This document shows positions 1-64,000 of a stretch of DNA of 64,000 nt, piece by piece; positions within the stretch are counted from its first letter, which is position 1, and every line of letters starts with the position of its first letter. Both the position numbers and the translations under genes were made by a program. This stretch comes from Nitrospirota bacterium (GTDB lineage: Bacteria; Nitrospirota; Nitrospiria; Nitrospirales; Nitrospiraceae): positions 3,704 through 67,703 of the forward strand of contig JAHRHE010000001.1 of the NCBI GenBank assembly GCA_020027965.1, read 5' to 3'. Below the pieces are notes generated by a model. It saw only the letters and a list, made by a program, of their open reading frames with translations, did not search any database and was not told the origin of the DNA.

Positions 1-586
1 AGTGGAGTTCGTCATCTGCCCTGCAAACCACGCATTTACCACCATCCCGCTTCCAAACCTGCAGCTTGACTTGCGTGGGAATAACCCTTCGACCTAAGGG
101 GGGTTCGGAGAGCGTAGCTTTAGCTGGTTCAAGTCCTTCATTCACGGCGTGAAGTTTGAACTTAAACACGTTTCTCTTGCCGTCGTTCTCGATCCAAGAA
201 TCGACCAGCTGAAATGGACCGTTATAGGACCATATGCCTGAAGCAATCTTTTCGTAGACGCGGACGTGCTCTGGAGGACGATGACCTGCTTTATAGTCCT
301 GAGCAGCCTCGTGGAACTTTCCATTCTGCGTCAGGGTACCGCCAGGTGTTTTCTCTGGCTGATCGACTGACTTGGGATCTGTTGTTTGCTCTGTCCTTGG
401 GAGATCATGGCCTTCATAGACCAACGTCGCACCCTCGTCCAGCACCTGGTCTCTATAGGGCGCATTTTGCCTTAGCGACATTAGGATTACGGAGTAGTCA
501 CCTCCGATCCTGAAGTTCATTCCCTGTTGAAGGTTCAGGCCCTCGCGCTGGCACATCTCCGGGTAGGAGATAATCTCGTTCTCCAT
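1..586 (-). CDS. SRA/PUA-like domain + HNH endonuclease (type IV restriction-like); 3' end runs off the window
   Basis: Hand translation of the minus strand from ATG 586-584 is stop-free to the window edge, so it is absent from the ORF track. MENEIISYPEMCQREG...HVRVYEKIASGIWSYNGPFQLVDSWIENDGKRNVFKFKL is SRA-like; ...VKLQVWKRDGGKCVVCRADDELH is the start of an HNH motif. Confidence 0.6.
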   Translation of the reverse strand, partial: MENEIISYPEMCQREGLNLQQGMNFRIGGDYSVILMSLRQNAPYRDQVLDEGATLVYEGHDLPRTEQTTDPKSVDQPEKTPGGTLTQNGKFHEAAQDYKAGHRPPEHVRVYEKIASGIWSYNGPFQLVDSWIENDGKRNVFKFKLHAVNEGLEPAKATLSEPPLGRRVIPTQVKLQVWKRDGGKCVVCRADDELH

Positions 587-698
587 TGTTCACCGTTCGT
601 CTTGAGTCGCGGTAGCCAGTGCCAACCCCGTGCCTACTTCCACATTGGGACCAAGAGGATCCTGCCCACCGAGAGCCTTTTTCGCTCGTTAGTTGCGG

Positions 699-1133
699 TT
701 ACTCAAAGGGCTTCGCCTCTACCCGCACTCTGCCTATCTGGTCCCCCACGGAGAATGTTACCTCGCGCGGGTACTCCACATGCAGCTTGTCCTCGGACAG
801 CCACCAGAGCCTTAGGGGCCTAATCGATATAGCGTATGCATGATCTTTCTCGTTGTCCGAGCGAAAAATCAGATAGCCACTGGATTTAACATCAACACCT
901 GGGCGGGCCGGCTCAATATACAGCGTATGCTCCAGCGTAGAGCCCCCTTTGCACGTCCGTCTGACGTGCAGGGCAGCGAGTGCTCCGCTTTGCGTGACGG
1001 CGCGGGCCAACACTTCCTCCTCACAGCCCCAATGAGAGAAGAAGAAATAAAAATGTAGATAGACCACCAAAGTAACTGCCCCGATAACAGCCAAAATTCC
1101 AACGACCACTTTCCCGAGTCTTCGCATCGTCAT
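699..1133 (-). CDS. hypothetical membrane-anchored protein
   Basis: 144-aa ORF with an N-terminal TM helix (VVVGILAVIGAVTLVVYLHFYFFF). No family recognised. Confidence 0.5.
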   Translation of the reverse strand: MTMRRLGKVVVGILAVIGAVTLVVYLHFYFFFSHWGCEEEVLARAVTQSGALAALHVRRTCKGGSTLEHTLYIEPARPGVDVKSSGYLIFRSDNEKDHAYAISIRPLRLWWLSEDKLHVEYPREVTFSVGDQIGRVRVEAKPFE

Positions 1134-1321
1134 GGTCTTTCCTTAGAACCAACTGTTGATACTGGACAACAGGCTACTTTGTGTGCAGAAGCGTGTCAAT
1201 GCTGGGGGTTAGTGGTTCGGTGGGTTGGATGGTCAATACCGCGTAAAGGGGCGTGGGGTGATGATTGCTGAGCGAAGCGCCCTTTTCTCCCTCCTATCGT
1301 GGCCGGTGCCCTTCTGAAAAA

Positions 1322-1440
1322 GCGGGTGGCCAAGCGGACTCAGACTGCGCGCGTCCAGCGAGCACTCTATCCCCCTAGGCCCGGACCCAATGAGTCCTGA
1401 GTGCGCGCTGCGCGAGCACGTGAGGACGCTTGGCCGCCCA
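1322..1440. repeat. palindromic intergenic element, copy A (core 1346-1418)
   Basis: The core matches 54377-54449 at 67 of 73 positions by hand alignment. Flanks gcgggtggccaagcggac / gacgcttggccgcccagc are imperfect inverted repeats. Confidence 0.8.
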
Positions 1441-1460
1441 GCCCATCTTAATTCTTTTCT

Positions 1461-2129
1461 TCACATCGGCCACTCTTCCTCGTTCCACGCCATCTCCCAA
1501 AACATCCACTCATACCGCGAGCTGATGACGAAGGACTCCTCCATCCGCCGTTTCTCATCCGTCCCGGCCTCCTTCGCCCACAGATCCACCTTCTCCCGCA
1601 TCCACCGCTGGACTTCCGCGAATTCCGGCGAGGCATAGAGCATGAGCCAGTCCCGGTAAGGATGGCCGGGACTCGGCGGGCCCTTCTTCAAGAGATGCTG
1701 GCCCACCACGCAATAGATCCATGCGCAGGGGAGGGCGACCACGGTGATCTCGCAGGCCGAGCCGGTGAGCGCGACCGCCAGCATGTGCCGCGTGTACGCG
1801 TAGTTGGTTGGGGCCATTGGAACCGAGGCCATCTGCTTGGCCGTCATCTTCCAGCGTGTGCCGTAGCTTTCGTGCAGGCCGCGTTCGACTGTCATTGTCT
1901 CTTCCGCCAGTTTGTTGAAGCGAACGGCCGAGTCCGCATCAGGCGCTTTCTGCGCGGCAGCCGCGAAGACGAGAGCCAGGTCTCCCAGAAAGCGCGCATC
2001 CTGCAGGATGTAATACTTGAACTTGCGTTGGGGAAGAGTCCCATTGCCCAGGGCGACCACGAAGGGGTGGCGGAGCTGGGCGGACCAGATGGGTTGGGCT
2101 AATTTGCGGAGGTGATCTGAGAAGGACAT
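1461..2129 (-). CDS. tenA: TenA-family thiaminase II / aminopyrimidine aminohydrolase
   Basis: 222 aa. HPFVVALGNGTLPQRKFKYYILQDARFL, conserved Cys (ALPCAWIY) and C-terminal YEWMFWEMAW are typical TenA/PqqC-like motifs. It lies next to a THI5-like gene. Confidence 0.8.
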   Translation of the reverse strand: MSFSDHLRKLAQPIWSAQLRHPFVVALGNGTLPQRKFKYYILQDARFLGDLALVFAAAAQKAPDADSAVRFNKLAEETMTVERGLHESYGTRWKMTAKQMASVPMAPTNYAYTRHMLAVALTGSACEITVVALPCAWIYCVVGQHLLKKGPPSPGHPYRDWLMLYASPEFAEVQRWMREKVDLWAKEAGTDEKRRMEESFVISSRYEWMFWEMAWNEEEWPM

Positions 2130-2138
2130 GCCTGATCA

Positions 2139-3158
2139 CTACAAGAGCTTATGGCGTATGGCGTATGGTTTCGATACAAACCGGGTCGTGAAGAGTTTGT
2201 CGAGTGGCATCTTCTGTTTGATGACGCCGCGGGAGTGGAGCCAGTCGCGCACTTGTTTCCAGCGGGCGGGCTCCTGTCGAAGGTCTTTGGGAAAATAGGG
2301 GAGCGTGGCCTTGAAGGTCCTGGCCGAGAGGTCTGGGTCCGCCATCGCGTTGGCCTTCTGATACAGCCGCAACGCCTCCTCCGGCTGTTCGTGAGTCAAG
2401 GCAAGCCCTCGGGCCAGTGCTCGTGAGAAACCACGAACGATCCTGGGGCTCTGCTTGGCCATCAGGTCCGACGTGAAGACCACGAGCTGGTACAGATCCG
2501 GGACGCCGTATTGGGTCGGACTGACAAATTCGACGCTCGCGCCCTTGAGCTCCGCTTCCACCTGCTCGTAGTTCACGAAGGCTCCGAACACCGCGTCCGC
2601 CTTGCCGGTCAGCAGAGCGTCGGTCAGTGCGAACCCCACGTCCACCGGCAGGATGTCGTCGTGCGTGAGGGCCGCTGCTTTCAGCATGGTGCCGAGAATC
2701 GGCAGATCGATGGCAAGTCCAGGCCACCCGACCCGGCGGTGCCGCAGGTTCTCCAGACGTTTGATGGGCCCGTCCTTCAGGTACATCAGACAGACGACGG
2801 TGTGGGCGAGGAGCGGACCGATCGAGACGAGGGGCTGCTTCTGGTCTCGGGCCTTGATAAGATTGGTTTGCTCGCCGATGCCGAAGTCGGCCTTTCCGTG
2901 CGCGACGAGGTGCAGGGATTCTTCCGGTACGGTCGGGACCAGGATGGAGAGATCCAGTCCCTCCTCCCGGAAGAACCCCCATTCTTTCGCCACTACGATC
3001 GGCAGGTGATCCGGGTTGAGAAACCACTCGAGGGCTAGGGTGACGATCTGCAGCTCGACGGGGGTGGGCGCGGCCTTCCGACCAGAATACTGCCTCCCGC
3101 GAGGCACCGTCCCTTCGGGCTTCTTTGTACGGCGTATGCGAGCGCTGCGCTTCCCCAT
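2139..3158 (-). CDS. NMT1/THI5-like protein (HMP-P synthase-like or HMP-binding)
   Basis: 339 aa. ALEWFLNPDHLPIVVAKEWGFFREEGLDLSILVP...GKADFGIG aligns by eye with yeast THI5. Basic N-terminus with no obvious signal peptide. Confidence 0.7.
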   Translation of the reverse strand: MGKRSARIRRTKKPEGTVPRGRQYSGRKAAPTPVELQIVTLALEWFLNPDHLPIVVAKEWGFFREEGLDLSILVPTVPEESLHLVAHGKADFGIGEQTNLIKARDQKQPLVSIGPLLAHTVVCLMYLKDGPIKRLENLRHRRVGWPGLAIDLPILGTMLKAAALTHDDILPVDVGFALTDALLTGKADAVFGAFVNYEQVEAELKGASVEFVSPTQYGVPDLYQLVVFTSDLMAKQSPRIVRGFSRALARGLALTHEQPEEALRLYQKANAMADPDLSARTFKATLPYFPKDLRQEPARWKQVRDWLHSRGVIKQKMPLDKLFTTRFVSKPYAIRHKLL

Positions 3159-3189
3159 CCCTCAATCCGGCCCTCAGCACTTGGCTCTT

Positions 3190-3216
3190 AGCTATCAGCC
3201 ATAGGCCATCAGCTCC
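3190..3216. repeat. period-7 tract (CCAT family)
   Basis: agctatc agccata ggccatc agctcc, between the sthA stop and the THI5-like start. Confidence 0.7.
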
Positions 3217-3220
3217 CGGC

Positions 3221-4648
3221 TCAGTGCCCGGGTTGGGGCTCCGTGCGGTCGGCCGCCGGCCATGGACGCGGCATCCGGTTGATACCGTCCAAGGCCGCCA
3301 CCCGGTAGCATTCGGCGAGGGTCGGGTAGTTGAAGACCGTCTCGATGAAGTAGTCGATCCTTCCGCCAAAGGCCATCACTGCCTGCCCGATGTGGATCAG
3401 CTCCGTCGCGCCGTCCCCGATGGCGTGCACGCCCAACAGGTGGCGTGTTCGACGGTCGAAGAGCAGCTTCAGCATGCCGATCTCGTCGCCGATCAATTGC
3501 CCGCGCGCGATCTCGCGGTACCGCGCGATGCCCACCCCGTAGGGGACGTCGGCTTTGGTGAGCTCCTCCTCGTTGCGGCCGACCATGGAGATCTCGGGGA
3601 TCGAATAGATCCCGTATGGGAGCAGATGGATCTCCGTTTCGCAGGGGAGACCGAACGCATGGCAGGCTGCGTGGCGACCCTGCTGCATCGAGGTGGAGGC
3701 GAGCGCCGGAAAGCCCACGATGTCCCCCGCCGCGTAAATGTGGGGGACCTCAGTCTGGAAGTTCTCGTTCACGCGCAGCCGTCCCCGCTCGTCCGGCTTG
3801 ATGCCGACCGCCTCGAGATGGAGACCCTCGGTATTCCCCATGCGCCCGGCCGAGTACATGAGCGTGGAGGCCGTCACCGGCTGGCCGCTTTTCAGATTGA
3901 CCGTCACCTGACCGTCGGACGATTTCTCAATCGACACCACTTCTTCATTCAGGCGGAGCGTCACGCCGATCTCACCCATCTGGTATTGGAGGGCCTCGAT
4001 GATCTCGGTGTCCACGAACTCCAGCAGCCGTGGGCGCCGCTCCACCAGCACGACCTTCAGTCCCATGGTGGCGAGGATCGAGGCGTATTCGCAGCCGATG
4101 ACGCCGCCGCCCACGATCGTGAGGGACGTGGGAAGACGCTTGAGGGTCAGCAGGCCGTCGGTGTCGATGATGTGCTCGTCGTCGAAGGGAATGTGTGCGG
4201 GCCGCGCCGGTTTCGTGCCGGTGGCGATGACAATGTAATCGGCCGTGTGTTCGATCGTCCCCGTCGCGGTCCGGATGGCCAGGCGGTGGGGGTCACGAAA
4301 GGCGGCACAGCCTAAGATCAGATCCACATGGTTGCGCGCCATCTGGTTTTCGATGATCTCGATCTCGTGCTTCACCACGTGGTTGCAACGAAACGCCAGG
4401 TCCTCCATCGTGATGTCCTGCTTCACCCGGTAGCTGGCCCCGTAGAGGCTGCGTTGCCGGAACCCGGACAGATAGAGGACGGCCTCGCGGAGGGATTTGC
4501 TGGGGATCGTGCCGGTGTTGATGCAGACTCCGCCGACCGCCAGCTTCTGCTCGATGATCGCCACCCGCTTGCTCAGTTTGGCCGCCTGGACCGCGGCCTT
4601 CTGCCCGGCAGGGCCGGTGCCGATCACGAGTATGTCGTAATGAGCCAT
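3221..4648 (-). CDS. sthA: soluble pyridine nucleotide transhydrogenase (SthA/UdhA-type flavoprotein)
   Basis: 475 aa. MAHYDILVIGTGPAGQ FAD fold, GGVCINTGTIPSKSLREAV, second Rossmann IVGGGVIGCEYAS, C-terminal dimerisation domain. Confidence 0.85.
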   Translation of the reverse strand: MAHYDILVIGTGPAGQKAAVQAAKLSKRVAIIEQKLAVGGVCINTGTIPSKSLREAVLYLSGFRQRSLYGASYRVKQDITMEDLAFRCNHVVKHEIEIIENQMARNHVDLILGCAAFRDPHRLAIRTATGTIEHTADYIVIATGTKPARPAHIPFDDEHIIDTDGLLTLKRLPTSLTIVGGGVIGCEYASILATMGLKVVLVERRPRLLEFVDTEIIEALQYQMGEIGVTLRLNEEVVSIEKSSDGQVTVNLKSGQPVTASTLMYSAGRMGNTEGLHLEAVGIKPDERGRLRVNENFQTEVPHIYAAGDIVGFPALASTSMQQGRHAACHAFGLPCETEIHLLPYGIYSIPEISMVGRNEEELTKADVPYGVGIARYREIARGQLIGDEIGMLKLLFDRRTRHLLGVHAIGDGATELIHIGQAVMAFGGRIDYFIETVFNYPTLAECYRVAALDGINRMPRPWPAADRTEPQPGH

Positions 4649-4665
4649 CCTTCTTCCTTCGGAAG

Positions 4666-4746
4666 AAAGGTTAAGGTCGAGGCCGAGGTTGAGGCTCAGG
4701 CCGGCGCCACGAAATCTTTCCTCAACCTAAACCTTAGCCTTAACCT
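4666..4746. repeat. period-7 inverted arm pair (GGTTAAG/GTTGAGG family)
   Basis: Left arm aaaggttaaggtcgaggccgaggttgaggctcagg, right arm cctcaacctaaaccttagccttaacct. Same vocabulary as 55305-55384. Confidence 0.85.
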
Positions 4747-4759
4747 GTGCCTTCCAGCG

Positions 4760-5422
4760 TCAGCCCGCGGCGAGCGACCGCGCGGCCTTGAAGGCCGCGT
4801 CCATGTCCGGCATTTGGGCCAGCTCGGGCGTGATCTGCAGATATTTAATCACATTATCCTTGTCCACGACGAGAACCGCGCGCGCGAGGAAATGGGGGTC
4901 TTTCACCAGCAGCCCGTAGGCCTTCCCGAAGTCGCCACCGCGGAAGTCAGACAGGAAGGTAATATTCTTAATCTTGGCTTCCTTGGCGAAGCGGCCCTGG
5001 GCGAACGGCGTGTCCACGCTGACGGTGATGAACTCCACGTTCTTGTCGAGCCCGTTGTTCTTCTCGCTGAGGTAGTGCGTCTGTTGTTCACACACCGTGG
5101 TATCCAGCGAGGGGACGACACTGATAATCCGCACGGTCCCCTTGGTGTCCGCGATGTTGACTAAGGTCAGGTCTCCCTTGGCCACCTTGACGTCCCGGAG
5201 CTGATCGCCGACTTTGATCCCCGGTCCCTCCAGGGCCAGGGGAGAGCCCTTGAAGGTGACGCTGTGGCCGTCGCCGGCCGTGGCGCTCCCGTTGGCGACC
5301 GGCAGGTCCTTGTACATGAATCCCTTCTCGGCGCCCATGCCGCCCAGGTACTCACAGCCGGTGATGGCGAGGAGGGCCGCCACCCCCGCCGCAACTGTGA
5401 TGCGATGGTGATGTGCAATCAT
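4760..5422 (-). CDS. tpx: thiol peroxidase (Tpx, atypical 2-Cys peroxiredoxin) with lipoprotein signal
   Basis: 220 aa. VVPSLDTTVCEQQTHYLSEK peroxidatic Cys motif. N-terminal lipobox LLAITGC. Confidence 0.85.
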   Translation of the reverse strand: MIAHHHRITVAAGVAALLAITGCEYLGGMGAEKGFMYKDLPVANGSATAGDGHSVTFKGSPLALEGPGIKVGDQLRDVKVAKGDLTLVNIADTKGTVRIISVVPSLDTTVCEQQTHYLSEKNNGLDKNVEFITVSVDTPFAQGRFAKEAKIKNITFLSDFRGGDFGKAYGLLVKDPHFLARAVLVVDKDNVIKYLQITPELAQMPDMDAAFKAARSLAAG

Positions 5423-5501
5423 GTGATCCTCCCTTCGTCAGAGCTATATGAATGGCCTGACTGACGGGCCCTCGGGTCGTACGGACTGTATGCTCGTGCG
5501 G

Positions 5502-6452
5502 TCACCCCTGCAAGAATTTTAACAAAATCGGGTTCGCGACGTCTGGTCGTTCCCACTGGGGGATGTGCCCGGCCTCCGGGATGAGAGACAAGGTCGACCC
5601 CGCGATGGCGGCGTGCAGCGCCTGTCCAACTGCCGGCGGGAAGAGCCGATCTTCGGCGCCCCAAAGAATCAGCGTCGGGTGGCGAATCTCGGCGAACCGT
5701 TTCGCGAATCCGTCCTCCCAGAGCGGGAGATTCTTGGGGAGCGTCAGCAACGGCGGAATGAGGCCCGCACGCTTCCGGTTGAGTCTGGAACGCTCAAGCA
5801 CCACGGGGGTCAGGAGGCGGTGATCGTAAATGGCCTCCTCCAGCATGGCGGTGACCGTACTGCCGCCGAAGAGCCAATTCCCAAACTCCACCATCCAGAC
5901 CGGCACCTGCGTGTCGAGCATACGCTTGAGCGTAGGACTGGCCAGTTTCTCATGCACGTGGTCGGGGAACCCGTCGATGAGGACGAGGCGGTCGACCCGC
6001 TCGGGGTAGGTGAGGGCCATGCCAATCACCAGCCCGGCTCCCATCGAGTGACCGACCAGCGAGGCCCGCTGAATGCCGAGTGCATCCATGAATCCGCGGA
6101 ACAGCTCGACTTGCTGGGAGGGCGTATACGCAAGCTCGGGCTTGTCGGAGAGCCCCGATCCCAGCAGATCCGGCGTGATGACACGCATGGCGGTGGCGAG
6201 CGGGGCCTGCTGGTATTCAAACTGCCACATGGATCCGCTGAATCCATGGACCAGGATGACCGGCGGGCCTTGACCCGCATCCAGGTAGGCCATGCCGAAC
6301 CCCTCGACCTGCGTGGTCTTCAGAGGCAGGCGCTGGATCGATTCGAACCAGGGGGAGAAATCGGGCTGGGTTGTGCTGGCGCCCACGAGGAAAGGGACCA
6401 CCATGAGAATCCGGCGGATGACGCTGGGGGATGGTAAGGGGGAGCCCTGCAC
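5502..6452 (-). CDS. alpha/beta-fold hydrolase
   Basis: 316 aa. HGFSGS oxyanion region, GHSMGA nucleophile elbow, C-terminal His (EAGHIPQWE). Confidence 0.7.
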   Translation of the reverse strand: MQGSPLPSPSVIRRILMVVPFLVGASTTQPDFSPWFESIQRLPLKTTQVEGFGMAYLDAGQGPPVILVHGFSGSMWQFEYQQAPLATAMRVITPDLLGSGLSDKPELAYTPSQQVELFRGFMDALGIQRASLVGHSMGAGLVIGMALTYPERVDRLVLIDGFPDHVHEKLASPTLKRMLDTQVPVWMVEFGNWLFGGSTVTAMLEEAIYDHRLLTPVVLERSRLNRKRAGLIPPLLTLPKNLPLWEDGFAKRFAEIRHPTLILWGAEDRLFPPAVGQALHAAIAGSTLSLIPEAGHIPQWERPDVANPILLKFLQG

Positions 6453-6455
6453 TAC

Positions 6456-8402
6456 CTACTCCAACTGGACGAGGGTCTCGTCCGTCTTCACGTCTTCACC
6501 CTCCGTGACGTAGACGGCCACGACGGTCCCGTCAACCGAGGCAGGCACCCGGCTTTCCATCTTCATGGCTTCGATGATCAGCACGGGATCGCCGGCTCGC
6601 ACGCGGTCACCCTTCGCGACCAGCACCTTGACCACGCGGCCTGGCATCGGGGAGGCCACATCGCCCGGCTTGGCGGGTTTCGGGCGCTTCGGGACGTTCG
6701 GGCTTCCGGTTTCCGGGGCTTCCGGGACCCCCGCCAGGACCTCGTGGATCGGCTCCAGGTGCACTTCCTCCAATTTGTCGTTGACCCGGATGTAATAGGG
6801 CTTGCGCCCCTCCTTCTTCCGGCCTGATCCGGACACGCGAATATGATAGGACTCGCCGTGGACGGTGACGTTGAACTCGACCGGTGCCAGATGAAGCTCG
6901 TGGGCGACCGCCGGCCCTGCTTCCGGTGGAGGCTCCAGTTGTTCCGGCTTCAGTTCGCCGCGCGCTCGCTCGTCAAAGAACTCGCGGGCGATGGCCGGAA
7001 AGAGCGCGAACGAGAGCTGGTCTTCGGGCGACGTGACGACTCCGGACAACTCCTGTGTGATCCGTTCGAGTTCCGGCTCGAGGCGATCCGCCGGCCTGCC
7101 CTTTACCGGTTCTTCGTCTCCGATCGCCCGGGCGGCCACGTCAGGATCGAGGGGTCCGGGGGGCCGACCGTACAGCCCGAGGAAGTAGTTCTTGGTTTCG
7201 TTCGTGATCACCTTGTACCGCTCGCCGGTCATGACGTTGAGCGTGGCCTGGGTGCCGACGATCTGGCTGGTGGGGGTGACCAGCGGGGGGTAGCCCATGT
7301 CCTTCCGAACCTGCGGGACCTCCTCCAGCACCTGCTTCATCTTATCCAAGGCCTTCTGCTCGGCGAGTTGAGCCGCCAGGTTGGAGAGCATCCCCCCGGG
7401 AATCTGGGAGATGAGAATCTCTGCATCCACCCCGGTGAAGTCACTCTCGAACTGATGGTATTTCCTGCGCACTTCCCGAAAATGCTCCGAGATCGGTACG
7501 AAGGTGGGCAAGTCCAGCCCGGTATCATACGGCGTGTTCCGGAGCGCCGCCACGAGCGTTTCCGTGGGCGGATGGGACGTCCCGCCGGCCAACGGAGAGA
7601 TTGCGGTATCGAGCATGTCCAGCCCGCCCAGAATTGCCATCAGGGCCGACATCGAGGCCATCCCGGAGGTGTAGTGGGTGTGCAAGTGAATCGGGACCCG
7701 CACGGCGGCTTTCAATTTCTTCACCAACAGGTAGGCGTCCATGGGCGCCAAGAGACCGGCCATGTCCTTGATACAGAGGGTGTCGGTGCCCAGGTCCTCC
7801 AATTGCCTGGCGAGTGCGACGAAGCGGTCGAGGCTGTGGACCGGGCTGAGCGTGTAGCAGAGGGCCGCTTCCACGTGCCGGCCGCAAGCCTTCGCCGTCT
7901 GCATGGCCCGCTCCATATTCCGCACGTCATTGAGCGCATCGAAGATTCGGAACACGTCGATGCCGTTGAACGCCGCGCGCTCGATGAACCGATCGAGCAC
8001 ATCGTCCGGATAATGCCGGTATCCCACGATGTTCTGCCCGCGCAGAAGCATCTGCAGCTTGGTGTTCGGCATGGCGGCACGGAGCGCCCGGAGGCGTTCC
8101 CAGGGATCTTCCTTGAGGAAGCGCAGGCAGGTGTCGAACGTCGCGCCGCCCCAGACCTCCAGCGACCAGTAGCCGACGCGGTCCAGCTTCTCGGCGATGG
8201 GGAGCATGTCCTCCGTGCGCATCCGAGTCGCCAGGAGAGACTGGTGGCCGTCCCGCAGGGCCACGTCCGTGATCAGGAGCCGCTTAGGCGGCGCCGCCTC
8301 AATGTCAAGCGGCGGCGCCCCCGCCTTCTTGCCAACCCACGCCGGCTTCTCTTTCCTTGGCGGTTGCGGCTTCTTTCCCTTTAGAATTCTTTCACGCTTC
8401 AC
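6456..8402 (-). CDS. pycB: pyruvate carboxylase subunit B (carboxyltransferase + biotinyl carrier domain)
   Basis: 648 aa. ITDVALRDGHQSLLATRMR, HLHTHYTSGM, C-terminal biotinylation motif IEAMKME. GTG start lies inside a heptamer tract. Confidence 0.85.
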   Translation of the reverse strand: MKRERILKGKKPQPPRKEKPAWVGKKAGAPPLDIEAAPPKRLLITDVALRDGHQSLLATRMRTEDMLPIAEKLDRVGYWSLEVWGGATFDTCLRFLKEDPWERLRALRAAMPNTKLQMLLRGQNIVGYRHYPDDVLDRFIERAAFNGIDVFRIFDALNDVRNMERAMQTAKACGRHVEAALCYTLSPVHSLDRFVALARQLEDLGTDTLCIKDMAGLLAPMDAYLLVKKLKAAVRVPIHLHTHYTSGMASMSALMAILGGLDMLDTAISPLAGGTSHPPTETLVAALRNTPYDTGLDLPTFVPISEHFREVRRKYHQFESDFTGVDAEILISQIPGGMLSNLAAQLAEQKALDKMKQVLEEVPQVRKDMGYPPLVTPTSQIVGTQATLNVMTGERYKVITNETKNYFLGLYGRPPGPLDPDVAARAIGDEEPVKGRPADRLEPELERITQELSGVVTSPEDQLSFALFPAIAREFFDERARGELKPEQLEPPPEAGPAVAHELHLAPVEFNVTVHGESYHIRVSGSGRKKEGRKPYYIRVNDKLEEVHLEPIHEVLAGVPEAPETGSPNVPKRPKPAKPGDVASPMPGRVVKVLVAKGDRVRAGDPVLIIEAMKMESRVPASVDGTVVAVYVTEGEDVKTDETLVQLE

Positions 8403-8427
8403 GCTTTACGTCTCACGCTTCACGGGT
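8393..8427. repeat. period-7 tandem tract (CACGCTT x5)
   Basis: cacgctt cacgctt tacgtct cacgctt cacgggt spans the pycA-pycB junction and the pycB start codon. Confidence 0.85.
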
Positions 8428-8429
8428 TT

Positions 8430-9848
8430 TCAGAGCCCCTCATACGCCGCGATGGACGCGGCGATCGCGACCACCAGGTCCTCCGGATTGACGGTCGGGT
8501 CATAGTCGAAGAGCTCCGGGTGCGAATCCAGGTACGACGTATCAAAGCGCCCGGCACGGAAGTCCGGCTCTTCCATGATCTTCTCCAGAAATGGAATCGT
8601 GGTTTTCACGCCGCGCAGGACGTATTCCTCAAGGGACCGATGCATCCGGCTGACCGTCTCATCCCAGGTGCGGCCCCGCACGGTGAGCTTGGCCAACAGC
8701 GCGTCGTAATAGGGGGGCACCACGTAGTCCTTGTACACGGCGCCGTCGATGCGCACCCCGATGCCGCCCGGCGAGAGATACGCCGTGATAGTGCCGGTCG
8801 AGGGCCGGAAGTTGTTGCGCGGGTCCTCGGCGTTGATCCGGCATTGAATGGCATGCCCCTGGAGCGTCACGTCCTCCTGCCGAAACTCGAGCGGCTCGCC
8901 GGCCGCGATCGAGATCTGGGATCGCACGATGTCCACAGCAGTGATCTGTTCAGTGACCGTGTGCTCCACCTGAATGCGCGGGTTCATCTCGATGAAGTAG
9001 TACTTTCCTTCTTGATCCAGGAGAAACTCCATCGTGCCCGCGTTGTCGTAATCCACCGCGCGCGCGAGGGTGATCGCGGCCTCCCCCATCTCGGCCCGGA
9101 GGCGCGGCGTCAGGACCAGCGAGGGCGCGATTTCGATCAGCTTCTGATGGCGCCGTTGGACGGAGCAGTCACGCTCGCCCAGGTGGATGATGTTGCCGTG
9201 ACGGTCGGCGAGGATCTGGAACTCGATATGGTGGGGGCGCTCGAGATACTTCTCGATGAACAGGCTGCCGTCGCCGAACGCCGAGAGCGCCTCACGGGCG
9301 GAGGTCTCCATGCCCGACAGGAGTTCCTGTTCCGACCGGACGACTCGGAGGCCGCGGCCGCCGCCCCCGGCACTGGCCTTGATAATGACGGGGTAGCCCA
9401 CCGAGCGCGCAAAGGCCAATGCATCCTCCGTCCCGCGGATGTTCCCGTCGGTGCCGGGGACGATGGGCACCCCGACGCGCTTGGCCAACTCCCTGGCCAT
9501 GACCTTGTTGCCCATCAGGTGAATGGCGTGGGGGGATGGCCCGATGAAGGTCACGCCGGAAGCCCGACACAGGTGGGCGAACTGGGCGTTTTCCGAGAGA
9601 AAGCCGTACCCGGGGTGAATGGCGTCGGCGCGGATGCGCAGGGCCAGATCCACGATCTGTTGCATGTCCAGGAAGCCCTGGACCGGGCCTGGCCCCACCA
9701 GGTAGGCCTCGTCGGCCTTCTTGACGTAGATCCCGGTCGAGTCCTGCTCGGAATAGATGGCCGCGGTGGCGATGTTCAGCTCGCGGCAGGCGCGGATGAT
9801 GCGCATGGCGATCTCGCCGCGGTTCGCCACCAGGATTTTTTTGAACAT
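8430..9848 (-). CDS. pycA: pyruvate carboxylase subunit A (biotin carboxylase)
   Basis: 472 aa. MFKKILVANRGEIAMRIIRACRELNI, ATP-grasp GGGGRGLRVV, EMNPRIQVEHTVTE. Confidence 0.9.
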   Translation of the reverse strand: MFKKILVANRGEIAMRIIRACRELNIATAAIYSEQDSTGIYVKKADEAYLVGPGPVQGFLDMQQIVDLALRIRADAIHPGYGFLSENAQFAHLCRASGVTFIGPSPHAIHLMGNKVMARELAKRVGVPIVPGTDGNIRGTEDALAFARSVGYPVIIKASAGGGGRGLRVVRSEQELLSGMETSAREALSAFGDGSLFIEKYLERPHHIEFQILADRHGNIIHLGERDCSVQRRHQKLIEIAPSLVLTPRLRAEMGEAAITLARAVDYDNAGTMEFLLDQEGKYYFIEMNPRIQVEHTVTEQITAVDIVRSQISIAAGEPLEFRQEDVTLQGHAIQCRINAEDPRNNFRPSTGTITAYLSPGGIGVRIDGAVYKDYVVPPYYDALLAKLTVRGRTWDETVSRMHRSLEEYVLRGVKTTIPFLEKIMEEPDFRAGRFDTSYLDSHPELFDYDPTVNPEDLVVAIAASIAAYEGL

Positions 9849-10109
9849 GGGTCAGGATACCTCTCGTCGGATCGCTGGATCGCTGCCGAGTGGACCGGAA
9901 CTCGATTTGCCAGGCTCAGGAATCCGTGTAACGTATCACAGCGTTTGGAGTGTTGTCGAGCGGGCACACGGCCGCACGGGCGGGTCAGTCGCTGGCAAAC
10001 GAGGAGGGGTGCCGAGGAGGGAGCGTCACGCACGCGAGATGGGGCCGATTCTGGCGAGCGAGGGGGCCATGAGCGGGCCCCTCGCGCGGAATGCTGTTCG
10101 CCGAGTCGG

Positions 10110-10613
10110 TTACTTCGCCTTCACGAGGACGGGTTTCGATTGGGCGCTGCCGGCGCCGGTCACGATGATCACGAAGGTCATCCCGCTCTTGGCGTCCGGG
10201 ACCTTGGCTTCAACGGTGGTGTCATTCACGAACTTGTATTCAACCTTCGTGGAAGACGCCGAGCTGAACGTCACGCCGCGGAAGCATTCCTTGGTGCCGA
10301 AGTTTTCGCCCTTGATGACCACGCGGTCGCCGGGCTTCGCCTCGTCGGGTTCCACCTTGTTGATTTTGGGGCGCTTGCTCCGGTCACAGACCGGATCCTT
10401 CGCCACCTTGGATTCGTCAAACCCCTTGATCGACTCGGTGTCGAACAGACTGAACCCGGAGCCCTCGACATCGGATCCCTGTGATTCCTTCTTGGCCCCC
10501 TCCTTTTCCTTCGCCCAGATGCCGCCCATCGGGGTGACCACCAGTCCCACGGCGAACACCAGGCCCAGGAGAGGCGAGAAGCGCGTGAGCATACGGTCCT
10601 CCTTCTGCATCAT
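10110..10613 (-). CDS. secreted IPT/TIG-domain protein
   Basis: 167 aa starting at MMQKEDRMLTRFSPLLGLVFAVGLVV (signal). C-terminal PKINKVEPDEAKPGDRVVIKGENFG...VTFSS...VEAKVPD is an IPT/TIG pattern. ATGA overlap with the upstream gene. Confidence 0.6.
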   Translation of the reverse strand: MMQKEDRMLTRFSPLLGLVFAVGLVVTPMGGIWAKEKEGAKKESQGSDVEGSGFSLFDTESIKGFDESKVAKDPVCDRSKRPKINKVEPDEAKPGDRVVIKGENFGTKECFRGVTFSSASSTKVEYKFVNDTTVEAKVPDAKSGMTFVIIVTGAGSAQSKPVLVKAK

Positions 10614-11446
10614 GGTTGATTTTTCAGGTCCATGGGCGTGTACGCTTCGTTCTGCACAATTTCCTGTCCCTGCTTTGAGAGCGCAAAACGCTGGAAGGCT
10701 TCCACTGTCGGATTGGGCGTATTGGCGGTGAGCAAAAGCACTGGGCGGCGGAGCTGATACCGGCCGTCCTTGACCGTCGGTTCCTCCGGTTCCACCTTGT
10801 CGAGCGGGAGCAGGCGGACGGCCACACCGGATCTCACGGCGGCCAGCGCCTGCCCGAGGGAGATGTAGGTGACGGCGGAGAGCGGAGGCAGTGTGCCGGC
10901 GACCGTCTTGATGGCCTTGTCGTCGGGACCGATCACCTTGGCCGTGTCGGGGATCTTTCCCGCGATGCCGAGGTATGCCTCGAAGACGTGACGGAGATTG
11001 CGGTTGCGAGGCCGGTCGATGAGCAGGACCTTGGTGTCGGGTCCTCCCAAGTCGGACCACGTCCGCACCTTGCCGGAGAAAATCTCCGCGACCTGCTCCT
11101 TGGTGACCTCTTTGGTATGGTTGGAACTGTTCACCATGACCGCAATGCCGTCCCACGCGATCTGGATCGCCAGTAGGTCGGGCTCAGGTTTGCCTGTCAC
11201 GGCGGCGTGTGCTTGACCGGACTTGAGCATGTCAATGGGCTTGGAGTTTTCGTCCCACAGGACATCCACATAGGCGCGAGGGTTGGCCTTTTCAAACGCC
11301 CTAGCCAGGCGTTCGATCATCACCTGCTCGGGGCCGTTGCCGGCAATCACCAGGGAGCCGGACACCTCCCCGGCGACGTTGCTGGCGGGGAAGGCAGCCA
11401 GGCTTGCCAGCAGGAAGCCTAGGACGGTCATCACTCGAGCATGCAT
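10610..11446 (-). CDS. PstS-family / PBP-like_2 periplasmic substrate-binding protein
   Basis: Start chosen at MHARVMTVLGFLLASLAA (signal). IAWDGIAVMVNSSNHTKEVTKEQVAEIFSGKVRTWSDLGG is typical of phosphate-binding PBP_like_2. No pstCAB genes nearby. Confidence 0.65.
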   Translation of the reverse strand: MHARVMTVLGFLLASLAAFPASNVAGEVSGSLVIAGNGPEQVMIERLARAFEKANPRAYVDVLWDENSKPIDMLKSGQAHAAVTGKPEPDLLAIQIAWDGIAVMVNSSNHTKEVTKEQVAEIFSGKVRTWSDLGGPDTKVLLIDRPRNRNLRHVFEAYLGIAGKIPDTAKVIGPDDKAIKTVAGTLPPLSAVTYISLGQALAAVRSGVAVRLLPLDKVEPEEPTVKDGRYQLRRPVLLLTANTPNPTVEAFQRFALSKQGQEIVQNEAYTPMDLKNQP

Positions 11447-11605
11447 GGGGTGGTCTCCAAAAGCTTCTCTAGGATGGCTCAACAAGGAGGAATCCCTCTC
11501 GGAACGACGGACAGTCGCCCCGTCCAGAGAGCGGACGCTGGTCCCTCAGCTCGGGAGTGGAGAATAACCGGCGGAAGGAGTCCCCTGGGCGCGTCTCGGA
11601 TCAAG

Positions 11606-11923
11606 TCAGCTCGTTCCCTCTCCACGTTTCGATCCAGAGCCGCCCTCCTGCGTGACGTTCGGGGGGGGCATGGCCCGTTTTCCTGCAACGGGTGGGAGCT
11701 TGGAGAATTTATCCATACGCTCATTCAACATGCTGTAGGCTTTCATCTCGGCGAACCCAGGCTTATGGTCCCCGACGATCTTGGAGGCAAACGCCGACAT
11801 GAGTCGGGTAGCCTTCCGGGCCTGACAATGAGGGCAGGCGGTCTCCTCAGCCCTGGCGCTCACCGGTTGGACTACCTCGAACTGTTGCCCGCAGCCCTCA
11901 CAGCGATATTCGTACAGGGGCAT
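11606..11923 (-). CDS. FmdB-family zinc-ribbon protein
   Basis: MPLYEYRCEGCGQQFEV...CPHCQ is the CxxC...CxxC FmdB signature. Confidence 0.75.
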   Translation of the reverse strand: MPLYEYRCEGCGQQFEVVQPVSARAEETACPHCQARKATRLMSAFASKIVGDHKPGFAEMKAYSMLNERMDKFSKLPPVAGKRAMPPPNVTQEGGSGSKRGEGTS

Positions 11924-12087
11924 GGGTCATCCTCCTCCCTTCCACCCGCCTCGTGGCTGCATTATAGCCCAATTCGGCTCTGGATGCGACAGCGATCTTA
12001 CGGGGGTACGGGCTCTTGACCGAGGCCGCCGGGGTCAAGTATCTTAACGCGTCGGCCAACCGTTCAGGTTGGATGAAGGAGGCTGGA

Positions 12088-12264
12088 ATGTCGGTCCTGA
12101 TACGGAAGTACAAACTGGCGACGGGGCTGGTCAAGGAAGAGCGAATTGATGAGCCGGATCGGATCGACCGTTACATGGGGCTGTTCGAGAAGGAGGACAT
12201 CAAGAAGCTCCGGGCCGGCCAGAAGGTGTTCATTGAAAAGGACGAGTGGCAACTCCTGCCGTAA
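12088..12264 (+). CDS. small hypothetical protein (58 aa)
   Basis: ATG 12088 is preceded by gaaggagg at 4-5 nt. No family recognised. Confidence 0.45.
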   Translation: MSVLIRKYKLATGLVKEERIDEPDRIDRYMGLFEKEDIKKLRAGQKVFIEKDEWQLLP

Positions 12265-12276
12265 CCCCTCCGGGAA

Positions 12277-12351
12277 GGCAAAAGTAAAAAATCAAAGGGC
12301 AAAGTAACCATCCTATCACTCCTCACTTTTTACCTTTTACTTTTTGTTTTG
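12277..12351. repeat. period-7 inverted arm pair (A-rich GCAAAAG/TAAAAAT family)
   Basis: Left arm ggcaaaagtaaaaaatcaaagggcaaagtaa, right arm cactttttaccttttactttttgttttg. Confidence 0.85.
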
Positions 12352-12358
12352 TCTCTTC

Positions 12359-12562
12359 ATGGTCTACTGGGTTCACATTGCACGCTCGATCGACCGGGCG
12401 ATGCTCCATCGTGAGCGCTGTGCCGAGGTGCCCTCGAATTTTACACGGTCGGATTTCTGGGAAGGGGGCTGGTTCGATTACCCCGACAAGGAACGAGCCT
12501 TGGCGGCCATGGAACAATCGGGCGCCACCCTCCAGAAGATGTGCCCGCTCTGTAAGCCGTAA
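12359..12562 (+). CDS. small hypothetical Cys-containing protein (67 aa)
   Basis: MVYWVHIARSIDRAMLHRERCAEVP...MCPLCKP. Coding-like composition; no family recognised. Confidence 0.45.
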   Translation: MVYWVHIARSIDRAMLHRERCAEVPSNFTRSDFWEGGWFDYPDKERALAAMEQSGATLQKMCPLCKP

Positions 12563-12630
12563 CCGGCAGGCCAAGGCCCGCCGCGTGACGCGTTTAACAG
12601 AAAGAGGGAATTTGTTTCAAAGCTTTTGAA

Positions 12631-12660
12631 CCCGTCACTCGTCACCCGTCACCGGTCACG
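12631..12660. repeat. period-7 tract (GTCAC family)
   Basis: GTCAC at 12634, 12641, 12648 and 12655, just upstream of the EamA-like gene. Confidence 0.85.
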
Positions 12661-12668
12661 AATTTACC

Positions 12669-13592
12669 ATGCCTCAACTCGCCCTCTTAGTGAGCACGCT
12701 GATCTGGGGCGCTACGTTTCCTGCTACCAAGGCGGTCCTCGATCAGATTCCACCGTTCTCGTTTCTGTTCCTGCGATTCCTGCTCGGGATGCTCTTGACC
12801 GTCGGCGTCTTTCTGATGCTCCGAAACCGTTTCCGACTCGATCGCGCCCTGCTGCGCAGGAGCGCCATTGCCACCGTGTTCCTCTTTCTGGGCTATGCGC
12901 TCCAGACCGTGGGGCTTCAGTACACGACGGCCTCCAACTCGGCGTTCATTACGGCGCTCTATGTCGTCCTGGTGCCGCTCTTTCTGCGGCGCTTCCAGAC
13001 TCACACCTGGGTGTCGGCTGGCCTGGCGGTCGTCGGCCTGTGGTTTCTCCTGGATCCGGCCGTCTCGATCAACCTGGGCGATCTGTTGACGGTGGGGTGT
13101 GCGGCAGCCTTCGCCGGGCACATCAGTTGCCTGGAGAGCTATACTCGCCAGGGGAACAGCTTTGCCTTCTTTGTCTGGCAACTCATCTTCGTCACCGCCG
13201 CTCTGGTACCTGCCATGCTCATCGAATCCCCTGCATCGGCCAGCTTTGCGCCCAGTGAAATACTGTTCCTGGCCTTGACGGTTACCGGGGTGCTGGCCAC
13301 CGGCGCCTTCGCCGCACAAATCTGGGCGCAACGGCTGCTTCCGGCTCAGAAGGTCGCGCTCATCTTTTCACTCGAACCTGCCTTTGCGGCGTGGCTGGCC
13401 TGGTATTTTCTTGGGGAGCACCTGACCCAGTCGGGCTGGCTGGGAAGCGGGCTGATCCTGGCCGCTGTGGTCTTTGGCTCTGGAGTATTTACCGTGATGG
13501 GGGAGGCCAAAGCAGCGAATCGGGCGTTCCAGGGGAACCCACCCTCTGAGGTTCGACCCCAGTCACGCGTCACGCGTCACGAGTCACGGTAG
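12669..13592 (+). CDS. DMT-superfamily (EamA-like) transporter
   Basis: 307 aa, about 10 TM helices, duplicated EamA pattern (LIWGATFPATK... / ...AQRLLPAQKVALIFSLEPAFAA). Confidence 0.8.
   Translation: MPQLALLVSTLIWGATFPATKAVLDQIPPFSFLFLRFLLGMLLTVGVFLMLRNRFRLDRALLRRSAIATVFLFLGYALQTVGLQYTTASNSAFITALYVVLVPLFLRRFQTHTWVSAGLAVVGLWFLLDPAVSINLGDLLTVGCAAAFAGHISCLESYTRQGNSFAFFVWQLIFVTAALVPAMLIESPASASFAPSEILFLALTVTGVLATGAFAAQIWAQRLLPAQKVALIFSLEPAFAAWLAWYFLGEHLTQSGWLGSGLILAAVVFGSGVFTVMGEAKAANRAFQGNPPSEVRPQSRVTRHESR
13561..13589. repeat. period-7 tract (GTCAC family) inside the 3' end of a CDS
   Basis: GTCAC at 13562, 13569, 13576 and 13583. It encodes the EamA-like C-terminus SRVTRHESR. Confidence 0.85.
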
Positions 13593-13597
13593 TTCGG

Positions 13598-14059
13598 ATG
13601 GCGCAGAAATTTGGAAACTCGCGGTGGGTCAAGGAAGGATTTCTGGACAATCGCCAGGCCGGCAGTGTCGTGGGCCGGATCACGTTCGCCGTCTTAGGCC
13701 CGGTGGATATCTATCTCAAGGGTGATTGCAAGGGGGAGATCGCCGGCAAGGCGATCCGCTTCCTCAACAAGACCTTCCTCGACGAGGACCTCGCCGGGCA
13801 GGTACTCGGGGACTTCGAAGTGCCCCAGGTGGGCGAGGTGAGTCTCATTTCCTTCGATCCCCATCCCATGCTGAGCCCCCATCCGTACTTCGAATGGTTC
13901 TCCCTCCGCAAGAATCACTACCGCATCGAGTTGGCACCGGGCGACGCTACGATCCTGACGGAGACCGAGGCCGCTGAGCTGGATCGGGACAGCCAGGCTA
14001 TCAGGAATGCACTCGCGTCACAGGCGCGCTCCACTCGGGATCGAGCCGATTCCGAATGA
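13598..14059 (+). CDS. hypothetical protein (153 aa)
   Basis: Uninterrupted ORF 6 nt after the EamA stop. No family recognised. Confidence 0.5.
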   Translation: MAQKFGNSRWVKEGFLDNRQAGSVVGRITFAVLGPVDIYLKGDCKGEIAGKAIRFLNKTFLDEDLAGQVLGDFEVPQVGEVSLISFDPHPMLSPHPYFEWFSLRKNHYRIELAPGDATILTETEAAELDRDSQAIRNALASQARSTRDRADSE

Positions 14060-14074
14060 TTATGACCCCTTTCG

Positions 14075-14153
14075 GAATGCAAAAGTAAAAATTCAAAATG
14101 CAAAAACGCTGGCAATGAACTTTTTCATTTTGCATTTTTAATCGTTCATTGCC
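14075..14153. repeat. period-7 inverted arm pair (A-rich family)
   Basis: gaatgcaaaagtaaaaattcaaaatgcaaaaacg ... ctttttcattttgcatttttaatcgttcattgcc. Nested ggcaatgaac/gttcattgcc. Confidence 0.85.
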
Positions 14154-14298
14154 TTACACGTGGTTCCGCAGCATGAGCTCTTTTGGATGTGGGTTCAGAT
14201 AGACCTGATGCTCGATGTAGGCGACTTGAAACGACCGGACGTAGTGCTCGATCAGGGTGAGGGGCACGATCGGTCCTTTCAGAGGTCAGCGGGACAAT

Positions 14299-14328
14299 TT
14301 GACACCTTCTTCGCAGAACACTTAGAAT
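14299..14328 (+). promoter_or_regulatory. candidate sigma-70 promoter of hemE (TTGACA-18-TAGAAT)
   Basis: TTGACA 14299-14304, TAGAAT 14323-14328. The hemE ATG at 14338 is only 9 nt past the -10 box and has no SD. Confidence 0.5.
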
Positions 14329-14337
14329 CCAGTTCCA

Positions 14338-15363
14338 ATGAACGAGCGTTTCCTCAAAGCCTGTCGGCGCGAAGCGGTGGACTGCACGCCCGTGTGGTTC
14401 ATGCGGCAGGCCGGGCGGTACATGCAGGAGTACCAGGCGGTCCGGAAGAAGCATTCGATCCTGGAGGTCTGTAAGACCCCCGAACTGGCTGCCCAAGTCA
14501 CCCTTCAGCCGATCGAGCGGTTTCCGCTGGATGCGGCGATCATCTTTGCCGACATCCTGCTGCCGTTGGAACCGATGGGGATCCGTCTCGAGTTCACGGA
14601 AGGCGAGGGGCCCGTGATCCACAATCCCGTCCGGGACCGAGCCGCAGTGGATCACTTACGCGTCGTCGATGGTGACGAGCTTGAATTTGTGGCGGCCGCA
14701 ATCAGGCAGGCTCGCCGAGCCCTGGCCGAGCGTGTGCCGCTGATCGGGTTCGCCGGCGCGCCGTTCACGCTGGCCAGTTACGCCATTGAGGGAGGCGGCT
14801 CTAAGAATTTTCTCTACACGAAGCAGTTCATGTACCGGGAGCCGGACGCCTGGCACCGATTGATGGATAAGCTCGCGCGGGTGGTGACCGCGTATCTGCG
14901 TCGCCAAATCCATGCGGGCGCCCAGGCTATCCAACTGTTCGACAGTTGGGTCGGCTGCCTCTCGCCGACTGATTATGCCGAATATGTCCTGCCCCACGTC
15001 CAACTCATCTTCACCGGATTGCAGCGGGAACAGGTCCCGCTGATCCATTTCGGGACCGGCACCTCGGCCCTGCTTCGGCTCATGCGGGAGGCTGGAGGCG
15101 ATGTGATCGGGGTGGACTGGCGAGTGAATCTGGATGAGGCCTGGGAGCGGATGGGCTTTGACGTGGCCATTCAAGGGAATCTGGACCCGGTCGTGCTGCT
15201 GGCTCCGCTGCATGAGATCGAACGCCGGGTGGAGGACGTTCTCCGGCGAGCTGCCGGGCGCCCCGGCCATATCTTCAACCTGGGACATGGCATCCTCCCG
15301 AACACGCCGGTCGAGTCCGTCGCCGCAGTAGTGGACCTGGTCCATAAACTGAGCCAACGGTAA
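14338..15363 (+). CDS. hemE: uroporphyrinogen decarboxylase
   Basis: 341 aa. PVWFMRQAGRYMQEY signature and the overall HemE pattern. Confidence 0.9.
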   Translation: MNERFLKACRREAVDCTPVWFMRQAGRYMQEYQAVRKKHSILEVCKTPELAAQVTLQPIERFPLDAAIIFADILLPLEPMGIRLEFTEGEGPVIHNPVRDRAAVDHLRVVDGDELEFVAAAIRQARRALAERVPLIGFAGAPFTLASYAIEGGGSKNFLYTKQFMYREPDAWHRLMDKLARVVTAYLRRQIHAGAQAIQLFDSWVGCLSPTDYAEYVLPHVQLIFTGLQREQVPLIHFGTGTSALLRLMREAGGDVIGVDWRVNLDEAWERMGFDVAIQGNLDPVVLLAPLHEIERRVEDVLRRAAGRPGHIFNLGHGILPNTPVESVAAVVDLVHKLSQR

Positions 15364-15370
15364 CTGTGGA

Positions 15371-15476
15371 GCTGATGGCGTAAGGCATATGGCATATAGT
15401 ATGCAGTCTACGGACAAGAGCCGATGTGCGTTTGAGTTTGCGCCTGGCCATTCGCTATTAGCCATAAGCTATTCGC
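15371..15476. repeat. period-7 inverted arm pair (ATGGC/GCCAT family)
   Basis: gctgatggcgtaaggcatatggcatatagtatgc ... ggccattcgctattagccataagctattcgc, in the hemE-hemH spacer. Confidence 0.85.
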
Positions 15477-15488
15477 TCTGGTGAGACT

Positions 15489-16433
15489 ATGCCCAGACCC
15501 CAGAGACCCATCGCGGTACTGTTAATGGCCATGGGCGGGCCCGACAGCCTTGAAAGCGTCGAGCCGTATCTGCTTGACGTGCGGGGAGGGCGGCCCACGC
15601 CTCCGGAGTTGGTGGAGGAGATTCGGGAACGGTATCGCGCCACGGGTGGCAAATCGCCGGTCCTGGGCATCACGCGCCAGGTGGCCCGCAACCTGGAACA
15701 AAAGCTGAACGGGCCGGGAGGAGAGCGGTACCGGGTGTACGTGGGATTACGGCACTGGCATCCCTACATCAAGGAAACCTATGCGGAGTTGCTGGACGAC
15801 CGGCCGGAGCGGTTGATCGGCCTGTGTATGGCGCCCCAATACTCCGCCATGAGCATCGGGGCCTATATCAAGAAAGTCGAGGAGGCAAGAGCGACGCTCG
15901 GCGGGGACTTTCCCGTCAGCTACGTGCAGAGCTGGCATCGGCACCCTCGATTGATCAAGGCGATCGCGGACAATATTCAGCTCGGCCTGCAACAGTTCGC
16001 GCCCGAGGTACGTGGCCGCGTGCCGATCATCTTTACGGCCCACAGTCTTCCGGAGCGGATCCTCCAGATGAAGGATCCGTACCCGGACGAGGTCCGCGGA
16101 ACCATGGCGGCGGTCTGCGAACAGTTGGGTCCGGTGACCGCTCACTTCGCGTTTCAAAGCCAGGGGCGCTCCGGCGAAAAGTGGCTGGGACCTGATGTGG
16201 AAAGCACGCTGGAAGAGTTGCACCACGACGGACACCGCCACGTGCTCATCGCACCGATCGGGTTCCTGTCGGATCATGTGGAGATCCTCTACGACGTGGA
16301 CATTGAATTCAGGCGAGTGGCGCAGTCCAAAGGCATGCAGCTCGAACGCATCCCTATGCTGAACGCAAATTCGGCCCTCATTGAGACGCTGGCGTCCGTC
16401 CTGGAGGAACACCAGGCGTCGCCGGTCCGGTAA
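15489..16433 (+). CDS. hemH: ferrochelatase (HemH / coproporphyrin ferrochelatase CpfC type not resolved)
   Basis: 314 aa. AVLLMAMGGPDSLESVEPYL, FTAHSLPE, IGFLSDHVEILYDVD. Confidence 0.9.
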   Translation: MPRPQRPIAVLLMAMGGPDSLESVEPYLLDVRGGRPTPPELVEEIRERYRATGGKSPVLGITRQVARNLEQKLNGPGGERYRVYVGLRHWHPYIKETYAELLDDRPERLIGLCMAPQYSAMSIGAYIKKVEEARATLGGDFPVSYVQSWHRHPRLIKAIADNIQLGLQQFAPEVRGRVPIIFTAHSLPERILQMKDPYPDEVRGTMAAVCEQLGPVTAHFAFQSQGRSGEKWLGPDVESTLEELHHDGHRHVLIAPIGFLSDHVEILYDVDIEFRRVAQSKGMQLERIPMLNANSALIETLASVLEEHQASPVR

Positions 16434-16444
16434 TCTCTGCCCAC

Positions 16445-17905
16445 GTGGCTTCTTCCAGACATGTAGCCATTGTCGGTGGTGGCATCACCGGGTTGGCGAC
16501 GGCCTTCGCGCTTCACGAGCAGGCCGCGCAGGCAGGCCTTCCCGTGAGCCTGACCCTGATCGATGCCGACCCTGCGTGGGGAGGCAAGATCGTCACCCAC
16601 CACGTCGGCGATCTGATCATTGAAGCCGGTCCCGACTCTTTTCTGTCGCAGAAGCCTTGGGCGATCGAGCTCTGCGCCAAGCTCGGACTGTCTGAGCAGC
16701 TCATCAACACCAATGTGCTCCAGAAGAAGACCTTCGTGTTCTCAAGAGGACGGTTGCGCGAGCTGCCCGAGGGGTTGGTGATCGTCGTGCCAACCAGGCT
16801 CGGACCGTTTCTCCGGAGTGGCCTGCTGTCCTGGCCAGGGCTGGTTCGCATGGCGATGGACCTGGTGATTCCGGCACGTCGCAGCGGAGGAGACGAATCA
16901 CTCGCCTCTTTCTTCAGGCGGCGGATCGGCCGTGAGGCGTTCGAGCGGGTGGTCGAGCCGTTGATGGCGGGCATTTATGCCGGTGACGCCGAACAGATGA
17001 GTCTCAGCGCGACCTTCCCGCGATTCAGGGAGCTGGAGCGTCGGCACGGCAGTCTGATTCGTGGCATGCTGGCAGCCCGTCATCTCCCAACCGGGCGCGA
17101 TCGCTCCGCTGGTCCCCCTCGAACGATGTTTGTGACGTTGCGAGAGGGCCTAGGAACGATGGTCGATGCCCTGGTGTCACGACTCAGCAAGAGCGGTGTC
17201 ACACTGATGCCGGGGCGGCGGGTGGTCGGACTGCGGGCGCGCTCCGGCCAACCAGCGAAGGGGACCAATGCCATTCGGCTTGAGGACGGCACCGCCGTGT
17301 CGGCTGACGCGGTCGTGCTGGCGACTCCGGCCTACGCGACGGCTGAGCTGGTCAGGCCATTGAATGACTCAGCGGCGGAGTTGCTCAAGGCGATCCCCTA
17401 CGCCTCCACCGCCACGATCTCCCTGGCCTATGAAGTTGGGGAGGTGGGATCTACAGTGAAGGGATTTGGGTTCGTGGTGCCGCGGGCCGAAGGTCGGGAT
17501 CTGCTCGCGGCGACCTGGAGCTCGATGAAGTGGCCGAACCGTGCACCTGCGACACGCACGTTGATCCGCTGCTACGTCGGAGGTATTGGGCGGGACGCCC
17601 TCCTGAAGCTTGATGACGGGCCGCTGGTCCGCCGGGTGCAGGAGGAACTCGCGAGCATGACCGGGCTGGCGGCAGAGCCAACCTATGTGGAGGTGAACCG
17701 TTGGGAGCGCGCGATGCCGCAGTATACGCTGGGCCATCTCCAGCGACTGGACGAAATACAGAAGTCGCTGGGCCCGTACCCGGGACTGTATCTCGCCGGT
17801 GCCGCCTACCATGGGATTGGCATCCCGGATTGCATTCGGGATGGAACTGAGACGGCCGCAGCAGTTCTGCGCGACTTCGCAGCCGGCAACCGGCCGCACG
17901 TCTGA
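16445..17905 (+). CDS. hemY: HemY-type protoporphyrinogen / coproporphyrinogen III oxidase
   Basis: 486 aa, GTG start. VAIVGGGITGLATA FAD motif and a C-terminal GAAYHGIGIPDCI motif. Confidence 0.85.
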   Translation: MASSRHVAIVGGGITGLATAFALHEQAAQAGLPVSLTLIDADPAWGGKIVTHHVGDLIIEAGPDSFLSQKPWAIELCAKLGLSEQLINTNVLQKKTFVFSRGRLRELPEGLVIVVPTRLGPFLRSGLLSWPGLVRMAMDLVIPARRSGGDESLASFFRRRIGREAFERVVEPLMAGIYAGDAEQMSLSATFPRFRELERRHGSLIRGMLAARHLPTGRDRSAGPPRTMFVTLREGLGTMVDALVSRLSKSGVTLMPGRRVVGLRARSGQPAKGTNAIRLEDGTAVSADAVVLATPAYATAELVRPLNDSAAELLKAIPYASTATISLAYEVGEVGSTVKGFGFVVPRAEGRDLLAATWSSMKWPNRAPATRTLIRCYVGGIGRDALLKLDDGPLVRRVQEELASMTGLAAEPTYVEVNRWERAMPQYTLGHLQRLDEIQKSLGPYPGLYLAGAAYHGIGIPDCIRDGTETAAAVLRDFAAGNRPHV

Positions 17906-18001
17906 GTGGGGCTTGCTAAAGGTCCGTGGGCGAAATATAGTAGCATCGGCCCCCGCGCCTCTCGCTTCGTGCCCCTGGCTATTTCTGGAGAGGAGATCCG
18001 C

Positions 18002-18604
18002 ATGGAAGTCATGCTCTGGGCACTCGCCCTTCTCGACTTGCTACTCGCGCTGCTCGCGCTGCGGATGTCGTCTACGCTCGGCGAGGAGATCAAGAAGCTG
18101 AAGCGCGAGCAGTATTATGCCGACAGCCGGCTCAAGCGGGTGGCCGAAGAGTTCAAGGAGGCGATTGAACCCCTTCGACTGCATCTGGCCAAGCTGGCGA
18201 CGGGTGGCTACGTTCCGCAGGAAGCGATCCTGGCCGGCCGTCTTTATATGGATGTGTCCGCGGAGGAGGCGCAACGGGTCATGGAAAGTGAGGGGGGGCA
18301 GCACCCTGAGAAGGTGCTGTTGGTCGATGTCAGGACTCCGCGAGAGTACGCGGCGAAGCGGGTGGTGGGGGCCAAGCTGGTGCCGTTTGACGAGTTAGAG
18401 AAGCGGTATAAGACAGAGATTCCGGAGACCGCCGAAAAGGTGTTCGTCTACTGTATGAGCGGCGAGCGGAGCCGGTCCGCGTGTGATTTCCTCAGCCGGC
18501 AGGGCTATTCCAATCTCTATCACGTGCGGGATGGGTTCCAGGGCTGGCGGGGTCCGACCGAAGGCGAAGGCGAGCTGAAGTTCATTCAAATTCAACCCAG
18601 GTAG
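18002..18604 (+). CDS. membrane-anchored rhodanese-domain protein
   Basis: Start at MEVMLWALALLDLLLALLAL (TM), then a coiled segment, then rhodanese LLVDVRTPREY...VYCMSGERSRSACDFL (active-site Cys loop). Confidence 0.7.
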   Translation: MEVMLWALALLDLLLALLALRMSSTLGEEIKKLKREQYYADSRLKRVAEEFKEAIEPLRLHLAKLATGGYVPQEAILAGRLYMDVSAEEAQRVMESEGGQHPEKVLLVDVRTPREYAAKRVVGAKLVPFDELEKRYKTEIPETAEKVFVYCMSGERSRSACDFLSRQGYSNLYHVRDGFQGWRGPTEGEGELKFIQIQPR

Positions 18605-18616
18605 CGCTGGGTGCAT

Positions 18617-18777
18617 GGCGTGATCCGTTACGCGTGATGCGTGGGGGGATCGTGGTTAGTGGGCAGCGAACACTGGTCAGTGGTCAGGGGAAAGTGGTTG
18701 GGGGTTGGTGGTCGGTGGGTAGGTAAGAGATGGAAGCACTGAGAACAGACGACTGAGAAGAGAGAACTGAACAGTAA
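18617..18777. repeat. 23 consecutive heptamers in strict register (CGTGA -> GTGGT -> ACTGA words)
   Basis: Hand-registered: ggcgtga tccgtta cgcgtga tgcgtgg ggggatc gtggtta gtgggca gcgaaca ctggtca gtggtca ggggaaa gtggttg ggggttg gtggtcg gtgggta ggtaaga gatggaa gcactga gaacaga cgactga gaagaga gaactga acagtaa. Confidence 0.9.
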
Positions 18778-18780
18778 GAA

Positions 18781-19188
18781 ATGGGCAAGCCCTTTGCCAT
18801 CCTCAATGTGAGCGGCCCCTATCGGGAACCACGTGAGCCCGTCTTTTCGTACGACTATGCGGTCCAGCGGCCCAACTGGCCTAACCCGAACGCTGTTCGG
18901 GTCAAGGTCTCGATCCAGGATGAACTGGACCACCTCCGGACCAAACTGCTGGGCGTCAGCGGGGGCAGCCCAGGACAACAAATGCGCGTCAATCAGTTGT
19001 TGTCACGACGGATCGCCGACCAAAAGATCCACATCGCCAACGACGAGGGGATGTTCGATGAACGGCTCGAGGCGTTGGTTAACCCCTTCACCGGTCCGCT
19101 CGCCCATTTGTTCGTCAAGCTGGAAGCATGGATGAACGAGACGAGACCGGTCCTTCGACAAGAGATCAAAGATCAGGTGGGCTTGTAA
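18781..19188 (+). CDS. hypothetical protein (135 aa)
   Basis: ORF with coding-like composition. No SD; the heptamer tract ends 3 nt before the ATG. Confidence 0.5.
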   Translation: MGKPFAILNVSGPYREPREPVFSYDYAVQRPNWPNPNAVRVKVSIQDELDHLRTKLLGVSGGSPGQQMRVNQLLSRRIADQKIHIANDEGMFDERLEALVNPFTGPLAHLFVKLEAWMNETRPVLRQEIKDQVGL

Positions 19189-19300
19189 TCCTCCCGCTCC
19201 GCAGCGGACCTCTCCTCGCAACCCGTGTTGAGATCGGATCGAGCGCGTTCCGGTGATCACTTCAGCGAAGTCTGCCGGAGTTCGTCGCTACCCACTGGTC

Positions 19301-19503
19301 CTGCCGACTCACCGGCTTTCGTAAACCGGGTGCCCGCGCGGCGGGTGAATGGATATTCCTCTAGTCGTGCCTGCCCTGCCGGCTCACCGGCTCGGCGGCT
19401 TGCGCAAACGTGAGGCCGGGGACCCGTTGCTCTGTCGTTGCAACGGGTGGATCGTCGCGCCGACCCTGCCGCCTCACCGACTCGGCGGCTTGTGCAAACG
19501 TGA
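19301..19503. repeat. three dispersed copies of a ~38-nt GC-rich repeat plus a 9-bp-stem hairpin
   Basis: 19376-19413 and 19466-19503 match at 35/38 (ctgccgSctcaccgRctcggcggcttgYgcaaacgtga). Partial copy at 19301-19318. Hairpin acccgttgc/gcaacgggt at 19421-19448. Confidence 0.8.
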
Positions 19504-19828
19504 CCCTCGTTATTCCTCGGGTCGCACAACCCACAGAATCTGTGGACAAGGTTGTGGAAAACCCAGGCGTGAGGGCAGATTTTGGGCGCCAGTTGCGCCG
19601 CTCTTCAACATGCTCAGGTTTTAGGCATTGGGGTGATCAGCTTGGACCCCACAATATCTTGTAGATTAGTAGAATTCATTCGGTGATAGGGGGTGGGGCT
19701 GGGTAGAGCCTGTGTAAAAACCTTAGGGCATGACCGATAACAGACCGGGACATGACGCACGCGATACTCACTAGTCGTCATTCGGTATCGAAGTTTTGCG
19801 AGGGTGGAGGTGAGCGGTTGTGACCGAC

Positions 19829-20473
19829 CTAAAAGATGCGGCGGTAGTGTTTCGAGTGGACCCCGGATTCATCCGCAAACCCCAATGAGGCCTTATCAGG
19901 CTCTGCCGTGTCATTCAGGTCGATCCGGTAGTGCCCTCGCACGTGTTCCATGGTGGTCTCGAACGGAATTGCCTGGGGATAGAACTCTCCCGGCGCATGG
20001 GCTCCTCGAGCGAGCACGCGGACCGCCTCCGGGTTGCTGAACTCATGCTGTGAAAATACGTATATATCCGCAACGGCATGGTCGCCGAGTTTGTGTCCCG
20101 GCGTGGTAGGTGGAAGCAGGGTGGACAGGGTGTGGGTCAGGCGGGCGGCATGAAAGCGCTTGAGCAATCCGATGATCTGGCTGTTGGTAGCTTGCGAAGG
20201 TACGAGGACGATGATGGCGTTCACCTCGGGGATCGTACCCTTGACCTTGAAGATCACTGGAGCCGAGTCCGGTTCGTCGGCGACGGTTGTCTGGACGCTG
20301 TCCGACATGGTGGCGGGACGATTCTTCCCACTCGGGATATAGAGCCACATGAGCAGCCAGAGTCCCAGAATGACGCCCACGATCACAACGAACGGATGCG
20401 CCCCGGCGCGTTTCCCCTCTTCGTAAGGGGCTTGTTCAGGCTGGCCGGCCTGGTTGGTTTCTTCGCTCCCCAT
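19829..20473 (-). CDS. hypothetical single-pass membrane protein
   Basis: 214 aa. TM helix HPFVVIVGVILGLWLLMWLYI. No family recognised. Confidence 0.55.
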   Translation of the reverse strand: MGSEETNQAGQPEQAPYEEGKRAGAHPFVVIVGVILGLWLLMWLYIPSGKNRPATMSDSVQTTVADEPDSAPVIFKVKGTIPEVNAIIVLVPSQATNSQIIGLLKRFHAARLTHTLSTLLPPTTPGHKLGDHAVADIYVFSQHEFSNPEAVRVLARGAHAPGEFYPQAIPFETTMEHVRGHYRIDLNDTAEPDKASLGFADESGVHSKHYRRIF

Positions 20474-20686
20474 GGTCTTTCACTTCGTCTGAGGTCGTTA
20501 ACCGTTCATCACAAGAGACCGCCACGCTTCACGCTTGCCCTGAGCCACGTGGTTCGACCCATCGACAAGCTCAGGGTCCCGAGGAGGATCGAGGGACAGG
20601 CTCGCCACCCCGAGTTCTGTCGTTCGACCCAGAGGCTCTCGACGGGTCGAGGGGTCGAAGGGAATCACGCTTCTTGCGGGCAGGGC

Positions 20687-21547
20687 CTAGCCCTGCCTCT
20701 TCGCCTCTTCCCATAACGCCTCCATTTCCGCCAACGTCATGTCCTCCAACGCCTGTCCGCGGCTGGCCCCTTGCGTCTCGATGTACGAGAACCGTTCGGT
20801 AAACCGGTTGATGGCCTTGCGCAAGGCCTCCTCCGGATTGACCTTGAAGAAGCGAGCCAGGTTGACCAGAGCAAACAAGATGTCGCCAAACTCGTCCTCC
20901 AGGCGAGCCCGAGTCTCCTCACCGGCGGTGTCGGTTGAGGTGGACGAGCGACCCGGCAGGATGTCCGATAACACAGGGGTGAGGACCTCACGCAGCTCGC
21001 GGACCTCCTCCTCGACCTTCGCGATCACCTGTTCGAGGCCCTGGTCGCTGTGCGGCCAGTCGAAGCCAACTCGGGAGGCCCTTGCCTGGACCTGGAACGC
21101 CCGCAGCAGGGCAGGAAGCGTCTTGGGCACGCCGTCCAGGACGGATCCCTGCTGGCCGGTCTGTTGACGTTCGTTCCGTTTGATCTCTTCCCAGCGGCCC
21201 AAGACCTCTTCGGCATTGGCCGGCCGGTTTTTTTCATCCCGGCTCCCAAAGACGTGCGGATGTCGGCGGACCAGCTTCTCCGCCAAACGTTGCATGACCT
21301 CATCGATCGTGAAGGTGCCCTTTTCAGCGCCGATCTGGGCGTGAAACAGGATCTGAAGGAGGAGATCACCCAATTCTTCCCTCAAATGCTCTGAATGCCC
21401 GCGATCGATCGTCTCCAGCACCTCATACGCTTCCTCCACCAGGTAGGGTTTGAGTGACTCGTGGGTCTGTTTCCGGTCCCAGGGACACCCATCCGGAGCC
21501 CGAAGCCTGGCCATCAACCGCACGAGTGCATCAAATTGTTCGGACAT
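20687..21547 (-). CDS. mazG: nucleoside triphosphate pyrophosphohydrolase MazG
   Basis: Start chosen at MSEQFDALVRLMARLRAPDGCPWDRKQTHESL. EEAYEV...ELGDLL motifs, tandem MazG domains. Confidence 0.85.
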   Translation of the reverse strand: MSEQFDALVRLMARLRAPDGCPWDRKQTHESLKPYLVEEAYEVLETIDRGHSEHLREELGDLLLQILFHAQIGAEKGTFTIDEVMQRLAEKLVRRHPHVFGSRDEKNRPANAEEVLGRWEEIKRNERQQTGQQGSVLDGVPKTLPALLRAFQVQARASRVGFDWPHSDQGLEQVIAKVEEEVRELREVLTPVLSDILPGRSSTSTDTAGEETRARLEDEFGDILFALVNLARFFKVNPEEALRKAINRFTERFSYIETQGASRGQALEDMTLAEMEALWEEAKRQG

Positions 21548-21769
21548 GTTTTCTCTACCCAAGCCAACCGAGTCGGTTGCCACACCCTATTGCCAAGAAC
21601 TACATCGATCCATTGCAGTGAAAGAGCAGCGGGTACCCCGCGGCCTGGCCGTGCGCCCCGCGCGCCACATTATACTCGTTTCTTGGCTGGCTTCAATCCG
21701 GCGTCGGCTTGCGCCGCAAATTGATAGTATGCTAACGTACGCGTGCACACAGGAAGTTGAGGAACGCGT

Positions 21770-22210
21770 ATGAGCGGCACGGAAGAGAAGGGCTTCGTCA
21801 TCCGGGATCGTCGTTCGCGTACCGACGAGCCGGGATCGTCTACAGAGGACTCCGCATCAGCCACCAGGACCCAGCAGCCGGGTGACGCGGTGTCCTCCAA
21901 TGCGGATCGCTCCCAGTCAGAAGAGATTCCACTGACCTTCTCCTCGTTTGTGTTCTCACTCGGCACCTCCGCGCTGATGTTCATGGGTGAGCAACTGGAT
22001 CCAAAGCAGCCCAAAGTGCCGGTCAATCTGTCGCAGGCCAAAGAGATCATCAACATCCTTTCCATGCTGGATGAGAAGACCCGGGGCAACCTCACCTCCG
22101 AGGAAAAATCGGTGCTGAGTGACATGCTGTACGCTCTGCGGATGAAGTACGTGGATCTGGCGTCACCACCCGCGGGGCCGGGTACCAGGCAGGCGACCAA
22201 ATCGCCGTGA
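21770..22210 (+). CDS. DUF1844-like protein
   Basis: 146 aa. LTFSSFVFSLGTSALMFMGE...NLSQAKEIINILSMLDEKTRGNL resembles DUF1844. Confidence 0.55.
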   Translation: MSGTEEKGFVIRDRRSRTDEPGSSTEDSASATRTQQPGDAVSSNADRSQSEEIPLTFSSFVFSLGTSALMFMGEQLDPKQPKVPVNLSQAKEIINILSMLDEKTRGNLTSEEKSVLSDMLYALRMKYVDLASPPAGPGTRQATKSP

Positions 22211-22319
22211 CATGACTCCTACTCGGCCGCCAGTCGCTCCTCGCGAGTTCCGGTCCAGCCCGTAGATCGTGTTGGTCGGTCCAGCGTCAGCAGCCGGTTG
22301 AGCGAGCGGCCGTCATCAT

Positions 22320-23696
22320 GTGCCGCCTTGCCCGCACCATGGTTACCGGAGTGGGGTTCGGTTGCGGACCAGAGATGTCACAAAACTGATCGCTGCCGGC
22401 GCCGCGCTCGGAATGGTCTGCCTGGCCTTTGCCTGGCTGACCTCGGACCAAGGAATCCCTGCGCCATTTCGCGTCGAGACTGTGCTGTCTAATCCGGTCT
22501 CGGCTTCGGTGCCGGCGGTACACCGCGAGCCGGCCGGGCTACCAGAATCTGCATCAAATACGCGGCTCACCCCACCCATCGCCATCGAGATGTCTCTTCA
22601 GCCAGCCTCGACGACGAGCAACCCGGCGGTGGAGGCCAAGCGCCGCGCGCGCGAGTCTGCCAGCGCTCGGGCCAGAACGGGGTGGCACTTGATGGAGACC
22701 GGTGACTACCGAGGTGCGGCGCAGGCCTTCTCGGAAGCCGCGGGACTCGCGCCGGAAGAACCGTTGTTTCTTGTCGGGCTTGGGTTCAGTCGTCATCGGC
22801 TGTCCCAGAACGATCTGGCGGTCTCCGCCCTTCAGCGTGCCATCCAACTCGACCCCAACGCTCATCAGGCTCACAAGCTACTGGGTGATATTTATCTGCA
22901 GTGGCGCGAACTGGAGACCGCGATCCATCATTACGAAGTGGCCGGACGTCTGGACCCCAATGATGTTACCCTTCAGACGAGTCTCCGCGCGGTTCGTCAC
23001 GAATGGGAGGAGGAGGCTGGATTCGATCGTCTGTTCACTCCCCACTTCCTGGTGAAGTTCCATGGCGTGCCTGGTCGCACTGCAGCCAATCTTGTGGCAG
23101 GGCCTCTTGAGGCCGTCTATGACAGCATGGGACAAGTCTTTTCCTACTTTCCGAATGGCCCGTTCACGGTGATTCTCTATCCCGACCGGCGATTCCGGGA
23201 GGTCACGCTCAGCCCGAATTGGGCGGGCGGCTTCTTCGACGGACGGATTCTTCTCTCGCTGGAGCGGTTGCCCCGCAACCGGGCCTCGCTCGACGCCGTC
23301 CTGCGGCATGAATACGTCCATGCCGTGGTGTACCGGTTGAGCAGGGGGCAAGCCCCGACGTGGTTGGATGAAGGATTGGCGTTGTATCTGGGGGGAGGCA
23401 ATCGATCACGCGATCTCGGCCTGCTGGCGCGTCATGGAGAGCAGGTGGCATCCCTCCAGGCGCTGCACGGTAGTTTCCTTGATTTTCCTCCACGGATGGC
23501 AGAAATGGCTTACGCCGAGAGTTACGGAGCGACCCGGATGCTGGTTCAACGGTACGGACTCCGTCGCGTGCGCCAGTTGCTGGAGACCCTGTCGGTAGAG
23601 CCGGATTTCTCCGCAAGCTTTGCAACAGTGCTAGGGGTTCGCTATCGGGACTTCGACGCAGCCTGGATGGCCCAGCAGATCGGAGCAAGGTCCTGA
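22320..23696 (+). CDS. TPR-repeat protein with C-terminal peptidase-MA-like (HExxH) domain
   Basis: 458-aa ORF (an alternative TTG start near 22362 is possible). TPR repeats (AAQAFSEAAGLAPEEP..., AHKLLGDIYLQ...), LRHEYVHAVV zinc motif. Confidence 0.65.
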   Translation: MPPCPHHGYRSGVRLRTRDVTKLIAAGAALGMVCLAFAWLTSDQGIPAPFRVETVLSNPVSASVPAVHREPAGLPESASNTRLTPPIAIEMSLQPASTTSNPAVEAKRRARESASARARTGWHLMETGDYRGAAQAFSEAAGLAPEEPLFLVGLGFSRHRLSQNDLAVSALQRAIQLDPNAHQAHKLLGDIYLQWRELETAIHHYEVAGRLDPNDVTLQTSLRAVRHEWEEEAGFDRLFTPHFLVKFHGVPGRTAANLVAGPLEAVYDSMGQVFSYFPNGPFTVILYPDRRFREVTLSPNWAGGFFDGRILLSLERLPRNRASLDAVLRHEYVHAVVYRLSRGQAPTWLDEGLALYLGGGNRSRDLGLLARHGEQVASLQALHGSFLDFPPRMAEMAYAESYGATRMLVQRYGLRRVRQLLETLSVEPDFSASFATVLGVRYRDFDAAWMAQQIGARS

Positions 23697-26071
23697 TGCC
23701 TGAGCGATTTGATCTTCCCGAACCGAACGTGAAGCGTCTCAGCCCCGCCAGGCCGCTCGCCGGGGTGCCGGCAACGACCAAGAGCCTCCAGAAGGAAGGG
23801 CCGCTTCAGGGTAACGCCGTTCGCCAGGACGATGAAGTCACTGCAGAATTTGATCGTCGCGGGTTGCACTGGCGGCCGGTCTGGACGGTGTTGCTGTTGC
23901 TCGTGCCCTGCCTCGCCCTCACCGTCTATTATCTCTTCTCTTCCCAGGTCATCACGCCCGGCAGCAGCGAGTCGGAATCGTTGCTGCCGAGTGCGAGCTA
24001 CGCGTTCGTCCTGCTCCTCCTCAATCTGGATCTCATCGGACTGGTGGTCCTGAGCCTGCTGTTGTCCCGCAGCCTGATCAAGGCGTACTTCGAACGACGG
24101 CACCGCCTGATGGGATCAGGTTTCCGAGCCAAGCTGGTCGCTGCGTTTATCGGCTTTTCGTTGATTCCGACCGTGCTGCTGGCGCTCGCGGCCAGCGGCA
24201 TCGTGAACAAGGCCGTGGATGTCTGGTTTAACGATCAGGTCGAGAAGGTGCTCAAGGATTCTCATGAAGTGGCTCGCATGTTTCGTGAAGGGCACCTTGC
24301 ATTGGCGATGAACAGTGCTCGAGCGATCAGCCGCGAGATCTTCCGGGAGGACCTGTTGACCCCGTTGCAGCGTGATCTCCTCGTCGCCGCCATGGCCAGA
24401 AAGCGGGCCGAGCACAACCTTGCCGGAGTCACGGTGTTTTCTTCGAAGATGGAAATCCTGACCAAGGCGCTGGATCCGACCGTACCGGCCACGGTGCTCG
24501 ATCTGCCCAGTGGGCAACTGGTGTTGCAGGTGTTGAGCGGGAACAAGGAACTCTCCTCGGTGCAGGAGGCTCAGAGCGGCCGTCTCGTCCGTGCAGGGGT
24601 CGCCATCACATCGAATTCCCGGCGGGGGGAAGTGGGCGGGGTGGTGGTGGTGGATGACTATGTGCCGGAGTCTCTGCTTGCCAAGATGGAGGGCATTGAG
24701 AAGCAGTACACGGAATACCGACAGATCAAAGCGATGAAGAATCCGATCAAAGCCGGAGCCTATTTGTTCGTCGCCGTGATTACGGTCATGATTCTCTTCG
24801 GGGCTACCTGGTTCGGTTTCTATGTGGCGCGTGGCATCACGGTTCCGATCCAGCGATTGGCCGAAGGGACCGAGGCGGTCGCGCACGGTGATCTGAACGT
24901 GAAGATCAAGGTCAAGGCGACGGATGAGATCGGCACGCTGGTGGATTCCTTCAACCGGATGACGGAGGACCTGAAGTCGAGCAAGTCGAAGGTGGAGGAG
25001 GCCAATATATCGCTCCGGCAGTCAAACTTGGAGCTGGATCGTCGCCGCGCCTATACCCAGGCCGTGGTGGACACGATTGCGTCCGGGGTGCTCTCGATAG
25101 ACCGGGCCGGTATAGTCACCACGGTCAACCCTTCGGCGGAGCGTATTCTGGGCGTGTCCGGCGAGCGGCTCCGAGGCCGGCCGGTCGCCGAGGCCTTCAA
25201 GGAGTTGGGACTGGACCTCTTCCAGAATGCCTACGACAAGATGCTGGCCGAACGGATGGACAGCGTATCGCTGGACGGCACGATGGAGGTCGGGGATAAG
25301 TTTCTGACCATCGGACTGCACTTGTCGCACATGCGCAATGAGGCCGGCCGCGATCTCGGTTATGTGCTGGTCTTCGAGGATCTCACAGAATTGATCAAGG
25401 CACAGAAAGTCGCCGCCTGGCAGGAGGTGGCCCAGCGGATTGCGCACGAAATCAAGAATCCGCTGACCCCGATTCAACTGTCGGCCCAACGGCTGAGAAA
25501 GAAGTTCTTCGAAAAGTCCCCCGACTTTGACGGCGTCTTCGAGGAGTCCACCAGCGTAATCGTCAACGAGGTCGGCAGCCTCAAGCGAATGGTGGACGAA
25601 TTCTCGAAGTTCGCGCGCATGCCGGCACCCCAGCTGGCGCGAGAGTCGCTGGCCGAGGTGATCCAAGAGGTCGTGGCGCTCTATCGTGGCGCTCACCGGG
25701 ACGTGGAGTTTCTCGTGGATCTGGATGAGACGCTTCCTCCGGTGAACCTGGATCGCGAGCAAATCAAGCGCGTGCTCGTCAATCTCTTCGACAACGCCAT
25801 CCAGGCGATGAATCAGAAGGGGCGGCTCTGGATTACGAGCACCTTTGATACGCGGTTGCGCCGCGCTCTGGTCAGCGTGGCCGACGAAGGGGTGGGGATC
25901 AGTCCGGAGGACCAGGAGCGAGTTTTTGTCCCGTTCTTTTCCAAAAGGAGGACCGGCACCGGACTCGGCCTGGCGATCGTCCACCGGATCATCACGGATC
26001 ATGAAGGCCAGATCCGGGCCAGCAGCAACAAACCCAAGGGGGCGATCTTCACGTTTGAACTACCGGTGTAG
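23696..26071 (+). CDS. ntrY: NtrY-like sensor histidine kinase (TM-HAMP-PAS-HisKA-HATPase)
   Basis: 791 aa. H-box AHEIKNPLTPI, N-box LFDNAIQAM, G-boxes DEGVGI / GTGLGLAIV. ATGA overlap with the upstream gene. Confidence 0.8.
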   Translation: MPERFDLPEPNVKRLSPARPLAGVPATTKSLQKEGPLQGNAVRQDDEVTAEFDRRGLHWRPVWTVLLLLVPCLALTVYYLFSSQVITPGSSESESLLPSASYAFVLLLLNLDLIGLVVLSLLLSRSLIKAYFERRHRLMGSGFRAKLVAAFIGFSLIPTVLLALAASGIVNKAVDVWFNDQVEKVLKDSHEVARMFREGHLALAMNSARAISREIFREDLLTPLQRDLLVAAMARKRAEHNLAGVTVFSSKMEILTKALDPTVPATVLDLPSGQLVLQVLSGNKELSSVQEAQSGRLVRAGVAITSNSRRGEVGGVVVVDDYVPESLLAKMEGIEKQYTEYRQIKAMKNPIKAGAYLFVAVITVMILFGATWFGFYVARGITVPIQRLAEGTEAVAHGDLNVKIKVKATDEIGTLVDSFNRMTEDLKSSKSKVEEANISLRQSNLELDRRRAYTQAVVDTIASGVLSIDRAGIVTTVNPSAERILGVSGERLRGRPVAEAFKELGLDLFQNAYDKMLAERMDSVSLDGTMEVGDKFLTIGLHLSHMRNEAGRDLGYVLVFEDLTELIKAQKVAAWQEVAQRIAHEIKNPLTPIQLSAQRLRKKFFEKSPDFDGVFEESTSVIVNEVGSLKRMVDEFSKFARMPAPQLARESLAEVIQEVVALYRGAHRDVEFLVDLDETLPPVNLDREQIKRVLVNLFDNAIQAMNQKGRLWITSTFDTRLRRALVSVADEGVGISPEDQERVFVPFFSKRRTGTGLGLAIVHRIITDHEGQIRASSNKPKGAIFTFELPV

Positions 26072-26077
26072 CAGAGC

Positions 26078-26176
26078 CGTGACGAGTGACGGGTGACGAG
26101 TGACAGGTGGGCTGCGGAAATGAATCCCAGGAGCCTTCCTGCAAACGCGTCACGCGTCACGTGTCACCCATCACGA
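26078..26176. repeat. period-7 inverted arm pair (GTGAC...GTCAC)
   Basis: GTGAC at 26079/26086/26093/26100. GTCAC/ATCAC at 26149/26156/26163/26170. ntrY-ntrX spacer. Confidence 0.9.
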
Positions 26177-26183
26177 GGACCGA

Positions 26184-27569
26184 ATGTCTGAATCGATTCT
26201 GATCGTGGATGACGAGCCAGCGATCCTGAATTCGCTGACAAAAATTCTTGAGGACGAAGGCTATCAGGTGCAGGTAGCCAAGACCGGAGCGGAGACGCTC
26301 AAGCTGATCTCAACGGATCCGCCAGATCTGGTGTTGCTGGATATTTGGATGCCTGAAATGGACGGGCTCGAGACCCTGAAGCGCGTCCGCGAGCTCTCGC
26401 TGCGACTGCCGGTGATGATGATGTCCGGGCATGGCTCGATCGAGACCGCGGTGAAGGCGATCAAGCTGGGTGCCTATGATTACATCGAGAAACCGCTCTC
26501 GCTCGAACACGTCACCCTGCGGGTTCGGCATGCCCTCGATCAGCATCGTCTGGAGGAGGAGAATCTCAGCCTGCGCACTCAGGTCGAGCGGCGGTTCGAA
26601 CTCGTCGGGAACTCGCCCGCCATGCAGCGACTTCGCCAGCTTGTCGCCACAGCCGGTCCCACAAACGGACGCGTCTTGATCTCGGGTGACAACGGAACCG
26701 GAAAGGAGCTGGTCGCCCGCGCGATCCACATGCAGAGCCCTCGCCGCGAGCGTCCGTTCGTGGCGGTCAACTGCGCCGCGATTCCGGAGACCCTGATCGA
26801 GAGCGAGCTGTTCGGACACGAGCGCGGTGCGTTCAGCGGCGCCACGCAGATGAAGCGCGGCCAGTTCGAACAGGCCAACGGGGGCACGCTCTTCCTCGAC
26901 GAGATCGGCGACATGAGTCTGAGCACGCAGTCCAAGGTCTTGCGGGCGCTGCAGGAACAACAGTTTCACCGGGTGGGCGGGACCAAGCTGTTGAAGGTGG
27001 ACGTACGCGTGATCGCGGCATCCAACAAACACCTGGCGAAGGAAATCGAGAAGGGGACGTTCAGAGACGACCTGTTTTACCGGTTGCATGTGTTGCCGAT
27101 CGAGGTGCCCGCCCTGCGTGAGCGGAAAGAAGACATTCCGCTGCTGGTCCGCCATTTCCTGCGCCTGCATGCGGAGGAACAAGGACTGAAGGCAAAAGAT
27201 GTCACTCCGGACGCGCTGGAAGCATTGCAACGCTACGATTGGCCGGGCAACATCCGAGAATTGCGCAACCTAGTCGAGCGACTGATGATCATGGTGCCGG
27301 GACCGGTCATCGAGGCCTCGGACGTGACCCTGTTCTTGCAGTCTCGTCCGGGGAGTCCCGCCGCCGCGCCGGGGCACCCATCTATGGCATCAAAGCCCTA
27401 CGACTCCCTTCGCGAGGCCCGCAATGCCTTCGAGCGTGACTACATCGCCCGCAAGCTCCGAGAGAACAACTGGAACGTGTCCCGAACCGCGGACCACCTC
27501 AAGATCGAGCGCAGCCACCTCCATCGGAAGATCAAGATGTTGAGTATCGAGCTGCGCCCTGAAAACTAG
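26184..27569 (+). CDS. ntrX: sigma-54-dependent response regulator (NtrX/NtrC family)
   Basis: 461 aa. Receiver (ILIVDDEP...DLVLLDIWMP), AAA+ (GDNGTGKELVARAIH, GAFSGA, ESELFGHERGAF), C-terminal HTH. Confidence 0.85.
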   Translation: MSESILIVDDEPAILNSLTKILEDEGYQVQVAKTGAETLKLISTDPPDLVLLDIWMPEMDGLETLKRVRELSLRLPVMMMSGHGSIETAVKAIKLGAYDYIEKPLSLEHVTLRVRHALDQHRLEEENLSLRTQVERRFELVGNSPAMQRLRQLVATAGPTNGRVLISGDNGTGKELVARAIHMQSPRRERPFVAVNCAAIPETLIESELFGHERGAFSGATQMKRGQFEQANGGTLFLDEIGDMSLSTQSKVLRALQEQQFHRVGGTKLLKVDVRVIAASNKHLAKEIEKGTFRDDLFYRLHVLPIEVPALRERKEDIPLLVRHFLRLHAEEQGLKAKDVTPDALEALQRYDWPGNIRELRNLVERLMIMVPGPVIEASDVTLFLQSRPGSPAAAPGHPSMASKPYDSLREARNAFERDYIARKLRENNWNVSRTADHLKIERSHLHRKIKMLSIELRPEN

Positions 27570-27750
27570 AAGCCTACTGAAGCTTGTCCTGAGTCTGTCG
27601 AAGGAAAGGCCCCTACTTCATTCTCCCCATACATTGCCCGCTTTTCCTCTTGGCATTGGCGCCCCGATAGACCCGTTGTGCTCGAATGGGTATGGCGGAA
27701 CAAGTATAATGGAAGCGGATTTGCTTGGCGTTGGGGGAGTAACTTAAGTT

Positions 27751-29115
27751 ATGGGTGACAAAATGCTCACCGTCACGATCGAGAAGCTGGTGCAGGGGGG
27801 GCGGGGATTGGCCCGTCACGACTCGCAGGTCGTGTTTGTGCGCGGGGCGATCCCTGCGGAGACGGTCTCGATCACAGGCGGTGCGCACCATAGGGGGTTT
27901 CAGGACGCCGCGGTGAGCGGCGTCCTGGTTGCCTCGCCCGACCGGGTGACGCCTCCCTGTCCGGTCTATGAAGTCTGCGGGGGCTGCCAGTTGCAGCATA
28001 TCCGGTACGAGGCCCAGCTCGCCTACAAGCGGGATATGCTCAACGAAACGTTGATGCGAGTCGGCAAGGTGACAGTAGACAGCCTTCCTCCGGTCATTGC
28101 CTCTCCGGAGCCCTATGGATACCGCAGCACGGTGCGTTTCGTGGTGTTCCGTCAGGGGAGCGGGTTCGCGTTCGGGTTTCACCGGGAGGGTACGAACGAG
28201 ACGGTGGCGGCTGCCGGCTGCTTGCTCGTTCCTGAAACCACCCGTGAAGTCGTCGCCAGACTGAGCGAACGGCTGGCCAGCCAGGGCAAGCTGCCGCTCC
28301 GACTGGAGACCGTAGAAATCAGGCGGTCGGTGGCGTTCGGCTCCGTGCTGGTGATCTATCGGGTCGGGCCTGCAGATCGCCAACGTGCCTGCCGACTCTT
28401 CGAGGTGTTTCGGGATATCCCCGGTGTGATCGGGCAGGTGGTGACGACAGCCGAAGGCAAAATGAAAAATGTAAAAGTTAAAATTGACTCTCCAGGACAA
28501 AGGGCAGGCAGCGGACAACAGATGTACAGGCGGCAACGATGGGTACAAGGGCAGGATTGGATTGCAGACCGGCTGGATGACCTGATCTTCCGGATCAGCG
28601 ATCGGTCATTCATACAGGCCAATTGGCCATTGAATGGGGCGCTCTCCAATACCGTCACTGAGTGGGTAGGACCATCGGAGGGTCGGCGTGTCCTGGAGCT
28701 GTACGCCGGGATCGGCACCCTGGGCCTGCCCCTGGCGCGCCGCGGCGCGCTGGTGACGGAAGTGGAGGCGAATCCCTACGCGCTGGCCGACGCGCGGCAT
28801 GCGGCCAAAGTTAATCACATCGGACGTTGCCGCTTCCGTCCTGTGCGGGCCGAGACGATGCTGCAGGCCACGCAAGCCGGTGAGTACGAGGTGGTCATCG
28901 TGGATCCGCCACGGACCGGGCTGAGTCAGGACTGCGTGAAAGAGTTGCTGCGGATCGGAGGAGAACGGTTGCTGTATCTCTCCTGCGATGCTCCGACGCT
29001 GGCGAGAGACCTGGGTCGGCTCTGTGGGGGCGGCTACCGGATCACCCGCATCCAAGCGTTCGACATGTTCCCCCAGACCGCGCACCTCGAGACGCTGGTC
29101 GAGTTGGTCCGCTGA
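27751..29115 (+). CDS. RumA/RlmD-family 23S rRNA (uracil-5-)-methyltransferase (TRAM + Fe-S + SAM MTase)
   Basis: 454 aa. TRAM-like N-terminus, CPVYEVCGGCQLQH cluster, FIQANWPLN, ELYAGIGTLG, VIVDPPRTG, LLYLSCDAPTLARD. Carries an odd A-rich insertion at 28456-28555. Confidence 0.8.
   Translation: MGDKMLTVTIEKLVQGGRGLARHDSQVVFVRGAIPAETVSITGGAHHRGFQDAAVSGVLVASPDRVTPPCPVYEVCGGCQLQHIRYEAQLAYKRDMLNETLMRVGKVTVDSLPPVIASPEPYGYRSTVRFVVFRQGSGFAFGFHREGTNETVAAAGCLLVPETTREVVARLSERLASQGKLPLRLETVEIRRSVAFGSVLVIYRVGPADRQRACRLFEVFRDIPGVIGQVVTTAEGKMKNVKVKIDSPGQRAGSGQQMYRRQRWVQGQDWIADRLDDLIFRISDRSFIQANWPLNGALSNTVTEWVGPSEGRRVLELYAGIGTLGLPLARRGALVTEVEANPYALADARHAAKVNHIGRCRFRPVRAETMLQATQAGEYEVVIVDPPRTGLSQDCVKELLRIGGERLLYLSCDAPTLARDLGRLCGGGYRITRIQAFDMFPQTAHLETLVELVR
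28456..28555. repeat. intragenic period-7 A-rich tract plus flanking direct repeat
   Basis: ggcaaaa tgaaaaa tgtaaaa gttaaaa (28456-28483). acaaagggcagg (28497-28508) and tacaagggcagg (28544-28555). Confidence 0.75.
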
Positions 29116-29189
29116 CCCCCCCTAACCCTCCCCCTCATGGGGGGCCTGCGACGAGCCTCAGTCGAGCGAGGGAAGGGTGGGGGGGTTCG

Positions 29190-29218
29190 TTGACCCTTCG
29201 GTCGACCTCCGGTATGAT
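29190..29218 (+). promoter_or_regulatory. candidate sigma-70 promoter of purM (TTGACC-17-TATGAT)
   Basis: TTGACC 29190-29195, TATGAT 29213-29218, 42 nt upstream of the purM ATG. Confidence 0.5.
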
Positions 29219-29230
29219 CCTACCCCTAAA

Positions 29231-29260
29231 CGCTTCACACTTCACGATTGACGGTTCGCA
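29231..29260. repeat. period-7 tract (TTCAC family) in the purM leader
   Basis: cgcttca cacttca cgattga cggttcg. Confidence 0.7.
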
Positions 29261-30313
29261 ATGACGACTTATCGACAGGCAGGCGTAGACATCGAAGCCG
29301 GGAGCGACCTCGTCCGACGAATCACGCCCTTGGTGCGATCGACGTTTCGACCGGAAGTGTTGACGGATCTGGGTGGGTTTGGCGGCCTGTTTCAGCTCCA
29401 GGCATCCCGCTACACAGCCCCGGTGCTAGTCTCGGGAACCGACGGGGTCGGTACCAAGCTGAAGATCGCGTTCCTCATGGACCGACACGACACGGTCGGC
29501 ATTGATCTGGTCGCAATGTGCGTGAACGACATCGCGGTCAGTGGGGCGGAGCCCCTGTTCTTCTTAGATTACCTGGCCATGGGGAAGCTGGAAGTCAAAA
29601 AGGCGGAGGCGATTGTCCGAGGCATTGCGGAGGGGTGCCGGCAGGCAGGCTGCGCCTTGATCGGCGGAGAGACCGCCGAGATGCCCTCCTCGTATCCCGA
29701 TGGCGAGTACGACCTCGCAGGCTTCGCAGTGGGCGTGGTGGATCAGCCGAAAGTCATCAACGGGCGGGGAACAAGCCCGGGTGATGTCCTGATCGGTCTA
29801 GCCTCGACGGGTCTGCATAGCAACGGGTACTCGCTCGCGCGGCGTGCCCTGTTCAAGGACGCGGGACTTACCGTGAAGAGCATCCTCACGGAGTTCGACC
29901 GACCGCTGGGCGATATCTTGCTGACGCCGACCCGGATCTACGCCAAGACGATCCTGGCACTGGCAGCCGAGCACCCGATCAAGGGTATCGCGCACATCAC
30001 CGGTGGTGGGATCACCGAAAACCTCCCGCGCATTTTGCCGGACGGGTGCCGCGCCAGGGTGCATCGCGGCACGTGGCCGGTCCCGCCGATCTTTTCGGTG
30101 CTGCGCCGGCTCGGACGAGTGGACGACGCGGAAATGTATCGGGTTTTCAATATGGGAATCGGGCTCGTGTTGGTGCTCCCAGCCGATCACGCCGACCGGG
30201 TCATCCGGCAGGCCTCCACTCTCGGAGACACGGGGTACCGGATCGGAGAGATAGTTCCGGGTGGGTCGGACGCGGAACGAGTCGAATATGTCGGAACCGA
30301 ACCCGCGAAGTAA
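29261..30313 (+). CDS. purM: phosphoribosylformylglycinamidine cyclo-ligase (AIR synthetase)
   Basis: 350 aa. YRQAGVDIEAG, GTDGVGTKLKIA, DLVAMCVNDI. Confidence 0.95.
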   Translation: MTTYRQAGVDIEAGSDLVRRITPLVRSTFRPEVLTDLGGFGGLFQLQASRYTAPVLVSGTDGVGTKLKIAFLMDRHDTVGIDLVAMCVNDIAVSGAEPLFFLDYLAMGKLEVKKAEAIVRGIAEGCRQAGCALIGGETAEMPSSYPDGEYDLAGFAVGVVDQPKVINGRGTSPGDVLIGLASTGLHSNGYSLARRALFKDAGLTVKSILTEFDRPLGDILLTPTRIYAKTILALAAEHPIKGIAHITGGGITENLPRILPDGCRARVHRGTWPVPPIFSVLRRLGRVDDAEMYRVFNMGIGLVLVLPADHADRVIRQASTLGDTGYRIGEIVPGGSDAERVEYVGTEPAK

Positions 30314-30947
30314 ATCACGGGCAAACAAGCTCCGAGTGGGAGTGTTGGCCTCCGGGCGGGGCTCCAATCTCCAGGCGGTCTTGGATGCCATCGAGGCCGG
30401 GATACTCGATGCCCAGGTTGCCGTGGTTCTGTGCAACAAGAAGGATGCCCAGGCCCTCGAGCGCGCGCGGCGCCACGGGCTGCCCGACGCGTTTCTCGAT
30501 CCCAAGCCGTTTGCCGGCCAGGCCGACAGTCGAGAGGCTTACGATCGAGCGGTTCTCGACGTGTTGCGGAAACACGACGTGGAGCTGGTCGCGCTGGCCG
30601 GGTACATGAGGATCGTCACGCCGGTGTTGATCTCTGCCTACCCATACCGCATCATGAATATTCACCCCTCGCTGTTGCCGTCCTTCCCAGGCCTGGAGGT
30701 GCAGAGGAAGGCGCTGGAGTGGGGAGTCAAGATCAGCGGTTGCACGGTGCATTTCGTCACCGAGGGCGTGGACGAGGGGCCTATCATCATCCAGGCGACG
30801 GTGCCTGTTCTGGAAGGAGACTCTGCTGATACCCTTGCGGCTCGTATCCTGGCGGAGGAACATCGCATCTATCCGCGCGCGATCCAGCTCTACGCCGAGG
30901 GCCGGTTGCTTGTCGACGGCCGCCGGGTGCGCATTGTAGGTGATTAA
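30288..30947 (+). CDS. purN: phosphoribosylglycinamide formyltransferase
   Basis: Start at MSEPNP. VLASGRGSNLQAV, NIHPSLLPSFPG, GCTVHFVTEGVDEGPII. Confidence 0.9.
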   Translation: MSEPNPRSKSRANKLRVGVLASGRGSNLQAVLDAIEAGILDAQVAVVLCNKKDAQALERARRHGLPDAFLDPKPFAGQADSREAYDRAVLDVLRKHDVELVALAGYMRIVTPVLISAYPYRIMNIHPSLLPSFPGLEVQRKALEWGVKISGCTVHFVTEGVDEGPIIIQATVPVLEGDSADTLAARILAEEHRIYPRAIQLYAEGRLLVDGRRVRIVGD

Positions 30948-30960
30948 CTTTCAGGCACCA

Positions 30961-31046
30961 GGACTGAGCACTGAGTGCTGAGTGTGAAACCACTCGGCTG
31001 ACCTTCCGAAAAGACCTCAGTCCTCGAACCTCAGTCCTCAGCACTG
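30961..31046. repeat. period-7 inverted arm pair (ACTGAG/CTCAGT family)
   Basis: ggactgagcactgagtgctgagtgtgaa ... cctcagtcctcgaacctcagtcctcagcactg. Confidence 0.85.
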
Positions 31047-31049
31047 TTT

Positions 31050-31313
31050 ATGGTGACCCGACAGGAAATCCTCGACGAGCAGATTCGGATGATCTGCCTT
31101 CGCCTGCGGGCCGACCTGGCCGCGTATCGGCTGGGCCACGCCTTGCTGAGCCACGAAGAAGGCTTGTCCTTGATCGAGCGCACGCGCGAGGAGATCCTTG
31201 ACTTGTTTCCGGACAAGGGTCAGGTGTTCGATCTGGTGCTGCGACCCAGGTTTCTGCGCATCCTGAACGAGCGGGCGTTGATGGAGTGGGGGTTGGCGGA
31301 TGCGACCAACTAA
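31050..31313 (+). CDS. small hypothetical protein (87 aa)
   Basis: ORF with coding-like composition. No family recognised. Confidence 0.45.
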   Translation: MVTRQEILDEQIRMICLRLRADLAAYRLGHALLSHEEGLSLIERTREEILDLFPDKGQVFDLVLRPRFLRILNERALMEWGLADATN

Positions 31314-31580
31314 GTTCCGGTAGTCTCTTACCCGTGAGTTGTGTATAATTCGGAGGCGATATTAGGTGCGAGCGCCGACCTTTCTCCCCGTCTCCTCCGC
31401 GGCCATCTCGCCACGGCACTCCCGCTGTGGCACTTCCCGCGGTCAAGAAGCTCCGGCGCTCGCGTTTTTCTTGTCCGCGCCTTAGCTGTGAGACAGTCGC
31501 CAGCAGCTCTTGGCTTCCGGCCATCGGCTCTCAGGTCTTTGCTATAAGCCATCAGCCATATGCTCTTCTCTTCGACGGGT

Positions 31581-31656
31581 GGGGGGCTAGCTCAGTTGGG
31601 AGAGCACGACGTTCGCAACGTCGGGGTCGCGGGTTCAAATCCCGTGCCCTCCACCA
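31581..31656 (+). tRNA. tRNA-Ala (anticodon CGC), CCA encoded
   Basis: Hand-folded cloverleaf: acceptor GGGGGGC/GCCCTCC with G3:U70, D arm GCTC-AGTTGGGA-GAGC, anticodon loop TTCGCAA, T arm GCGGG-TTCAAAT-CCCGT. Confidence 0.9.
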
Positions 31657-31776
31657 TTTGAACCCGCGACGGGGGTTCGAAGGGGGTGTGCCCCCTTCGT
31701 GGGGATCGTACAAGGGGGCTGGCCCCCTTCGTAGGAGCCGGTGAGGCAGGCTTCAGGGCCGAGCTGGCGACGGAGG

Positions 31777-31802
31777 GGGTTCAAATCCCGTGCCCTCCAC
31801 CA
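31777..31802 (+). repeat. exact 26-nt duplicate of the tRNA-Ala 3' end
   Basis: gggttcaaatcccgtgccctccacca at 31631-31656 and again at 31777-31802 (offset 146 nt). Confidence 0.9.
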
Positions 31803-31950
31803 CCTCGACTCCCCCTCGACTCGCGTTGCTCGCTCGGGGTCGCTCGGTGCAAGCAGCAACAAAAACGGGTGATTTACCGGCGTTCAGGGAGTCGAGGTGT
31901 GGTGAGCACGGGCCGACCAGGAATCGACCGTCGGCCCGAGTCGAACCACA

Positions 31951-32241
31951 ATGACCAAGCCTTGGCACGTGTATGTGGCTCTCCTCTCGGACGGCCGGTA
32001 CTACGTCGGCATTACCCACCTGCCGCCTGATCGGCGCGCTGCACGGCACCGTAGCGGGTTTGGAGGGCAATTCACGGGACGCATCCGTGTTGTCAAAATC
32101 CTCTGGTTCGAGACTCACCCTACAAGCGGATCCGCGCGCCGCCGTGAGCAACAGCTAAAGAAATGGAGCCACGCAAAGAAGCAGGCTCTGATTGAGGGCG
32201 ACATCGAACGCTTGAAGCTTCTCACCAGAGGGCGTTCGTAG
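31951..32241 (+). CDS. GIY-YIG nuclease-superfamily protein (UPF0213-like)
   Basis: 96 aa. WHVYVALLSDGRYYVGIT...RHRSG...RREQQLKKWSHAKKQALI matches the GIY-YIG small-protein pattern. Confidence 0.7.
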   Translation: MTKPWHVYVALLSDGRYYVGITHLPPDRRAARHRSGFGGQFTGRIRVVKILWFETHPTSGSARRREQQLKKWSHAKKQALIEGDIERLKLLTRGRS

Positions 32242-32297
32242 CCGCGCAATCTTTGGGAGCGGCTGCCACGCACAATCAAGGAACAGGAGCCAAATCC

Positions 32298-32555
32298 GTG
32301 GCGGATGGGACGATGTGGCTGAGGTTGTTGGCCGGGACCCTCACAACCATTGCCTTTCTGCCTCAGCTCATCCGAACGTGGCAGACCAAATCCACGAAGG
32401 ATATCTCCCTTGGAATGTTCCTGATCTTCACCGGCGGGGTTTTGCTCTGGCTGATTTATGGGGTGTTGATCAGTTCGCTTCCGGTCATGTTCGCCAACGG
32501 GCTCACCTTTCTGCTCGCGTCGGCCATCCTGGTACTCAAAATCCGCTACGGGTAA
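32298..32555 (+). CDS. SemiSWEET / PQ-loop family small transporter
   Basis: GTG 32298 (aggag 8 nt upstream) or ATG 32313. Three TM helices with a LPQLIRTWQTKSTKDIS PQ-loop motif. Confidence 0.6.
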   Translation: MADGTMWLRLLAGTLTTIAFLPQLIRTWQTKSTKDISLGMFLIFTGGVLLWLIYGVLISSLPVMFANGLTFLLASAILVLKIRYG

Positions 32556-32575
32556 ACCAAGATCCCCGATGTTCT

Positions 32576-33160
32576 TCAAGGCGTTGCTGCGGAGGGTGCA
32601 CCAGGTAGACCCAGGACGCCGGGAGCCTGCGTTCCGGCGGGTGGGCAGGTGACAGGCGGCGCGAGCGGATTGAGCGGATTCGGGCCGGGCGTGCAGGCCC
32701 GGGACGCCGCGGCCTGGACCTGAAAGGCGACCTGATTGTAGGCGATCGCGTTGTTGAAGTGCACCTTGCCGAGCGGCTGCGCGTTGCTCCGGCTCTTGAC
32801 CCCGCGGATCTCAGCGCCTGCCTTGATGAGTTCGAAGTCCTGTCCCGTGATCGGATCCTTGTACACGACCTGGAGATAGCGCTTCGGCAGCTTGGTAAGC
32901 TCCTCCAGACTCAGCGGATATTGATTCGGGCGTGTCGCCTTCTTGACCTGGTAGTCGGCTGCGAACGACTCAATGGCCGCCTTGATTCGGTTGCCGCGAA
33001 ACAGCAGTTCGGCCTCCTTGTCCCGCTTCACGGTGACCGCCCACTGCTTGCCGACCAGGGTCATGGCGATGCCCATCATCACGATCAGGAACATCACCAT
33101 GAGGTAGGTCACGCCGCGCTGGGTGGTGAGGATCGCCGCGCGACGACCTCCGCTGTTCAC
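32576..33160 (-). CDS. atypical pseudopilin-like protein (prepilin-type N-terminus without Glu+5)
   Basis: GTG 33160 overlaps the upstream stop (GTGA). Leader ...TTQRG then VTYLMVMFLIVMMGIAMTLV. Pro-rich C-terminus. Confidence 0.55.
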   Translation of the reverse strand: MNSGGRRAAILTTQRGVTYLMVMFLIVMMGIAMTLVGKQWAVTVKRDKEAELLFRGNRIKAAIESFAADYQVKKATRPNQYPLSLEELTKLPKRYLQVVYKDPITGQDFELIKAGAEIRGVKSRSNAQPLGKVHFNNAIAYNQVAFQVQAAASRACTPGPNPLNPLAPPVTCPPAGTQAPGVLGLPGAPSAATP

Positions 33161-33639
33161 TTGAACATGCCTCCGCCCTGCCCGGCACCCGGAGCTCGAG
33201 CTGGCGGGCAAGGGTTCTGATTGAACGGGTTGAGCGCGTTCACCCCTGGGATGCAGGGCTGCGCCCCCTGAGTCGCCACATCGGAAGAGGGCCCTGGGTC
33301 GCTGCCAACAGAAAGTCCAGGGGCCGCCTCGGGCGTCTGTTCCTGCATTGCAGGTGACTCGATCGGAACCGCCGGGGGCGCGGGGAGTGGTTCCATCGGG
33401 GACGTCATCGTGGGCAGATCAGACCTCTCGGGAAATCTGGCCGGCGCAGTACCACCGGCCGGAGGGACCGGGCTTGCCAGGTTCATCGGGCTGCAGTTCC
33501 TCAACTGGGCCGTGCTGTCGCTGAACACGCTCGTACCGCTTGAATCAGTACAACGGTACATCGCCGTCAGGGCCGGTTCACCGGCAAGGATCACTCCGAG
33601 CCCCAGCAGCGTGGCGAAGAAAAGGCCAAATCGAGGCAT
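33157..33639 (-). CDS. secreted DUF4124-like protein, Pro-rich
   Basis: 160 aa. Signal peptide, then MYRCTDSSGTSVFSD (DUF4124-like beta-hairpin motif). Confidence 0.55.
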   Translation of the reverse strand: MPRFGLFFATLLGLGVILAGEPALTAMYRCTDSSGTSVFSDSTAQLRNCSPMNLASPVPPAGGTAPARFPERSDLPTMTSPMEPLPAPPAVPIESPAMQEQTPEAAPGLSVGSDPGPSSDVATQGAQPCIPGVNALNPFNQNPCPPARAPGAGQGGGMFK

Positions 33640-33723
33640 CGTACTGCACCGTGCTTCGTTCTGAGTTCGAAGCGTTCAGTTGTCAGCTTAACTCAACACT
33701 CATAACCCAAATCTCATGGCTGC

Positions 33724-34458
33724 CTAGCGTCGGCGTAAGTGCAACTCGCCCTTGGCGGCGTCCAGCGTCACCAGGAACTTATCTAGAAACGTCAGACCTA
33801 GTAGACCTTCCACCCCCGGCGGTGCGTCCGGCAAATCGTGCACCGCGGCGGTCACGTTTCTTGCCTCAGCATCACTCACGCTGATCGTCTCCACCTGGAC
33901 GATGTCGGCCCGCACGGAGCCCCCGACGGTCCCCAACGTCACGGTCGGCGAGCTTGCGCTTGGCACGATCCCCAGGTCGCGAACTACTGCATACGACAGA
34001 ACCGTGATGTCGGCGCCGGTATCCAGGATCAACTTGGCGTCGCGCGTCCCGTTCAGCCGGACCTGGACGACCAACGAGCGGCCCGCGCGGAGAACCGGGA
34101 CTCGCACGTAGGCCGAGGGCTGGGTCGCCGCAAAAGCCTCAGAGGGTGACATCGCCGGTTCCTCACCGGTGGATGGAGGGGATGGCTGTTCACCAGGGGC
34201 TACCTTTGGTCTCGTGGGTGGCTTCTGAGCCTGAGGAGGCTCCTGGTAAATCACGGTGCAGTGTTCAGCTTGGACCGGGCTGTCGGTATACACGCTGGCA
34301 CCGGACGCGTCGATGCAGTGAAACACTGCCGGCCATGCCAGGCGAGGAGTCACAAGGCTCACCAGTCCAAGCGTGAGCGTCAGGATAGTGGCGTAGCGAG
34401 ACATGTGGTGCAACTCATGAGAGCTATGGATCTGTGAGCCCATGGTCTTCAGGGTCAC
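33724..34458 (-). CDS. DUF4124-like + retropepsin-like (clan AA) aspartic protease domain protein
   Basis: 244-aa ORF (alternative start MSRYATIL at 34404). VFHCIDASGASVYTD, then VRLNGTRDAKLILDTGADITVLS...GLLGLTFLDKF (DTGA catalytic motif). Confidence 0.65.
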   Translation of the reverse strand: MTLKTMGSQIHSSHELHHMSRYATILTLTLGLVSLVTPRLAWPAVFHCIDASGASVYTDSPVQAEHCTVIYQEPPQAQKPPTRPKVAPGEQPSPPSTGEEPAMSPSEAFAATQPSAYVRVPVLRAGRSLVVQVRLNGTRDAKLILDTGADITVLSYAVVRDLGIVPSASSPTVTLGTVGGSVRADIVQVETISVSDAEARNVTAAVHDLPDAPPGVEGLLGLTFLDKFLVTLDAAKGELHLRRR

Positions 34459-35105
34459 GACGGATCGGCCGGCTTGGTTAACGGAATGGTGGTCTCAAGG
34501 CTAGTGCCGGTCTCCTTGAGCTTGACAGAGGTGGCGTCGATCGACGTGATCTGGATACGCCCATCAACGGTCTCGCCAGGCCGAACGACAAAAATATCTT
34601 TCCCTTTGCTGAGAAACGCCTTCGACTCGCCTCCCTGTGTAAGGTAGCCCAGAAAGCGATACTGGCTCATGAGCTGGCGAGCCTGCTGGGCTGCGAATTC
34701 CTGCTGCTGGCGCGCCAACTCCTGTTGCCGACGAGCCTCTTGCGCGGCTAGCTCTTCCGGCGTGGGTGGCGGCGGGGCGGCGGGCTGCGGCGGAGGGACC
34801 GCGGGGAGGGCTGCCTCCTTCGCTCGCTTTCGGGCTGCGGCGAGCTTCTGCTTCTCCGGCTCGGTCAACGTCTCCGGCGGCGCGAAGATATTCTTGGGTG
34901 TCTTGAAGGAGACCTGGCTCTCCCGGGCCTGGGCCGGCCAAACGAGGGGAGGGAGATCGGCCCTCGGCCTCGCCTGCGCTGGTCCCGACTTGAACTTGAG
35001 CGTGACTCGCTGCGGCTCGGGCTCGTTCATGACCAGGAAGACTATCACAGTCAGCCACACCAGCGCTAATGCGCCCAGCAGGCCCCATTTGGTGCGGTCC
35101 GTCAT
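34455..35105 (-). CDS. PilP/GspC-like protein (TM anchor, Pro/Ala-rich linker, C-terminal beta domain)
   Basis: 216 aa. TM WGLLGALALVWLTVIVFLV. C-terminus YRFLGYLTQGGESKAFLSKGKDIFVVRPGETVDGRIQITSIDATSVKL resembles the PilP fold pattern. Confidence 0.5.
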   Translation of the reverse strand: MTDRTKWGLLGALALVWLTVIVFLVMNEPEPQRVTLKFKSGPAQARPRADLPPLVWPAQARESQVSFKTPKNIFAPPETLTEPEKQKLAAARKRAKEAALPAVPPPQPAAPPPPTPEELAAQEARRQQELARQQQEFAAQQARQLMSQYRFLGYLTQGGESKAFLSKGKDIFVVRPGETVDGRIQITSIDATSVKLKETGTSLETTIPLTKPADPS

Positions 35106-35695
35106 GCCTTGCCTTTCGTGTCCGGGATGTTCGGCCTGAGGAACGTGACCACACTCACGTTGAACACGACCTCTTGGCCGGCGGATCCGTGGCCCGTGCT
35201 CCGACCACTGGATGAGCGTGCCGCATCGAGACTCTCGACAAACAGGTAGGGCCCTGTCGTTTCCAACCGATGGATGAAACGGCGGATCGCGGCATACTCT
35301 CCCGCGGCCCGAAACCTCATGGAGGCTTTGATCGCCAGCCCGTCTTCCACCTTCTGGAACGAGTAGCTCATGGCCGGAACGGATACGCGATCATGCTTGG
35401 CCAGTTCGGAGATCGCAAGGCTGAGCATCGGGAACTCCTTCCTGGCGGGCAGGGTTCCCCAGATCTTCGCCAATTCCTCCTCGGACTTGCGAGCTGCTTC
35501 CAGTCGCGCCTGCGTCTGTCTGGCTGCTTCGTACGACGCCTGTGCGCTCGACAGGCGTTCCTCGGCCGGCGCCTGGAAGATCAGCCGGGCGCCAACAGCC
35601 ACACACAGCGCGAGTGTCGTCACCAGCAGCAAAGGTTGAAGGGCCCGGCAGGCTTGAACGGCGGACTGTGACAGGAATAAAGAGACTGCGCGCAT
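35102..35695 (-). CDS. PilO/GspM-like assembly protein
   Basis: 197 aa. TM, coiled coil, C-terminal ferredoxin-like pattern (IKASMRFRAAGEYAAIRRFIHRLE). 4-nt overlap with the next gene. Confidence 0.55.
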   Translation of the reverse strand: MRAVSLFLSQSAVQACRALQPLLLVTTLALCVAVGARLIFQAPAEERLSSAQASYEAARQTQARLEAARKSEEELAKIWGTLPARKEFPMLSLAISELAKHDRVSVPAMSYSFQKVEDGLAIKASMRFRAAGEYAAIRRFIHRLETTGPYLFVESLDAARSSSGRSTGHGSAGQEVVFNVSVVTFLRPNIPDTKGKA

Positions 35696-35710
35696 CGCTT
35701 CCCAGGCTCC

Positions 35711-36316
35711 TTACGAGAGTGCTGGTCGGTACATGACCGTCAACGTGAATTCGACCATGCCGGAGGTGTCCTGGCCGGAGATCTTCCCATCGCCTGACTC
35801 TTTGAACCGATGTTGAGAAAGCACCACGTCATGAAAGTCCGCATGGTTCTCTAAGTTGTTGACCAGGGCGGTCACATCTTTTAGCGTCAGTGCCGTCCCG
35901 TTCAGCGTAATGATAGAGTCTTTGAAGCTGAGCACGACCGAGCTGATGGAGACGTGCGGGGGGACCGCATCCTCCAGCTGACTGAGAAAACGAGTCCAGG
36001 AAAACGCCCGCTTCTCCAGTAACTGGTTCGCAAAGTCGACTTCACGATTGAGCGCCTTGATCCGCCCATCGGATAGATCGAGCCCGGCGCGCGAAGCCTG
36101 GGCCAGGAACTGACGGCTGGTCTCGCGGACCCGCTCGGCAGCCTGCTCGTACTTCGCCGCCGCCTCGACGATGGCGCGGCTGTCCCACCACATCCAGGCT
36201 GCCGACCCCAGCGACCCGACGATGACCAGAGCCATCGCCCACTGCGCCGCGCGCAGCAACTCGAAGCCTCGCCCGGCGAGCGACACCGACAACCGCGGGA
36301 GTGGAGTCGTCCTCAT
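35711..36316 (-). CDS. PilN-like fimbrial assembly protein
   Basis: 201 aa. TM WAMALVIVGSLGSAAWMWW, coiled coil, ...FSWTRFLSQLEDAVPPHVSISSVVL...ITLNGTALT. Confidence 0.6.
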   Translation of the reverse strand: MRTTPLPRLSVSLAGRGFELLRAAQWAMALVIVGSLGSAAWMWWDSRAIVEAAAKYEQAAERVRETSRQFLAQASRAGLDLSDGRIKALNREVDFANQLLEKRAFSWTRFLSQLEDAVPPHVSISSVVLSFKDSIITLNGTALTLKDVTALVNNLENHADFHDVVLSQHRFKESGDGKISGQDTSGMVEFTLTVMYRPALS

Positions 36317-36323
36317 GGCTCAG

Positions 36324-37484
36324 TCATGCCTCCCAGACGCCAGCCAGCGCGGCGAGCGCGGACAGAGGTCTGACCTGAGCCTCGTGTCGCTCTTGCCCGT
36401 GACTGGATCTTAGCAGGCTCTCCCACCCGACCGGAACCATATTGAGACGCAGCGAAGCGGCCAAGTCAGGATCGATCAGATTGCGCCACGACGCCACGGC
36501 CGTGGTGGGGTGCGCTGCGACAGTGGTCCCTGGTTCTGCACTATCTCGATATTGGTCCGGAGCGGCCTGTTCCTCGAGACGCTGACCGTCAGGGCAGGGA
36601 ACGTCAGCGCCGACGATGAACAAGGGACGAGGCAGGACGGGACATCCGTTCCGGGCTGCGGGCCGGACCTCGTCGTAGAACTGAATCGTGGCGCGTAGCT
36701 CGTCGGCAAGGTTCGTGTGCCCATCGCGCAGCGGCTTGATCCGATGAAAGACCGGAGAGTCGTGCTGGAGTGCAAAGAAGGAGAAGCCCGCCTGCGCGAC
36801 GTGGAGAAAGAAGAATTCCGACGGGTCCGTCCCGGGCGCCTGGCCTGGCGCCGGCGAATCGCGCTGGACGCCGCCCGGCGCGGCCGCCATGACAGGTCGG
36901 CAGAGATCGAAGAGCCGGAGAGAGCTCACTCCGAGGGAGACGGGAATGAGGCCGGCGACCTCGCAGACCTGCTCATACTGCTCGATGATCCGGCCCTGGA
37001 TTGCGGCCGCCAACACGCGATGCGTCTTGCGTGCGCCTTCGGCAGCAGAACCCGGCGTGGGGGGGAACACGCGGAAGGACAGCCGCGCACCGGTGGCTGG
37101 CATGCCCAGATCCTTCTGGAACCGCCAGCGCAGCAGCGCGTCGCATTCAGCCGCCTTGTTCGGCCAGACCTCGAACTCGAACAGGGCCAGCCGGGCGCAC
37201 AGATCCGGCAGGCTGAGGGCAACCGAGGCGACGCGCGACGCGTTCCGGGGGCTGCCCCGCAGAGTCCGGATCTCGCCGGCCAGCGCGGCGACGTCCGAGA
37301 CATTTAATTCAGTGGCGGACAGGTTCACGAGACCGGCCGGCAAGGCGCGCTCGCCGCACAGGCCGACGTGAATGTCACGCCACCCACGGCGCCAGTCCCG
37401 CTGGACCTCGAGCACGCTGAGGGTCCGCGCGTCGATGCTCAGACCGAGGCGGGGACGTTGAATGGGAAAGAGTGTGGGAAGCAT
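36324..37484 (-). CDS. PilM/GspL-cytoplasmic-domain-like protein
   Basis: 386 aa, positioned between the ATPase and PilN as in pilMN. Weak actin-like pattern; assigned mainly by context. Confidence 0.5.
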   Translation of the reverse strand: MLPTLFPIQRPRLGLSIDARTLSVLEVQRDWRRGWRDIHVGLCGERALPAGLVNLSATELNVSDVAALAGEIRTLRGSPRNASRVASVALSLPDLCARLALFEFEVWPNKAAECDALLRWRFQKDLGMPATGARLSFRVFPPTPGSAAEGARKTHRVLAAAIQGRIIEQYEQVCEVAGLIPVSLGVSSLRLFDLCRPVMAAAPGGVQRDSPAPGQAPGTDPSEFFFLHVAQAGFSFFALQHDSPVFHRIKPLRDGHTNLADELRATIQFYDEVRPAARNGCPVLPRPLFIVGADVPCPDGQRLEEQAAPDQYRDSAEPGTTVAAHPTTAVASWRNLIDPDLAASLRLNMVPVGWESLLRSSHGQERHEAQVRPLSALAALAGVWEA

Positions 37485-37485
37485 C

Positions 37486-39207
37486 CTAATGGCTGAATGT
37501 GACCCGGTTGACTTCCTTCAGTGTCGTCTCTCCGCGCAAAACCTTTTCGATGCCGGCCTCCCGCAGGCTCGTCATGCCGTCCCCGATGGCTGCCTTGCGG
37601 ATTTCCGACGCGGGCCTGCGCTCCAGGATCAGCTCTTTGATTCGATCCGTGAGGTCAAGAAACTCCGTGATGGCCCGGCGTCCCCGGAATCCCAGGCCGT
37701 TGCACTCCACGCACCCGATGCCGTGGTAAAAGGGCATATCCTTGACCTTCTCGTAATCCAGGCCGGATTCCTCGCACGCGGCGCGGTCCACTTGGTAGGG
37801 TGTCTTGCAGGATTCGCACATCGCTCGGACCAAGCGCTGTGCCAGGATGCAATTCAGGGCGGCCACAAAATTATACGGTTCGATGCCCATGTTCACGAAC
37901 CGGCTGATCACGTCAAAGGCGTTGTTCGCATGGACGGTCGAGAAGACCAGGTGCCCGGTGAGGGCGGACTGGATCGCGATCTGCGCGGTTTCCGCGTCGC
38001 GAATCTCACCGACCATGATTTTATCGGGATCGTGGCGGAGGATGGACCTGAGGCCGCGGGCGAAGGTCAGTCCCTTTTTCTCGTTCACCGGGATCTGGAC
38101 AATGCCCTTGAGCTGATACTCGACCGGATCCTCGATGGTAATGATCTTGTCCTGTTGGTTGTTGATCTCGTTGATCGCGCCGTACAGGGTCGTGGTCTTG
38201 CCGCTGCCGGTGGGGCCCGTCACCAGGACCATGCCGTACGGCTCCATGATCGCGCGCCGCAGTCGACGCAGGTCCTCCGCGTTGAACCCGAGTCGGTCAA
38301 GGCTCAGATCCTGCACGCCGGAGGCGAGGTCCGCCTTCTCCAAGATCCGGATGACCACGGATTCCCCGAACGCGCTGGGCAGGATCGAGACTCGGAAGTC
38401 CACCTTTCGCTGGTCGAGGCGGATCTTGAACCGGCCGTCCTGAGGGATCCGGCGCTCGGCGATGTCCAGCTCGGACATTACTTTTAGACGCGAAATCAGC
38501 GGCGCGTGAAACTTCATGTCCAGCGGGTCCATGGCGGGGTAGAGGATGCCGTCGATCCGGTACTTGACCTCGACGGCTCGTTCGCTGGCCTCGATGTGAA
38601 TGTCACTGGCCCGCTTCTGCAGCGCACTCAGGATGACCGTGTCTACCAGCTTGACGACCGGGCTCTGGTCCCTGGCGATCTTCTCGGCGGAGAGCACCTC
38701 GTCACCCTGCTCATCCTCGCGGATCAGGATGGGCCGGAACTCGGCTTGGATGCGCGTGATCACCTGGCTGTTGCCCTCGCTCTGCTTCAGCGATTCCAGG
38801 ATGGCCGCGCGCGAAGAGATGACCACGGTGAAGTCCCGTCCCAGGAGCAGCTCCAGCTCGTCGAGGGCGCGGAGGTTCTGCGGGTCGGCCATCGCAACCG
38901 TCAGGACCCCGTCCCATTCCTCCAGCGGCACGAACGGGTGCCGATGCATCCACTCGGCCGGGATGGTCTTGAAAAACTCGGGGTCCACGCGGAAATCCTT
39001 CAGGGGCTCGTAGCGCAACCCGTACTGCTCGGCCAGGGCTTCGGCCAGCGCCTCTTCCGAAAGTCCGCCTTGTTCCGTGAGCACGGTCCGGACCGTCCGG
39101 TTGGTCTCCTCGGCCTGACGGACGACCTGCTCAGCGTGCGCTTGCGAGAGCACGCCCCGTGTGACCAGGATCTCTTCCAGTGGTGCGCGTTTGACCGGTG
39201 TCGGCAT
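37486..39207 (-). CDS. GspE/PilB-family secretion ATPase
   Basis: Start at ATG 39207 (GAGGAGG 8 nt upstream; the ORF track extends to a TTG at 39243). T2SSE_N domain, Walker A GPTGSGKTTT, CESC...CVEC zinc motif. Confidence 0.9.
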   Translation of the reverse strand: MPTPVKRAPLEEILVTRGVLSQAHAEQVVRQAEETNRTVRTVLTEQGGLSEEALAEALAEQYGLRYEPLKDFRVDPEFFKTIPAEWMHRHPFVPLEEWDGVLTVAMADPQNLRALDELELLLGRDFTVVISSRAAILESLKQSEGNSQVITRIQAEFRPILIREDEQGDEVLSAEKIARDQSPVVKLVDTVILSALQKRASDIHIEASERAVEVKYRIDGILYPAMDPLDMKFHAPLISRLKVMSELDIAERRIPQDGRFKIRLDQRKVDFRVSILPSAFGESVVIRILEKADLASGVQDLSLDRLGFNAEDLRRLRRAIMEPYGMVLVTGPTGSGKTTTLYGAINEINNQQDKIITIEDPVEYQLKGIVQIPVNEKKGLTFARGLRSILRHDPDKIMVGEIRDAETAQIAIQSALTGHLVFSTVHANNAFDVISRFVNMGIEPYNFVAALNCILAQRLVRAMCESCKTPYQVDRAACEESGLDYEKVKDMPFYHGIGCVECNGLGFRGRRAITEFLDLTDRIKELILERRPASEIRKAAIGDGMTSLREAGIEKVLRGETTLKEVNRVTFSH

Positions 39208-39226
39208 TCTTTGGGCCTCCTCTGAA

Positions 39227-39331
39227 GAATGGTTAATGGTCAACGCAGAAATGGTCGATGATCGAAATCCTCATCAACCATAACGCATTAACCATCGGCC
39301 ATGTCCCCACATCCATCAGCCATCAACCGTT
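39227..39331. repeat. period-7 inverted arm pair (ATGG/CCAT family), gspF-gspE spacer
   Basis: gaatggt taatggt caacgca gaaatgg tcgatga tcgaaat cctcatc aaccata acgcatt aaccatc ggccatg tccccac atccatc agccatc aaccgtt. Confidence 0.85.
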
Positions 39332-39338
39332 GTCTTGT

Positions 39339-40544
39339 CTAGACCGTGCCTGCCATCTGAAAGATCGGCAGATACATCACGACCACAATTGCCCCGACGA
39401 TGATCCCCATCACGAGCAGGAGCGCGGGCTCGATCCAGGTGGTGAGCTGGTTCAGGCGGAGATCCAGCTCACCCTCGTGGAACTCGGCCACGTCCTGCAA
39501 CATCGTCTCGAGTGCGCCGGTCGTTTCGCCGACCTCGATCATTTCCAAGCTCATTTGCGGCAGGAAATGCTCCTGCTTCAAGGAAGCGGCCAGGCCTACC
39601 CCTTCCCTCACACGGTCGCTCGTGCTGGCCAGCGCGCTTGAGATCACCCGGTTGGTGATGGCCCCGCTGGTAATCTGCAGCGCAGACAGCAGCGGGATAC
39701 CGCCGCCGAGCAGCGTGGAGAGCGTGCGCGTCACACGAATGATCTGACTCTTCAGCAGGACGTCTCCGATGAGCGGCGCGCGCAGGCTCACCCGGTCCAG
39801 CAGCTCGCGGCCGGCCGGTGTGCGCGCCCAGCGGTAGATTCCGAACCCCAGGGCAACCGATCCCACGATCAACCACAGAAACCACCGCTGGAATTGCTCG
39901 ACGGCGGCCAGCAGCAGCCGGGTTGGGCCAGGCAGTTGCGCCCGGCTCTCGCCGTAGATCTCGGCGAAGGTCGGCATCACGTATACCACCAGAAACCCCA
40001 CCACCCCGATACCCACTACGACCAGAAACGCCGGATAGGTGAGTGCCTTCATTACCTTCTCGCGCACGGCGATCATCAGCTTGACGTGGGCGATATAGCG
40101 CTTGAGCACCTCGGGCAGGTTGCCGGTCTGCTCGCCTGCGCGGAGCGAGGCGCGATAGAGTTCCGAAAAGTGGTCAGGGTACCGTCCCATCGCTTCCGAA
40201 ATGGAAGCCCCTCCGCGAATCTCCTCGCGCACGCCCCGCAGGGCGGCTTGAAATCCTGGGTAGGACGCTCGTTCGGCGAGCAGGTCGATGGTCTTCAGGA
40301 TCGGCAGACCGGCCTTGACCAGCGCGACAAACTCCTGGTTGAACACCAGAAACTCGCGCAGCGAGAGATGGCCACCCGATCGACGCCGAGGGAGTGTGAT
40401 GCCCGCCCGCGAGCCTTCCAGACTGAACAGGAGTAACCCGCGAGCCTCGAGCTGGGTGCGGACGGCCGACTCGCTGTCCGCGTCCACCCGGTCGCTGATT
40501 ATCGTCCCATCCGCTCGTGCGGCTTTGTAGCGAAATTGCGGCAT
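39339..40544 (-). CDS. GspF/PilC-family inner-membrane platform protein
   Basis: 401 aa. Two T2SSF repeats (LVKAGLPILKTIDLL... / LLGGGIPLLSALQIT...), 3 TM segments. Confidence 0.9.
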   Translation of the reverse strand: MPQFRYKAARADGTIISDRVDADSESAVRTQLEARGLLLFSLEGSRAGITLPRRRSGGHLSLREFLVFNQEFVALVKAGLPILKTIDLLAERASYPGFQAALRGVREEIRGGASISEAMGRYPDHFSELYRASLRAGEQTGNLPEVLKRYIAHVKLMIAVREKVMKALTYPAFLVVVGIGVVGFLVVYVMPTFAEIYGESRAQLPGPTRLLLAAVEQFQRWFLWLIVGSVALGFGIYRWARTPAGRELLDRVSLRAPLIGDVLLKSQIIRVTRTLSTLLGGGIPLLSALQITSGAITNRVISSALASTSDRVREGVGLAASLKQEHFLPQMSLEMIEVGETTGALETMLQDVAEFHEGELDLRLNQLTTWIEPALLLVMGIIVGAIVVVMYLPIFQMAGTV

Positions 40545-40564
40545 ATTTAGATTAGAAACAGATA

Positions 40565-40725
40565 CATGGTTCTATGGTCAATGGCTGATTGATCTGGGAA
40601 CATGGCTGATGGTTAATGGTCCATGGTTGACGAGGATCCAGATCATCAACCATTTCCGCGTTGACCCTTGACCACTTCTTCTTCAGGGACCATTGACCAT
40701 TAGCCATTCACCATTATCCATTCTG
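40565..40725. repeat. 23 heptamers in register forming a long inverted arm pair (ATGG...CATT)
   Basis: catggtt ctatggt caatggc tgattga tctggga acatggc tgatggt taatggt ccatggt tgacgag gatccag atcatca accattt ccgcgtt gaccctt gaccact tcttctt cagggac cattgac cattagc cattcac cattatc cattctg. Confidence 0.9.
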
Positions 40726-40726
40726 C

Positions 40727-41491
40727 TTATGGGATCACTAACTGCTGGCCGATTAGGATCAGATCGCCGTGCAAGCCATTGGCGCTTTTTAGTTGCTCCA
40801 CGGTGAGGCCGTGCCGGCGTGCGATGGTCCAGAGCGAGTCACCTGCACGAACCTGGATGCTCAGCGGGCGGGTCGCTGAGGGAGCCGGCGGGTCGGTCAA
40901 GGACGCCGGTCGTACCACGGCCGGGGGTGTCCATAGGCTGCCGGTCGGCGTGTCGGGTCCGGTTCTCCGTTTGCCAGGTGGCTTGGCGAGTTCCCGCTTC
41001 ACCTGGGTCAGTTCCACGGTCAGCGTGGCCACTGCTGATTCCAATTCCGCCAACCGGGTCTGCATCATCGTGGCCGCAGGCTCGTCCTCGCTGGCCTGGC
41101 TGGGCAGGGACGGTGAGTCGGCAACTTGACCCGTGGTCCCTGTGCTGGCCTGAAGGAGCCGGTCTCGCTCATCTCGCAGCAGAGCCAATCCCGCTTGCAC
41201 GCTCTCGATCTCTTGAAGTTGCGCCGCCCGCGCCTGGCGGAGCTCGGCTGCCGCCTGACTCAGCTCCGCAATCTGGCGGCGCAGGTCCTGTATCTCCGCT
41301 TCCTTCTTGGCCGCACCAATCCGCGTGGCGGCCAGGTCCTGGCGGAGCGCGGCCACCTCCGCATATGAATCCCGGACCACCTGATCCGCCTGGCGCCGGG
41401 CCGCCTCGACCTCGGGTCCGGGCCAGGCGGTCCGGTCGGTCGTACAGCCCGAGACCAGCAGGCCGAGCACCAACAGAAAAAACGTGCCCAT
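40727..41491 (-). CDS. coiled-coil lipoprotein with C-terminal LysM domain
   Basis: Start at MGTFFLLVLGLLVSGC (lipobox). Long coiled coil. LysM: IQVRAGDSLWTIARRHGLTVEQLKSANGL...IGQQLVIP. Confidence 0.7.
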   Translation of the reverse strand: MGTFFLLVLGLLVSGCTTDRTAWPGPEVEAARRQADQVVRDSYAEVAALRQDLAATRIGAAKKEAEIQDLRRQIAELSQAAAELRQARAAQLQEIESVQAGLALLRDERDRLLQASTGTTGQVADSPSLPSQASEDEPAATMMQTRLAELESAVATLTVELTQVKRELAKPPGKRRTGPDTPTGSLWTPPAVVRPASLTDPPAPSATRPLSIQVRAGDSLWTIARRHGLTVEQLKSANGLHGDLILIGQQLVIP

Positions 41492-41501
41492 GCGCCTCGT
41501 C

Positions 41502-41915
41502 CTATAACTCGTTATAGGGGATCCCATCCGTACCGACCAAGTCGCTGCCGCTGTGCACGTCGAACACGCCGCCCTCCGCTTCATCCAGAATTTCCTGCCA
41601 CGTACTGTCGGCCTTTGTAAACGGGTCCAGCGGAATCCGCTTGACGTACCCGGCTGACTTCAGGTCGGCCAACGTGGGCGGGTAGGACCCGCGGTCTGCG
41701 CGATGCTGATCAATGGCGTCCCGCAAGGTGAACAGGTTCTGTTTGAGTGCCGCCTCCCTGGCCCTGACGATCGATTGCTGGAAGGAGGGTTCCGCTAACG
41801 AGACCAGGATCCCGGCGATCGTCACCACGATCATGAGCTCTGCGAGAGTGAACCCTCCTTGGCTCCGCCAGTGGCGAGAGGTGATGGGCGATGGGCTAGA
41901 GGGAAGACCTTTCAT
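41502..41915 (-). CDS. gspG: type II secretion major pseudopilin GspG-like
   Basis: Prepilin motif QGG/FTLAELMIVVTIAGILV (Gly-1, Phe+1, Glu+5). GspG-like ...GSYPPTLADL...YVKRIPLDPF. Confidence 0.8.
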   Translation of the reverse strand: MKGLPSSPSPITSRHWRSQGGFTLAELMIVVTIAGILVSLAEPSFQQSIVRAREAALKQNLFTLRDAIDQHRADRGSYPPTLADLKSAGYVKRIPLDPFTKADSTWQEILDEAEGGVFDVHSGSDLVGTDGIPYNEL

Positions 41916-42004
41916 CTCGTACGTGCGTCTCGAAGATTGCTCTGTGTACGTCCTACCCATAGCCTCGTACCTCTTGCCCTTGCCTCATGCCGGCGCGAAT
42001 GCGC

Positions 42005-42562
42005 CTACCACTCCCGATACTTCGACTTGTCAAGTGCGACATCGGGACTCTTGGAATACACGTCGAACACGTCTTCCCCGCACCAATCTTTGGCATCGGG
42101 CGGGTCCTGATAACACCGCAGGCCCCATTCCACCGTGCCCGTCATGGGATCGAGCGGGATGCGTCTCAGATAACGCCGGATCGGTTTGGTCTCACGGACC
42201 GTGGCTTCACCTCCGCTCAGATCGACGCCAAGCAGCGTCTTGAGCGACTTCGGATAGCCGGTGACGCCGGTGTATTCCTTACAGGACGTCTTGTTCTTCA
42301 CGCACAGGGGGCCTGTCAGGATCTCACCGTCTCGCGCCCAGTCCACCTTGAACTGATCGATGGCGGTGCGCATCTCCCGCAACCGCTGCCGCAGCTCCAA
42401 CTCCTGAGATCGTTGACTGCTGTACTTCGAGAGCGGAGTGGCCACTGACGCCAGGACGAGCACGATCGTGACAGTGACCAGCATTTCCAGCAAAGTCACG
42501 CCACGCTCAGAAGCCGTGACGCGTGACGCGTGAAGCGTGAAGCGAAGGAACCTTCGCATCAT
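42005..42562 (-). CDS. second GspG-like pseudopilin (larger, Cys-containing)
   Basis: Start at MMRRFLRF. ERG/VTLLEMLVTVTIVLVLA (Glu+5), ...YLRRIPLDPMTG. The leader peptide is encoded by a heptamer tract. Confidence 0.7.
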   Translation of the reverse strand: MMRRFLRFTLHASRVTASERGVTLLEMLVTVTIVLVLASVATPLSKYSSQRSQELELRQRLREMRTAIDQFKVDWARDGEILTGPLCVKNKTSCKEYTGVTGYPKSLKTLLGVDLSGGEATVRETKPIRRYLRRIPLDPMTGTVEWGLRCYQDPPDAKDWCGEDVFDVYSKSPDVALDKSKYREW

Positions 42563-42636
42563 TGACTCAAACCCGTCACTCGTCACCCCTCGACTAGGCT
42601 CGGGGTGACCCTGAGCCCGTCGAAGGGTCACGCATC
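42514..42636. repeat. period-7 tracts (GTGAC/GTGAAG ... GTCAC) plus a palindrome gaccctgagcccgtcgaagggtc
   Basis: ccgtgacgcgtgacgcgtgaagcgtgaagcgaagg (42514-42548, coding), cccgtcactcgtcacc (42572-42587), palindrome 42607-42629, cacgcatcacccatcac. Confidence 0.85.
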
Positions 42637-42650
42637 ACCCATCACTGTCC

Positions 42651-45131
42651 CTAACGCACCCGAATCATGGCCGGCGTCGACACGGTTACTGGAATCGCCT
42701 TGCCGTCAGCCCCGGACACGGTCGCCTGTTGGATCGTGATAGGGAAGCTGCCGGGAGCCTTGGCCTGAAAGAAGAATTTGGCCACGACTCCCCCGCCGGA
42801 AGACGGCGGGCCCTGCCGGCGCAGGTGGAGCGCGACCTGGCCTGCGCTCGGGTTGGCGGAGACGGTTAGCGCGGCAGGGGTGCCCCCCTGCGTGAGGAAC
42901 TCGCCCTCCAGCGCTCGGCGAAACTCTAACGCGTTCGAGTCGTACGCCAGCGTCAGTACGGATTCGGACAGACCGGCGATCTGTTCCGCCGTCACCTCCA
43001 CCTGGAATTCCTGGCCGACCGTCGTGGCGAGCTCTGATGGGCCTAGCGCGAGCACGGCCGCGCCGCGCGCCACGAGCGGGGACGATGGTGACGGCCCGGG
43101 TGTACCCTTGGCTGTCGGTGGCGGCCCCCCTAGGGTCCCCGCCGGTCCGCTGCCGGGCAGAGTCGGTGACGTGGGGGAGACTGAAGGTAGAGTGGGGGAG
43201 GCGGCCGGCGTGCCCCTTCCGCTGGTGCCAGGCGATGGCTTGGGCAGAGCGACCGGCGCGGGTGGGATCGGCGTCGCGGCGAGCTTTCCGTTGCCATTCC
43301 GCGAGACAGCCGAGAACATGGGGGTCGTCCCGTACTGGCCTTCGGTGCCGGACCAGAAGGCCTGCGTTTCCGGCCCCGGCATCGTGACGTTTCGGACAAG
43401 GCGAGGCGTGATCGTCAGCACGACTTCAGTCGTGATGACGTCCGTCTGCGTCGAGGTGAAGAGCTTGCCGAGGATCGGGATATCGCCGAGGCCCGGCACT
43501 GTCTGGAGGGTCTTTCGTTCTTCGTCCTGGATCAGCCCGGCCAGGATGATGCTCTCGTCGTTTTTCATGTTCAGGACCGTCTCCGCGGTCCTGGTCCCGA
43601 ATCTGAACTGCTGGATCAGGGGATTGGACTGCAAGGTGACCAGGTCACCGAGTCGGGTGACTTCGATCTTGAGCTTGAGTGTCAATTCGTCCATGAGGTG
43701 GATCGTGGGCTCCACGCTCAGCTTGATTCCTGTATCCTTGAACTCGATCGAGGTGACGGTGGAGGTCGTCGGAACCGCGCCGGTCGCGGCCTGCCCTGGC
43801 AGGACATTCGTGGTGGAGAGCAGAATGGGCTGCTTGTCGCCGATGTTGATCGAGGCCTGCTTGCCATTCAGGACCCGCAGCTTCGGAGAGGCCAGGGTCT
43901 TGGCATCCGACTCTTGCTTGAAGAAATCCAGAATGACGCTGGCCGGGAGCGTGAGGATGAAGCTCTCCGGCCCCAGGTCGGTCAATTGTTGCCACGTGAA
44001 CGTGGTCGTGTTCGCTGTGGTTCCTCCTGTGAACCCGGGCGGCACGATCCCGAATCCGGCCGACTTGGCGTAGTTCAGCCCGTATTTCAGGCTCTTGGTA
44101 CGGTTGATCTCCAGCACCTCGAGGTCCAGCTCAACCTCCCCCTCACGGCGATCGTTCGCGGTGATAATCCGTTCGGCCAGTTGCAGCTTCGCCGGTTGGT
44201 CCCGGACGACCAGAGCGTTGATCGGCTCGTTCACGTACACCCGTTTGGTCTCCAACATGGTCCGGAGCAGGTTCACCATGTCCTTGGCCTTGGCATTGGA
44301 CAGGTAGAACGTGCGGATCATGAGGTCCTGAAACTGATCCTGTTTCTGCTTCGTGTTGGGCGTCAGCAGCAGCGTGTCGGCGCTGACCCGGCGGGAGAAC
44401 AGACCGTTGGTGCGCACGATCAGGTTCAGCGCCTCGTCGAAGGGCATGTCCTTGATAAAGATCGTGATCGGTTCGTCGCGGATATCCTTGTCGAAGACGA
44501 CGTTGAGGCCGCCGGCCCTGGCCAGGATCTCGAACACCTCCTTCAGCTTGGCATTCTGGAACCTCAGGGTGACGGGCTGGGTAGAACCGCTCACCGCTTC
44601 GGCAGCTCGCTGCTGTTGCGTGATGGTGGTGATGGCTTCCACCGCCTGGGTGAGCCCAGGATCCAACTCAACCGCGCGTTCGTACGCCCCCAGGGCATCC
44701 TCGTACCGGCCGAGGCTCTGGAGTTTCTCGCCGGCCTGGGCCTGGTCGCGAGCCTCCTTCAGCCGCAAGGCGTCGCCCATCGCCACGTGGTGCTCGCTCC
44801 GCGAAGGATCCAGTCCGAGCGCGAATTTGAATTCGTTCAGCGCTTCCATGATCTGGTTGGCCTTCAGGTACTTCCGGCCTTGGGCGTAATGTTGCTCGGC
44901 CGCCCGCGCCTTGGCCTGGCTCAGACGCTCCTGCAGGCTCAGGTCAATCGGGTCTTTCTTCAAGGCGGCGCGGTAGGCCGCGACGGCACCGTCCCAATTT
45001 CCCTCGGCGGCCAGCTTCTCAGCGGTCCGGACTTCAGGCATGGTGCACCCGCCCAGGGAAACGATGGCCACCAGCGTGCTGAACAGGAACAGGAGGCTCA
45101 GAGGATGTGGAAAGCGGTGCGTGCTTTTCAT
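42651..45131 (-). CDS. secretin (GspD/PilQ family) with N-terminal lipobox + TPR region and C-terminal Pro-rich linker + cohesin-like domain
   Basis: Start at MKSTHRF...VSLGGC. TPR-like repeats. Secretin core (...VPGLGDIPILGKLFTSTQTDVITTEVVLTITPRLV). C-terminus ALGPSELATTVGQEFQVEVTAEQIAGLSESVLTLAYDSNALEF is cohesin-like. Confidence 0.85.
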   Translation of the reverse strand: MKSTHRFPHPLSLLFLFSTLVAIVSLGGCTMPEVRTAEKLAAEGNWDGAVAAYRAALKKDPIDLSLQERLSQAKARAAEQHYAQGRKYLKANQIMEALNEFKFALGLDPSRSEHHVAMGDALRLKEARDQAQAGEKLQSLGRYEDALGAYERAVELDPGLTQAVEAITTITQQQRAAEAVSGSTQPVTLRFQNAKLKEVFEILARAGGLNVVFDKDIRDEPITIFIKDMPFDEALNLIVRTNGLFSRRVSADTLLLTPNTKQKQDQFQDLMIRTFYLSNAKAKDMVNLLRTMLETKRVYVNEPINALVVRDQPAKLQLAERIITANDRREGEVELDLEVLEINRTKSLKYGLNYAKSAGFGIVPPGFTGGTTANTTTFTWQQLTDLGPESFILTLPASVILDFFKQESDAKTLASPKLRVLNGKQASINIGDKQPILLSTTNVLPGQAATGAVPTTSTVTSIEFKDTGIKLSVEPTIHLMDELTLKLKIEVTRLGDLVTLQSNPLIQQFRFGTRTAETVLNMKNDESIILAGLIQDEERKTLQTVPGLGDIPILGKLFTSTQTDVITTEVVLTITPRLVRNVTMPGPETQAFWSGTEGQYGTTPMFSAVSRNGNGKLAATPIPPAPVALPKPSPGTSGRGTPAASPTLPSVSPTSPTLPGSGPAGTLGGPPPTAKGTPGPSPSSPLVARGAAVLALGPSELATTVGQEFQVEVTAEQIAGLSESVLTLAYDSNALEFRRALEGEFLTQGGTPAALTVSANPSAGQVALHLRRQGPPSSGGGVVAKFFFQAKAPGSFPITIQQATVSGADGKAIPVTVSTPAMIRVR

Positions 45132-45701
45132 AGAAGGCCTCTCGTTCGACGTGAGAAGAGCGGGAACGTTAATGGCCTCCACGCGCGACGGGCGCGTGGC
45201 CACTTGGAGCCGGATATTCTATGCCAAGGACGCAAGAAAGGAAATACTTCAAAAGGAGGGGGTAAGCCAGGTCTTTCCGGCGTGCCCCATGGCCATCCTA
45301 TGACGATCACTAATAACTCACAACGTATTGATCTACCAAGGTTGTTTATGTAATGCCGTACGCCACGACTCACGCACGCCGGTCTTTATGGCCCCTTCGC
45401 GCATTGAAGTCTGTGGAGGCATCTGCCTTTCTTTCTGGTCAAATGGTCGTGCCATGGCTTCTGGCGGTCTTTCACAGGTTCTTGTCGCACAGGCCAGATC
45501 TTGCCCTTGAGAGCGTTACGAAGGAGTTTTGTCTGCATGAGCGCGAGGTTAATTCTTGAAAGGCCATCGCCAGGTGAGGGCTGGCGGCTCGGTGAGCGCG
45601 CTGAGGGACTCTGATGACGTGGGCAAAGGGTTCGGCGGATGCTGGCCCAGTAACCGAAGTCGTTTCAGGCTGCTCGCAGGCGTTTTTCAGGGGAGAGACT
45701 T

Positions 45702-46349
45702 CTATGGGGCACCAGCTGAGGATGGCGGGCGCAGGCCTTGCCTCTCTTCCGGGCTCAGCCTGTCCTTCTCCCTCAACGTCTGCAAGGTTTCCTCGAGCCG
45801 CTCGGGATCGAGACGGCGCACCCCATACACGCGGAGGACCGGAGGGTAAATAATGTACAGATTCGGGTTGCGAATCTCGAGCTGAAATTCCTCACTCTCT
45901 GCATAGGGGCCGAGTTCGGATTTGCCTCCCAGCGGAACGCGGTAGAATGGCTTTCCGTCCCGCATCTGGCCGCTGGCACCAACATATTCTAACTCGTCAG
46001 TCACGTCATGGAGATAATTGGCGCTCGCGACTCTTTGCACCACGACGACCAATGAGTCACCCTCAATCGGATCCCCTGACTGATTCTTCACACGGACACG
46101 AAAGCGGAACTCACCCCGCGAGCTCAAGCGACTGTCAGGATCCCACTCACCGATACTGCCGAAGGGATCGGACTGAGACAGGATCGGGATGACCGCGCCA
46201 GTGATGTCCTGCGCCTCGCCAGCGGAATACGCGGTCGCAGGAATGCTGTCGAAGCCGAAGACCCATGCCAGGCACAGCAAGAGCCGAGCCAACCTGCCGA
46301 TGCGCGACACGCTGTCCCGGTGGAGATCATGATACTTTCGACGGTTCAT
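45702..46349 (-). CDS. hypothetical secreted protein
   Basis: 215 aa. Signal-like LLLCLAWVFGFDSIPATAYS. No family recognised. Confidence 0.5.
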   Translation of the reverse strand: MNRRKYHDLHRDSVSRIGRLARLLLCLAWVFGFDSIPATAYSAGEAQDITGAVIPILSQSDPFGSIGEWDPDSRLSSRGEFRFRVRVKNQSGDPIEGDSLVVVVQRVASANYLHDVTDELEYVGASGQMRDGKPFYRVPLGGKSELGPYAESEEFQLEIRNPNLYIIYPPVLRVYGVRRLDPERLEETLQTLREKDRLSPEERQGLRPPSSAGAP

Positions 46350-46368
46350 GCGCGCAGGATCACCACGG

Positions 46369-46815
46369 CTACTGGAGTTTGGCTCGCACCAGGTCGCTGA
46401 TCTGCTTGCCGTCCACCGTCTGGCCGGCGAGCCGGGCCATCACGGTCTTCATCACGGCACCCATCTCTTTGAGAGTCTTGGCGCCGGTCTCCCGGATCAC
46501 CGCCTCGATGAGCTGTCCGATCTCGTCCTGTGAGAGGGCCTTCGGAAGGTAGCTCTCGATGATCGAGATCTCCCGGAGCTCCTTTCCAGCCAAGTCCTGA
46601 CGGTTGGCCTTCTGATACTGCTCGGCGGCTTCCCGGCGCTGCTTGACGAGCGTGGTCATGACTCGGCTCATCTCAGCATCATCCAGGTCCTTTTTCAGCT
46701 CCAATTGTCTGTTGAAGATCGCGGCCTTGACCATGCGGATGACATCCATGCGGAGCTGGTCCTTGGCCTTCATGGCTAGCTTGAGGTCTTCGGACAACCG
46801 GTCATGGAGTGACAT
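46369..46815 (-). CDS. GatB/YqeY-domain protein
   Basis: 148 aa. MSLHDRLSEDLKLAMKAKD...VKAAIFN...YLPKALSQDEI...GKQISDLVRAKL is the YqeY pattern. Confidence 0.8.
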   Translation of the reverse strand: MSLHDRLSEDLKLAMKAKDQLRMDVIRMVKAAIFNRQLELKKDLDDAEMSRVMTTLVKQRREAAEQYQKANRQDLAGKELREISIIESYLPKALSQDEIGQLIEAVIRETGAKTLKEMGAVMKTVMARLAGQTVDGKQISDLVRAKLQ

Positions 46816-47027
46816 AGGGCCTCATCTCCCCACTCGCCCGGGGCTGGGAACAGCACGCAACCACAGAATATTCCTGCAGAGAGAGGCAGTCAAGCGACGA
46901 TCCTCCGACCCCATGGTGGGTAGCCCCCCCCATTGGTGGTATTTCCCGGTTTGGCTGGGGTATGATGATAGTGTTAGAAGACGCGCAGGCCAGTGCACCG
47001 GATCGGGGATGCCTCGGGGGTCACACG

Positions 47028-47693
47028 ATGGCTCGGCGAGTCTGCTTCTCCGGTAACTCGATCGGGCTCCTTTTCCTGCCGCTATTAATCGGGTGCGAAA
47101 TCGCTGCGCCTCAAACCAGGCCGCTTCTCGGTGTGTGGAAGACTGTTCCCGCCTCGATCCAGGTTCCGATCACCATTGAGCGTCTCGCGATTCTCTACCC
47201 CAAGTCGTATAACCGGCTGTTAATGGATGCGTACGCCCGTCTCGAGGGCGCGGCCTTTCAGCTCAAAGAGCAACGGCCCCGCCTGCGGATTGTGGACCGG
47301 TTCCATCTGCCGACTATCTTGGACGAGCAGCGGTTCCAACTTGGCGGGTCCGTCTCCGAGCAGACTGCGATCAGCCTGGGCCGCCTGCTCGGTGTGGACA
47401 GCGTGCTGCTGTTCAGCATCGAGGGTCCGACGGTCAGGGACCATACCATCGCCAGATTTACAGGGGACCTGCCGCCGTTTACGCTCACGAGTAAGATCAT
47501 TCGGGTCGAGAGCGCGGAAGTGGTGTTCCATAACGTCGTCACCAGCCGGGTCGAGGCATTCGGCGGCTGGATGCCGCCAGTGTTCAGCGAGTCCCACATG
47601 CCGCCGGTGGTGCGTGCGGCCGTGGATCGGGGCGTGGCCCAAACCATCGCGGACCTTCGGCACGCCTTTCGGTTACACATCGAGGAACGTTGA
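47028..47693 (+). CDS. lipoprotein, possibly CsgG/LpoB-like fold
   Basis: Start at MARRVCFSGNSIGLLFLPLLIGC (lipobox). ...IVDRFHLPTILDEQRFQLGGSVSEQTAISLGRLLGVDSVLLF resembles CsgG-family lipoproteins. Confidence 0.5.
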   Translation: MARRVCFSGNSIGLLFLPLLIGCEIAAPQTRPLLGVWKTVPASIQVPITIERLAILYPKSYNRLLMDAYARLEGAAFQLKEQRPRLRIVDRFHLPTILDEQRFQLGGSVSEQTAISLGRLLGVDSVLLFSIEGPTVRDHTIARFTGDLPPFTLTSKIIRVESAEVVFHNVVTSRVEAFGGWMPPVFSESHMPPVVRAAVDRGVAQTIADLRHAFRLHIEER

Positions 47694-47748
47694 GGCAAGC
47701 TTAGCCTTCATCATTCTGCATGGAGCGTTGTTTCGAAAGGAGGAGCTG

Positions 47749-47967
47749 ATGCGGCAGCAGCAGGGTCGCCGGGTACGAAGGGTCTGGTCACGGACGCAGG
47801 TGATGGCCGTCGCGGTTGTGCTTGGGTGGGCCGGGTTCTGGGGTTGCGCAGGCGATCCGGGGCCGGCTCCGGTCGAGCCGACCCTGCAACAGATCCGCAG
47901 CGACTCAGACGTGCACTTCGAGAAACTGAAACAGGAAGAGAGGGAGCGGGGCACCACCAACCCGTAA
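47749..47967 (+). CDS. small lipoprotein (72 aa)
   Basis: ATG 47749 has aaggagg 5 nt upstream. ...VVLGWAGFWGC lipobox. Confidence 0.55.
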   Translation: MRQQQGRRVRRVWSRTQVMAVAVVLGWAGFWGCAGDPGPAPVEPTLQQIRSDSDVHFEKLKQEERERGTTNP

Positions 47968-48021
47968 GCAAATGGCAAATGGCTTATGGTTAATGGCTAA
48001 TGGGTCCTTTAACCATTCTGG
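47968..48021. repeat. period-7 tract (AATGG family) with a short inverted partner
   Basis: gcaaatg gcaaatg gcttatg gttaatg gctaatg gg ... ttaaccattc. Confidence 0.85.
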
Positions 48022-48026
48022 GGTCA

Positions 48027-49397
48027 CTACTGCTCCTGCCGGCTCTCCCGCCCTCCAAAGGCCGCCGTCAACGGTTTGATCAGGGGCAATTCCGTGAACA
48101 ATTCTCGGTGTGAGATCGGCTCGACGGGCCGCGTCTCCTTGAATGATCTGAGGAGACTCAAGGAGACAATGAGCCGAAGCGCACCCGAGATGAAGAAGAC
48201 GGCCGGCAGGTTGGACACCAGGCGGAGATCGGGCCAGGGCAGAGCAACCTCAGCAGGAACCACCGTGGCCAACCAGCCGCCGAGCAACGCGCCGGCGAAC
48301 CAGCCCATCGCGTTGACTGTGTTCCAGACAGCCACCCCCTTGGCTCGGTCCTCCGGTGGAACCGCGTCAAAGACGTAGTTCTGCAGGCCGAGTGCGAGTC
48401 CCGCCCAGATCACCCCGCCGCCCAGATTGACGACGACGAGAAACGCCAGATTCGTGCTGAGAAGGTAGCACATCGGGAGGAACGGCACGAGCAGCCCGGT
48501 TGCCACCAGCACTTTCTTATTGCCGTATCGGTCGCTGATTCGGCCCCAGGGCCTCAAGCTCAGGTATTGTCCGAGAACGCCGGCCGCGAGCCAGGTGGCG
48601 TACTGCAAGTAGGAGAGTTGCAGATCGTGCAGCATGTAGATGACGAAGTACGGCCCGGCGATCAGGACGCAGGCATGCATTAGCCCGGAGAACAGGAGGA
48701 ACCGCAGAAAGTTCGAGCTGTGCTCACGCCGTAAGAACTCCAGCAGGCGGAACTGGGCCTCTCGTGTCGCCGGCGCCGCGGATTCATCGAGCTGAAACAG
48801 ATACCGGGCCGAGATGGCCCGCGCGGCGGCCGCCGTGACGAAGATGACCGCGAACCCCGCCCACGGTGCCTGCCATTGCTGGGCAGAATGCAGCAGCAGG
48901 CCGGCTCCGCACAGCGCCGAGAAGCTGATGACCGCCATGACCTTGGCGCGGCGGGCAAAGTAGCTGCCTCGCGCGGTGGGATCGACGAGGTCGGTGATCA
49001 GGCTGTTCCAGGGTGGAATGGCGAAGTGGCCCATTGCAAAATAGGCCACGGCGCAGGCGATCAGCAGCCACGGGCCTTGCGACGGGAAGAGAAGGGGGAG
49101 CGCGAGGAGGGGAAACCACAAGGCGGTCTGGCCGAGGGCGCCCGCCACGATCAGGGTCTTGCGGTGAGGAAACCGATTGAGAGCCTTGGCGGAGAGCAAC
49201 TGAGCCCAGGTGCCGACTAACTGGGGAAGCGCTGACAAGAGCCCGATCTGAAACGGCGTGGCGTGCAGCAGGAGCGCGAATGCGGAGAGGAAGTTCTCGC
49301 CGCCTCCCTGCATCACCGCCTGGAAGGCTCCGTCGCGGATCCCGCTGCGGCGGCTCAGCTCGCTGGCTTGCTCACGAGGTGCCATTGAAACGCTCAA
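48027..49397 (-). CDS. MFS transporter
   Basis: 456 aa, about 12 TM helices. GRISDRYGNKK loop motif between TM8 and TM9. Confidence 0.8.
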   Translation of the reverse strand: MSVSMAPREQASELSRRSGIRDGAFQAVMQGGGENFLSAFALLLHATPFQIGLLSALPQLVGTWAQLLSAKALNRFPHRKTLIVAGALGQTALWFPLLALPLLFPSQGPWLLIACAVAYFAMGHFAIPPWNSLITDLVDPTARGSYFARRAKVMAVISFSALCGAGLLLHSAQQWQAPWAGFAVIFVTAAAARAISARYLFQLDESAAPATREAQFRLLEFLRREHSSNFLRFLLFSGLMHACVLIAGPYFVIYMLHDLQLSYLQYATWLAAGVLGQYLSLRPWGRISDRYGNKKVLVATGLLVPFLPMCYLLSTNLAFLVVVNLGGGVIWAGLALGLQNYVFDAVPPEDRAKGVAVWNTVNAMGWFAGALLGGWLATVVPAEVALPWPDLRLVSNLPAVFFISGALRLIVSLSLLRSFKETRPVEPISHRELFTELPLIKPLTAAFGGRESRQEQ

Positions 49398-49797
49398 CCC
49401 GGTTGCCTCCTGCGCTCCCGCGCAGGTTCCGTTTGGGTTACGCTGATCGGTAGAGCCCTCAGCAGGCAGGAGATCCGTTCACTCCTGGGTCTCGCAGGAG
49501 TCCGGCAGGGTCGGGAAGCCTTCACCATTTGCCGATCAACAGTCATTCTATCGGCATATTATACCAGAGGCTGAAGCTCCTCCTGCGCCCTCCCTCCCAC
49601 CATGCCAGGTGCCGGGATCCACCTTTCGGGCACCCGAGCACCGACCGCGGCTTGCACCGAGTTGCAATGTCGCAGGTGTTGCAGTAGGCTATTCAACGAC
49701 CGAGCAGTGACGAAGTGTAGTTGAGCGGCGTTCCGAATCTGGAGGTGCTCACATGACTGGCTGCACCCATAGAGGGCGTTGGGGCGGTGGTCCAGTG

Positions 49798-50409
49798 ATG
49801 GCTGGTCTGTTCATTCTGCTCGTGGCCGGCGGGCTGAGCCTTGGATGGGATGCGCAGGCAAGGGACCTGCTTGCCCCTAAAGAGCAGAGTGTCACAGAGT
49901 TCGAGAAGACTCAGGCGCCGTCGTTGGACGATCAAAAACGAGGCGTTCCGCAGGCCATGTTCGTCTGGATCAAGATGGCGCGTGGCTATGAGGTCGAGTG
50001 GGACAGCTTCGGACGGAAAGGATGGTACACCCAAGATCCCAGGATCCGTCCGATTGACCCCGGGACCAACGCGTTCACCCCGGAGACCGAGGTGTTTTAT
50101 GTCGTCTTCGAGGTGGCGCCCCTAGAGGACCCCGCCCAGTTCAGCGGGCAATGGTTTCTGGAGGATGAGAACGGCAAGGTCTCCGAGACGCCGGTGGGCC
50201 GCGACACGCTGGAAGTCCCCGGACATGAGCGCTATGGCTTTCTGGAGCTGAAAAAGCCGGCCGGAGGGTGGCCCCTGGGAAACTACCTCGTGAAGGTGTT
50301 TATCACCCCGCTGGGACAGCAGTCTTTCCACGCGGTGAATCAAGTCGGCACGATGCGCTTTAAGATCGTGAGCCAGCTTCCTGCGACGGTCCCCGCTGCC
50401 CAGAAGTAA
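49798..50409 (+). CDS. hypothetical secreted protein
   Basis: Start at MAGLFILLVAGGLSLGWDAQA (signal). The ORF extends upstream to 49753. Confidence 0.5.
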   Translation: MAGLFILLVAGGLSLGWDAQARDLLAPKEQSVTEFEKTQAPSLDDQKRGVPQAMFVWIKMARGYEVEWDSFGRKGWYTQDPRIRPIDPGTNAFTPETEVFYVVFEVAPLEDPAQFSGQWFLEDENGKVSETPVGRDTLEVPGHERYGFLELKKPAGGWPLGNYLVKVFITPLGQQSFHAVNQVGTMRFKIVSQLPATVPAAQK

Positions 50410-50416
50410 GCCGAGT

Positions 50417-50458
50417 GATTTGTGGATTGGTTGAATTGGTCATTTGTTGATTGGTTCG
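50417..50458. repeat. period-7 tract (TTGG family)
   Basis: gatttgt ggattgg ttgaatt ggtcatt tgttgat tggttcg. Confidence 0.75.
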
Positions 50459-50522
50459 ACCCGACCATGAACATATCTCACAATCATTCAATCTTCCGTC
50501 GCACATTGTGTTGGGGATCGTG

Positions 50523-50795
50523 ATGAAGGAGACCGATCCTGAGAAGCTGGCGCTGCTCTATGAGCGCTTCAAGGATGTCTGCCTGGTAGAAAAGGAAGTC
50601 TGGCGGGAAATCTTCATGCCGCGCGCTGCCGACAAGGGCCCTGTTTTGACGAGGGTGCAGGAGCGTTATGAAGTCGTCATTGACGACCGGGAGGTCGAAG
50701 ACACGCTCGAGGCTAACATCCCGCTTGGTGGAAAAGCCTTGGCGGCCGCGATCGAGCAATACCGCGCCGCCATAAGCTTCATCAAGAAGACGTAA
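50523..50795 (+). CDS. small hypothetical protein (90 aa)
   Basis: Start at MKETDPEKLALLYERF. The ORF extends upstream to 50451. Confidence 0.45.
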   Translation: MKETDPEKLALLYERFKDVCLVEKEVWREIFMPRAADKGPVLTRVQERYEVVIDDREVEDTLEANIPLGGKALAAAIEQYRAAISFIKKT

Positions 50796-50802
50796 CCGGA
50801 AT

Positions 50803-50880
50803 GCGTCACTCGTCATGCGAAGGAAGACTCCGCGAATCACGGTTCACGAATGACGGATGACGAATAACGAATGACGCGTC
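50803..50880. repeat. period-7 tracts (GTCAC / ATGACG family)
   Basis: gcgtcactcgtcatgcg ... cgaatca cggttca cgaatga cggatga cgaataa cgaatga cgcgtc. Confidence 0.85.
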
Positions 50881-50886
50881 TTGGCC

Positions 50887-51522
50887 TCAGTTCGTGGCCA
50901 GTGCGCTCTCCACGTCACGCACAATCTCATCCGAGAGCGGCTTCGTGCGGTGATGGAATCGTGCGATGACGTTCCCCTTCCGATCCACCAGGTATTTCTG
51001 AAAATTCCACTCGACCTCACCCGGGAAGGGACTCCGCTCGGTCAGGTACTGGTAGAGCGGGTGCTTGTCGTCGCCCTTGACGCTGATCTTGCTGAACAGG
51101 GGGAACGTCAGGCTGTACTTGGTGTAGCAGAAACTCTTGATCTCTTCGTTGGTGCCCGGCTCCTGCCGGCCGAAATTGTTGGCCGGGAAGGCCAGAATCT
51201 CCAGCCCGCGAGCCTGGTACCGCTCGTACATGGTCTCCAGCTCTGAGTATTGCGGGGTATTCCCGCAGAGGCTGGCCGTATTGACCAGCAAGAGCACCTT
51301 GCCGCGGAAGGAGCTGAGGGGCAAGGGTTTGCCATCAATGTCATTGAGGGTGAAATCGTAGACGCTGGAAGTTTGGCTCGCCATGAGAACCTCTGAAGGC
51401 TGGCTCCGGGGAGCCGATGGGTCTGCGGCCTGCACGGGACCGGGCCAGAGGAAGTAGCCCGAGCCGCAAGAGGCGAGGAGACCCAGGGACCATCCGAAGA
51501 CGAAAAACAGTGCTCGTTGCAT
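50887..51522 (-). CDS. glutathione peroxidase family protein with signal peptide (Cys, not Sec)
   Basis: 211 aa. LLVNTASLCGNTPQY, FPANNFGRQEPG, WNFQKYLV. N-terminal signal FVFGWSLGLLASCGS. Confidence 0.85.
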   Translation of the reverse strand: MQRALFFVFGWSLGLLASCGSGYFLWPGPVQAADPSAPRSQPSEVLMASQTSSVYDFTLNDIDGKPLPLSSFRGKVLLLVNTASLCGNTPQYSELETMYERYQARGLEILAFPANNFGRQEPGTNEEIKSFCYTKYSLTFPLFSKISVKGDDKHPLYQYLTERSPFPGEVEWNFQKYLVDRKGNVIARFHHRTKPLSDEIVRDVESALATN

Positions 51523-51545
51523 CGCCGGGCCTCCCAGGCTGATCG

Positions 51546-52436
51546 TTAGAACGGTAGCCGTTGAATGGCTGCGATCCGATTCTCAATCGGAGGGTGCGTC
51601 GCGAACAGGTGCATGATGCCTCCGGTGTTCCCGGAGATCTTCATCGTCGCCAGCGCGTCCTGAGTGCTGTACTCGACCTGGGCGCGCTTGACCCAGGAGT
51701 CGATGGCCCGCAGCGCTCCGATCATCGCGTCCTTGCCATAGATCTTGGCGGCGAATGCATCGGCTCCGAACTCGCGCCGGCGGGAGAACCAGGCGATCGG
51801 GATCATGGCCAGGAAAGACAGGACGGTCTGGAGGAAGAAATACACCCCCAAGGCCAGGGCCTGGTTGCGCTCCGCCAGGTGGCGGTATACCCACTGGCTG
51901 ATGAAGTAGACGAACGTGTTCATCAAGCCGGCCAGCACGGTTGTCGTGAACATGTCGCCATTATAGACATGCCCCATCTCGTGCGCCAGCACGGCCCGGA
52001 CTTCCTGCTCGTTCATATTGCTGAGCAGGCCGGTGGAGACCGCGACCATGGAGTTGTTCTTGCTCGGCCCCGTCGCGAAGGCGTTGGGATCGGGGGATTC
52101 GTACACCCACACCTCCGGCATCTGGATGCGCATCCGCTGGGCGATCTCTTGCACCGCTCCGTACATGACGTGCTCAGCATGTGTCCGAGGCTGAGTGATC
52201 TGAACGCAGCTCAGCATGGATCTAGCGATCTGCTTAGAAAATGCCAAGCTGATGAATGCGCCACCGAAGCCGATCACCAACGCCCACAGGAGATCCTGCT
52301 GAGTGACTGCCCCACGCAGGTCGATTCCAAACGCGGGGAGAACGATATCCAGTAAGACAGTGAACGTGAGGGAGAGGGTCACAAAGATCAGCACATTGGC
52401 GACGAGCAGTAGCCCGATACCCTTCAGCCATTTCAT
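51546..52436 (-). CDS. htpX: M48 zinc metalloprotease HtpX
   Basis: 296 aa. HEMGHVYNGD, EFGADAFAA, THPPIENRIAAI. TM topology as in HtpX. Confidence 0.9.
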   Translation of the reverse strand: MKWLKGIGLLLVANVLIFVTLSLTFTVLLDIVLPAFGIDLRGAVTQQDLLWALVIGFGGAFISLAFSKQIARSMLSCVQITQPRTHAEHVMYGAVQEIAQRMRIQMPEVWVYESPDPNAFATGPSKNNSMVAVSTGLLSNMNEQEVRAVLAHEMGHVYNGDMFTTTVLAGLMNTFVYFISQWVYRHLAERNQALALGVYFFLQTVLSFLAMIPIAWFSRRREFGADAFAAKIYGKDAMIGALRAIDSWVKRAQVEYSTQDALATMKISGNTGGIMHLFATHPPIENRIAAIQRLPF

Positions 52437-52686
52437 TGATGTCCTCCTTCAGCGAGTTTCAGCTCCTCGCGCCTTTGCGCAGGAGCGAGGCCGGCTATCC
52501 GGCCGACGAAGTCCCACCATTATACAACCGGAAAACCTGTTCTCGCCAGACCCATACCTCCATGGCTATGGTCGGCACAGCTAAGAGGGTGATAATCCTG
52601 CTTCGCCGGCAGTCAAGCCTTGCGTCTGCAGACCCGAGGCGCCCGGGAGTTGACCCGACCTCACCAGTTCTGTTAGAAGGGGCGTC

Positions 52687-53118
52687 GTGACGCGCCGCAT
52701 TTCAATCTTCGTCCTGATGCTGTGCTGTGCCGCAGCCGGACTGATCTCCGGTACTCCGGAGCGGGCTTCCGCCCAGTCCGCTGCTCCGGTCGTGGTCCAG
52801 GCCGATCCGGACGGTGTGCAGCGGGCGACGATTGTGCTCGACAGCTACTCCTACAGCCCAAACCACCTGGTGGTCCAATCGGGGAAACCGGTCGAGCTGA
52901 CGTTGACCAGCGTCACGACGCTCACACCCCATAACTTCGTCCTGAAAGAGCCCGCGACCGGCCTGGACATCGAAAAGGACGTGGGCGCTGGTAAGAGCCT
53001 TACGGTTCGGTTCACGCCCTCTCAGCCCGGCACCTTTGCTTTCTACTGCGACAAGAAGCTGCTCTTTTTCAAGAGCCACCGGGAAAAGGGCATGGAAGGG
53101 CGACTGGAAGTCCGGTAG
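52687..53118 (+). CDS. periplasmic cupredoxin-like domain protein
   Basis: 143 aa. Signal peptide. ...TPHNFVLKEP...GTFAFYCDKKLLFFKSHREKGMEGRLEV resembles the cupredoxin_1 pattern (His/Cys/His/Met candidates). Confidence 0.6.
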   Translation: MTRRISIFVLMLCCAAAGLISGTPERASAQSAAPVVVQADPDGVQRATIVLDSYSYSPNHLVVQSGKPVELTLTSVTTLTPHNFVLKEPATGLDIEKDVGAGKSLTVRFTPSQPGTFAFYCDKKLLFFKSHREKGMEGRLEVR

Positions 53119-53129
53119 TCTAGCAGGAA

Positions 53130-54182
53130 GTGTCTTCGCTATCGCATACAGGGCTTCCGAAGCGCGGGTTGCTGACGGATCTCCTCAAGAGAGTCTCCCG
53201 TTCGTTTTATCTCACCTTGATCGTCGTTCCTCGTCGAGTTCGTGCTCAGCTTGGACTCGCCTATCTCTTCGCGCGCGCGGCCGACACGATCGCCGACACA
53301 GACCTGATCGACCGACACCAGCGGCTCGGGTTCCTGAAACAGTTCAAGGCTCAGTTTGCCGGGGATCGCGTCGGGTGGGAGGAGGTGCGCGGCATTCAAG
53401 CCGCGCTGGTGCCTCATCAAAGGGAGTCGGCCGAGCGCACCCTGTTGGAACGTCTGGATGATTGCTTCAACGTGTACTTGAACCTTTCAACAGAAGACCG
53501 CAATCGAATAGAACAGCTCATGGGGACGCTTACCAAGGGGATGGAGATGGACCTGACGGTGTTCGCGGGTGATTCGCCGCGCGATCTCATGGCGCTTCGG
53601 TCCATGGATGAATTGGATCGCTATACCTTCTACGTGGCGGGCTGTGTGGGCGAGTTCTGGACGCACATGATCTGCGCGCATGTGCCATCGTTGGCACGTT
53701 GGGATACAGCCGCGATGGGAGCAATCGGCGTGCGGTTCGGCAAGGGGCTCCAGCTCACGAACGTGCTCAAAGACGTGGGCCGCGATCTGCAGCGAGGTCG
53801 CTGCTACCTTCCGGAACCGCTCTTACGGAAGGCAGGTCTGGTCCCGAGGGACCTGCTCCGAAAAGAAACCCTTCCCGCCTTGCGACCTGTACTTGTCGAA
53901 TTAATACGGATCGCCCTGGAGCATCTGGACCAAGGGTGGCTCTACACCATGGCGATCCCGCGGCGGGAGATTCGATTGCGCCTGGCTTGCATGTGGCCGA
54001 TCCTCTTCGCTGGCCACACCCTTCGCCGTGTAGCGGCCTCGACCGATCTTCTTGACGCCTCGGTGAACGTGAAGATGCCGAAAAGCCAGGTGCGCCTTCT
54101 AATGACGCTCACGACCCTCACCGGCGCCTGCGGCTCTCTCTGGACCGCCTACTGGGGCCGGCTCCGGAAGTCGGTTGTCTGA
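53130..54182 (+). CDS. squalene/phytoene synthase family protein (HpnC/HpnD-like)
   Basis: 350 aa. SRSFYLT, YLFARAADTIADT, YTFYVAGCVGEFW, LQLTNVLKDVGRDLQRGRCYLP. Confidence 0.8.
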   Translation: MSSLSHTGLPKRGLLTDLLKRVSRSFYLTLIVVPRRVRAQLGLAYLFARAADTIADTDLIDRHQRLGFLKQFKAQFAGDRVGWEEVRGIQAALVPHQRESAERTLLERLDDCFNVYLNLSTEDRNRIEQLMGTLTKGMEMDLTVFAGDSPRDLMALRSMDELDRYTFYVAGCVGEFWTHMICAHVPSLARWDTAAMGAIGVRFGKGLQLTNVLKDVGRDLQRGRCYLPEPLLRKAGLVPRDLLRKETLPALRPVLVELIRIALEHLDQGWLYTMAIPRREIRLRLACMWPILFAGHTLRRVAASTDLLDASVNVKMPKSQVRLLMTLTTLTGACGSLWTAYWGRLRKSVV

Positions 54183-54263
54183 TCCACTCTCGTCTTTTTC
54201 TCAGCTGTGCGTCCGCGCCCCTCTCCCTTAGGTCTCGGATGAAACGGATGCGCGGGGGACCGC

Positions 54264-54523
54264 GGCCAGGCTGCCTCCTGTGTTCGCGCGTCGCGACCCG
54301 TTGCAACGAAGTGCAACGGGTCCCCCGGCACTCCATCCACCTTCTCACAAGACCCGGTGGCTTGGCTGACCCCAATTGCGCGCGTCGAGCGAGCACTCTA
54401 TCTACCTAGGCCCGGACCCAATAAGTCATGAGTGCGCGCTCCGCGAGCAGGCGGGTCAGCCAGGCCACCCGGCTCCCCCCGTTCTTGTGTGCGCGACGCG
54501 CGAACACAGGAGGGAGCCTGGCC
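54264..54523. repeat. 260-bp nested palindromic element; contains copy B (54377-54449) of the 73-nt core
   Basis: Outer arms 54264-54295 / 54492-54523 are complementary at 31/32. Inner hairpin 54295-54322. Arms ccggtggcttggctgacc / ggtcagccaggccacccgg flank the core. Confidence 0.85.
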
Positions 54524-54570
54524 GACTGGCCCATCCTTGAGCCGTGCGCCGCTCGTCGGCTGAGACGCCC

Positions 54571-54849
54571 TTACTTCTTCTGCGGCACCAGCAATTTATC
54601 TCCCTTGCGGAAGACGGCGTAGATGGCTTGGGAAGGACAGGCGTCGAGGCAGAGGCGACAGGATTCCAGGCAACGCGACGAGTCGAACTTGAACGGCGGC
54701 GTGGATAGCCACGCGCCGGTCGGGCAGACCGGGATGCAGACGGCATTATGCGTGCAGCGGTCGGGATGACGGACGAGGTGATCGCGTGTGACCATCATGG
54801 GCTTGATTCCCTCAAACAGGGCTCGCGAGAACATTTCCAGCATGTTCAC
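54571..54849 (-). CDS. small Cys-rich ferredoxin-like protein (irregular 4Fe-4S motifs)
   Basis: 92 aa. CTHNAVCIPVCP and CLESCRLCLDACP. Confidence 0.55.
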   Translation of the reverse strand: MNMLEMFSRALFEGIKPMMVTRDHLVRHPDRCTHNAVCIPVCPTGAWLSTPPFKFDSSRCLESCRLCLDACPSQAIYAVFRKGDKLLVPQKK

Positions 54850-54875
54850 AACGGGACATCCTTGCTTCTACTCGC

Positions 54876-55289
54876 TCACTTCCACTCGTCCACCAGTCGG
54901 CGCAGGCGATCCTTGAGCTCAGGAATCTGCTCCAGATTGTTTTGGATCGCTCCGAGAATCTTCTCCAGACGCGCCGCGCGCAGCGCTTCTTTGTCCTGGC
55001 GGACTAATCGATCGTATTCGGTGTAGGCCTTCGGGTGCTTGGGTTCCAGGACCGTGCGGGCAGCTCCCAGAGCCTCGGTCAGTTCCCAAGGCTCGGGCGC
55101 CAGGGGAGGAGCCACCGCGAACGATCCGTCGGAGAACACGAGCACTGCCGCCCCGGGTTTCGACGGCAAAGGCGCGACGGCCTCGATCGTCTTTCCTTGT
55201 GCCTGCTCCCAGGCCATGGCCAATCCCGGGAATTGTTTCATGAAAGCCACCTTCTCTTGGTTGGCTTTCCACTTCTCTTCAACCGGCAT
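54876..55289 (-). CDS. hypothetical protein (137 aa)
   Basis: Uninterrupted ORF between two Fe-S protein genes. No family recognised. Confidence 0.5.
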   Translation of the reverse strand: MPVEEKWKANQEKVAFMKQFPGLAMAWEQAQGKTIEAVAPLPSKPGAAVLVFSDGSFAVAPPLAPEPWELTEALGAARTVLEPKHPKAYTEYDRLVRQDKEALRAARLEKILGAIQNNLEQIPELKDRLRRLVDEWK

Positions 55290-55304
55290 AGCGACTCTCT
55301 TTCA

Positions 55305-55384
55305 GAAAGGTTGAGGTTCAGGTTAAGGTCGAGGGTAGTCGAATGCCTTACTCATCCGGCCTTTTGCCTCAACCTGAGCCTTTC
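55305..55384. repeat. period-7 inverted arm pair (GGTTGAG/GGTTAAG family)
   Basis: gaaaggttgaggttcaggttaaggtcgaggg ... gcctcaacctgagcctttc. The right arm overlaps the ferredoxin stop codon. Confidence 0.85.
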
Positions 55385-55710
55385 TTTTCCTTTTCGTGGC
55401 CTGGCATCAGCAGTCGCTCGACGATCTCGCCTCTCAGGATGTGGCGTTCCATGATCTCGGTGACGTCGGCTTCCGTGCCGACCCAGTACCAGACCCCTTC
55501 CGGATAGATGACCACGCTGGGGCCGAGATCGCAGTGGTCGAGGCACCCGGACTTGTTGGCGCGCACGGTGCCCTTGAGGCCTAAGCGTTCGACCTCCTTC
55601 TTGAAAAATGCCTGCAGGCGCTCGGAACCACGATCCGCGCAGCAGCCCCGCGGGTCGTTTTTGGGCCGCTGGTTCACGCAGCAGAAAATATGATGCTTGA
55701 AGGTCGTCAC
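55369..55710 (-). CDS. thioredoxin-like [2Fe-2S] ferredoxin
   Basis: 113 aa. HIFCCVNQRP...GCCA...SGCLDHCDLGPSVVIYPEGVWY. Confidence 0.8.
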   Translation of the reverse strand: MTTFKHHIFCCVNQRPKNDPRGCCADRGSERLQAFFKKEVERLGLKGTVRANKSGCLDHCDLGPSVVIYPEGVWYWVGTEADVTEIMERHILRGEIVERLLMPGHEKEKKGSG

Positions 55711-55729
55711 CGGTTAGGTCGCGAGGACG

Positions 55730-56179
55730 TTATCCGGATACGGACTGGGATAGCGCTCGGGTCTGCATGCGATGCAGAAGGGCGCTGACATCGGTCGGAT
55801 CGATCAACCGCGAGCCGGTTTGATACCCTTCCAGAAGGGCGGTGATCTCCCGGAGACGCAGGTGCGCGCGCTGCAAGGGCTCAGCCCCGGCGAGCTCGGA
55901 CGGCTGCCCCGTGCTCAGCTTGTCAAACTCCGCCTTGATATCCCGGAAATCTCGTTGGAGATTCTTCTGCATGGAACAGGGCTCGCAGTACCATTTGGGG
56001 CTCTGATCCGAGGACGGCGAGAGACGGTCATAGGGTCGACCGAAGAAGTCTTTGCCGAGCGACAGCTTCATGAGCGGGCCGCAGTCAGAACCGCAGGCGT
56101 CGCACCGGCCCGCTGAAAAGCCGGGTTTGTCGTCCGTCAGCACGTCCGCTGCCTCACCCCAGTTGGAAAACGGCCCCAT
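55730..56179 (-). CDS. hypothetical Cys-rich (zinc-ribbon-like) protein
   Basis: Start at MGPFSNW (the ORF extends to 56236). CDACGSDC ... WYCEPCS. Confidence 0.45.
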   Translation of the reverse strand: MGPFSNWGEAADVLTDDKPGFSAGRCDACGSDCGPLMKLSLGKDFFGRPYDRLSPSSDQSPKWYCEPCSMQKNLQRDFRDIKAEFDKLSTGQPSELAGAEPLQRAHLRLREITALLEGYQTGSRLIDPTDVSALLHRMQTRALSQSVSG

Positions 56180-56325
56180 CTTACACCAGGGTTTCGGTGA
56201 CTGTCCAGTTGAGCGCCGCGGGTCCGGCTGCAACAATCAAGGTTCTGTTCGGCGGCAAACCGATCTCGCGCTATGATAATGTTAGCCGACGGACCGGGCA
56301 TTCGGGACGGACGCAAGGAGAAACC

Positions 56326-57426
56326 ATGATCATCGGTGTGCCGAAGGAGATCAAGGACCACGAGTTTCGGGTGAGCCTGACCCCCGATGGGGTGCGGATG
56401 CTATGCGCTAGTGGTCACACGGTGTGGGTTGAGCCTTCAGCCGGCGAAGGGAGCGGGTTCGCGGACGAGGAGTATCAGAAGGCCGGCGCGCGACTGGCCG
56501 GATCCAAAGCGCAACTCTTCCAGGAAGCCGAACTGATCCTCAAGGTCAAAGAGCCGCTGCCCTCCGAGTATGGGTTGTTCCGACCACGGCAGATCTTGTT
56601 CACCTATCTTCATCTGGCAGCCTCCGCAGAGCTCACCCGCGCTCTGGTGGAGGCGCGGGTGACGGCGATCGCCTACGAGACGACGGAGCAGAATGGCGCG
56701 CTTCCCATGCTCAGGCCGATGAGTGAGATCGCCGGCCGCATGGCGGTCCAGGTCGGGGCGCGCTACTTGGAACGGTCTCAAGGCGGCCGAGGGGTGCTCC
56801 TAGGCGCCGTGCCGGGTGTCGAGTCGGCGACGGTGGTGATCCTGGGGGCCGGTGTGGTCGGGAGCGCAGCCACCAGGATCGCGGTCGGCATGGGCGCCCA
56901 GGTCACCGTGATCAATCAGGATCTTTCGCGCCTGCACTATTTGGACGACCTCTATCGGGGGCGAATCGTGACGCTGGCGGCAAACCAGTCCTGGATCGAC
57001 CGGGCCGTTGAGAACGGGGATCTGGTCATCGGGGCCGTGTTGGTGCGCGGTGCACGGGCGCCCAAGCTGGTCTCACAGTCCGTCGTGTCCAGGATGAAGC
57101 GGGGATCGGTCATCGTGGATGTCTCGGTGGATCAAGGGGGGTGCTTCGAGACCACACGGCCGACGACTCATTCGGACCCCGTGTATCAGGTGAACGGCGT
57201 GCTGCACTATTGTGTTGCGAATATGCCCGGGATCGTGCCTCGCACGTCCACTTTGGCCTTGACCAATGCCACGCTACCCTTTATAGTCCGGATGGCTTCT
57301 GCGGGCGCAGAGAAGGCCATCCGCTCCGATCCAGGGCTTCGCTCGGGTGTCAACGTGGCGGATGGGAAGGTGACCTGCAAAGCTGTCGCCGACGCGCACG
57401 GCCTGCGATATGAGCCGCTGGCCTGA
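56326..57426 (+). CDS. ald: alanine dehydrogenase
   Basis: Start at [33 protein letters not shown] Rossmann. [10 protein letters not shown]. Confidence 0.9.
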
Positions 57427-57449
57427 CGGCGAGTTGAGAGCACCTTGAT

Positions 57450-57526
<77 letters not shown>

Positions 57527-57663
57527 TCGAAAGATAGGATCGAGGGTCCGGGGCGGGAGGATTTGAAGCCGGCGAGCGCTGAGCGATCAGCGAGGATGAG
57601 GCCAGGGCGGCCCGGCAGCGAGCCGGCCGGTCGGCGGGGCAGGCGCAGCCTGGCCCCAGAGAC

Positions 57664-57713
57664 CAAATCCTCTCGCCCCGACCATCGAAAGATAGGATCG
57701 AGGGTCCGGGGCG
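57664..57713 (+). repeat. exact 50-nt duplicate of the tRNA-Pro 3' end plus downstream flank
   Basis: caaatcctctcgccccgaccatcgaaagataggatcgagggtccggggcg at 57506-57555 and 57664-57713 (offset 158 nt). Confidence 0.9.
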
Positions 57714-57715
57714 AA

Positions 57716-57906
57716 GGATTTTAAGCCGGCGTGTGCCGCACCAAGCTCGCTCTACCCGGAGCCATACGATTCACGGCGACGAGATGCAACCTTCGGTGGT
57801 TTTATCCGTTTCCTTTGGTTTGGCCCGCGGCGAGCGGATTTGAAGCCGACGTGTGCCACCCCAAGCTCGCTCTACGCGGAGCCATACGATCGACGGCGAC
57901 GCGAGA
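57716..57906 (+). repeat. two ~70-nt direct repeats (offset 120 nt)
   Basis: ggattttaagccggcgtgtgccgcaccaagctcgctctacccggagccatacgattcacggcgacgaga (57716-) versus ggatttgaagccgacgtgtgccaccccaagctcgctctacgcggagccatacgatcgacggcgacgcgaga (57836-). A third GGATTTGAAGCCGGCG lies at 57559. Confidence 0.85.
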
Positions 57907-58347
57907 AGACCTCTCGTGCTCGGGGCCAGAGGATCCAAACCCGGCAATGCCAGCCCACCTCTGTCCTGCCGACCGCAGGATGAAGACAGCCTTTCCGCTT
58001 TGGGAAGTCCAGGAAATTTGATACACTGCTTCTCCGAGGATCATGCCGCAAAGCGACATGGGCAGGATGGGAGGCGGTTGGACATGGAACCGCTGCCTGG
58101 AGCGGGACTGTCGAATTCGTTGGGCCTACGGCGACACCCAGCGCCGATCCCAGCCCCCGCGCGCTCTGCCAGAACGCCCCCCGGTACTGCGCGGGCGAGC
58201 CGGTTCCCCTTCTCGTCCTCGTCTCCTTCACAAGCGCGTGCGAAGTTCGCCCCCTGTAGCTCACATCATGCCGGGGTCGTGGCGTGGTCCGGCGCTCCGT
58301 GGCGCGTTTCGGCGGGTCATGCATCCGGTGGGCGGGGGAGATAAGAT

Positions 58348-58635
58348 TTGGGCGGTGCCTTGGTCCGAGCGCGGATCTGGGTCAGTGGCCGGGTTCAGGG
58401 TGTCGGGTACCGCGCCTTTGCTCACGATGTCGCGTGTGATCGTGGGCTCTCCGGGGGGGTGCGCAATCTGACAGACGGGCGGGTGGAAGTGGAGGTTGAG
58501 GGCGAGAAGCAGACGGTGGAGGCCTTCATCGAGGTGCTGAGAGCCGGTCCACGCATGTCACGGGTGGATGGCCTCGAGCTTTGTTGGGAGTCGCCTACCG
58601 GTCAGCAATCGGGCTTTCGCATCTGGTACGCGTGA
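58348..58635 (+). CDS. acyP: acylphosphatase
   Basis: 95 aa, TTG start. VSGRVQGVGYRAF...GGVRNLTDGRVEVEVEG. Confidence 0.8.
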   Translation: MGGALVRARIWVSGRVQGVGYRAFAHDVACDRGLSGGVRNLTDGRVEVEVEGEKQTVEAFIEVLRAGPRMSRVDGLELCWESPTGQQSGFRIWYA

Positions 58636-58692
58636 GTCACGCTCGGGCACCTCGACGGAGTGGGCATGCGGCGTGACCAGACCTAAGGATAC

Positions 58693-59670
58693 ATGATGGG
58701 CCGTGTTCACGATGACGAGGACTGGACCCCGCCGGCTGAGCCGGGCGACGAGGAGGACGAGGGGGCTCAGCCGGTCTCCGAGTCTCTTGAGGCCGAACCC
58801 AGCCCGGAGGAAAAGTGGGGCCGAAAGGGCGAGCCCTCCGAGGGGCTCGATGCGGTGAAGAGCTACCTCAAGGAGATCCGTCACTCGACGTTGCTCACGT
58901 TCGAACAGGAACAGGAGCTGGGGAAACGGGTCCAAGAGGGCGACATGAGCGCCCGTACGCAGATGATCGAGTCAAACCTGCGTCTCGTGGTCAGCATCGG
59001 CAAACGGTATATGAACCGGGGACTGCCGTTCTCGGATATCATCGAGGAAGGGAATCTCGGGCTGATCAAGGCGGTGGAAAAGTTCAACTATGCGCGCGGA
59101 TTTCGCTTCAGCACCTACGCCTCCTGGTGGATCCGGCAGTTCATCGAGCGAGCCATCATTAATCAAGGGAAGCTCATCCGGCTGCCGGTGCATGTGGTGG
59201 AACGTCTGAACAAGTATCTCTCTGAGGTCGAACAGTTCGTCCAGGAGTTGGGCCGGGAGCCGAGAGTGTATGAGATCGCCGAACGCCTGAAGATCGCGGA
59301 GGAAGACGTCACCGACCTGAAACAGTTGATCCGGACCACCTACTCGCTGGATAGCCCAATCAGCGAGCACACGGACACGTTCCTCCGCGACGTGATCGAA
59401 GACCCCATGGGCGATTCGCCGGACAAGACGGCGGAAGGCGTCCAGCGGCGCGAGGGTATTCTGGACTGGGTCAAGGCCCTTCAGGAGAAGGAGAGAACTG
59501 TGATCATGCTCCGGTTCGGGCTGGATGGCGGCGAGGCCCAAACCTTGGAAGAGATCGGGCGAACGCTGGCGCTGACGCGCGAGCGCGTTCGGCAGATCGA
59601 GACGGTCGCACTCGGCAAGCTCCGAGGTATCATTGAGAAAAAAACCATCAAGCAGGAGGATCTGTTGTAG
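58693..59670 (+). CDS. sigma-70 family group-2 (RpoS/RpoD-like) sigma factor
   Basis: 325 aa. Region 2 [55 protein letters not shown]. Region 4 [10 protein letters not shown]. Confidence 0.85.
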
Positions 59671-59688
59671 GGGGAGGGACGAGGCCTG

Positions 59689-60207
59689 ATGGATTACAAA
59701 GCGCTGATTCGTGAAGTGCCGGATTTTCCCAAACCGGGCATCCTGTTCTATGACATCACCACGCTGCTCAAGAACGCCCAAGCCTTCCGGCAGATCCTGG
59801 ACGAGCTGACGAACCGGTACAAGAACCAGAAGATCTCGAAGATCGTCGGCATCGAATCCCGCGGGTTCATTCTCGGCAGTCCTCTGGCGTACCAACTCGG
59901 GAGCGGATTCGTGCCGGTGCGCAAGCCCGGCAAGCTCCCGGCCGACATCTATGAGGTTAAGTACAATCTGGAATATGGTTCCAACTCCCTCGCGATCCAC
60001 CGCGATGCCATCGCGGTGGGTGAACGCATCCTCATCGTGGATGATCTGTTAGCCACCGGTGGCACCGCCGCCGCGACGGTCAATCTGGTGCGTCAACTGG
60101 GCGGTGACCTGGTCGGGCTGGTCTTTCTGGTAGAGCTGGTCGGCCTCAAGGGACGCGAGAAGCTGAACGGCTGCGACATCTACTCCATGATCACCTACTC
60201 CTCCTAG
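59689..60207 (+). CDS. apt: adenine phosphoribosyltransferase
   Basis: 172 aa. DFPKPGILFYDITTLL, ILIVDDLLATGGTA PRPP motif. Confidence 0.9.
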   Translation: MDYKALIREVPDFPKPGILFYDITTLLKNAQAFRQILDELTNRYKNQKISKIVGIESRGFILGSPLAYQLGSGFVPVRKPGKLPADIYEVKYNLEYGSNSLAIHRDAIAVGERILIVDDLLATGGTAAATVNLVRQLGGDLVGLVFLVELVGLKGREKLNGCDIYSMITYSS

Positions 60208-60440
60208 TGCCGTTCCAACTATTCCTGACTAGTGCACAACTTCGATATCGATGAAGGCGCGGGATACGCTCTGTCGTCCCTTTTGGCGAGACAAATTGGA
60301 ACGGCACTAGTCCCCCCCTCGATCGTGTTTCCTCTTCGAAGACAGTGAGGTACCCGGCGCCACCTTGGGCCCAGGACTTGTCAAAGCGCGGGTGCCGTGT
60401 TATGAATACCGGCATTTCTTCACAGGGGGAGTCATCCAGC

Positions 60441-60980
60441 ATGCGAGACAAAGTGAAGAAGAAGAAGACGGGCACCGTGGCTAAGCCCTTGAGGACCGCC
60501 ACGAAGGCGCAGCCGGTCGACGGAAAAAAGCAGGCCTACGGAGCGCGTTCTCCGGAGGGGGCGCCCGGAGCTGGTGCAGTGTTGAGACCGGCTGATGCCA
60601 GGCGCCGCGAGGCTCTGCACCGGATGCTGATGACCAAACGTCAGGAAACGTTGGATGAGATCGGAGCGAGTCTGGGGCAGTCCTTGACCGAGGATCAACA
60701 ACGCAGGTTGGAATCCGCGATGGATGTCGGCGATCAGGCCCTGATGGACCTGGAGCGGGAACTCGGGATCTCGCTCTTGGAGATGCGCAACCGCAGGCGG
60801 CAACAGATCGACGAAGCGCTGGCCAGGCTGGCGGAGGGCACCTACGGTGTCTGCGCCGAGTGTGGAATCGAGATCAGTGAGAAGCGGCTTCAGGCGGTGC
60901 CGTTCGCCAAGCTTTGCGTGGAATGCCAGACGCGAGAGGAGCTACTGGAAAAGATCGAGAAGGGAGAGGAGCGCGACTGA
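60441..60980 (+). CDS. DksA/TraR-family C4 zinc-finger protein with a Lys-rich N-terminal extension
   Basis: Start at MRDKVKKKK. YGVCAECGIEISEKRLQAVPFAKLCVECQ. Confidence 0.75.
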   Translation: MRDKVKKKKTGTVAKPLRTATKAQPVDGKKQAYGARSPEGAPGAGAVLRPADARRREALHRMLMTKRQETLDEIGASLGQSLTEDQQRRLESAMDVGDQALMDLERELGISLLEMRNRRRQQIDEALARLAEGTYGVCAECGIEISEKRLQAVPFAKLCVECQTREELLEKIEKGEERD

Positions 60981-61193
60981 CCGCCTCGTTCCAGACGCCG
61001 TGTCGCCTGCCTCGGAACCTGACGTCTCCTCGGCACCAGCGGCCCCGTTTCCCACAGCCGGCATGCCGCGCGAGCCACCCCCCTCGTCTTCCCCGGCGAT
61101 CATCCACTGTCCGGTGTCGCGCCGAGGGACTCGGTCGCGCGAGCCCCGTCTGGCCGTCGGCGGCCCCGGGAGGCCTGACCGACGGAGCATCCG

Positions 61194-61877
61194 ATGAAGG
61201 CCGTGATCCTGGCCAGCGGCGGACTCGATTCCACGGTTACGGCGGCCGTCGCGAAGCGTGACGGCTGTGCGATCCATCTGCTCACGATCGCCTACGGCCA
61301 GCGTCACGGGGTCGAGGTGGAGCGGGCCGGGCGAGTAGCCCGGGCCCTGGGTGCGGCCAGCCACCTCGTCCTCGAAGTGGATCTGCGACCGATCGGGGGG
61401 TCGGCGCTGACGACTGAGCAGACGGTTCCCAGGGACCGGAGCGAGGCGGAACGCCGGGAGGGAATTCCCGCGACGTACGTGCCGGCGCGCAACACGATCC
61501 TTCTGGCGCTGGCGCTGGCCTACGCCGAGACCCTTGAGGCGTCGCTGATCTATCTGGGGGTGAATGTCCTGGATTATTCGGGATACCCGGATTGCCGACC
61601 CGAATTCCTCCGAGCGTTCGAGCAGGTGGCGCGCATGGGGACCAGGGCGGGAGTCTCGGGCAAGGCCATCCAAATCCGGGCCCCGCTCCTGATGCTGACC
61701 AAGGCCGAGATCATTCAGTTGGGTGCCACCTTGGGCGTTCCCTTCGAACTGACCCATAGTTGCTATGATCCGGTCGCGGACGGCTCGGCCTGTGGCCGCT
61801 GTGACAGTTGTCGAATCAGGCTCGAGGGGTTCCGAGCCGCGGGGCTTACGGACCCGATCCAGTATGCCAACGGATAA
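61194..61877 (+). CDS. queC: 7-cyano-7-deazaguanine synthase
   Basis: 227 aa. ILASGGLDSTV, C-terminal zinc Cys cluster SCYD...CGRCDSC. Confidence 0.9.
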   Translation: MKAVILASGGLDSTVTAAVAKRDGCAIHLLTIAYGQRHGVEVERAGRVARALGAASHLVLEVDLRPIGGSALTTEQTVPRDRSEAERREGIPATYVPARNTILLALALAYAETLEASLIYLGVNVLDYSGYPDCRPEFLRAFEQVARMGTRAGVSGKAIQIRAPLLMLTKAEIIQLGATLGVPFELTHSCYDPVADGSACGRCDSCRIRLEGFRAAGLTDPIQYANG

Positions 61878-61891
61878 GCGAGAGCAGACCC

Positions 61892-62062
61892 ATGTCTCCT
61901 GAAGAGTTCTTCATGTATCTCATCATTGCGCTGGTGGTCACAATTCCGATCTCGGCCAGGATGTATCGCTACCTCACGCGGAATCGGGTCAAGCGGATGT
62001 TGCATGAGCAGTTCGGTCGCCAGGAGGAGCCGAAGACCCCTGCGCCATCCGACAGGAGGTGA
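61892..62062 (+). CDS. small single-TM protein (56 aa)
   Basis: MSPEEFFMYLIIALVVTIPISARMY. Ends just before the cytochrome c gene. Confidence 0.4.
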   Translation: MSPEEFFMYLIIALVVTIPISARMYRYLTRNRVKRMLHEQFGRQEEPKTPAPSDRR

Positions 62063-62067
62063 ACGCG

Positions 62068-62481
62068 ATGCCGACCCCACGGAGCACTCGACTGACCCAC
62101 GATCGTCGGCGGTGGATCGTGATGCTGGGGCTGTGCAGTCTGCTGCTGGGCTGGTCCGCGTGCGGAGAGGCAGGGGCCAAGCTGGAGGGCCAGCGGGTCC
62201 CGGAAGAGTTCTCGCAGGGCGACGCCAAGTTCAATGCTCACTGTGCGGTCTGCCATGGCCAGCAGGCCAGGGGAACGGCCCAGGGACCGCCGTTGGTGCA
62301 CAAGATCTATGAACCGAATCATCATGGCGATGCCGCGTTCCAGTTTGCGGCGGCCAATGGGGTGCGCGCCCATCACTGGAAATTCGGTGACATGCCGAAG
62401 CTCCCCGGGGTGACGACGGAAGACGTCGAGCAGATCATCAAGTATGTCCGCTATCTGCAGCGCCAGGCCGGTATCCAATAG
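62068..62481 (+). CDS. class I c-type cytochrome, lipoprotein
   Basis: ATG 62068 has aggagg 9 nt upstream. LLLGWSAC lipobox. CAVCHG haem motif. Downstream Met (GDMPKLP). Confidence 0.7.
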   Translation: MPTPRSTRLTHDRRRWIVMLGLCSLLLGWSACGEAGAKLEGQRVPEEFSQGDAKFNAHCAVCHGQQARGTAQGPPLVHKIYEPNHHGDAAFQFAAANGVRAHHWKFGDMPKLPGVTTEDVEQIIKYVRYLQRQAGIQ

Positions 62482-62913
62482 GCCTGGAGGCTCGAGGGAA
62501 CAGTCCATCCCGGTCTCGGTCTTTGCCCGGCGCGTGGGAGCCTGTTTCCCCTCCCCACCTGCTCCGGTCTCGACAGACCGCACCCTACCGTGCTCCTCGC
62601 ACCTCCAGCCGCAAGACAAGAATTGATCAGTAGTGTCAATGACTTGTGTTTTAGTTTTGGCCGGATGGTTTGTCAGAGCGCCCTATCCTTCGTGTCGTGA
62701 GCGAGGAAACCGCTGTTTCATGTGTTGTCTGACTCCCGTCCCCCGACGTCGCGCAGCGTGCATGCCAGGGGGGTTGCTCCAATGGCCTTGCACAGGGTAG
62801 GGTGATATAGGACGTCTCAGTCGAACCCACCCCGTCGTGCAAGGTTGAGGAAGCTGGTTCAAGTCGAATCCGAGGCGGTCCGCGGCGGACTCGCCCGTAA
62901 CCGGGAGGAAATC

Positions 62914-63756
62914 ATGACTGGCTTGGGCAGGAGATTCACCGCGGTTCTTGGCACAGTCTCTCTCATGCTGGCGAGCTCGGGCTGCGTCCTGGCGGCGATC
63001 GACGCCGGCCACGAAGGCGTGCTGGTTCAGAAGCCGTTCTTCTTTGGGCATGGCGGGGTGGACCCGGTTCCGGCCACGACCGGGCGCGTGGCGGTCGCCC
63101 CGACAACCGAGGTCATCGATGTCGATATCCGGCCGATCCAGTATTCGGAGCATTTTGACATCATCTCCGCCGAGAATGCGCCGGTATCATTCGATGCGTT
63201 CCTGATCGGCAACGTCATGGAGGGAAAGTCGCCCGAGCTGATCAAGCGCTTCGGCCCCAACTGGTATACCAATAACGTGAAGGAGGCGTTCCGGACGTTC
63301 GTGCGCGAGGAGGTGCAGAAATACCAGTTGTTCCAACTGACGACGGATCCGACGACCCGGGCCAAGCTGCAGGATGCGATCGCACAGGAAGTAAGAACCA
63401 AACTGTTCGACAAAACGAACATCCCGGTCCGACTGAACCGGGTCGTGATCGGAAGCATCCTGCCCCCGAAAGGCGTGCTGGAGCAGACCGCCCAGACGAT
63501 CATCCAGGAGCAGCGACGAATTACGATGATTGAGTTCCAAAAGGCGGAGGAGGCTCGTGAGAAGGCGGAGCGGCAGCGTGGTACCGCAGATCGAGCCTAC
63601 CGCGAGACACTCGGATTGACGGCGCCGGAGTTTGTGGACCTCCGGCGAATCGAGGTGCAGAAGGAAATTGTGCAGCACGCGCCCTCGGCGTTGACCATCA
63701 TCATGGGGATGGAACGCGTGGGCATCAATCTCCCTCCTGTTAGCGGGCCACAGTAG
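62914..63756 (+). CDS. SPFH/Band-7 (prohibitin-like) domain lipoprotein
   Basis: ATG 62914 with gggagg upstream. SLMLASSGC lipobox. Band-7-like core followed by a coiled-coil EEAREKAERQR. Confidence 0.6.
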   Translation: MTGLGRRFTAVLGTVSLMLASSGCVLAAIDAGHEGVLVQKPFFFGHGGVDPVPATTGRVAVAPTTEVIDVDIRPIQYSEHFDIISAENAPVSFDAFLIGNVMEGKSPELIKRFGPNWYTNNVKEAFRTFVREEVQKYQLFQLTTDPTTRAKLQDAIAQEVRTKLFDKTNIPVRLNRVVIGSILPPKGVLEQTAQTIIQEQRRITMIEFQKAEEAREKAERQRGTADRAYRETLGLTAPEFVDLRRIEVQKEIVQHAPSALTIIMGMERVGINLPPVSGPQ

Positions 63757-63885
63757 CAAGGGCGAGCACGTGAGCCGGCGGGCTGTCTCTTCGGTGGGCC
63801 TGGTGGTTCGGGGCGCCAGAGCGGCAGAACCAGACTCCGCCTTCTCAGCGGACGCAGGAGCCGCCCACGGCACGGCCGATTCGGC

Positions 63886-64000
63886 TCACTTTACCAGCCA
63901 GACTCGGTAGGATCGCGCGTTCAGCGGCTTCTTGAACTTGATGATGCCCATTCGTCCCGCCGTCATGATATCTTCCCCCGAGGAAGTCTTGCGAGCAGGG
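63886..64000 (-). CDS. 3' end of an unidentified minus-strand gene running in from the right edge
   Basis: Hand translation ...PARKTSSGEDIMTAGRMGIIKFKKPLNARSYRVWLVK then TGA at 63888-63886. Too short to name. Confidence 0.3.
   Translation of the reverse strand, partial: PARKTSSGEDIMTAGRMGIIKFKKPLNARSYRVWLVK

Follow-up and report, generated by a model that had tools for sequence, protein, structure and literature searches.

The heterocystous cyanobacteria carry STRRs, tandem heptamers of several words that reportedly lie in noncoding DNA near genes and are said to have been described by Mazel and coworkers in 1990. STRR arrays are mainly direct and often near-perfect repeats. The REP, BIME, and REPIN elements of enterobacteria and pseudomonads are extragenic hairpin repeats with many dispersed copies, and REP elements affect mRNA stability and operon polarity. 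Each REP family has one 20- to 40-nt consensus and a RAYT transposase, with no internal 7-nt periodicity.

The closest known counterparts of the elements reported here are the convergent GGGAATC heptamers that Rehm et al. (2015, PLoS One; PMC4692102) described in Xanthomonas, with the cyanobacterial STRRs next. The intergenic heptamers GGGAATC of Xanthomonas and GGGGA(C/T)T of Nostoc, typically in arrays of approximately 4 units, have a conserved core and variable positions within the unit, are 89 to 93% intergenic, adjoin the end of the upstream ORF, occur mostly between co-directional gene pairs and rarely between divergent ones, and are highly variable in length and sequence among close species (PMC4692102). 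Each Xanthomonas genome contains 70 to 75 convergent (inverted) pairs that are capable of forming stem-loops and have no known function (PMC4692102). A broader class of long simple repeats is dominated by heptanucleotides, and slippage was proposed as its origin (Mrazek, Guo & Shah 2007, as summarized in PMC4679880 and PMC4692102). TAACTGA direct repeats in marine Beggiatoaceae, some cyanobacteria, and Bacteroidetes end a few nucleotides ahead of start codons (MacGregor 2015, PMC4679880), and Geobacter metallireducens has multicopy four- and five-fold heptanucleotide elements, with sites of the MTYCTGA class drawn as two-strand loops (PMC2700814). Here we analyze a 64-kb stretch of DNA from an uncultured Nitrospirota bacterium (the window), in which an earlier note had pointed to period-7 tracts between genes.

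Results

Our analysis confirmed that the period-7 tracts are real. When tracts were called at 15 or more matches out of 21 at lag 7, the window contained 23 of them, covering 874 nt; block shuffles of the window gave a mean of 0.6 to 0.9 and a maximum of 4. The same kind of count returned 0 to 3 tracts in the window for each of the periods 5, 8, 9, 10, and 11, and the period-6 tracts were mostly coding. The period-7 tracts were mostly noncoding (18 of 23), in a window with a noncoding share of 21%. Within spacers of 30 to 400 nt, identity at lag 7 was 0.336 versus approximately 0.27 at lags 4 to 6 and 8 (z=11.8 against shuffles; z=6.2 for lag 14), and autocorrelation of coding DNA gave a period-3 signal and nothing else. 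These values bear out the observation of the earlier note, and every location that it listed holds a tract made of the words given for it. One of its five word families has period 6: GGTTAAG/GTTGAGG (4666 and 55305), presented there as period 7, is the hexamer AGGTTR according to TRF. The strict register of 23 heptamers reported at 18617-18777 holds; the one reported at 40565-40725 is only loosely true, because the tiling, which covers arm, loop, and arm, slips by one base within the first arm.

Variation among units is concentrated at certain positions, leaving a conserved 4- to 5-nt core (Stouffer z=7.1, 51 tracts). There are at least 8 to 10 unrelated cores, including AGGC, GTGAC, ATGG, ACTGAG, AAAAG, GGTTTG, GGGGTAA, and AGGTT, and a small number of word families is common to the whole clade. 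The views that the tracts are not CRISPR arrays and follow no single REP-type consensus are supported.

The tracts are not assembly artefacts, since hairpins of the window recur in three separate metagenome assemblies. Contigs of the JGI metagenomes 3300027324, 3300009814, and 3300027954 match the window at 38356-41382, 38645-40565, and 36378-41214 with 100%, 100%, and 99.9% identity, respectively. Both the 39208-39338 and the 40565-40728 hairpins are complete in the 3300027324 and 3300027954 contigs; the 3300009814 contig contains the former complete and the first 21 nt of the 40565-40728 spacer. At 0.1% divergence between metagenome contig and window, the elements are unchanged.

Tracts are located downstream of genes, in co-directional or convergent spacers, and not in promoter-only spacers. 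In the window they were found in 12 of 22 co-directional, 2 of 3 convergent, and 0 of 6 divergent spacers; across all clade loci the corresponding counts were 31 of 83, 4 of 13, and 3 of 20, with 19%, 12%, and 3% of spacer nucleotides within tracts. The lag-7 signal reached z=14.5 in co-directional and convergent spacers together and only z=1.0 in divergent ones. The suggestion that most same-strand spacers are occupied holds for a narrow majority (55%) at this threshold, or for 13 spacers if the tract at 39244-39338, which the threshold missed, is included. Paired elements start 0 to 17 nt past the upstream stop codon and often reach the next ribosome-binding site (Table 1). The operons that host elements are hemE-hemH-hemY, purM-purN, ntrY-ntrX-like, the pyruvate carboxylase subunits, and the pilus operon. 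The array at 29222-29260 is probably part of a 5' UTR, as it lies between a promoter-like site and the purM start. Arrays also spill into gene ends, and one tract lies in frame within a gene.

Table 1. Repeat elements of the 64-kb window (z, fold z score; spans in parentheses after z were scored against dinucleotide shuffles)
Position	Strand	Element and context	Evidence
2141-2174	-	TATGGCG x3 array, overlaps last codons of THI5-like gene	TRF period 7, 100% matches; Pfam NMT1
3168-3213	-	Single array (GCTGATG/GGCCTAT type), no partner arm; directly upstream of THI5-like start at 3158	z=-0.4
4664-4753	-	AGGTTR hexamer hairpin (period 6), fills spacer from stop codon to SD	TRF period 6/18; MFE -49.1, z=-4.1 (4649-4759)
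8388-8425	-	Single CGTGAAG array, biotin carboxylase/carboxyltransferase spacer	TRF, tract list, Pfam
12275-12358	+	A-rich then T-rich array, weak hairpin 10 nt past stop codon	Paralogue of 14075-14151
12625-12665	+	Single C-type array (CGTCACN), ends 4 nt ahead of EamA start codon	TRF, tract list
13553-13593	+	GTCACGC array, forms last codons and stop of EamA gene	TRF 95% matches
14075-14151	+	A-rich/T-rich hairpin, 15 nt past stop codon	Followed by promoter-like site 14299-14328 for hemE
15369-15479	+	ATGGC/GCCAT arrays, hemE-hemH spacer	Long outer stem in MFE, yet z ~0
18619-18777	+	~23 consecutive heptamers (successive words CGTGATN, GGTNNGT, ACTGAGA), no inverted partner, up to start codon 18781	z=-1.6
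26071-26177	+	GTGACGR/GCGTCAC hairpin, NtrY-like kinase/sigma-54 response regulator spacer; three 6-bp helices, single mismatch closing each	MFE -54.5, z=-5.3 (26072-26183)
28449-28488	+	A-rich heptamer-like tract, in frame within tRNA (U5) methyltransferase gene	Reads ..EGKMKNVKVKID..
29222-29260	+	Single C-type array (CTTCACN), promoter-like site 29190-29218 upstream, purM start downstream	
30952-31042	+	ACTGAGN/CTCAGTN hairpin, 4 nt past purN stop codon	z=-2.7 (30948-31049)
31508-31570	+	Single C-type array (GCCATNN), 10 nt upstream of tRNA-Ala	
33645-33723	-	Weak period-7 tract and short hairpin, pilus-operon spacer	z=-1.85
39208-39338	-	ATGG/CCAT hairpin, pilC (T2SSF)/pilB (T2SSE) spacer	z=-4.4 (39208-39338); inverted paralogue of 40565-40728
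40565-40728	-	ATGG/CCAT hairpin, LysM gene/pilC spacer	z=-3.1 (40580-40726); identical in independent assemblies
41860-42004	-	GAGGC/ATGGG and GCCCATC arrays	AGGC word family common to relatives; z=-1.3
42493-42649	-	Composite structure past secretin stop codon, GTGACGR and CGCTTCA/CGCGTCA arrays	MFE -82.4
47962-48009	+	AATGGCT array, convergent spacer	TRF, tract list
50803-50881	+	GCGTCAC and GACGAAT arrays, convergent spacer	TRF, tract list
55304-55337	-	Single AGGTTR hexamer array	TRF

Paired elements have a fixed order, in which a G-rich, C-poor array on the 5' side is followed by a loop and then by a C-rich, G-poor array on the 3' side. This G-first order was found in 13 of 13 automatically paired arrays and likewise in five Xanthomonadales control loci, where the pairs lie just upstream of pilC. 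The stems are composed of helices of 5 to 8 bp with approximately one mismatch per repeat unit. Imperfect hairpins of 25 to 70 bp had been predicted; many tracts can fold into hairpins of 25 to 50 bp, and several single arrays showed no structure on folding (3159-3220, 18640-18780, 47950-48026, and 55290-55368). Sense transcripts folded no better than antisense transcripts (20 versus 28 spacers), so there is no strand-specific RNA signature, and the G-first polarity, which is invariant under reverse complementation, cannot alone indicate transcription. Terminator-like sites occurred at chance levels (14, 15, and 17 found versus 15.6, 13.3, and 13.3 expected), in agreement with the proposal that the tracts are not classic terminators. 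None of these sites corresponds to the full stem of a repeat hairpin, and overlap is limited to two short stems, which lie within the 26072-26183 loop and the 50803-50881 element.

Comparison of related strains showed arrays that differ by exactly one added or lost unit, the hallmark of replication slippage. Clean single-unit indels distinguish strains that are 98 to 99% identical (TCAACC in L036 versus L037; GAGGTT in L042 versus L044), and L035 has perfect (GGCGAGG)x4 and (CTATCGC)x3 arrays at positions 1-95. Slippage, one of the two generating mechanisms suggested previously, is thus directly supported, and templated extension received no direct support. Whole hairpins have also been copied into other spacers: 40581-40666 is 83.7% identical to 39238-39323 over 86 nt in the opposite orientation, and 12264-12303 is 82.5% identical to 14065-14104. 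In addition, near-identical strains have had whole hairpins replaced as cassettes that extend from stop to start codon, and different species share one such cassette. L035 and L036 have flanks that are 99% identical around a spacer that is 40% identical, whereas L035 and L042, which belong to different species, share a spacer hairpin at 93% identity between flanks at 84% and 76%. Three distinct alleles occupy one site among strains that are 97 to 99% identical, and cassette boundaries lie within approximately 8 to 14 nt of the stop codon and the ATG. The cassette-like sharing between species shows that in-place slippage is not the only process involved.

Coding DNA of the window and of its relative L033 is approximately 85% identical, yet no orthologous spacers of the two can be aligned, and occupancy is conserved only in part. 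At the pilC-pilB spacer of approximately 20 relatives, architecture and periodicity are kept and the word is not, with orthologous sites switching between unrelated cores; this answers the question, raised previously, of what is conserved among orthologous spacers. The organism falls within a subclade of the Nitrospirales. In four other Nitrospira-type loci, 85 kb contained no repeats, and the pilus-operon spacers there are 9 to 36 nt long and repeat-free, so the hairpin is dispensable.

Discussion

We conclude that the tracts are lineage-specific short tandem-repeat elements with a 7-nt or, less often, a 6-nt unit, of the same kind as the heptamers found between genes in Xanthomonas and the cyanobacterial STRRs. 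The window word GTGGTCA (approximately 18670-18690) is identical at 6 of 7 positions to TTGGTCA, which we take to be the STRR2 word. G-first inverted pairing into intercistronic hairpins, which is systematic here, falls outside the STRR definition, and the hosts differ. Like REP elements, the paired tracts form hairpins, lie between co-directional or convergent genes, and are dispersed; unlike REP elements, they have neither a consensus nor a RAYT gene in the window and approximately 300 kb of clade DNA.

The earlier note knew STRRs as the only named analogue, but the GGGAATC repeats of Xanthomonas share the layout (PMC4692102; Xanthomonadales control loci), including the 7-nt unit, the core with variable positions, co-directional spacers, inverted pairs, and variability between relatives. 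Xanthomonas has one dominant G-tract word with a proposed G-quadruplex (G4) role, whereas the Nitrospirota elements have 8 to 10 unrelated words, most of them incapable of forming G4, and one hexamer family. Cassette-like replacement and interspecies hairpin sharing, observed here, are not described for the Xanthomonas repeats (PMC4692102). The class of Mrazek and colleagues, as summarized in later papers, has the same period-7 excess in noncoding prokaryotic DNA and sporadic phylogenetic distribution, to which our data add unit indels; it is a statistical class of perfect or near-perfect repeats, with inverted arms, polarity, and cassette turnover outside its scope. The array at 18737-18777 (ACTGAGA..ACTGAAC) resembles TAACTGA in word and placement, although TAACTGA repeats have one word and are almost only direct (one indirect set in 170; PMC4679880), whereas ours have many words and are mostly paired. 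The Geobacter elements are likewise multicopy and built of tandem heptamers; they differ in having a fixed length, one consensus per family, and locations both within and between genes, and were read as regulator sites (PMC2700814).

Several explanations could account for these elements. They might be miniature mobile DNA, that is, nonautonomous hairpins of the REPIN, MITE, or PATE kind that are moved in single-stranded form by a dedicated enzyme, for instance a Y1/RAYT-type transposase, whose gene lies at another genomic site, with slippage as merely secondary growth. Whole-element paralogues in neighboring and unlinked spacers and in either orientation, interspecies hairpin identity with similarity switching exactly at the stop codon and ATG, multiple alleles at one site, and few, clade-wide word families all fit this idea, which we nevertheless regard as unlikely: no transposase or RAYT gene was found in the window or the approximately 300 kb of clade DNA (a small sample), the single Y1_Tnp gene seen is in L078, a genome without repeats, and the elements lack conserved termini, target duplications, and a family-wide consensus. 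Copies are only 82 to 84% identical, their numbers in the sample are small, and elements did not change at 0.1% divergence. A replication or repair quirk of the clade could instead cause frequent 7-nt slippage where selection is weak, leaving neutral debris with no function. In many prokaryotes, heptanucleotides outnumber all other long simple repeats, with polymerase slippage proposed as the cause (Mrazek 2007, as cited in PMC4679880 and PMC4692102), and unit indels, fast turnover with poorly conserved occupancy, absence from other Nitrospira-type loci, and arrays that run into gene ends or, once, in frame inside a gene would be expected. This account appears quite unlikely to us, as slippage alone produces neither inverted partner arrays nor an invariant G-first order and leaves unexplained why divergent spacers of comparable length lack tracts, why paired elements start right past stop codons, and why entire hairpins are shared by different species.

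Very improbable, in our judgment, is a role as U-tract-independent terminators or pause sites, in which the nascent C-rich arm would pair with the earlier G-rich arm and strip or stall the transcript. Canonical terminators in the window do not exceed the number expected by chance, so the organism must on this account end transcripts otherwise, and the elements lie right past stop codons, some of them in convergent spacers or ahead of promoter-like sites (12275 and 14075), with the same polarity for polymerases arriving from either side. Many elements, however, are within clearly co-transcribed operons (hemEHY, purMN, and pilus), where full termination would be harmful, and relatives run the same operon with short, repeat-free spacers. 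We give hardly any credence to sites for one protein that touches nucleic acid every 7 nt or to G4 elements such as those proposed for Xanthomonas and Nostoc. The conserved core with variation at particular positions would suit either, GGGGTAA, GGCGAGG, and the G-rich stretch at 18640-18725 could form G4, and in vitro G4 data exist for GGGAATC (PMC4692102). Yet duplication of mutated units also yields a core-plus-variable pattern, three-G runs are missing from most words, one family has period 6, and the many unrelated cores, among which orthologous sites swap, are hard to reconcile with the protein binding at a 7-nt step that had been suggested.

We favor, at about an even chance, the explanation that the tracts are repeat hairpins of transcribed spacers, grown by slippage and open to copying, that either function as RNA stem-loops or are tolerated as such. 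Against it count the failure of sense transcripts to fold better than antisense ones, the invariance of G-first polarity under reverse complementation, the repeat-free pilus-operon spacers of other Nitrospira-type loci, the approximately one-third of tracts that are single arrays without a fold, the occurrence of one element pair in both orientations within one operon (39208-39338 and 40565-40728), cassette boundaries unlike those of ordinary homologous recombination, and the partial conservation of occupancy between the window and L033. Under this explanation, the elements would grow by slippage and disperse by copying or recombination, and they would be retained because an RNA stem-loop formed in a transcribed spacer does no harm or confers a slight benefit. 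G-first polarity may be kept because the C-rich arm would then be paired once made and never serve as a Rho loading site. The Nitrospirales elements are a version, with many words and rapid turnover, of the little-understood heptamer repeats of Xanthomonas and cyanobacteria, and they may tune expression within operons as barriers to 3' exonucleases or as attenuators, a role comparable to that of REP/BIME in E. coli.

Period-7 tracts in spacers downstream of genes

The earlier note had claimed that runs of imperfect heptamers occupy most same-strand spacers of the window, often as inverted arm pairs. We called genes by third-position GC content and took as tracts those scan windows in which 15 or more of 21 lag-7 comparisons matched. 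The window contains 23 period-7 tracts, compared with a mean of 0.6 to 0.9 and a maximum of 4 in block shuffles. The same scan gave 0 to 3 tracts for periods 5, 8, 9, 10, and 11, and the period-6 tracts were mainly coding. Eighteen of the 23 period-7 tracts are mostly non-coding, whereas non-coding DNA makes up 21% of the window. Within spacers of 30 to 400 nt, lag-7 identity was 0.336 versus about 0.27 at neighboring lags (z = 11.8), with a further signal at lag 14 (z = 6.2); coding DNA gave a period-3 signal only. Of the 17 period-7 rows reported by Tandem Repeats Finder, two thirds coincide with or adjoin places where the note had seen repeats, and the words are directly visible when every spacer is set out in blocks of seven. 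JGI contigs from three different metagenomes (3300027324, 3300009814, and 3300027954) align with the window at identities of 100%, 100%, and 99.9%. Two of these contain both pilC-flanking hairpins complete, and the remaining one contains the 39208-39338 element complete, together with the opening 21 nt of the other spacer. An assembly origin of the tracts is therefore excluded.

These comparisons bear out period-7 tracts in spacers, with some corrections. The GGTTAAG/GTTGAGG family, listed in the note as period 7, is a hexamer repeat, AGGTTR. "Most" same-strand spacers amounts to 12 of 22 co-directional spacers with a tract, or 13 with the inclusion of 39244-39338, which fell below the threshold. 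Many tracts are indeed paired, but about a third are single arrays without a fold.

Convergent spacers carry tracts in 2 of 3 cases and divergent spacers in 0 of 6, and the lag-7 z score is 14.5 in spacers downstream of a gene versus 1.0 in divergent, promoter-only spacers. Paired elements (an array with its inverted partner) start 0 to 17 nt past the upstream stop codon. In short spacers they reach as far as the next gene's Shine-Dalgarno sequence, and in long ones they adjoin the stop codon. Some single C-rich arrays lie directly 5' of start codons. The surrounding genes belong to ordinary housekeeping operons, including thiamine genes, pyruvate carboxylase subunits, hemE-hemH-hemY, purM-purN, an NtrY/NtrX-like pair, and a type IV pilus operon. 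Separately, an A-rich heptamer-like tract encodes a lysine-rich stretch (..EGKMKNVKVKID..) directly before the catalytic domain of a tRNA (U5) methyltransferase; here a repeat array seems to have been taken up into a protein linker.

Positions of repeat elements and other features in the window and in related or outgroup contigs (L numbers)
Locus	Position	Feature
Window	12265-12668; 14060-14337	Long spacers with paired elements
Window	14299	Promoter-like site beyond the paired element of the 14060-14337 spacer
Window	12264; 14065	A-rich elements; leader and first arm 82.5% identical
Window	26072-26183	Phased stem; contains a short inner stem with terminator-like features
Window	50803-50881	Element containing a short inner stem with terminator-like features
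Window	29222-29260	Single C-rich array between a promoter-like site and purM
Window	31508-31570	Single C-rich array 5' of tRNA-Ala
Window	28449-28488	A-rich heptamer-like tract, in frame within the tRNA (U5) methyltransferase gene
Window	39238-39323; 40581-40666	Inverted copies bracketing pilC, 86 nt, 83.7% identical, 1.2 kb apart
L035	1-95	Phased stem with perfect arms, (GGCGAGG)x4 and (CTATCGC)x3
L003	6325-6457	Phased stem
L002	1987-2060	Phased stem
Window, L003, L046		pilC-pilB spacer word AATGGYY
L001, L045, L047		pilC-pilB spacer word GGTTTGT
L035, L042, L044		pilC-pilB spacer word GGGGTAA
L005, L036, L037, L041		pilC-pilB spacer word AGGTTR
L002		pilC-pilB spacer word TCAAGTC
L034		pilC-pilB spacer with an ordinary, non-periodic inverted repeat
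L036 versus L037		Single-unit indel, TCAACC
L042 versus L044		Single-unit indel, GAGGTT
L011, L023, L059, L063, L065	~9825-9995	G-first inverted GGGAATC-type arrays immediately 5' of pilC (Lysobacteraceae)
Window	29116-29190	C-first hairpin
L001	1070-1131	C-first hairpin
L033	324-457	C-first hairpin
L045	8485-8544; 14614-14741	C-first hairpins
L042	1867-1971	105-nt in-frame tandem duplication
Window	31631-31656; 31777-31802	Last 26 nt of tRNA-Ala(CGC) and exact repeat 146 nt downstream
Window	31680-31703; 31712-31735	GC-rich hairpin-like repeats between the tRNA-Ala end copies
Window	57506-57555; 57664-57713	tRNA-Pro(CGG) 3' end plus ~30 nt and duplicate, 100% identical, 158 nt away
Window	57716-57784; 57836-57904	69-nt repeats, 88% identical
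Window	1310-1418; 54340-54449	~110-nt dispersed repeat, 82.7% identical
Window	19418-19460; 54286-54325	43-nt piece of the dispersed repeat at a third place, 86% identical
Window	1-1460	GC content 0.54 versus 0.62; no ORF passing the codon-position GC test

Architecture and polarity of the paired elements

Tandem arrays of period 7 or 6 in transcribed spacers pair, G-rich arm first, into phased imperfect stems. Fold z scores were -2.7 to -5.3 for five elements. Many stems are in phase with the repeat, runs of 5 to 8 bp being split by single mismatches, and the differences between units cluster at particular unit positions (Stouffer z = 7.1, 51 tracts). In all 13 automatically paired elements the G-rich arm comes first, then the loop and the C-rich arm. 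Because reverse complementation leaves this order as it is, the order belongs to the element rather than to gene direction; we accordingly dropped it as evidence for the direction of transcription. The rule is limited to periodic pairs.

Several related ideas did not hold up. A purine-first polarity across all spacer structures was not general (A5 226 versus U5 304; G5 556 versus C5 480). Sense versus antisense folding energy, considered as evidence for the RNA strand, gave no consistent preference (20 versus 28). Separate homogenization of the two arms was rejected as a general claim, with unit identities of 0.59 and 0.61 within arms versus 0.60 between arms across 13 pairs; only the L035 element shows it clearly. 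A different class of GC-rich hairpin, with the C-rich arm first (..CCCCTCTCCCC..GGGGAGAGG..) and a short loop, recurs in clade spacers.

Replacement of hairpins at orthologous sites

The arrays change by single units, whole elements are duplicated, and hairpins are replaced in the manner of cassettes and shared across species. A hairpin is present in the orthologous pilC-pilB spacer of about 17 of 22 relatives, with words that vary among them. The window and the related contig L033 are about 85% identical over 21 kb of coding DNA, yet BLAST alignments end at every spacer and the spacers have no sequence in common; they were too diverged for junctions of empty and filled sites to be defined.

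Four contigs of one species (L034 to L037, 96 to 99% identical overall) carry three unrelated hairpins at the pilC-pilB site. Between L035 and L036 the flanks are 99% identical and the spacer 40%, whereas between L035 and L042, which are different species, the flanks are 84% and 76% identical and the spacer 93%. In these comparisons the change in similarity falls at the ATG on one side and no more than about 8 nt from the stop codon on the other, and a second spacer shows a like pattern of replacement. Within one hairpin allele, near-identical strains differ in length by single units only. A strain at 0.1% divergence from the window (L081) has both pilC-flanking hairpins unchanged and is uninformative on rate.

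The inverted repeats around pilC could in principle mediate inversion of the gene. The L042 contig also has a duplication spanning 35 codons of a coiled-coil-like gene, which is missing from L044 and L041, strains 98 to 99% identical.

Distribution of the trait

The closest relatives of the pilC (T2SSF) protein (63 to 90% identity) come from MAGs and metagenome contigs, and those among them with a taxonomic label are Nitrospirales or Nitrospiraceae. The lag-7 excess extends to the spacers of these relatives (0.301, z = 7.8, ~240 kb), most of whose loci have 1 to 6 tracts per 10 kb. We found no period-7 tract in 85 kb from four other Nitrospira-type loci (Nitrospira sp. Kam-Ns4a, Nitrospira sp. 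M1, WLXC01, and a 328-kb scaffold), in which the pilus-operon spacers are only 9 to 36 nt. The trait is thus limited to a subclade, within which it is patchy.

Comparison with known repeat systems

An excess of heptamers in bacterial spacers was recorded in 1990 (cyanobacteria), 2007 (a survey), and 2015 (Xanthomonas); we know of no accepted function or mechanism. Our literature search returned no report of such repeats in Nitrospira. The STRR sequences of heterocystous cyanobacteria are tandem heptanucleotides in non-coding DNA, with words such as CCCCAGT, TTGGTCA, and CAACAGT. The window tracts are likewise tandem heptanucleotides in non-coding DNA, but the relatives of their host are Nitrospirales/Nitrospiraceae MAGs and only one word (GTGGTCA) resembles an STRR word, at 6 of 7 positions. 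REP, BIME, and REPIN copies have in common a conserved palindromic consensus of 20 to 40 nt and are associated with a RAYT (Y1 transposase) gene. The earlier note had denied such a consensus here, and we too find only pairwise paralogues at 82 to 84% identity; tblastn with a Y1_Tnp protein gave no hit across about 300 kb of clade DNA, too small a sample to support a conclusion. The note was also right to set aside CRISPR and classic terminators. Unlike the constant repeats and unique spacers of CRISPR, the window units are contiguous words of 6 to 7 nt with no spacers. Unlike intrinsic (Rho-independent) terminators, the repeat hairpins have no U-tract. Over window positions 1 to 60000, U-tract stem-loops occurred at chance (14, 15, and 17 found versus 15.6, 13.3, and 13.3 expected from shuffled sequence) and no terminator-like site equals a whole repeat hairpin stem, although two short inner stems fall within repeat elements. 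The organism apparently relies little on canonical intrinsic terminators. Rfam 15 gave no match in the window at the gathering score besides two tRNAs.

The closest description is that of GGGAATC repeats in Xanthomonas and GGGGA(C/T)T repeats in Nostoc by Rehm et al. (2015; PMC4692102). Those repeats are heptamers with a conserved core, 89 to 93% intergenic, located mostly in co-directional and rarely in divergent spacers near the upstream ORF, and each Xanthomonas genome has 70 to 75 convergent pairs that are potential stem-loops. They vary strongly among close species and are mostly transcribed, and G-quadruplexes were proposed, no function having been found (PMC4692102). The window elements agree in every architectural feature compared: 7-nt tandem units with a conserved core and variable positions, intergenic placement mainly in co-directional spacers near the end of the upstream ORF, and frequent convergent, G-first pairs. 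They depart from the Xanthomonas type in having no single G-tract word. Instead of a single dominant word carrying runs of three or more G's, the clade has 8 to 10 unrelated words, most of them without GGG runs (e.g., GTGACGN, AATGGNN, ACTGAGN, and CAAAAGN). Most of these words are unable to form a G-quadruplex, which weakens that explanation. The arrays of the outgroup Lysobacteraceae (Xanthomonadales) contigs match the published Xanthomonas repeats.

Other heptamers include TAACTGA repeats directly upstream of start codons (MacGregor 2015; PMC4679880) and four- and five-fold heptamer elements in Geobacter metallireducens (PMC2700814). Passages on the survey of Mrazek et al. (2007) describe heptanucleotides as the commonest long simple repeats, with polymerase slippage proposed (PMC4679880, PMC4692102), and a Nostoc preprint regards the role of heptamer repeats as still not worked out. 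The window feature is a many-word form of this known, unexplained class of bacterial repeat, in a phylum new for the class.

Other repeats in the window

Both tRNA genes have duplicated ends. The tRNA-Ala duplication may mark an integrated element, as its scar or att site. The region downstream of tRNA-Pro is a tandemly reiterated block, in which the duplicated end is followed by the 69-nt repeats and four copies of a 35-nt motif. The dispersed repeat, located in unlinked non-coding stretches, is aperiodic and has no relation to the heptamer tracts; it may represent a small mobile element or a family of sRNAs.

Origin and significance of the arrays

The process that generates the arrays is partly resolved, as slippage combined with copying and replacement. 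Replication slippage would lengthen the arrays and copying or recombination would spread them, and they may persist because a stem-loop bringing a stop codon close to the next start codon would be harmless inside an operon. By analogy with REP/BIME elements, such a stem-loop may also shield the message upstream of it or dampen read-through. With one mismatch per unit, long stems would be neither perfect palindromes nor substrates for RNase III, and the G-first order would leave the C-rich arm single-stranded too briefly for Rho loading. Since there is no sense-strand folding advantage and the hairpins are dispensable in relatives, we argue that any function is weak at best.

Ordinary homologous recombination does not explain the sharp cassette boundaries, which keep a mobile-element or templated mechanism open. 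A bolder proposal, which we consider unlikely, is that the hairpins are miniature modular stop-to-start cassettes of 6- to 7-nt words that lengthen by slippage and are carried from spacer to spacer and from species to species by a dedicated mechanism, with the G-first order set by a co-transcriptional constraint. Candidate movers are single-strand hairpin transposition and template-switch copying, and the constraint would be, for example, Rho avoidance or hairpin-driven release. If this proposal were true, the Xanthomonas and cyanobacterial period-7 repeats would be single-word cases of one system.

In practice, spacers of this clade are unalignable among relatives, difficult to assemble, and easily misannotated as ORF extensions. 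The clade is also a natural experiment, with one architecture, many words, and an invariant G-first order, in which hairpins at one site differ in near-identical strains yet are common to different species and the trait is missing from four Nitrospira-type loci outside the clade. These features make it testable what generates and moves the arrays and whether the hairpins act on transcripts, both questions being open to comparative genomics and simple reporter assays.

Follow-up and report, generated by a model that had tools for sequence, protein, structure and literature searches.

[quoted passage not shown] The Geobacter gene list runs pulF-pulE-pulM-pulN-pulO-pulP-pulQ-pulG-oxpG-ftsE-ftsX-M23, in which pulQ encodes a secretin lipoprotein, and tklG lies elsewhere (PMC3543383, Table S4). 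The system was needed for secreting the multicopper oxidase OmpB, as stated in PMC3543383 with reference to Mehta et al. 2006, and in bioRxiv 10.1101/668343. As cited in PMC3543383, this source (Mehta et al. 2006, Microbiology 152:2257) is the one Geobacter study that provides the functional evidence for the Pul family. Here we analysed a 64,000-nt stretch of DNA from a Nitrospirota bacterium (hereafter the window), and found that a 13-gene cluster in it is probably the Nitrospira version of the Pul-type system, with extra genes that appear to be Nitrospira-specific.

Layout and conservation of the cluster

The cluster occupied positions 32576-45131 on the minus strand. A first-pass annotation, made from the sequence alone, had listed 13 genes here; an ORF check recovered all 13 where they had been placed, all co-directional, and their domain matches agreed with that list. 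The gene order was Q-G-G-LysM-F-E-M-N-O-P-X-X-TklG. The junctions were overlaps or gaps of at most 44 nt, except for three longer ones between the LysM gene and gspF (182 nt), gspF and gspE (95 nt), and the retropepsin and DUF4124-like genes (84 nt). The same cluster was kept in synteny in about 50 Nitrospirales genomes, which excludes chance, and the operon is a real envelope-spanning machine, either secretory or pilus-like. Many Nitrospirales carried a second paralogous cluster, which was smaller or reduced and had no platform gene of its own. The flanks consisted of purM/purN, tRNA-Ala, yqeY, and an MFS transporter, and no evident cargo gene was found among them.

Core components

The PulQ-like lipoprotein secretin (42651..45131, minus strand, as are all features below) matched PF00263 at 124.6 bits, together with TPR repeats and Secretin_N. 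Its N-terminal part consisted of a signal peptide with an LGGC lipobox, a TPR module (about residues 30-178), and N0 plus one N domain; its C-terminal part consisted of the barrel (residues 332-580), a disordered Pro/Gly/Ser/Thr linker (585-689), and a cohesin-fold domain (690-826) whose Pfam Cohesin match was sub-threshold. The AF2 model had pLDDT values of about 90 in the TPR module and 80-93 in the C-terminal domain, and a Foldseek search with it returned secretins at ranks 1-40 and cohesins at ranks 41-50 (2xdh, E 1.7e-9, TMt 0.79). The TPR element was matched by NF033762 at 3e-6 and recalls the pilotins PilF and Tgl. A search of the genome for a dockerin partner of the cohesin found none.

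The inner-membrane platform protein of the PulF/GspF family (39339..40544) matched PF00482 (T2SSF) at 197.5 bits; it scored 342 bits with the GspF model TIGR02120, below the cut-off of 424, and 290-297 bits with the PilC models. The PulE-type assembly ATPase (37486..39243) carried an MshEN-type domain at its N-terminus and matched T2SSE at 440.8 bits, with 576 bits for the PilB model (cut-off 675) and 552 bits for the GspE model (cut-off 630). No protein of the cluster reached an NCBIfam equivalog cut-off for T2SS, type IVa pilus (T4aP), or MSH parts.

Four genes encoded the alignment module. The divergent PulM/PilM-like cytoplasmic actin-fold protein (36324..37484) had no Pfam or NCBIfam match as a single sequence, and was recognised by a profile match to PilM: a 24-sequence profile searched against the PDB found PilM of M. 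xanthus (3jc8, 9.6e-11) and T. thermophilus (2ych, 6.8e-9). The PulN/PilN-like bitopic protein (35711..36316) matched PF05137 PilN at 44 bits, and the PulO or PilO-GspM-like bitopic protein (35102..35695) matched T2SSM_b at 22.1, PilO at 20.3, and NF040576 GspM_XpsM at 44.2 bits. The PulP or PilP-GspC-like protein (34455..35105), with an N-terminal membrane anchor, a Pro-rich linker, and a C-terminal beta domain, had no Pfam match and was assigned by profile and synteny; its profile weakly matched Neisseria PilP in the PDB (4av2 4e-3, 2ivw 6e-3), and its gene was kept in synteny across the Nitrospirales loci.

Of the three pseudopilins, two belonged to the GspG family. PulG-like pseudopilin 1 (42005..42631) had an RG|VTLLE motif with Glu5 present, an N_methyl match of 23.7 bits, and a GspG N-terminal match; its true start is probably Met24 (42562), and its orthologues are 168-178 aa long. 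OxpG-like pseudopilin 2 (41502..41960, true start probably Met16 at 41915) had a GG|FTLAE motif, also with Glu5, and matched TIGR01710 GspG at 49.4 bits. TklG-like pseudopilin 3 (32576..33211), which probably starts at the GTG at 33160, had a QRG|VTYLM motif without Glu5. In its family alignment G|x[TS]Y[LVI]xxM was conserved and Glu5 occurred in no member. AF2 modelled pseudopilin 3 as a pilin-like lollipop (pLDDT 80), in which helix 7-73 is joined by a small sheet, and no PDB structure matched it. Domain and profile matches bore out the combination first described for this locus, in which pseudopilins of GspG type occur with PilM, PilN, PilO, and PilP as separate proteins.

Relationship to the Geobacter Pul system

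We compared the cluster with a Geobacteraceae genome (G322) whose Pul locus (L237) had exactly the gene order of PMC3543383 Table S4. Identity was 39% for PulF, 36% for pseudopilin 1 against the first pseudopilin after pulQ, and 49% for pseudopilin 2 against the second; the ATPase was 58% identical to Geobacteraceae PulE. The secretin was 31% identical to a Geobacteraceae PulQ-type secretin across residues 21-802, and 29 of 31 Geobacteraceae genomes carried a full-length homologue of it. In two Geobacteraceae genomes, the profile of pseudopilin 3 found a Glu5-less pseudopilin (E 4.7e-35 and 5.1e-33) that adjoined transketolase genes. Judged by these sequence comparisons, the core is orthologous gene for gene to Geobacteraceae Pul (PulF/E/M/N/O/P/Q, PulG, OxpG, and TklG), including the TPR module and tethered cohesin of the lipoprotein secretin and the absence of Glu5 in TklG. 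Gene content, orthology, and domain folds are here at the level of observation.

In the IQ-TREE phylogeny of the ATPase, the Nitrospira protein fell within a PulE-type clade of 43 rows (SH-aLRT 99) that also held Geobacteraceae PulE and versions from NC10, Pyrinomonadaceae, and Nitrosomonas/Nitrosospira. This clade was separate both from the PilB clades and from the canonical GspE clade, which contained E. coli GspE and Geobacter Gsp (support 99). All 10 members that were sampled scored under the equivalog cut-offs of PilB and GspE alike. Except for the two Pyrinomonadaceae loci, at which the ATPase alone was found, the loci of the clade had in common a lipoprotein secretin with a TPR module and a cohesin tethered at its C-terminus, together with two GspG-like pseudopilins and a third one without Glu5. 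Among loci retrieved with an NC10 ATPase of this clade, the order F-E-(M-N-O-P)-secretin-pp1-pp2-pp3 occurred only where the ATPase of the locus belonged to this clade.

The Nitrospira cluster differed from Geobacter Pul in several respects. Its order was permuted relative to F-E-M-N-O-P-Q-G-G, the TklG-like gene lay within the operon, the ftsEX/M23 neighbourhood was absent, and three genes were added, encoding a LysM lipoprotein, a DUF4124-retropepsin, and a DUF4124-like protein; the second reduced cluster of many Nitrospirales is a further difference.

Comparison with canonical type II secretion

Like the canonical Gsp T2SS (E. coli K-12 gspC-O, Klebsiella Pul, Vibrio Eps), the cluster had GspD/E/F-family parts, GspG-fold pseudopilins, and no retraction ATPase, and presumably secretes in piston fashion through the secretin. 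In contrast to that system, it encoded separate PilM- and PilN-like proteins instead of a GspL fusion, a PilP-like protein instead of GspC, and a secretin with only N0 and one N domain plus TPR and cohesin modules; it had no GspH/I/J/K tip complex, and its NCBIfam equivalog scores were all below cut-off.

It had been noted before that the window contains no prepilin peptidase, no retraction ATPase, and no GspH/I/J/K tip set. The sole prepilin peptidase of the genome was located on contig C52, and PilT/PilU on contig C254. In phmmer searches with E. coli K-12 queries, a weak test, GspC/L/M/J/K had no homologue anywhere in the genome, and GspH/I had no match on the contig of the window and weak matches on contigs C146 and C120. 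The missing tip set and the missing local peptidase are normal for the Pul family. A separate canonical T4aP set was present (pilM and pilQ on C167, PilB on C44, PilC on C248, PilT/U on C254), as was a Tad locus. Since no other GspE/GspG-like set was found, the 13-gene cluster is the only candidate T2SS of the genome.

Proposed working and alternative readings

By analogy with Geobacter OxpG/OmpB, the function of the cluster is most likely protein secretion. We infer its working from homologous T2SS and T4aP machines, and the secretion function, the roles of the added genes, and the identity of the cargo are likewise inferred. The three pseudopilins would be cut by the single prepilin peptidase encoded elsewhere, and a PulE hexamer on the PulF platform would polymerise them into a short periplasmic pseudopilus, with the Glu5-less subunit probably acting as its primer or cap. 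Cytoplasmic, actin-like PulM together with PulN, PulO, and PulP would form a trans-periplasmic alignment frame linking the motor to the secretin N0. The lipoprotein secretin would bring its own pilotin-like TPR module, and its cohesin, at the end of a flexible linker about 100 residues long, presumably docks a partner. Folded periplasmic cargo would then be pushed by the pseudopilus through the secretin.

A PilMNOP-type frame and a PilB-like N-terminal ATPase domain would fit a true surface pilus as well, and it is conceivable, though unlikely, that the machine builds a non-retractile pilus of GspG-like subunits for adhesion or microcolony formation instead of secreting soluble proteins. The cluster shares with the type IVa pilus machine its alignment module, a full-length PilB-like ATPase, and a TPR element on the secretin; among solved structures, the ATPase, with its MshEN-type N-terminal domain, was best matched by PilB proteins, and the presence of three pilin genes without the GspH-K set also favours a pilus. 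Nitrospira grows in dense aggregates, and this too is consistent with a surface pilus. OxpG has been flagged as pilin-like from its aromatic content (bioRxiv 10.1101/668343), which points the same way. Differences from the type IVa machine are pilins that are not PilA-like, the absence of PilT, and an ATPase outside the PilB clades. Against a surface pilus, the pilins are short GspG-type proteins (pseudopilin 2 scored 50 bits with E. coli GspG versus 21 bits with PpdD), and canonical T4aP and Tad pili are already encoded elsewhere in the genome. Moreover, the only experimental work reported on the family, as PMC3543383 cites it (Mehta 2006), describes a secretion defect. The MSH pilus likewise has in common with the cluster the MshEN-type N-terminal ATPase domain, a secretin-associated TPR element (MshN), and a lipoprotein secretin, but the MshL model scored 110 bits (cut-off 250) and the c-di-GMP-motif model 23.9 bits (cut-off 38), equivalents of MshM and MshA-D/O-Q were absent from the cluster, and the gene order differed.

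We consider it improbable that the secretin machine exports or organises extracellular matrix, be it PEP-CTERM/exosortase-sorted proteins or exopolysaccharide ("slime"), a reading in which the cohesin would act as a tether for matrix components. Cyanobacteria and myxobacteria do need GspD/PilQ-type secretins to secrete slime (PMC12475490), and a PEP-CTERM protein was encoded directly downstream of the Nitrosospira multiformis cluster. PulM-like and exosortase genes also co-occurred in 36 of 51 sampled Nitrospiraceae genomes (Pul only in 4, exosortase only in 4, neither in 7), but these are raw counts uncorrected for phylogeny or genome size. The genome of the window, 97% complete, has the cluster while no exosortase was found in it, and there were no polysaccharide-synthesis genes among the flanks.

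That the locus represents an undescribed hybrid class among type IV filament machines, with no relation to described subtypes, which is the strongest form of the first-pass annotation's reading, is very unlikely: the unmet GspD/E/F/G, PilB/Q, and MshL NCBIfam equivalog cut-offs and an ATPase clade outside GspE and PilB favour it, but the orthology tests contradict it through gene-for-gene correspondence and shared synteny with the published, named Geobacteraceae Pul system.

Genes added in Nitrospirales

Returning to the Pul-type secretion system, the LysM lipoprotein, the DUF4124-retropepsin pair, the permuted gene order, and the second reduced cluster appear to be Nitrospirales-specific. In relatives, the LysM gene and that of the Glu5-less pseudopilin accompanied the core, and conservation of the small DUF4124-like gene was patchy. 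The LysM coiled-coil lipoprotein (40727..41584, start probably Met32 at 41491) matched LysM PF01476 at 57.2 bits and had SMC-like coiled-coil matches and an LVSGC lipobox. Its gene sat between the pseudopilins and pulF, a position that it also occupied in the majority of Nitrospirales loci, in the one paralogous type as in the other. By tblastn none was found in distant Nitrospirota, NC10, or Nitrosomonadales loci, and the inspected Nitrosospira and Geobacteraceae loci had no LysM-type ORF. A putative peptidoglycan-anchoring role is plausible, in which the lipoprotein would tie the machine to peptidoglycan.

The secreted DUF4124-retropepsin fusion (33724..34458, start probably Met18 at 34407) matched Asp_protease_2 (PF13650) at 68 bits with a DTGA active-site motif, and TIGR02281 at 45.9 bits, below the cut-off of 57.95. 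Its DUF4124 match was sub-threshold (15.2 bits), and that of an orthologue was above cut-off (28.3 bits). The gene came after pulP in marine and other Nitrospirales loci, was missing there in N. moscoviensis-type loci, and in type B clusters was located upstream of the secretin gene. Among the best 120 of 275 homologues, the minority that carried names were all Nitrospira-like, and on this comparison the retropepsin gene appears to be confined to Nitrospirota. The periplasmic retropepsin and the small secreted Pro-rich DUF4124-like protein (33157..33639) may be either processing factors or cargo. The small protein had a signal-peptide-like N-terminus and a YRCTDSSG motif; its DUF4124 match was sub-threshold at 10.9 bits, and a type B orthologue scored above cut-off at 27.9 bits.

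Composition of the gene cluster

Thirteen ORFs were found on the minus strand at 32576-45131 of the window, which corresponds to C43:3704-67703 in a genome of 3.6 Mb (263 contigs, 97% complete). At all but three junctions, adjacent genes overlapped or lay no more than 44 nt apart. Gaps of 182 nt (40545-40726) and 95 nt (39244-39338) were located before and after the platform gene gspF respectively, and a gap of 84 nt was located 3' to the retropepsin gene. Proteins were assigned by Pfam and NCBIfam searches. In transcription order, the cluster encodes a secretin (PF00263, 124.6 bits), which starts with TPR repeats and matches Cohesin below threshold at its C-terminus; two GspG-family pseudopilins, pp1 and pp2, with the prepilin-type motifs G|VTLLE (pp1) and G|FTLAE (pp2); a coiled-coil LysM protein (57 bits) that carries a lipobox; a platform protein (T2SSF, 197 bits); an ATPase (T2SSE, 441 bits, plus MshEN); PilM-like, PilN-like (PilN, 44 bits), PilO/GspM-like, and PilP-like proteins; a retropepsin (DTGA motif, 68 bits) whose N-terminus weakly matches DUF4124; a small DUF4124-like protein with an equally weak DUF4124 signal; and a third, prepilin-like pseudopilin, pp3, whose mature end would be VTYLM and which lacks Glu5. 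In orthologues, DUF4124 reached 28.3 and 27.9 bits, which is above the Pfam cut-off. As single sequences, the PilM-like (386 aa) and PilP-like (216 aa) proteins matched no Pfam or NCBIfam family. The orthologue profile of the 386-aa protein matched PilM of M. xanthus (9.6e-11) and T. thermophilus (6.8e-9), and that of the 216-aa protein weakly matched Neisseria PilP (4e-3). Since domain matches and orthologue profiles resolved every protein, the gene list of the first-pass annotation was correct item by item.

Comparison with canonical secretion systems and pili

None of the cluster proteins scored reached an NCBIfam equivalog cut-off. The scores (cut-offs in brackets) were 576 (675) for PilB, 552 (630) for GspE, 342 (424) for GspF, 152 (351) for GspD, 49 (89) for GspG, and 133 (284) for PilQ. 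With every score below its cut-off, the cluster was not cleanly assigned to any described T2SS, T4aP, or MSH subtype, in line with its initial description as a T2SS/T4aP-like hybrid. Compared to the canonical T2SS (Gsp), GspD, GspE, GspF, and GspG of the window fell below equivalog scores, and separate PilM- and PilN-like genes were present instead of a GspL fusion. Compared to T4aP, the PilB model score was insufficient, the pilins were GspG-like, and PilT/PilU were located on another contig. Membership of the MSH pilus family was rejected on the MshL score (110 against 250), and a c-di-GMP-binding MshEN domain on the NF053729 motif score (23.9 against 38).

Elsewhere in the genome, contig C167 carried pilM (PF11104, 274 bits) together with a PilQ-type secretin, C44 a PilB-like ATPase, C248 PilC, and C254 PilT/PilU, which make up a canonical T4aP set; canonical pilMNOPQ and PilT/U all lie on contigs other than that of the window. 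A Tad locus was located on C12. The prepilin peptidase, noted at first as absent from the window, was found on C52 and is the only one in the genome. Using E. coli K-12 queries in phmmer, a low-sensitivity test, GspC, GspJ, GspK, GspL, and GspM had no match in the whole genome; GspH and GspI had weak matches only, on other contigs, and the best GspE and GspG matches of the genome were the proteins of this cluster. Moreover, pp2 scored higher against E. coli GspG (50 bits) than against PpdD (21 bits), which bears out the earlier assignment of the pseudopilins to the T2SS type. Because the T4aP set is encoded elsewhere, the best GspE and GspG matches are here, and pp2 is GspG-like, the cluster represents, on sequence grounds, a further machine, one equipped with GspG-type pseudopilins, and is the genome's only candidate T2SS.

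Phylogeny of the ATPase

The ATPase was searched against 1.84 billion cluster representatives, and trees were built on about 390 C-terminal columns, with anchors taken from E. coli (GspE and HofB) and from the genome of the window (PilB-like, PilT, and PilU proteins). The window's ATPase belonged to a Nitrospirota clade nested within a larger, well-supported clade that was distinct from the anchors and included NC10/Methylomirabilota, Pyrinomonadaceae (Acidobacteriota), and many Nitrosomonas and Nitrosospira strains. All 10 sampled members of the larger clade scored below both the PilB and GspE equivalog cut-offs, the two scores being nearly equal. Named loci were fetched with P0127, the nearest non-Nitrospirota representative of the clade. 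The order F-E-(M-N-O-P)-secretin-pp1-pp2-pp3 was found in most in-clade loci fetched, and distant Nitrospirota families showed F-E-M-N-O-P-secretin-pp1-pp2-pp3, as in the clade. A D-E-F-G type order was found in the approximately 60 fetched loci with an ATPase outside the clade. IQ-TREE (LG+C20 PMSF) recovered a 43-row clade (SH-aLRT 99) that held the ATPase of the window together with those of two further loci, L238 and L237, the latter being the Pul locus of the Geobacteraceae genome G322. E. coli GspE and a Geobacter Gsp ATPase formed a separate clade (support 99), and PilB proteins were placed elsewhere. The comparison with reference ATPases suggested in the first-pass annotation thus located the window's ATPase outside the GspE and PilB clades and with PulE of Geobacteraceae.

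Tandem double ATPases (P0123, P0124, P0126, P0128-P0136, and P0139) of about 1000 aa, each with two T2SSE-like stretches, formed their own clade in the tree and were 37-46% identical to the window's ATPase. In Nitrosospira multiformis Nl7 (locus L162), the secretin was likewise a lipoprotein, began with TPR repeats, and had a homologous domain at its C-terminus, and the third pseudopilin carried G|FTYIW, without Glu5. At the same locus, a canonical GspG gene was located ahead of pulF (L162:7783-8265), and a LuxR-type regulator and a PEP-CTERM protein were encoded directly downstream of the Pul-type cluster (L162:18243-20365).

Orthology with the Pul system of Geobacteraceae

The Pul-1 cluster of Pelobacter carbinolicus comprises pulF, pulE, pulM, pulN, pulO, pulP, pulQ ("secretin lipoprotein"), pulG, and oxpG, after which come ftsE, ftsX, and an M23 peptidase; tklG is at another place (PMC3543383, Table S4). 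In Geobacter, secretion of the multicopper oxidase OmpB needs the Pul system (PMC3543383, citing Mehta et al. 2006), and GSU1783 is annotated as PulE (PMC8557921). The locus in G322 read F-E-M-N-O-P-Q-pseudopilin-pseudopilin-ftsE-ftsX-M23. All nine Pul genes (pulF, pulE, pulM, pulN, pulO, pulP, pulQ, and two adjacent GspG-like pseudopilins) were present in the window, with identities to G322 of 58% for the ATPase, 39% for the platform protein, 31% for the secretin, and 36% and 49% for the pseudopilins. By tblastn, the window proteins matched their L237 counterparts except PulO and PulP, which were assigned in L237 by position and size, and PulN was matched solely via its Nitrosospira orthologue. 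The window's secretin had a full-length homologue in 29 of the 31 sampled Geobacteraceae genomes (31-36% identity); about half of these matches extended to at least residue 800, and the rest stopped at about 630-690. The secretins of the window and L237 both had a TPR N-terminus, a cohesin-like C-terminus, and, at the same place behind the signal peptide, a lipobox (LGGC and LAGC respectively). At a different site in G322, and in genome G309, the pp3 profile retrieved a 177-aa pseudopilin (G|FTFVG, without Glu5; E 4.7e-35 and 5.1e-33) encoded beside transketolase genes, which, from the gene name and this neighborhood, we infer to be TklG. G301, a Geobacter MAG, lacked the Pul cluster, and its four ATPases were PilB, canonical GspE, and two orphans.

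Because the gene set, the sequence identities, the match between pp3 and TklG, and the ATPase clade all coincide, the core of the cluster is, as judged by these sequence comparisons, an orthologue of the Pul system, with pp1 PulG-like, pp2 OxpG-like, and pp3 TklG-like. Common to both are an ATPase of the PulE (GSU1783-type) lineage instead of GspE or PilB, a lipoprotein secretin, two GspG-like pseudopilins, and a TklG-type third pseudopilin. The poorly characterised system proposed at first is therefore not a new class, since by gene set, synteny, and ATPase tree it has a published orthologue; this machine type is already named, although hardly studied. New are its near-universal presence in Nitrospirales, its presence in NC10 and ammonia oxidisers, and the features by which Nitrospirales differ from the Geobacteraceae, namely a permuted operon with the TklG-like gene inside, the addition of LysM and retropepsin genes, and a reduced paralogue (type B). 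The finding is a solid annotation with lineage-specific twists. No sentence on the cluster was found in Denise et al. 2019 (PMC6668835) or Abby et al. 2016 (PMC4793230), where Nitrospirae come up only for Tad and T4bP. The "Nitrospira" of the PEP-CTERM paper is a misnamed Nitrosospira, and that paper names the NE1609/GSU1783-type GspE only as a weak co-profile match (PMC1569441).

Two cluster types in Nitrospirales

Scanning with the secretin identified 52 loci, all from Nitrospirota and nearly all from Nitrospirales, including N. moscoviensis and an N. defluvii MAG. These relatives place the window in Nitrospiraceae/Nitrospirales. Synteny was kept across the loci (tblastn, 13 proteins) in two paralogous forms. 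Type A, the form of the window, was arranged as secretin-pp1-pp2-LysM-F-E-M-N-O-P, with pp3 directly after P (N. moscoviensis lineage), after the retropepsin gene, or, in marine and other Nitrospirales, immediately upstream of the secretin. Type B was reduced to (retropepsin, DUF4124)-secretin-pp2-LysM-E-M-N-O-P and lacked pp1, pp3, and the platform gene. Conservation of the accessory genes with the core, a check suggested in the first-pass annotation, held for LysM, which almost every type A and type B locus carried, but only in part for the retropepsin, which was found in type B and a subset of type A.

The genome of the window also carries a type B copy (C166:1-4953), which ends at the contig edge, the remainder being absent from the assembly. 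Type B was further found at loci L002-L005, L009, L025, L028, and L049. Two of the six type B genomes examined (G332, the N. defluvii MAG, and G336) had no PulF-type platform gene anywhere and only a PilC-like gene. With IQ-TREE, the type A ATPase of the window grouped with type B ATPases (L002, L005, L009, and L049; support 90) and not with type A of the N. moscoviensis lineage. This grouping suggests that the two paralogous clusters underwent gene conversion or arose by a lineage-specific duplication.

Predicted structures of the secretin and pp3

The secretin was modeled with AF2 from a 38-sequence alignment. The model consisted of a helical TPR module (30-178, pLDDT about 90), N0 plus one more N domain, a barrel (332-580), a disordered linker (585-689), and a confident beta-sandwich (690-826). 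In Foldseek, secretins ranked first and solved cohesins next, the latter matching the C-terminal domain (2xdh, E 1.7e-9, TMt 0.79, rmsd 2.7; 6kgc, TMt 0.82); the Pfam score for Cohesin (PF00963) was 21.8 bits, below the cut-off of 24.1. The C-terminal domain of the secretin is thus predicted to have the nine-stranded beta-sandwich fold of cohesins. No dockerin (PF00404) was found in the genome of the window. The AF2 model of pp3 was a pilin lollipop with a helix (7-73) and a small sheet (pLDDT 80). There was no significant Foldseek match for this model and no PDB sequence match for the pp3 profile, and Glu5 was never present in the pp3 family.

Proposed function

By homology with T2SS and T4aP, PulE acting on PulF would polymerise peptidase-processed PulG/OxpG-like subunits into a periplasmic pseudopilus, which the Glu5-less TklG-like subunit probably primes or caps. 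PulM, PulN, PulO, and PulP would bridge the motor and the secretin, and the secretin would pilot itself by means of its TPR module and lipid anchor. A plausible role for the LysM lipoprotein is that of a peptidoglycan tether, with TsaP, FimV, and GspAB as analogues. The DUF4124-retropepsin is a predicted secreted clan-AA protease with 275 homologues, and among the 120 listed, the named ones were all Nitrospira-like and most carried no name; it may serve either as a processing factor or as cargo. No cargo candidate was identified for the window's cluster in this analysis.

Protein secretion is the function that we consider probable, as favored by the Geobacter precedent. That the cluster builds a true adhesive pilus appears unlikely. 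Somewhat less likely still, even when taken jointly, are two other proposals: that the tethered cohesin docks cargo or accessory proteins, with the DUF4124 proteins and the retropepsin as clients or their maturation factors, or that type B borrows the platform protein of another machine. Cohesin docking, if true, would be a principle of substrate recruitment unknown in the classical T2SS. Matrix or exopolysaccharide-related export is the most doubtful of these. In its favor, a PulM-like gene and an exosortase (PF09721) were found together in 36 sampled Nitrospiraceae (Pul only in 4, exosortase only in 4, neither in 7; a raw count ignoring phylogeny and genome size); against it, the window's genome has the Pul cluster and no exosortase.

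Nitrospira are the main nitrite oxidisers of soils, waters, and wastewater plants, and to our knowledge essentially nothing is known of their protein secretion. Their only T2SS-like machine would be of the Pul/OxpG type, as in Geobacter, NC10, Nitrosomonas, and Nitrosospira, which ties a widespread, almost unstudied secretion machine to biogeochemically important organisms. Geobacter sulfurreducens, Nitrosomonas europaea, and Nitrosospira multiformis offer tractable or cultivable stand-ins. Testable handles are the tethered cohesin, which is conserved, the third pseudopilin with its missing Glu5, and the LysM and retropepsin genes specific to Nitrospirales.

Genomic surroundings

A sigma-54 pattern search upstream of the secretin gene gave no convincing promoter and nothing above chance, and scans for sigma-70 promoters and terminators likewise gave no signal above chance. 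No riboswitch or leader RNA was found by Rfam in the 570 nt upstream of the secretin. Window positions 23696-27569, some 5 kb downstream of the cluster, encoded an NtrY-like sensor kinase (NtrY_N, HAMP, PAS, HisKA) and a sigma-54-dependent response regulator on the opposite strand. A tRNA-Ala(CGC) gene was located just downstream of the cluster (window 31581-31656). A 16-nt piece of its 3' part, GGGCACGGGATTTGAA (minus strand), recurred about 145 nt further on at 31780-31795, and looks like a partial duplication of the tRNA 3' end, as left by an integration event.
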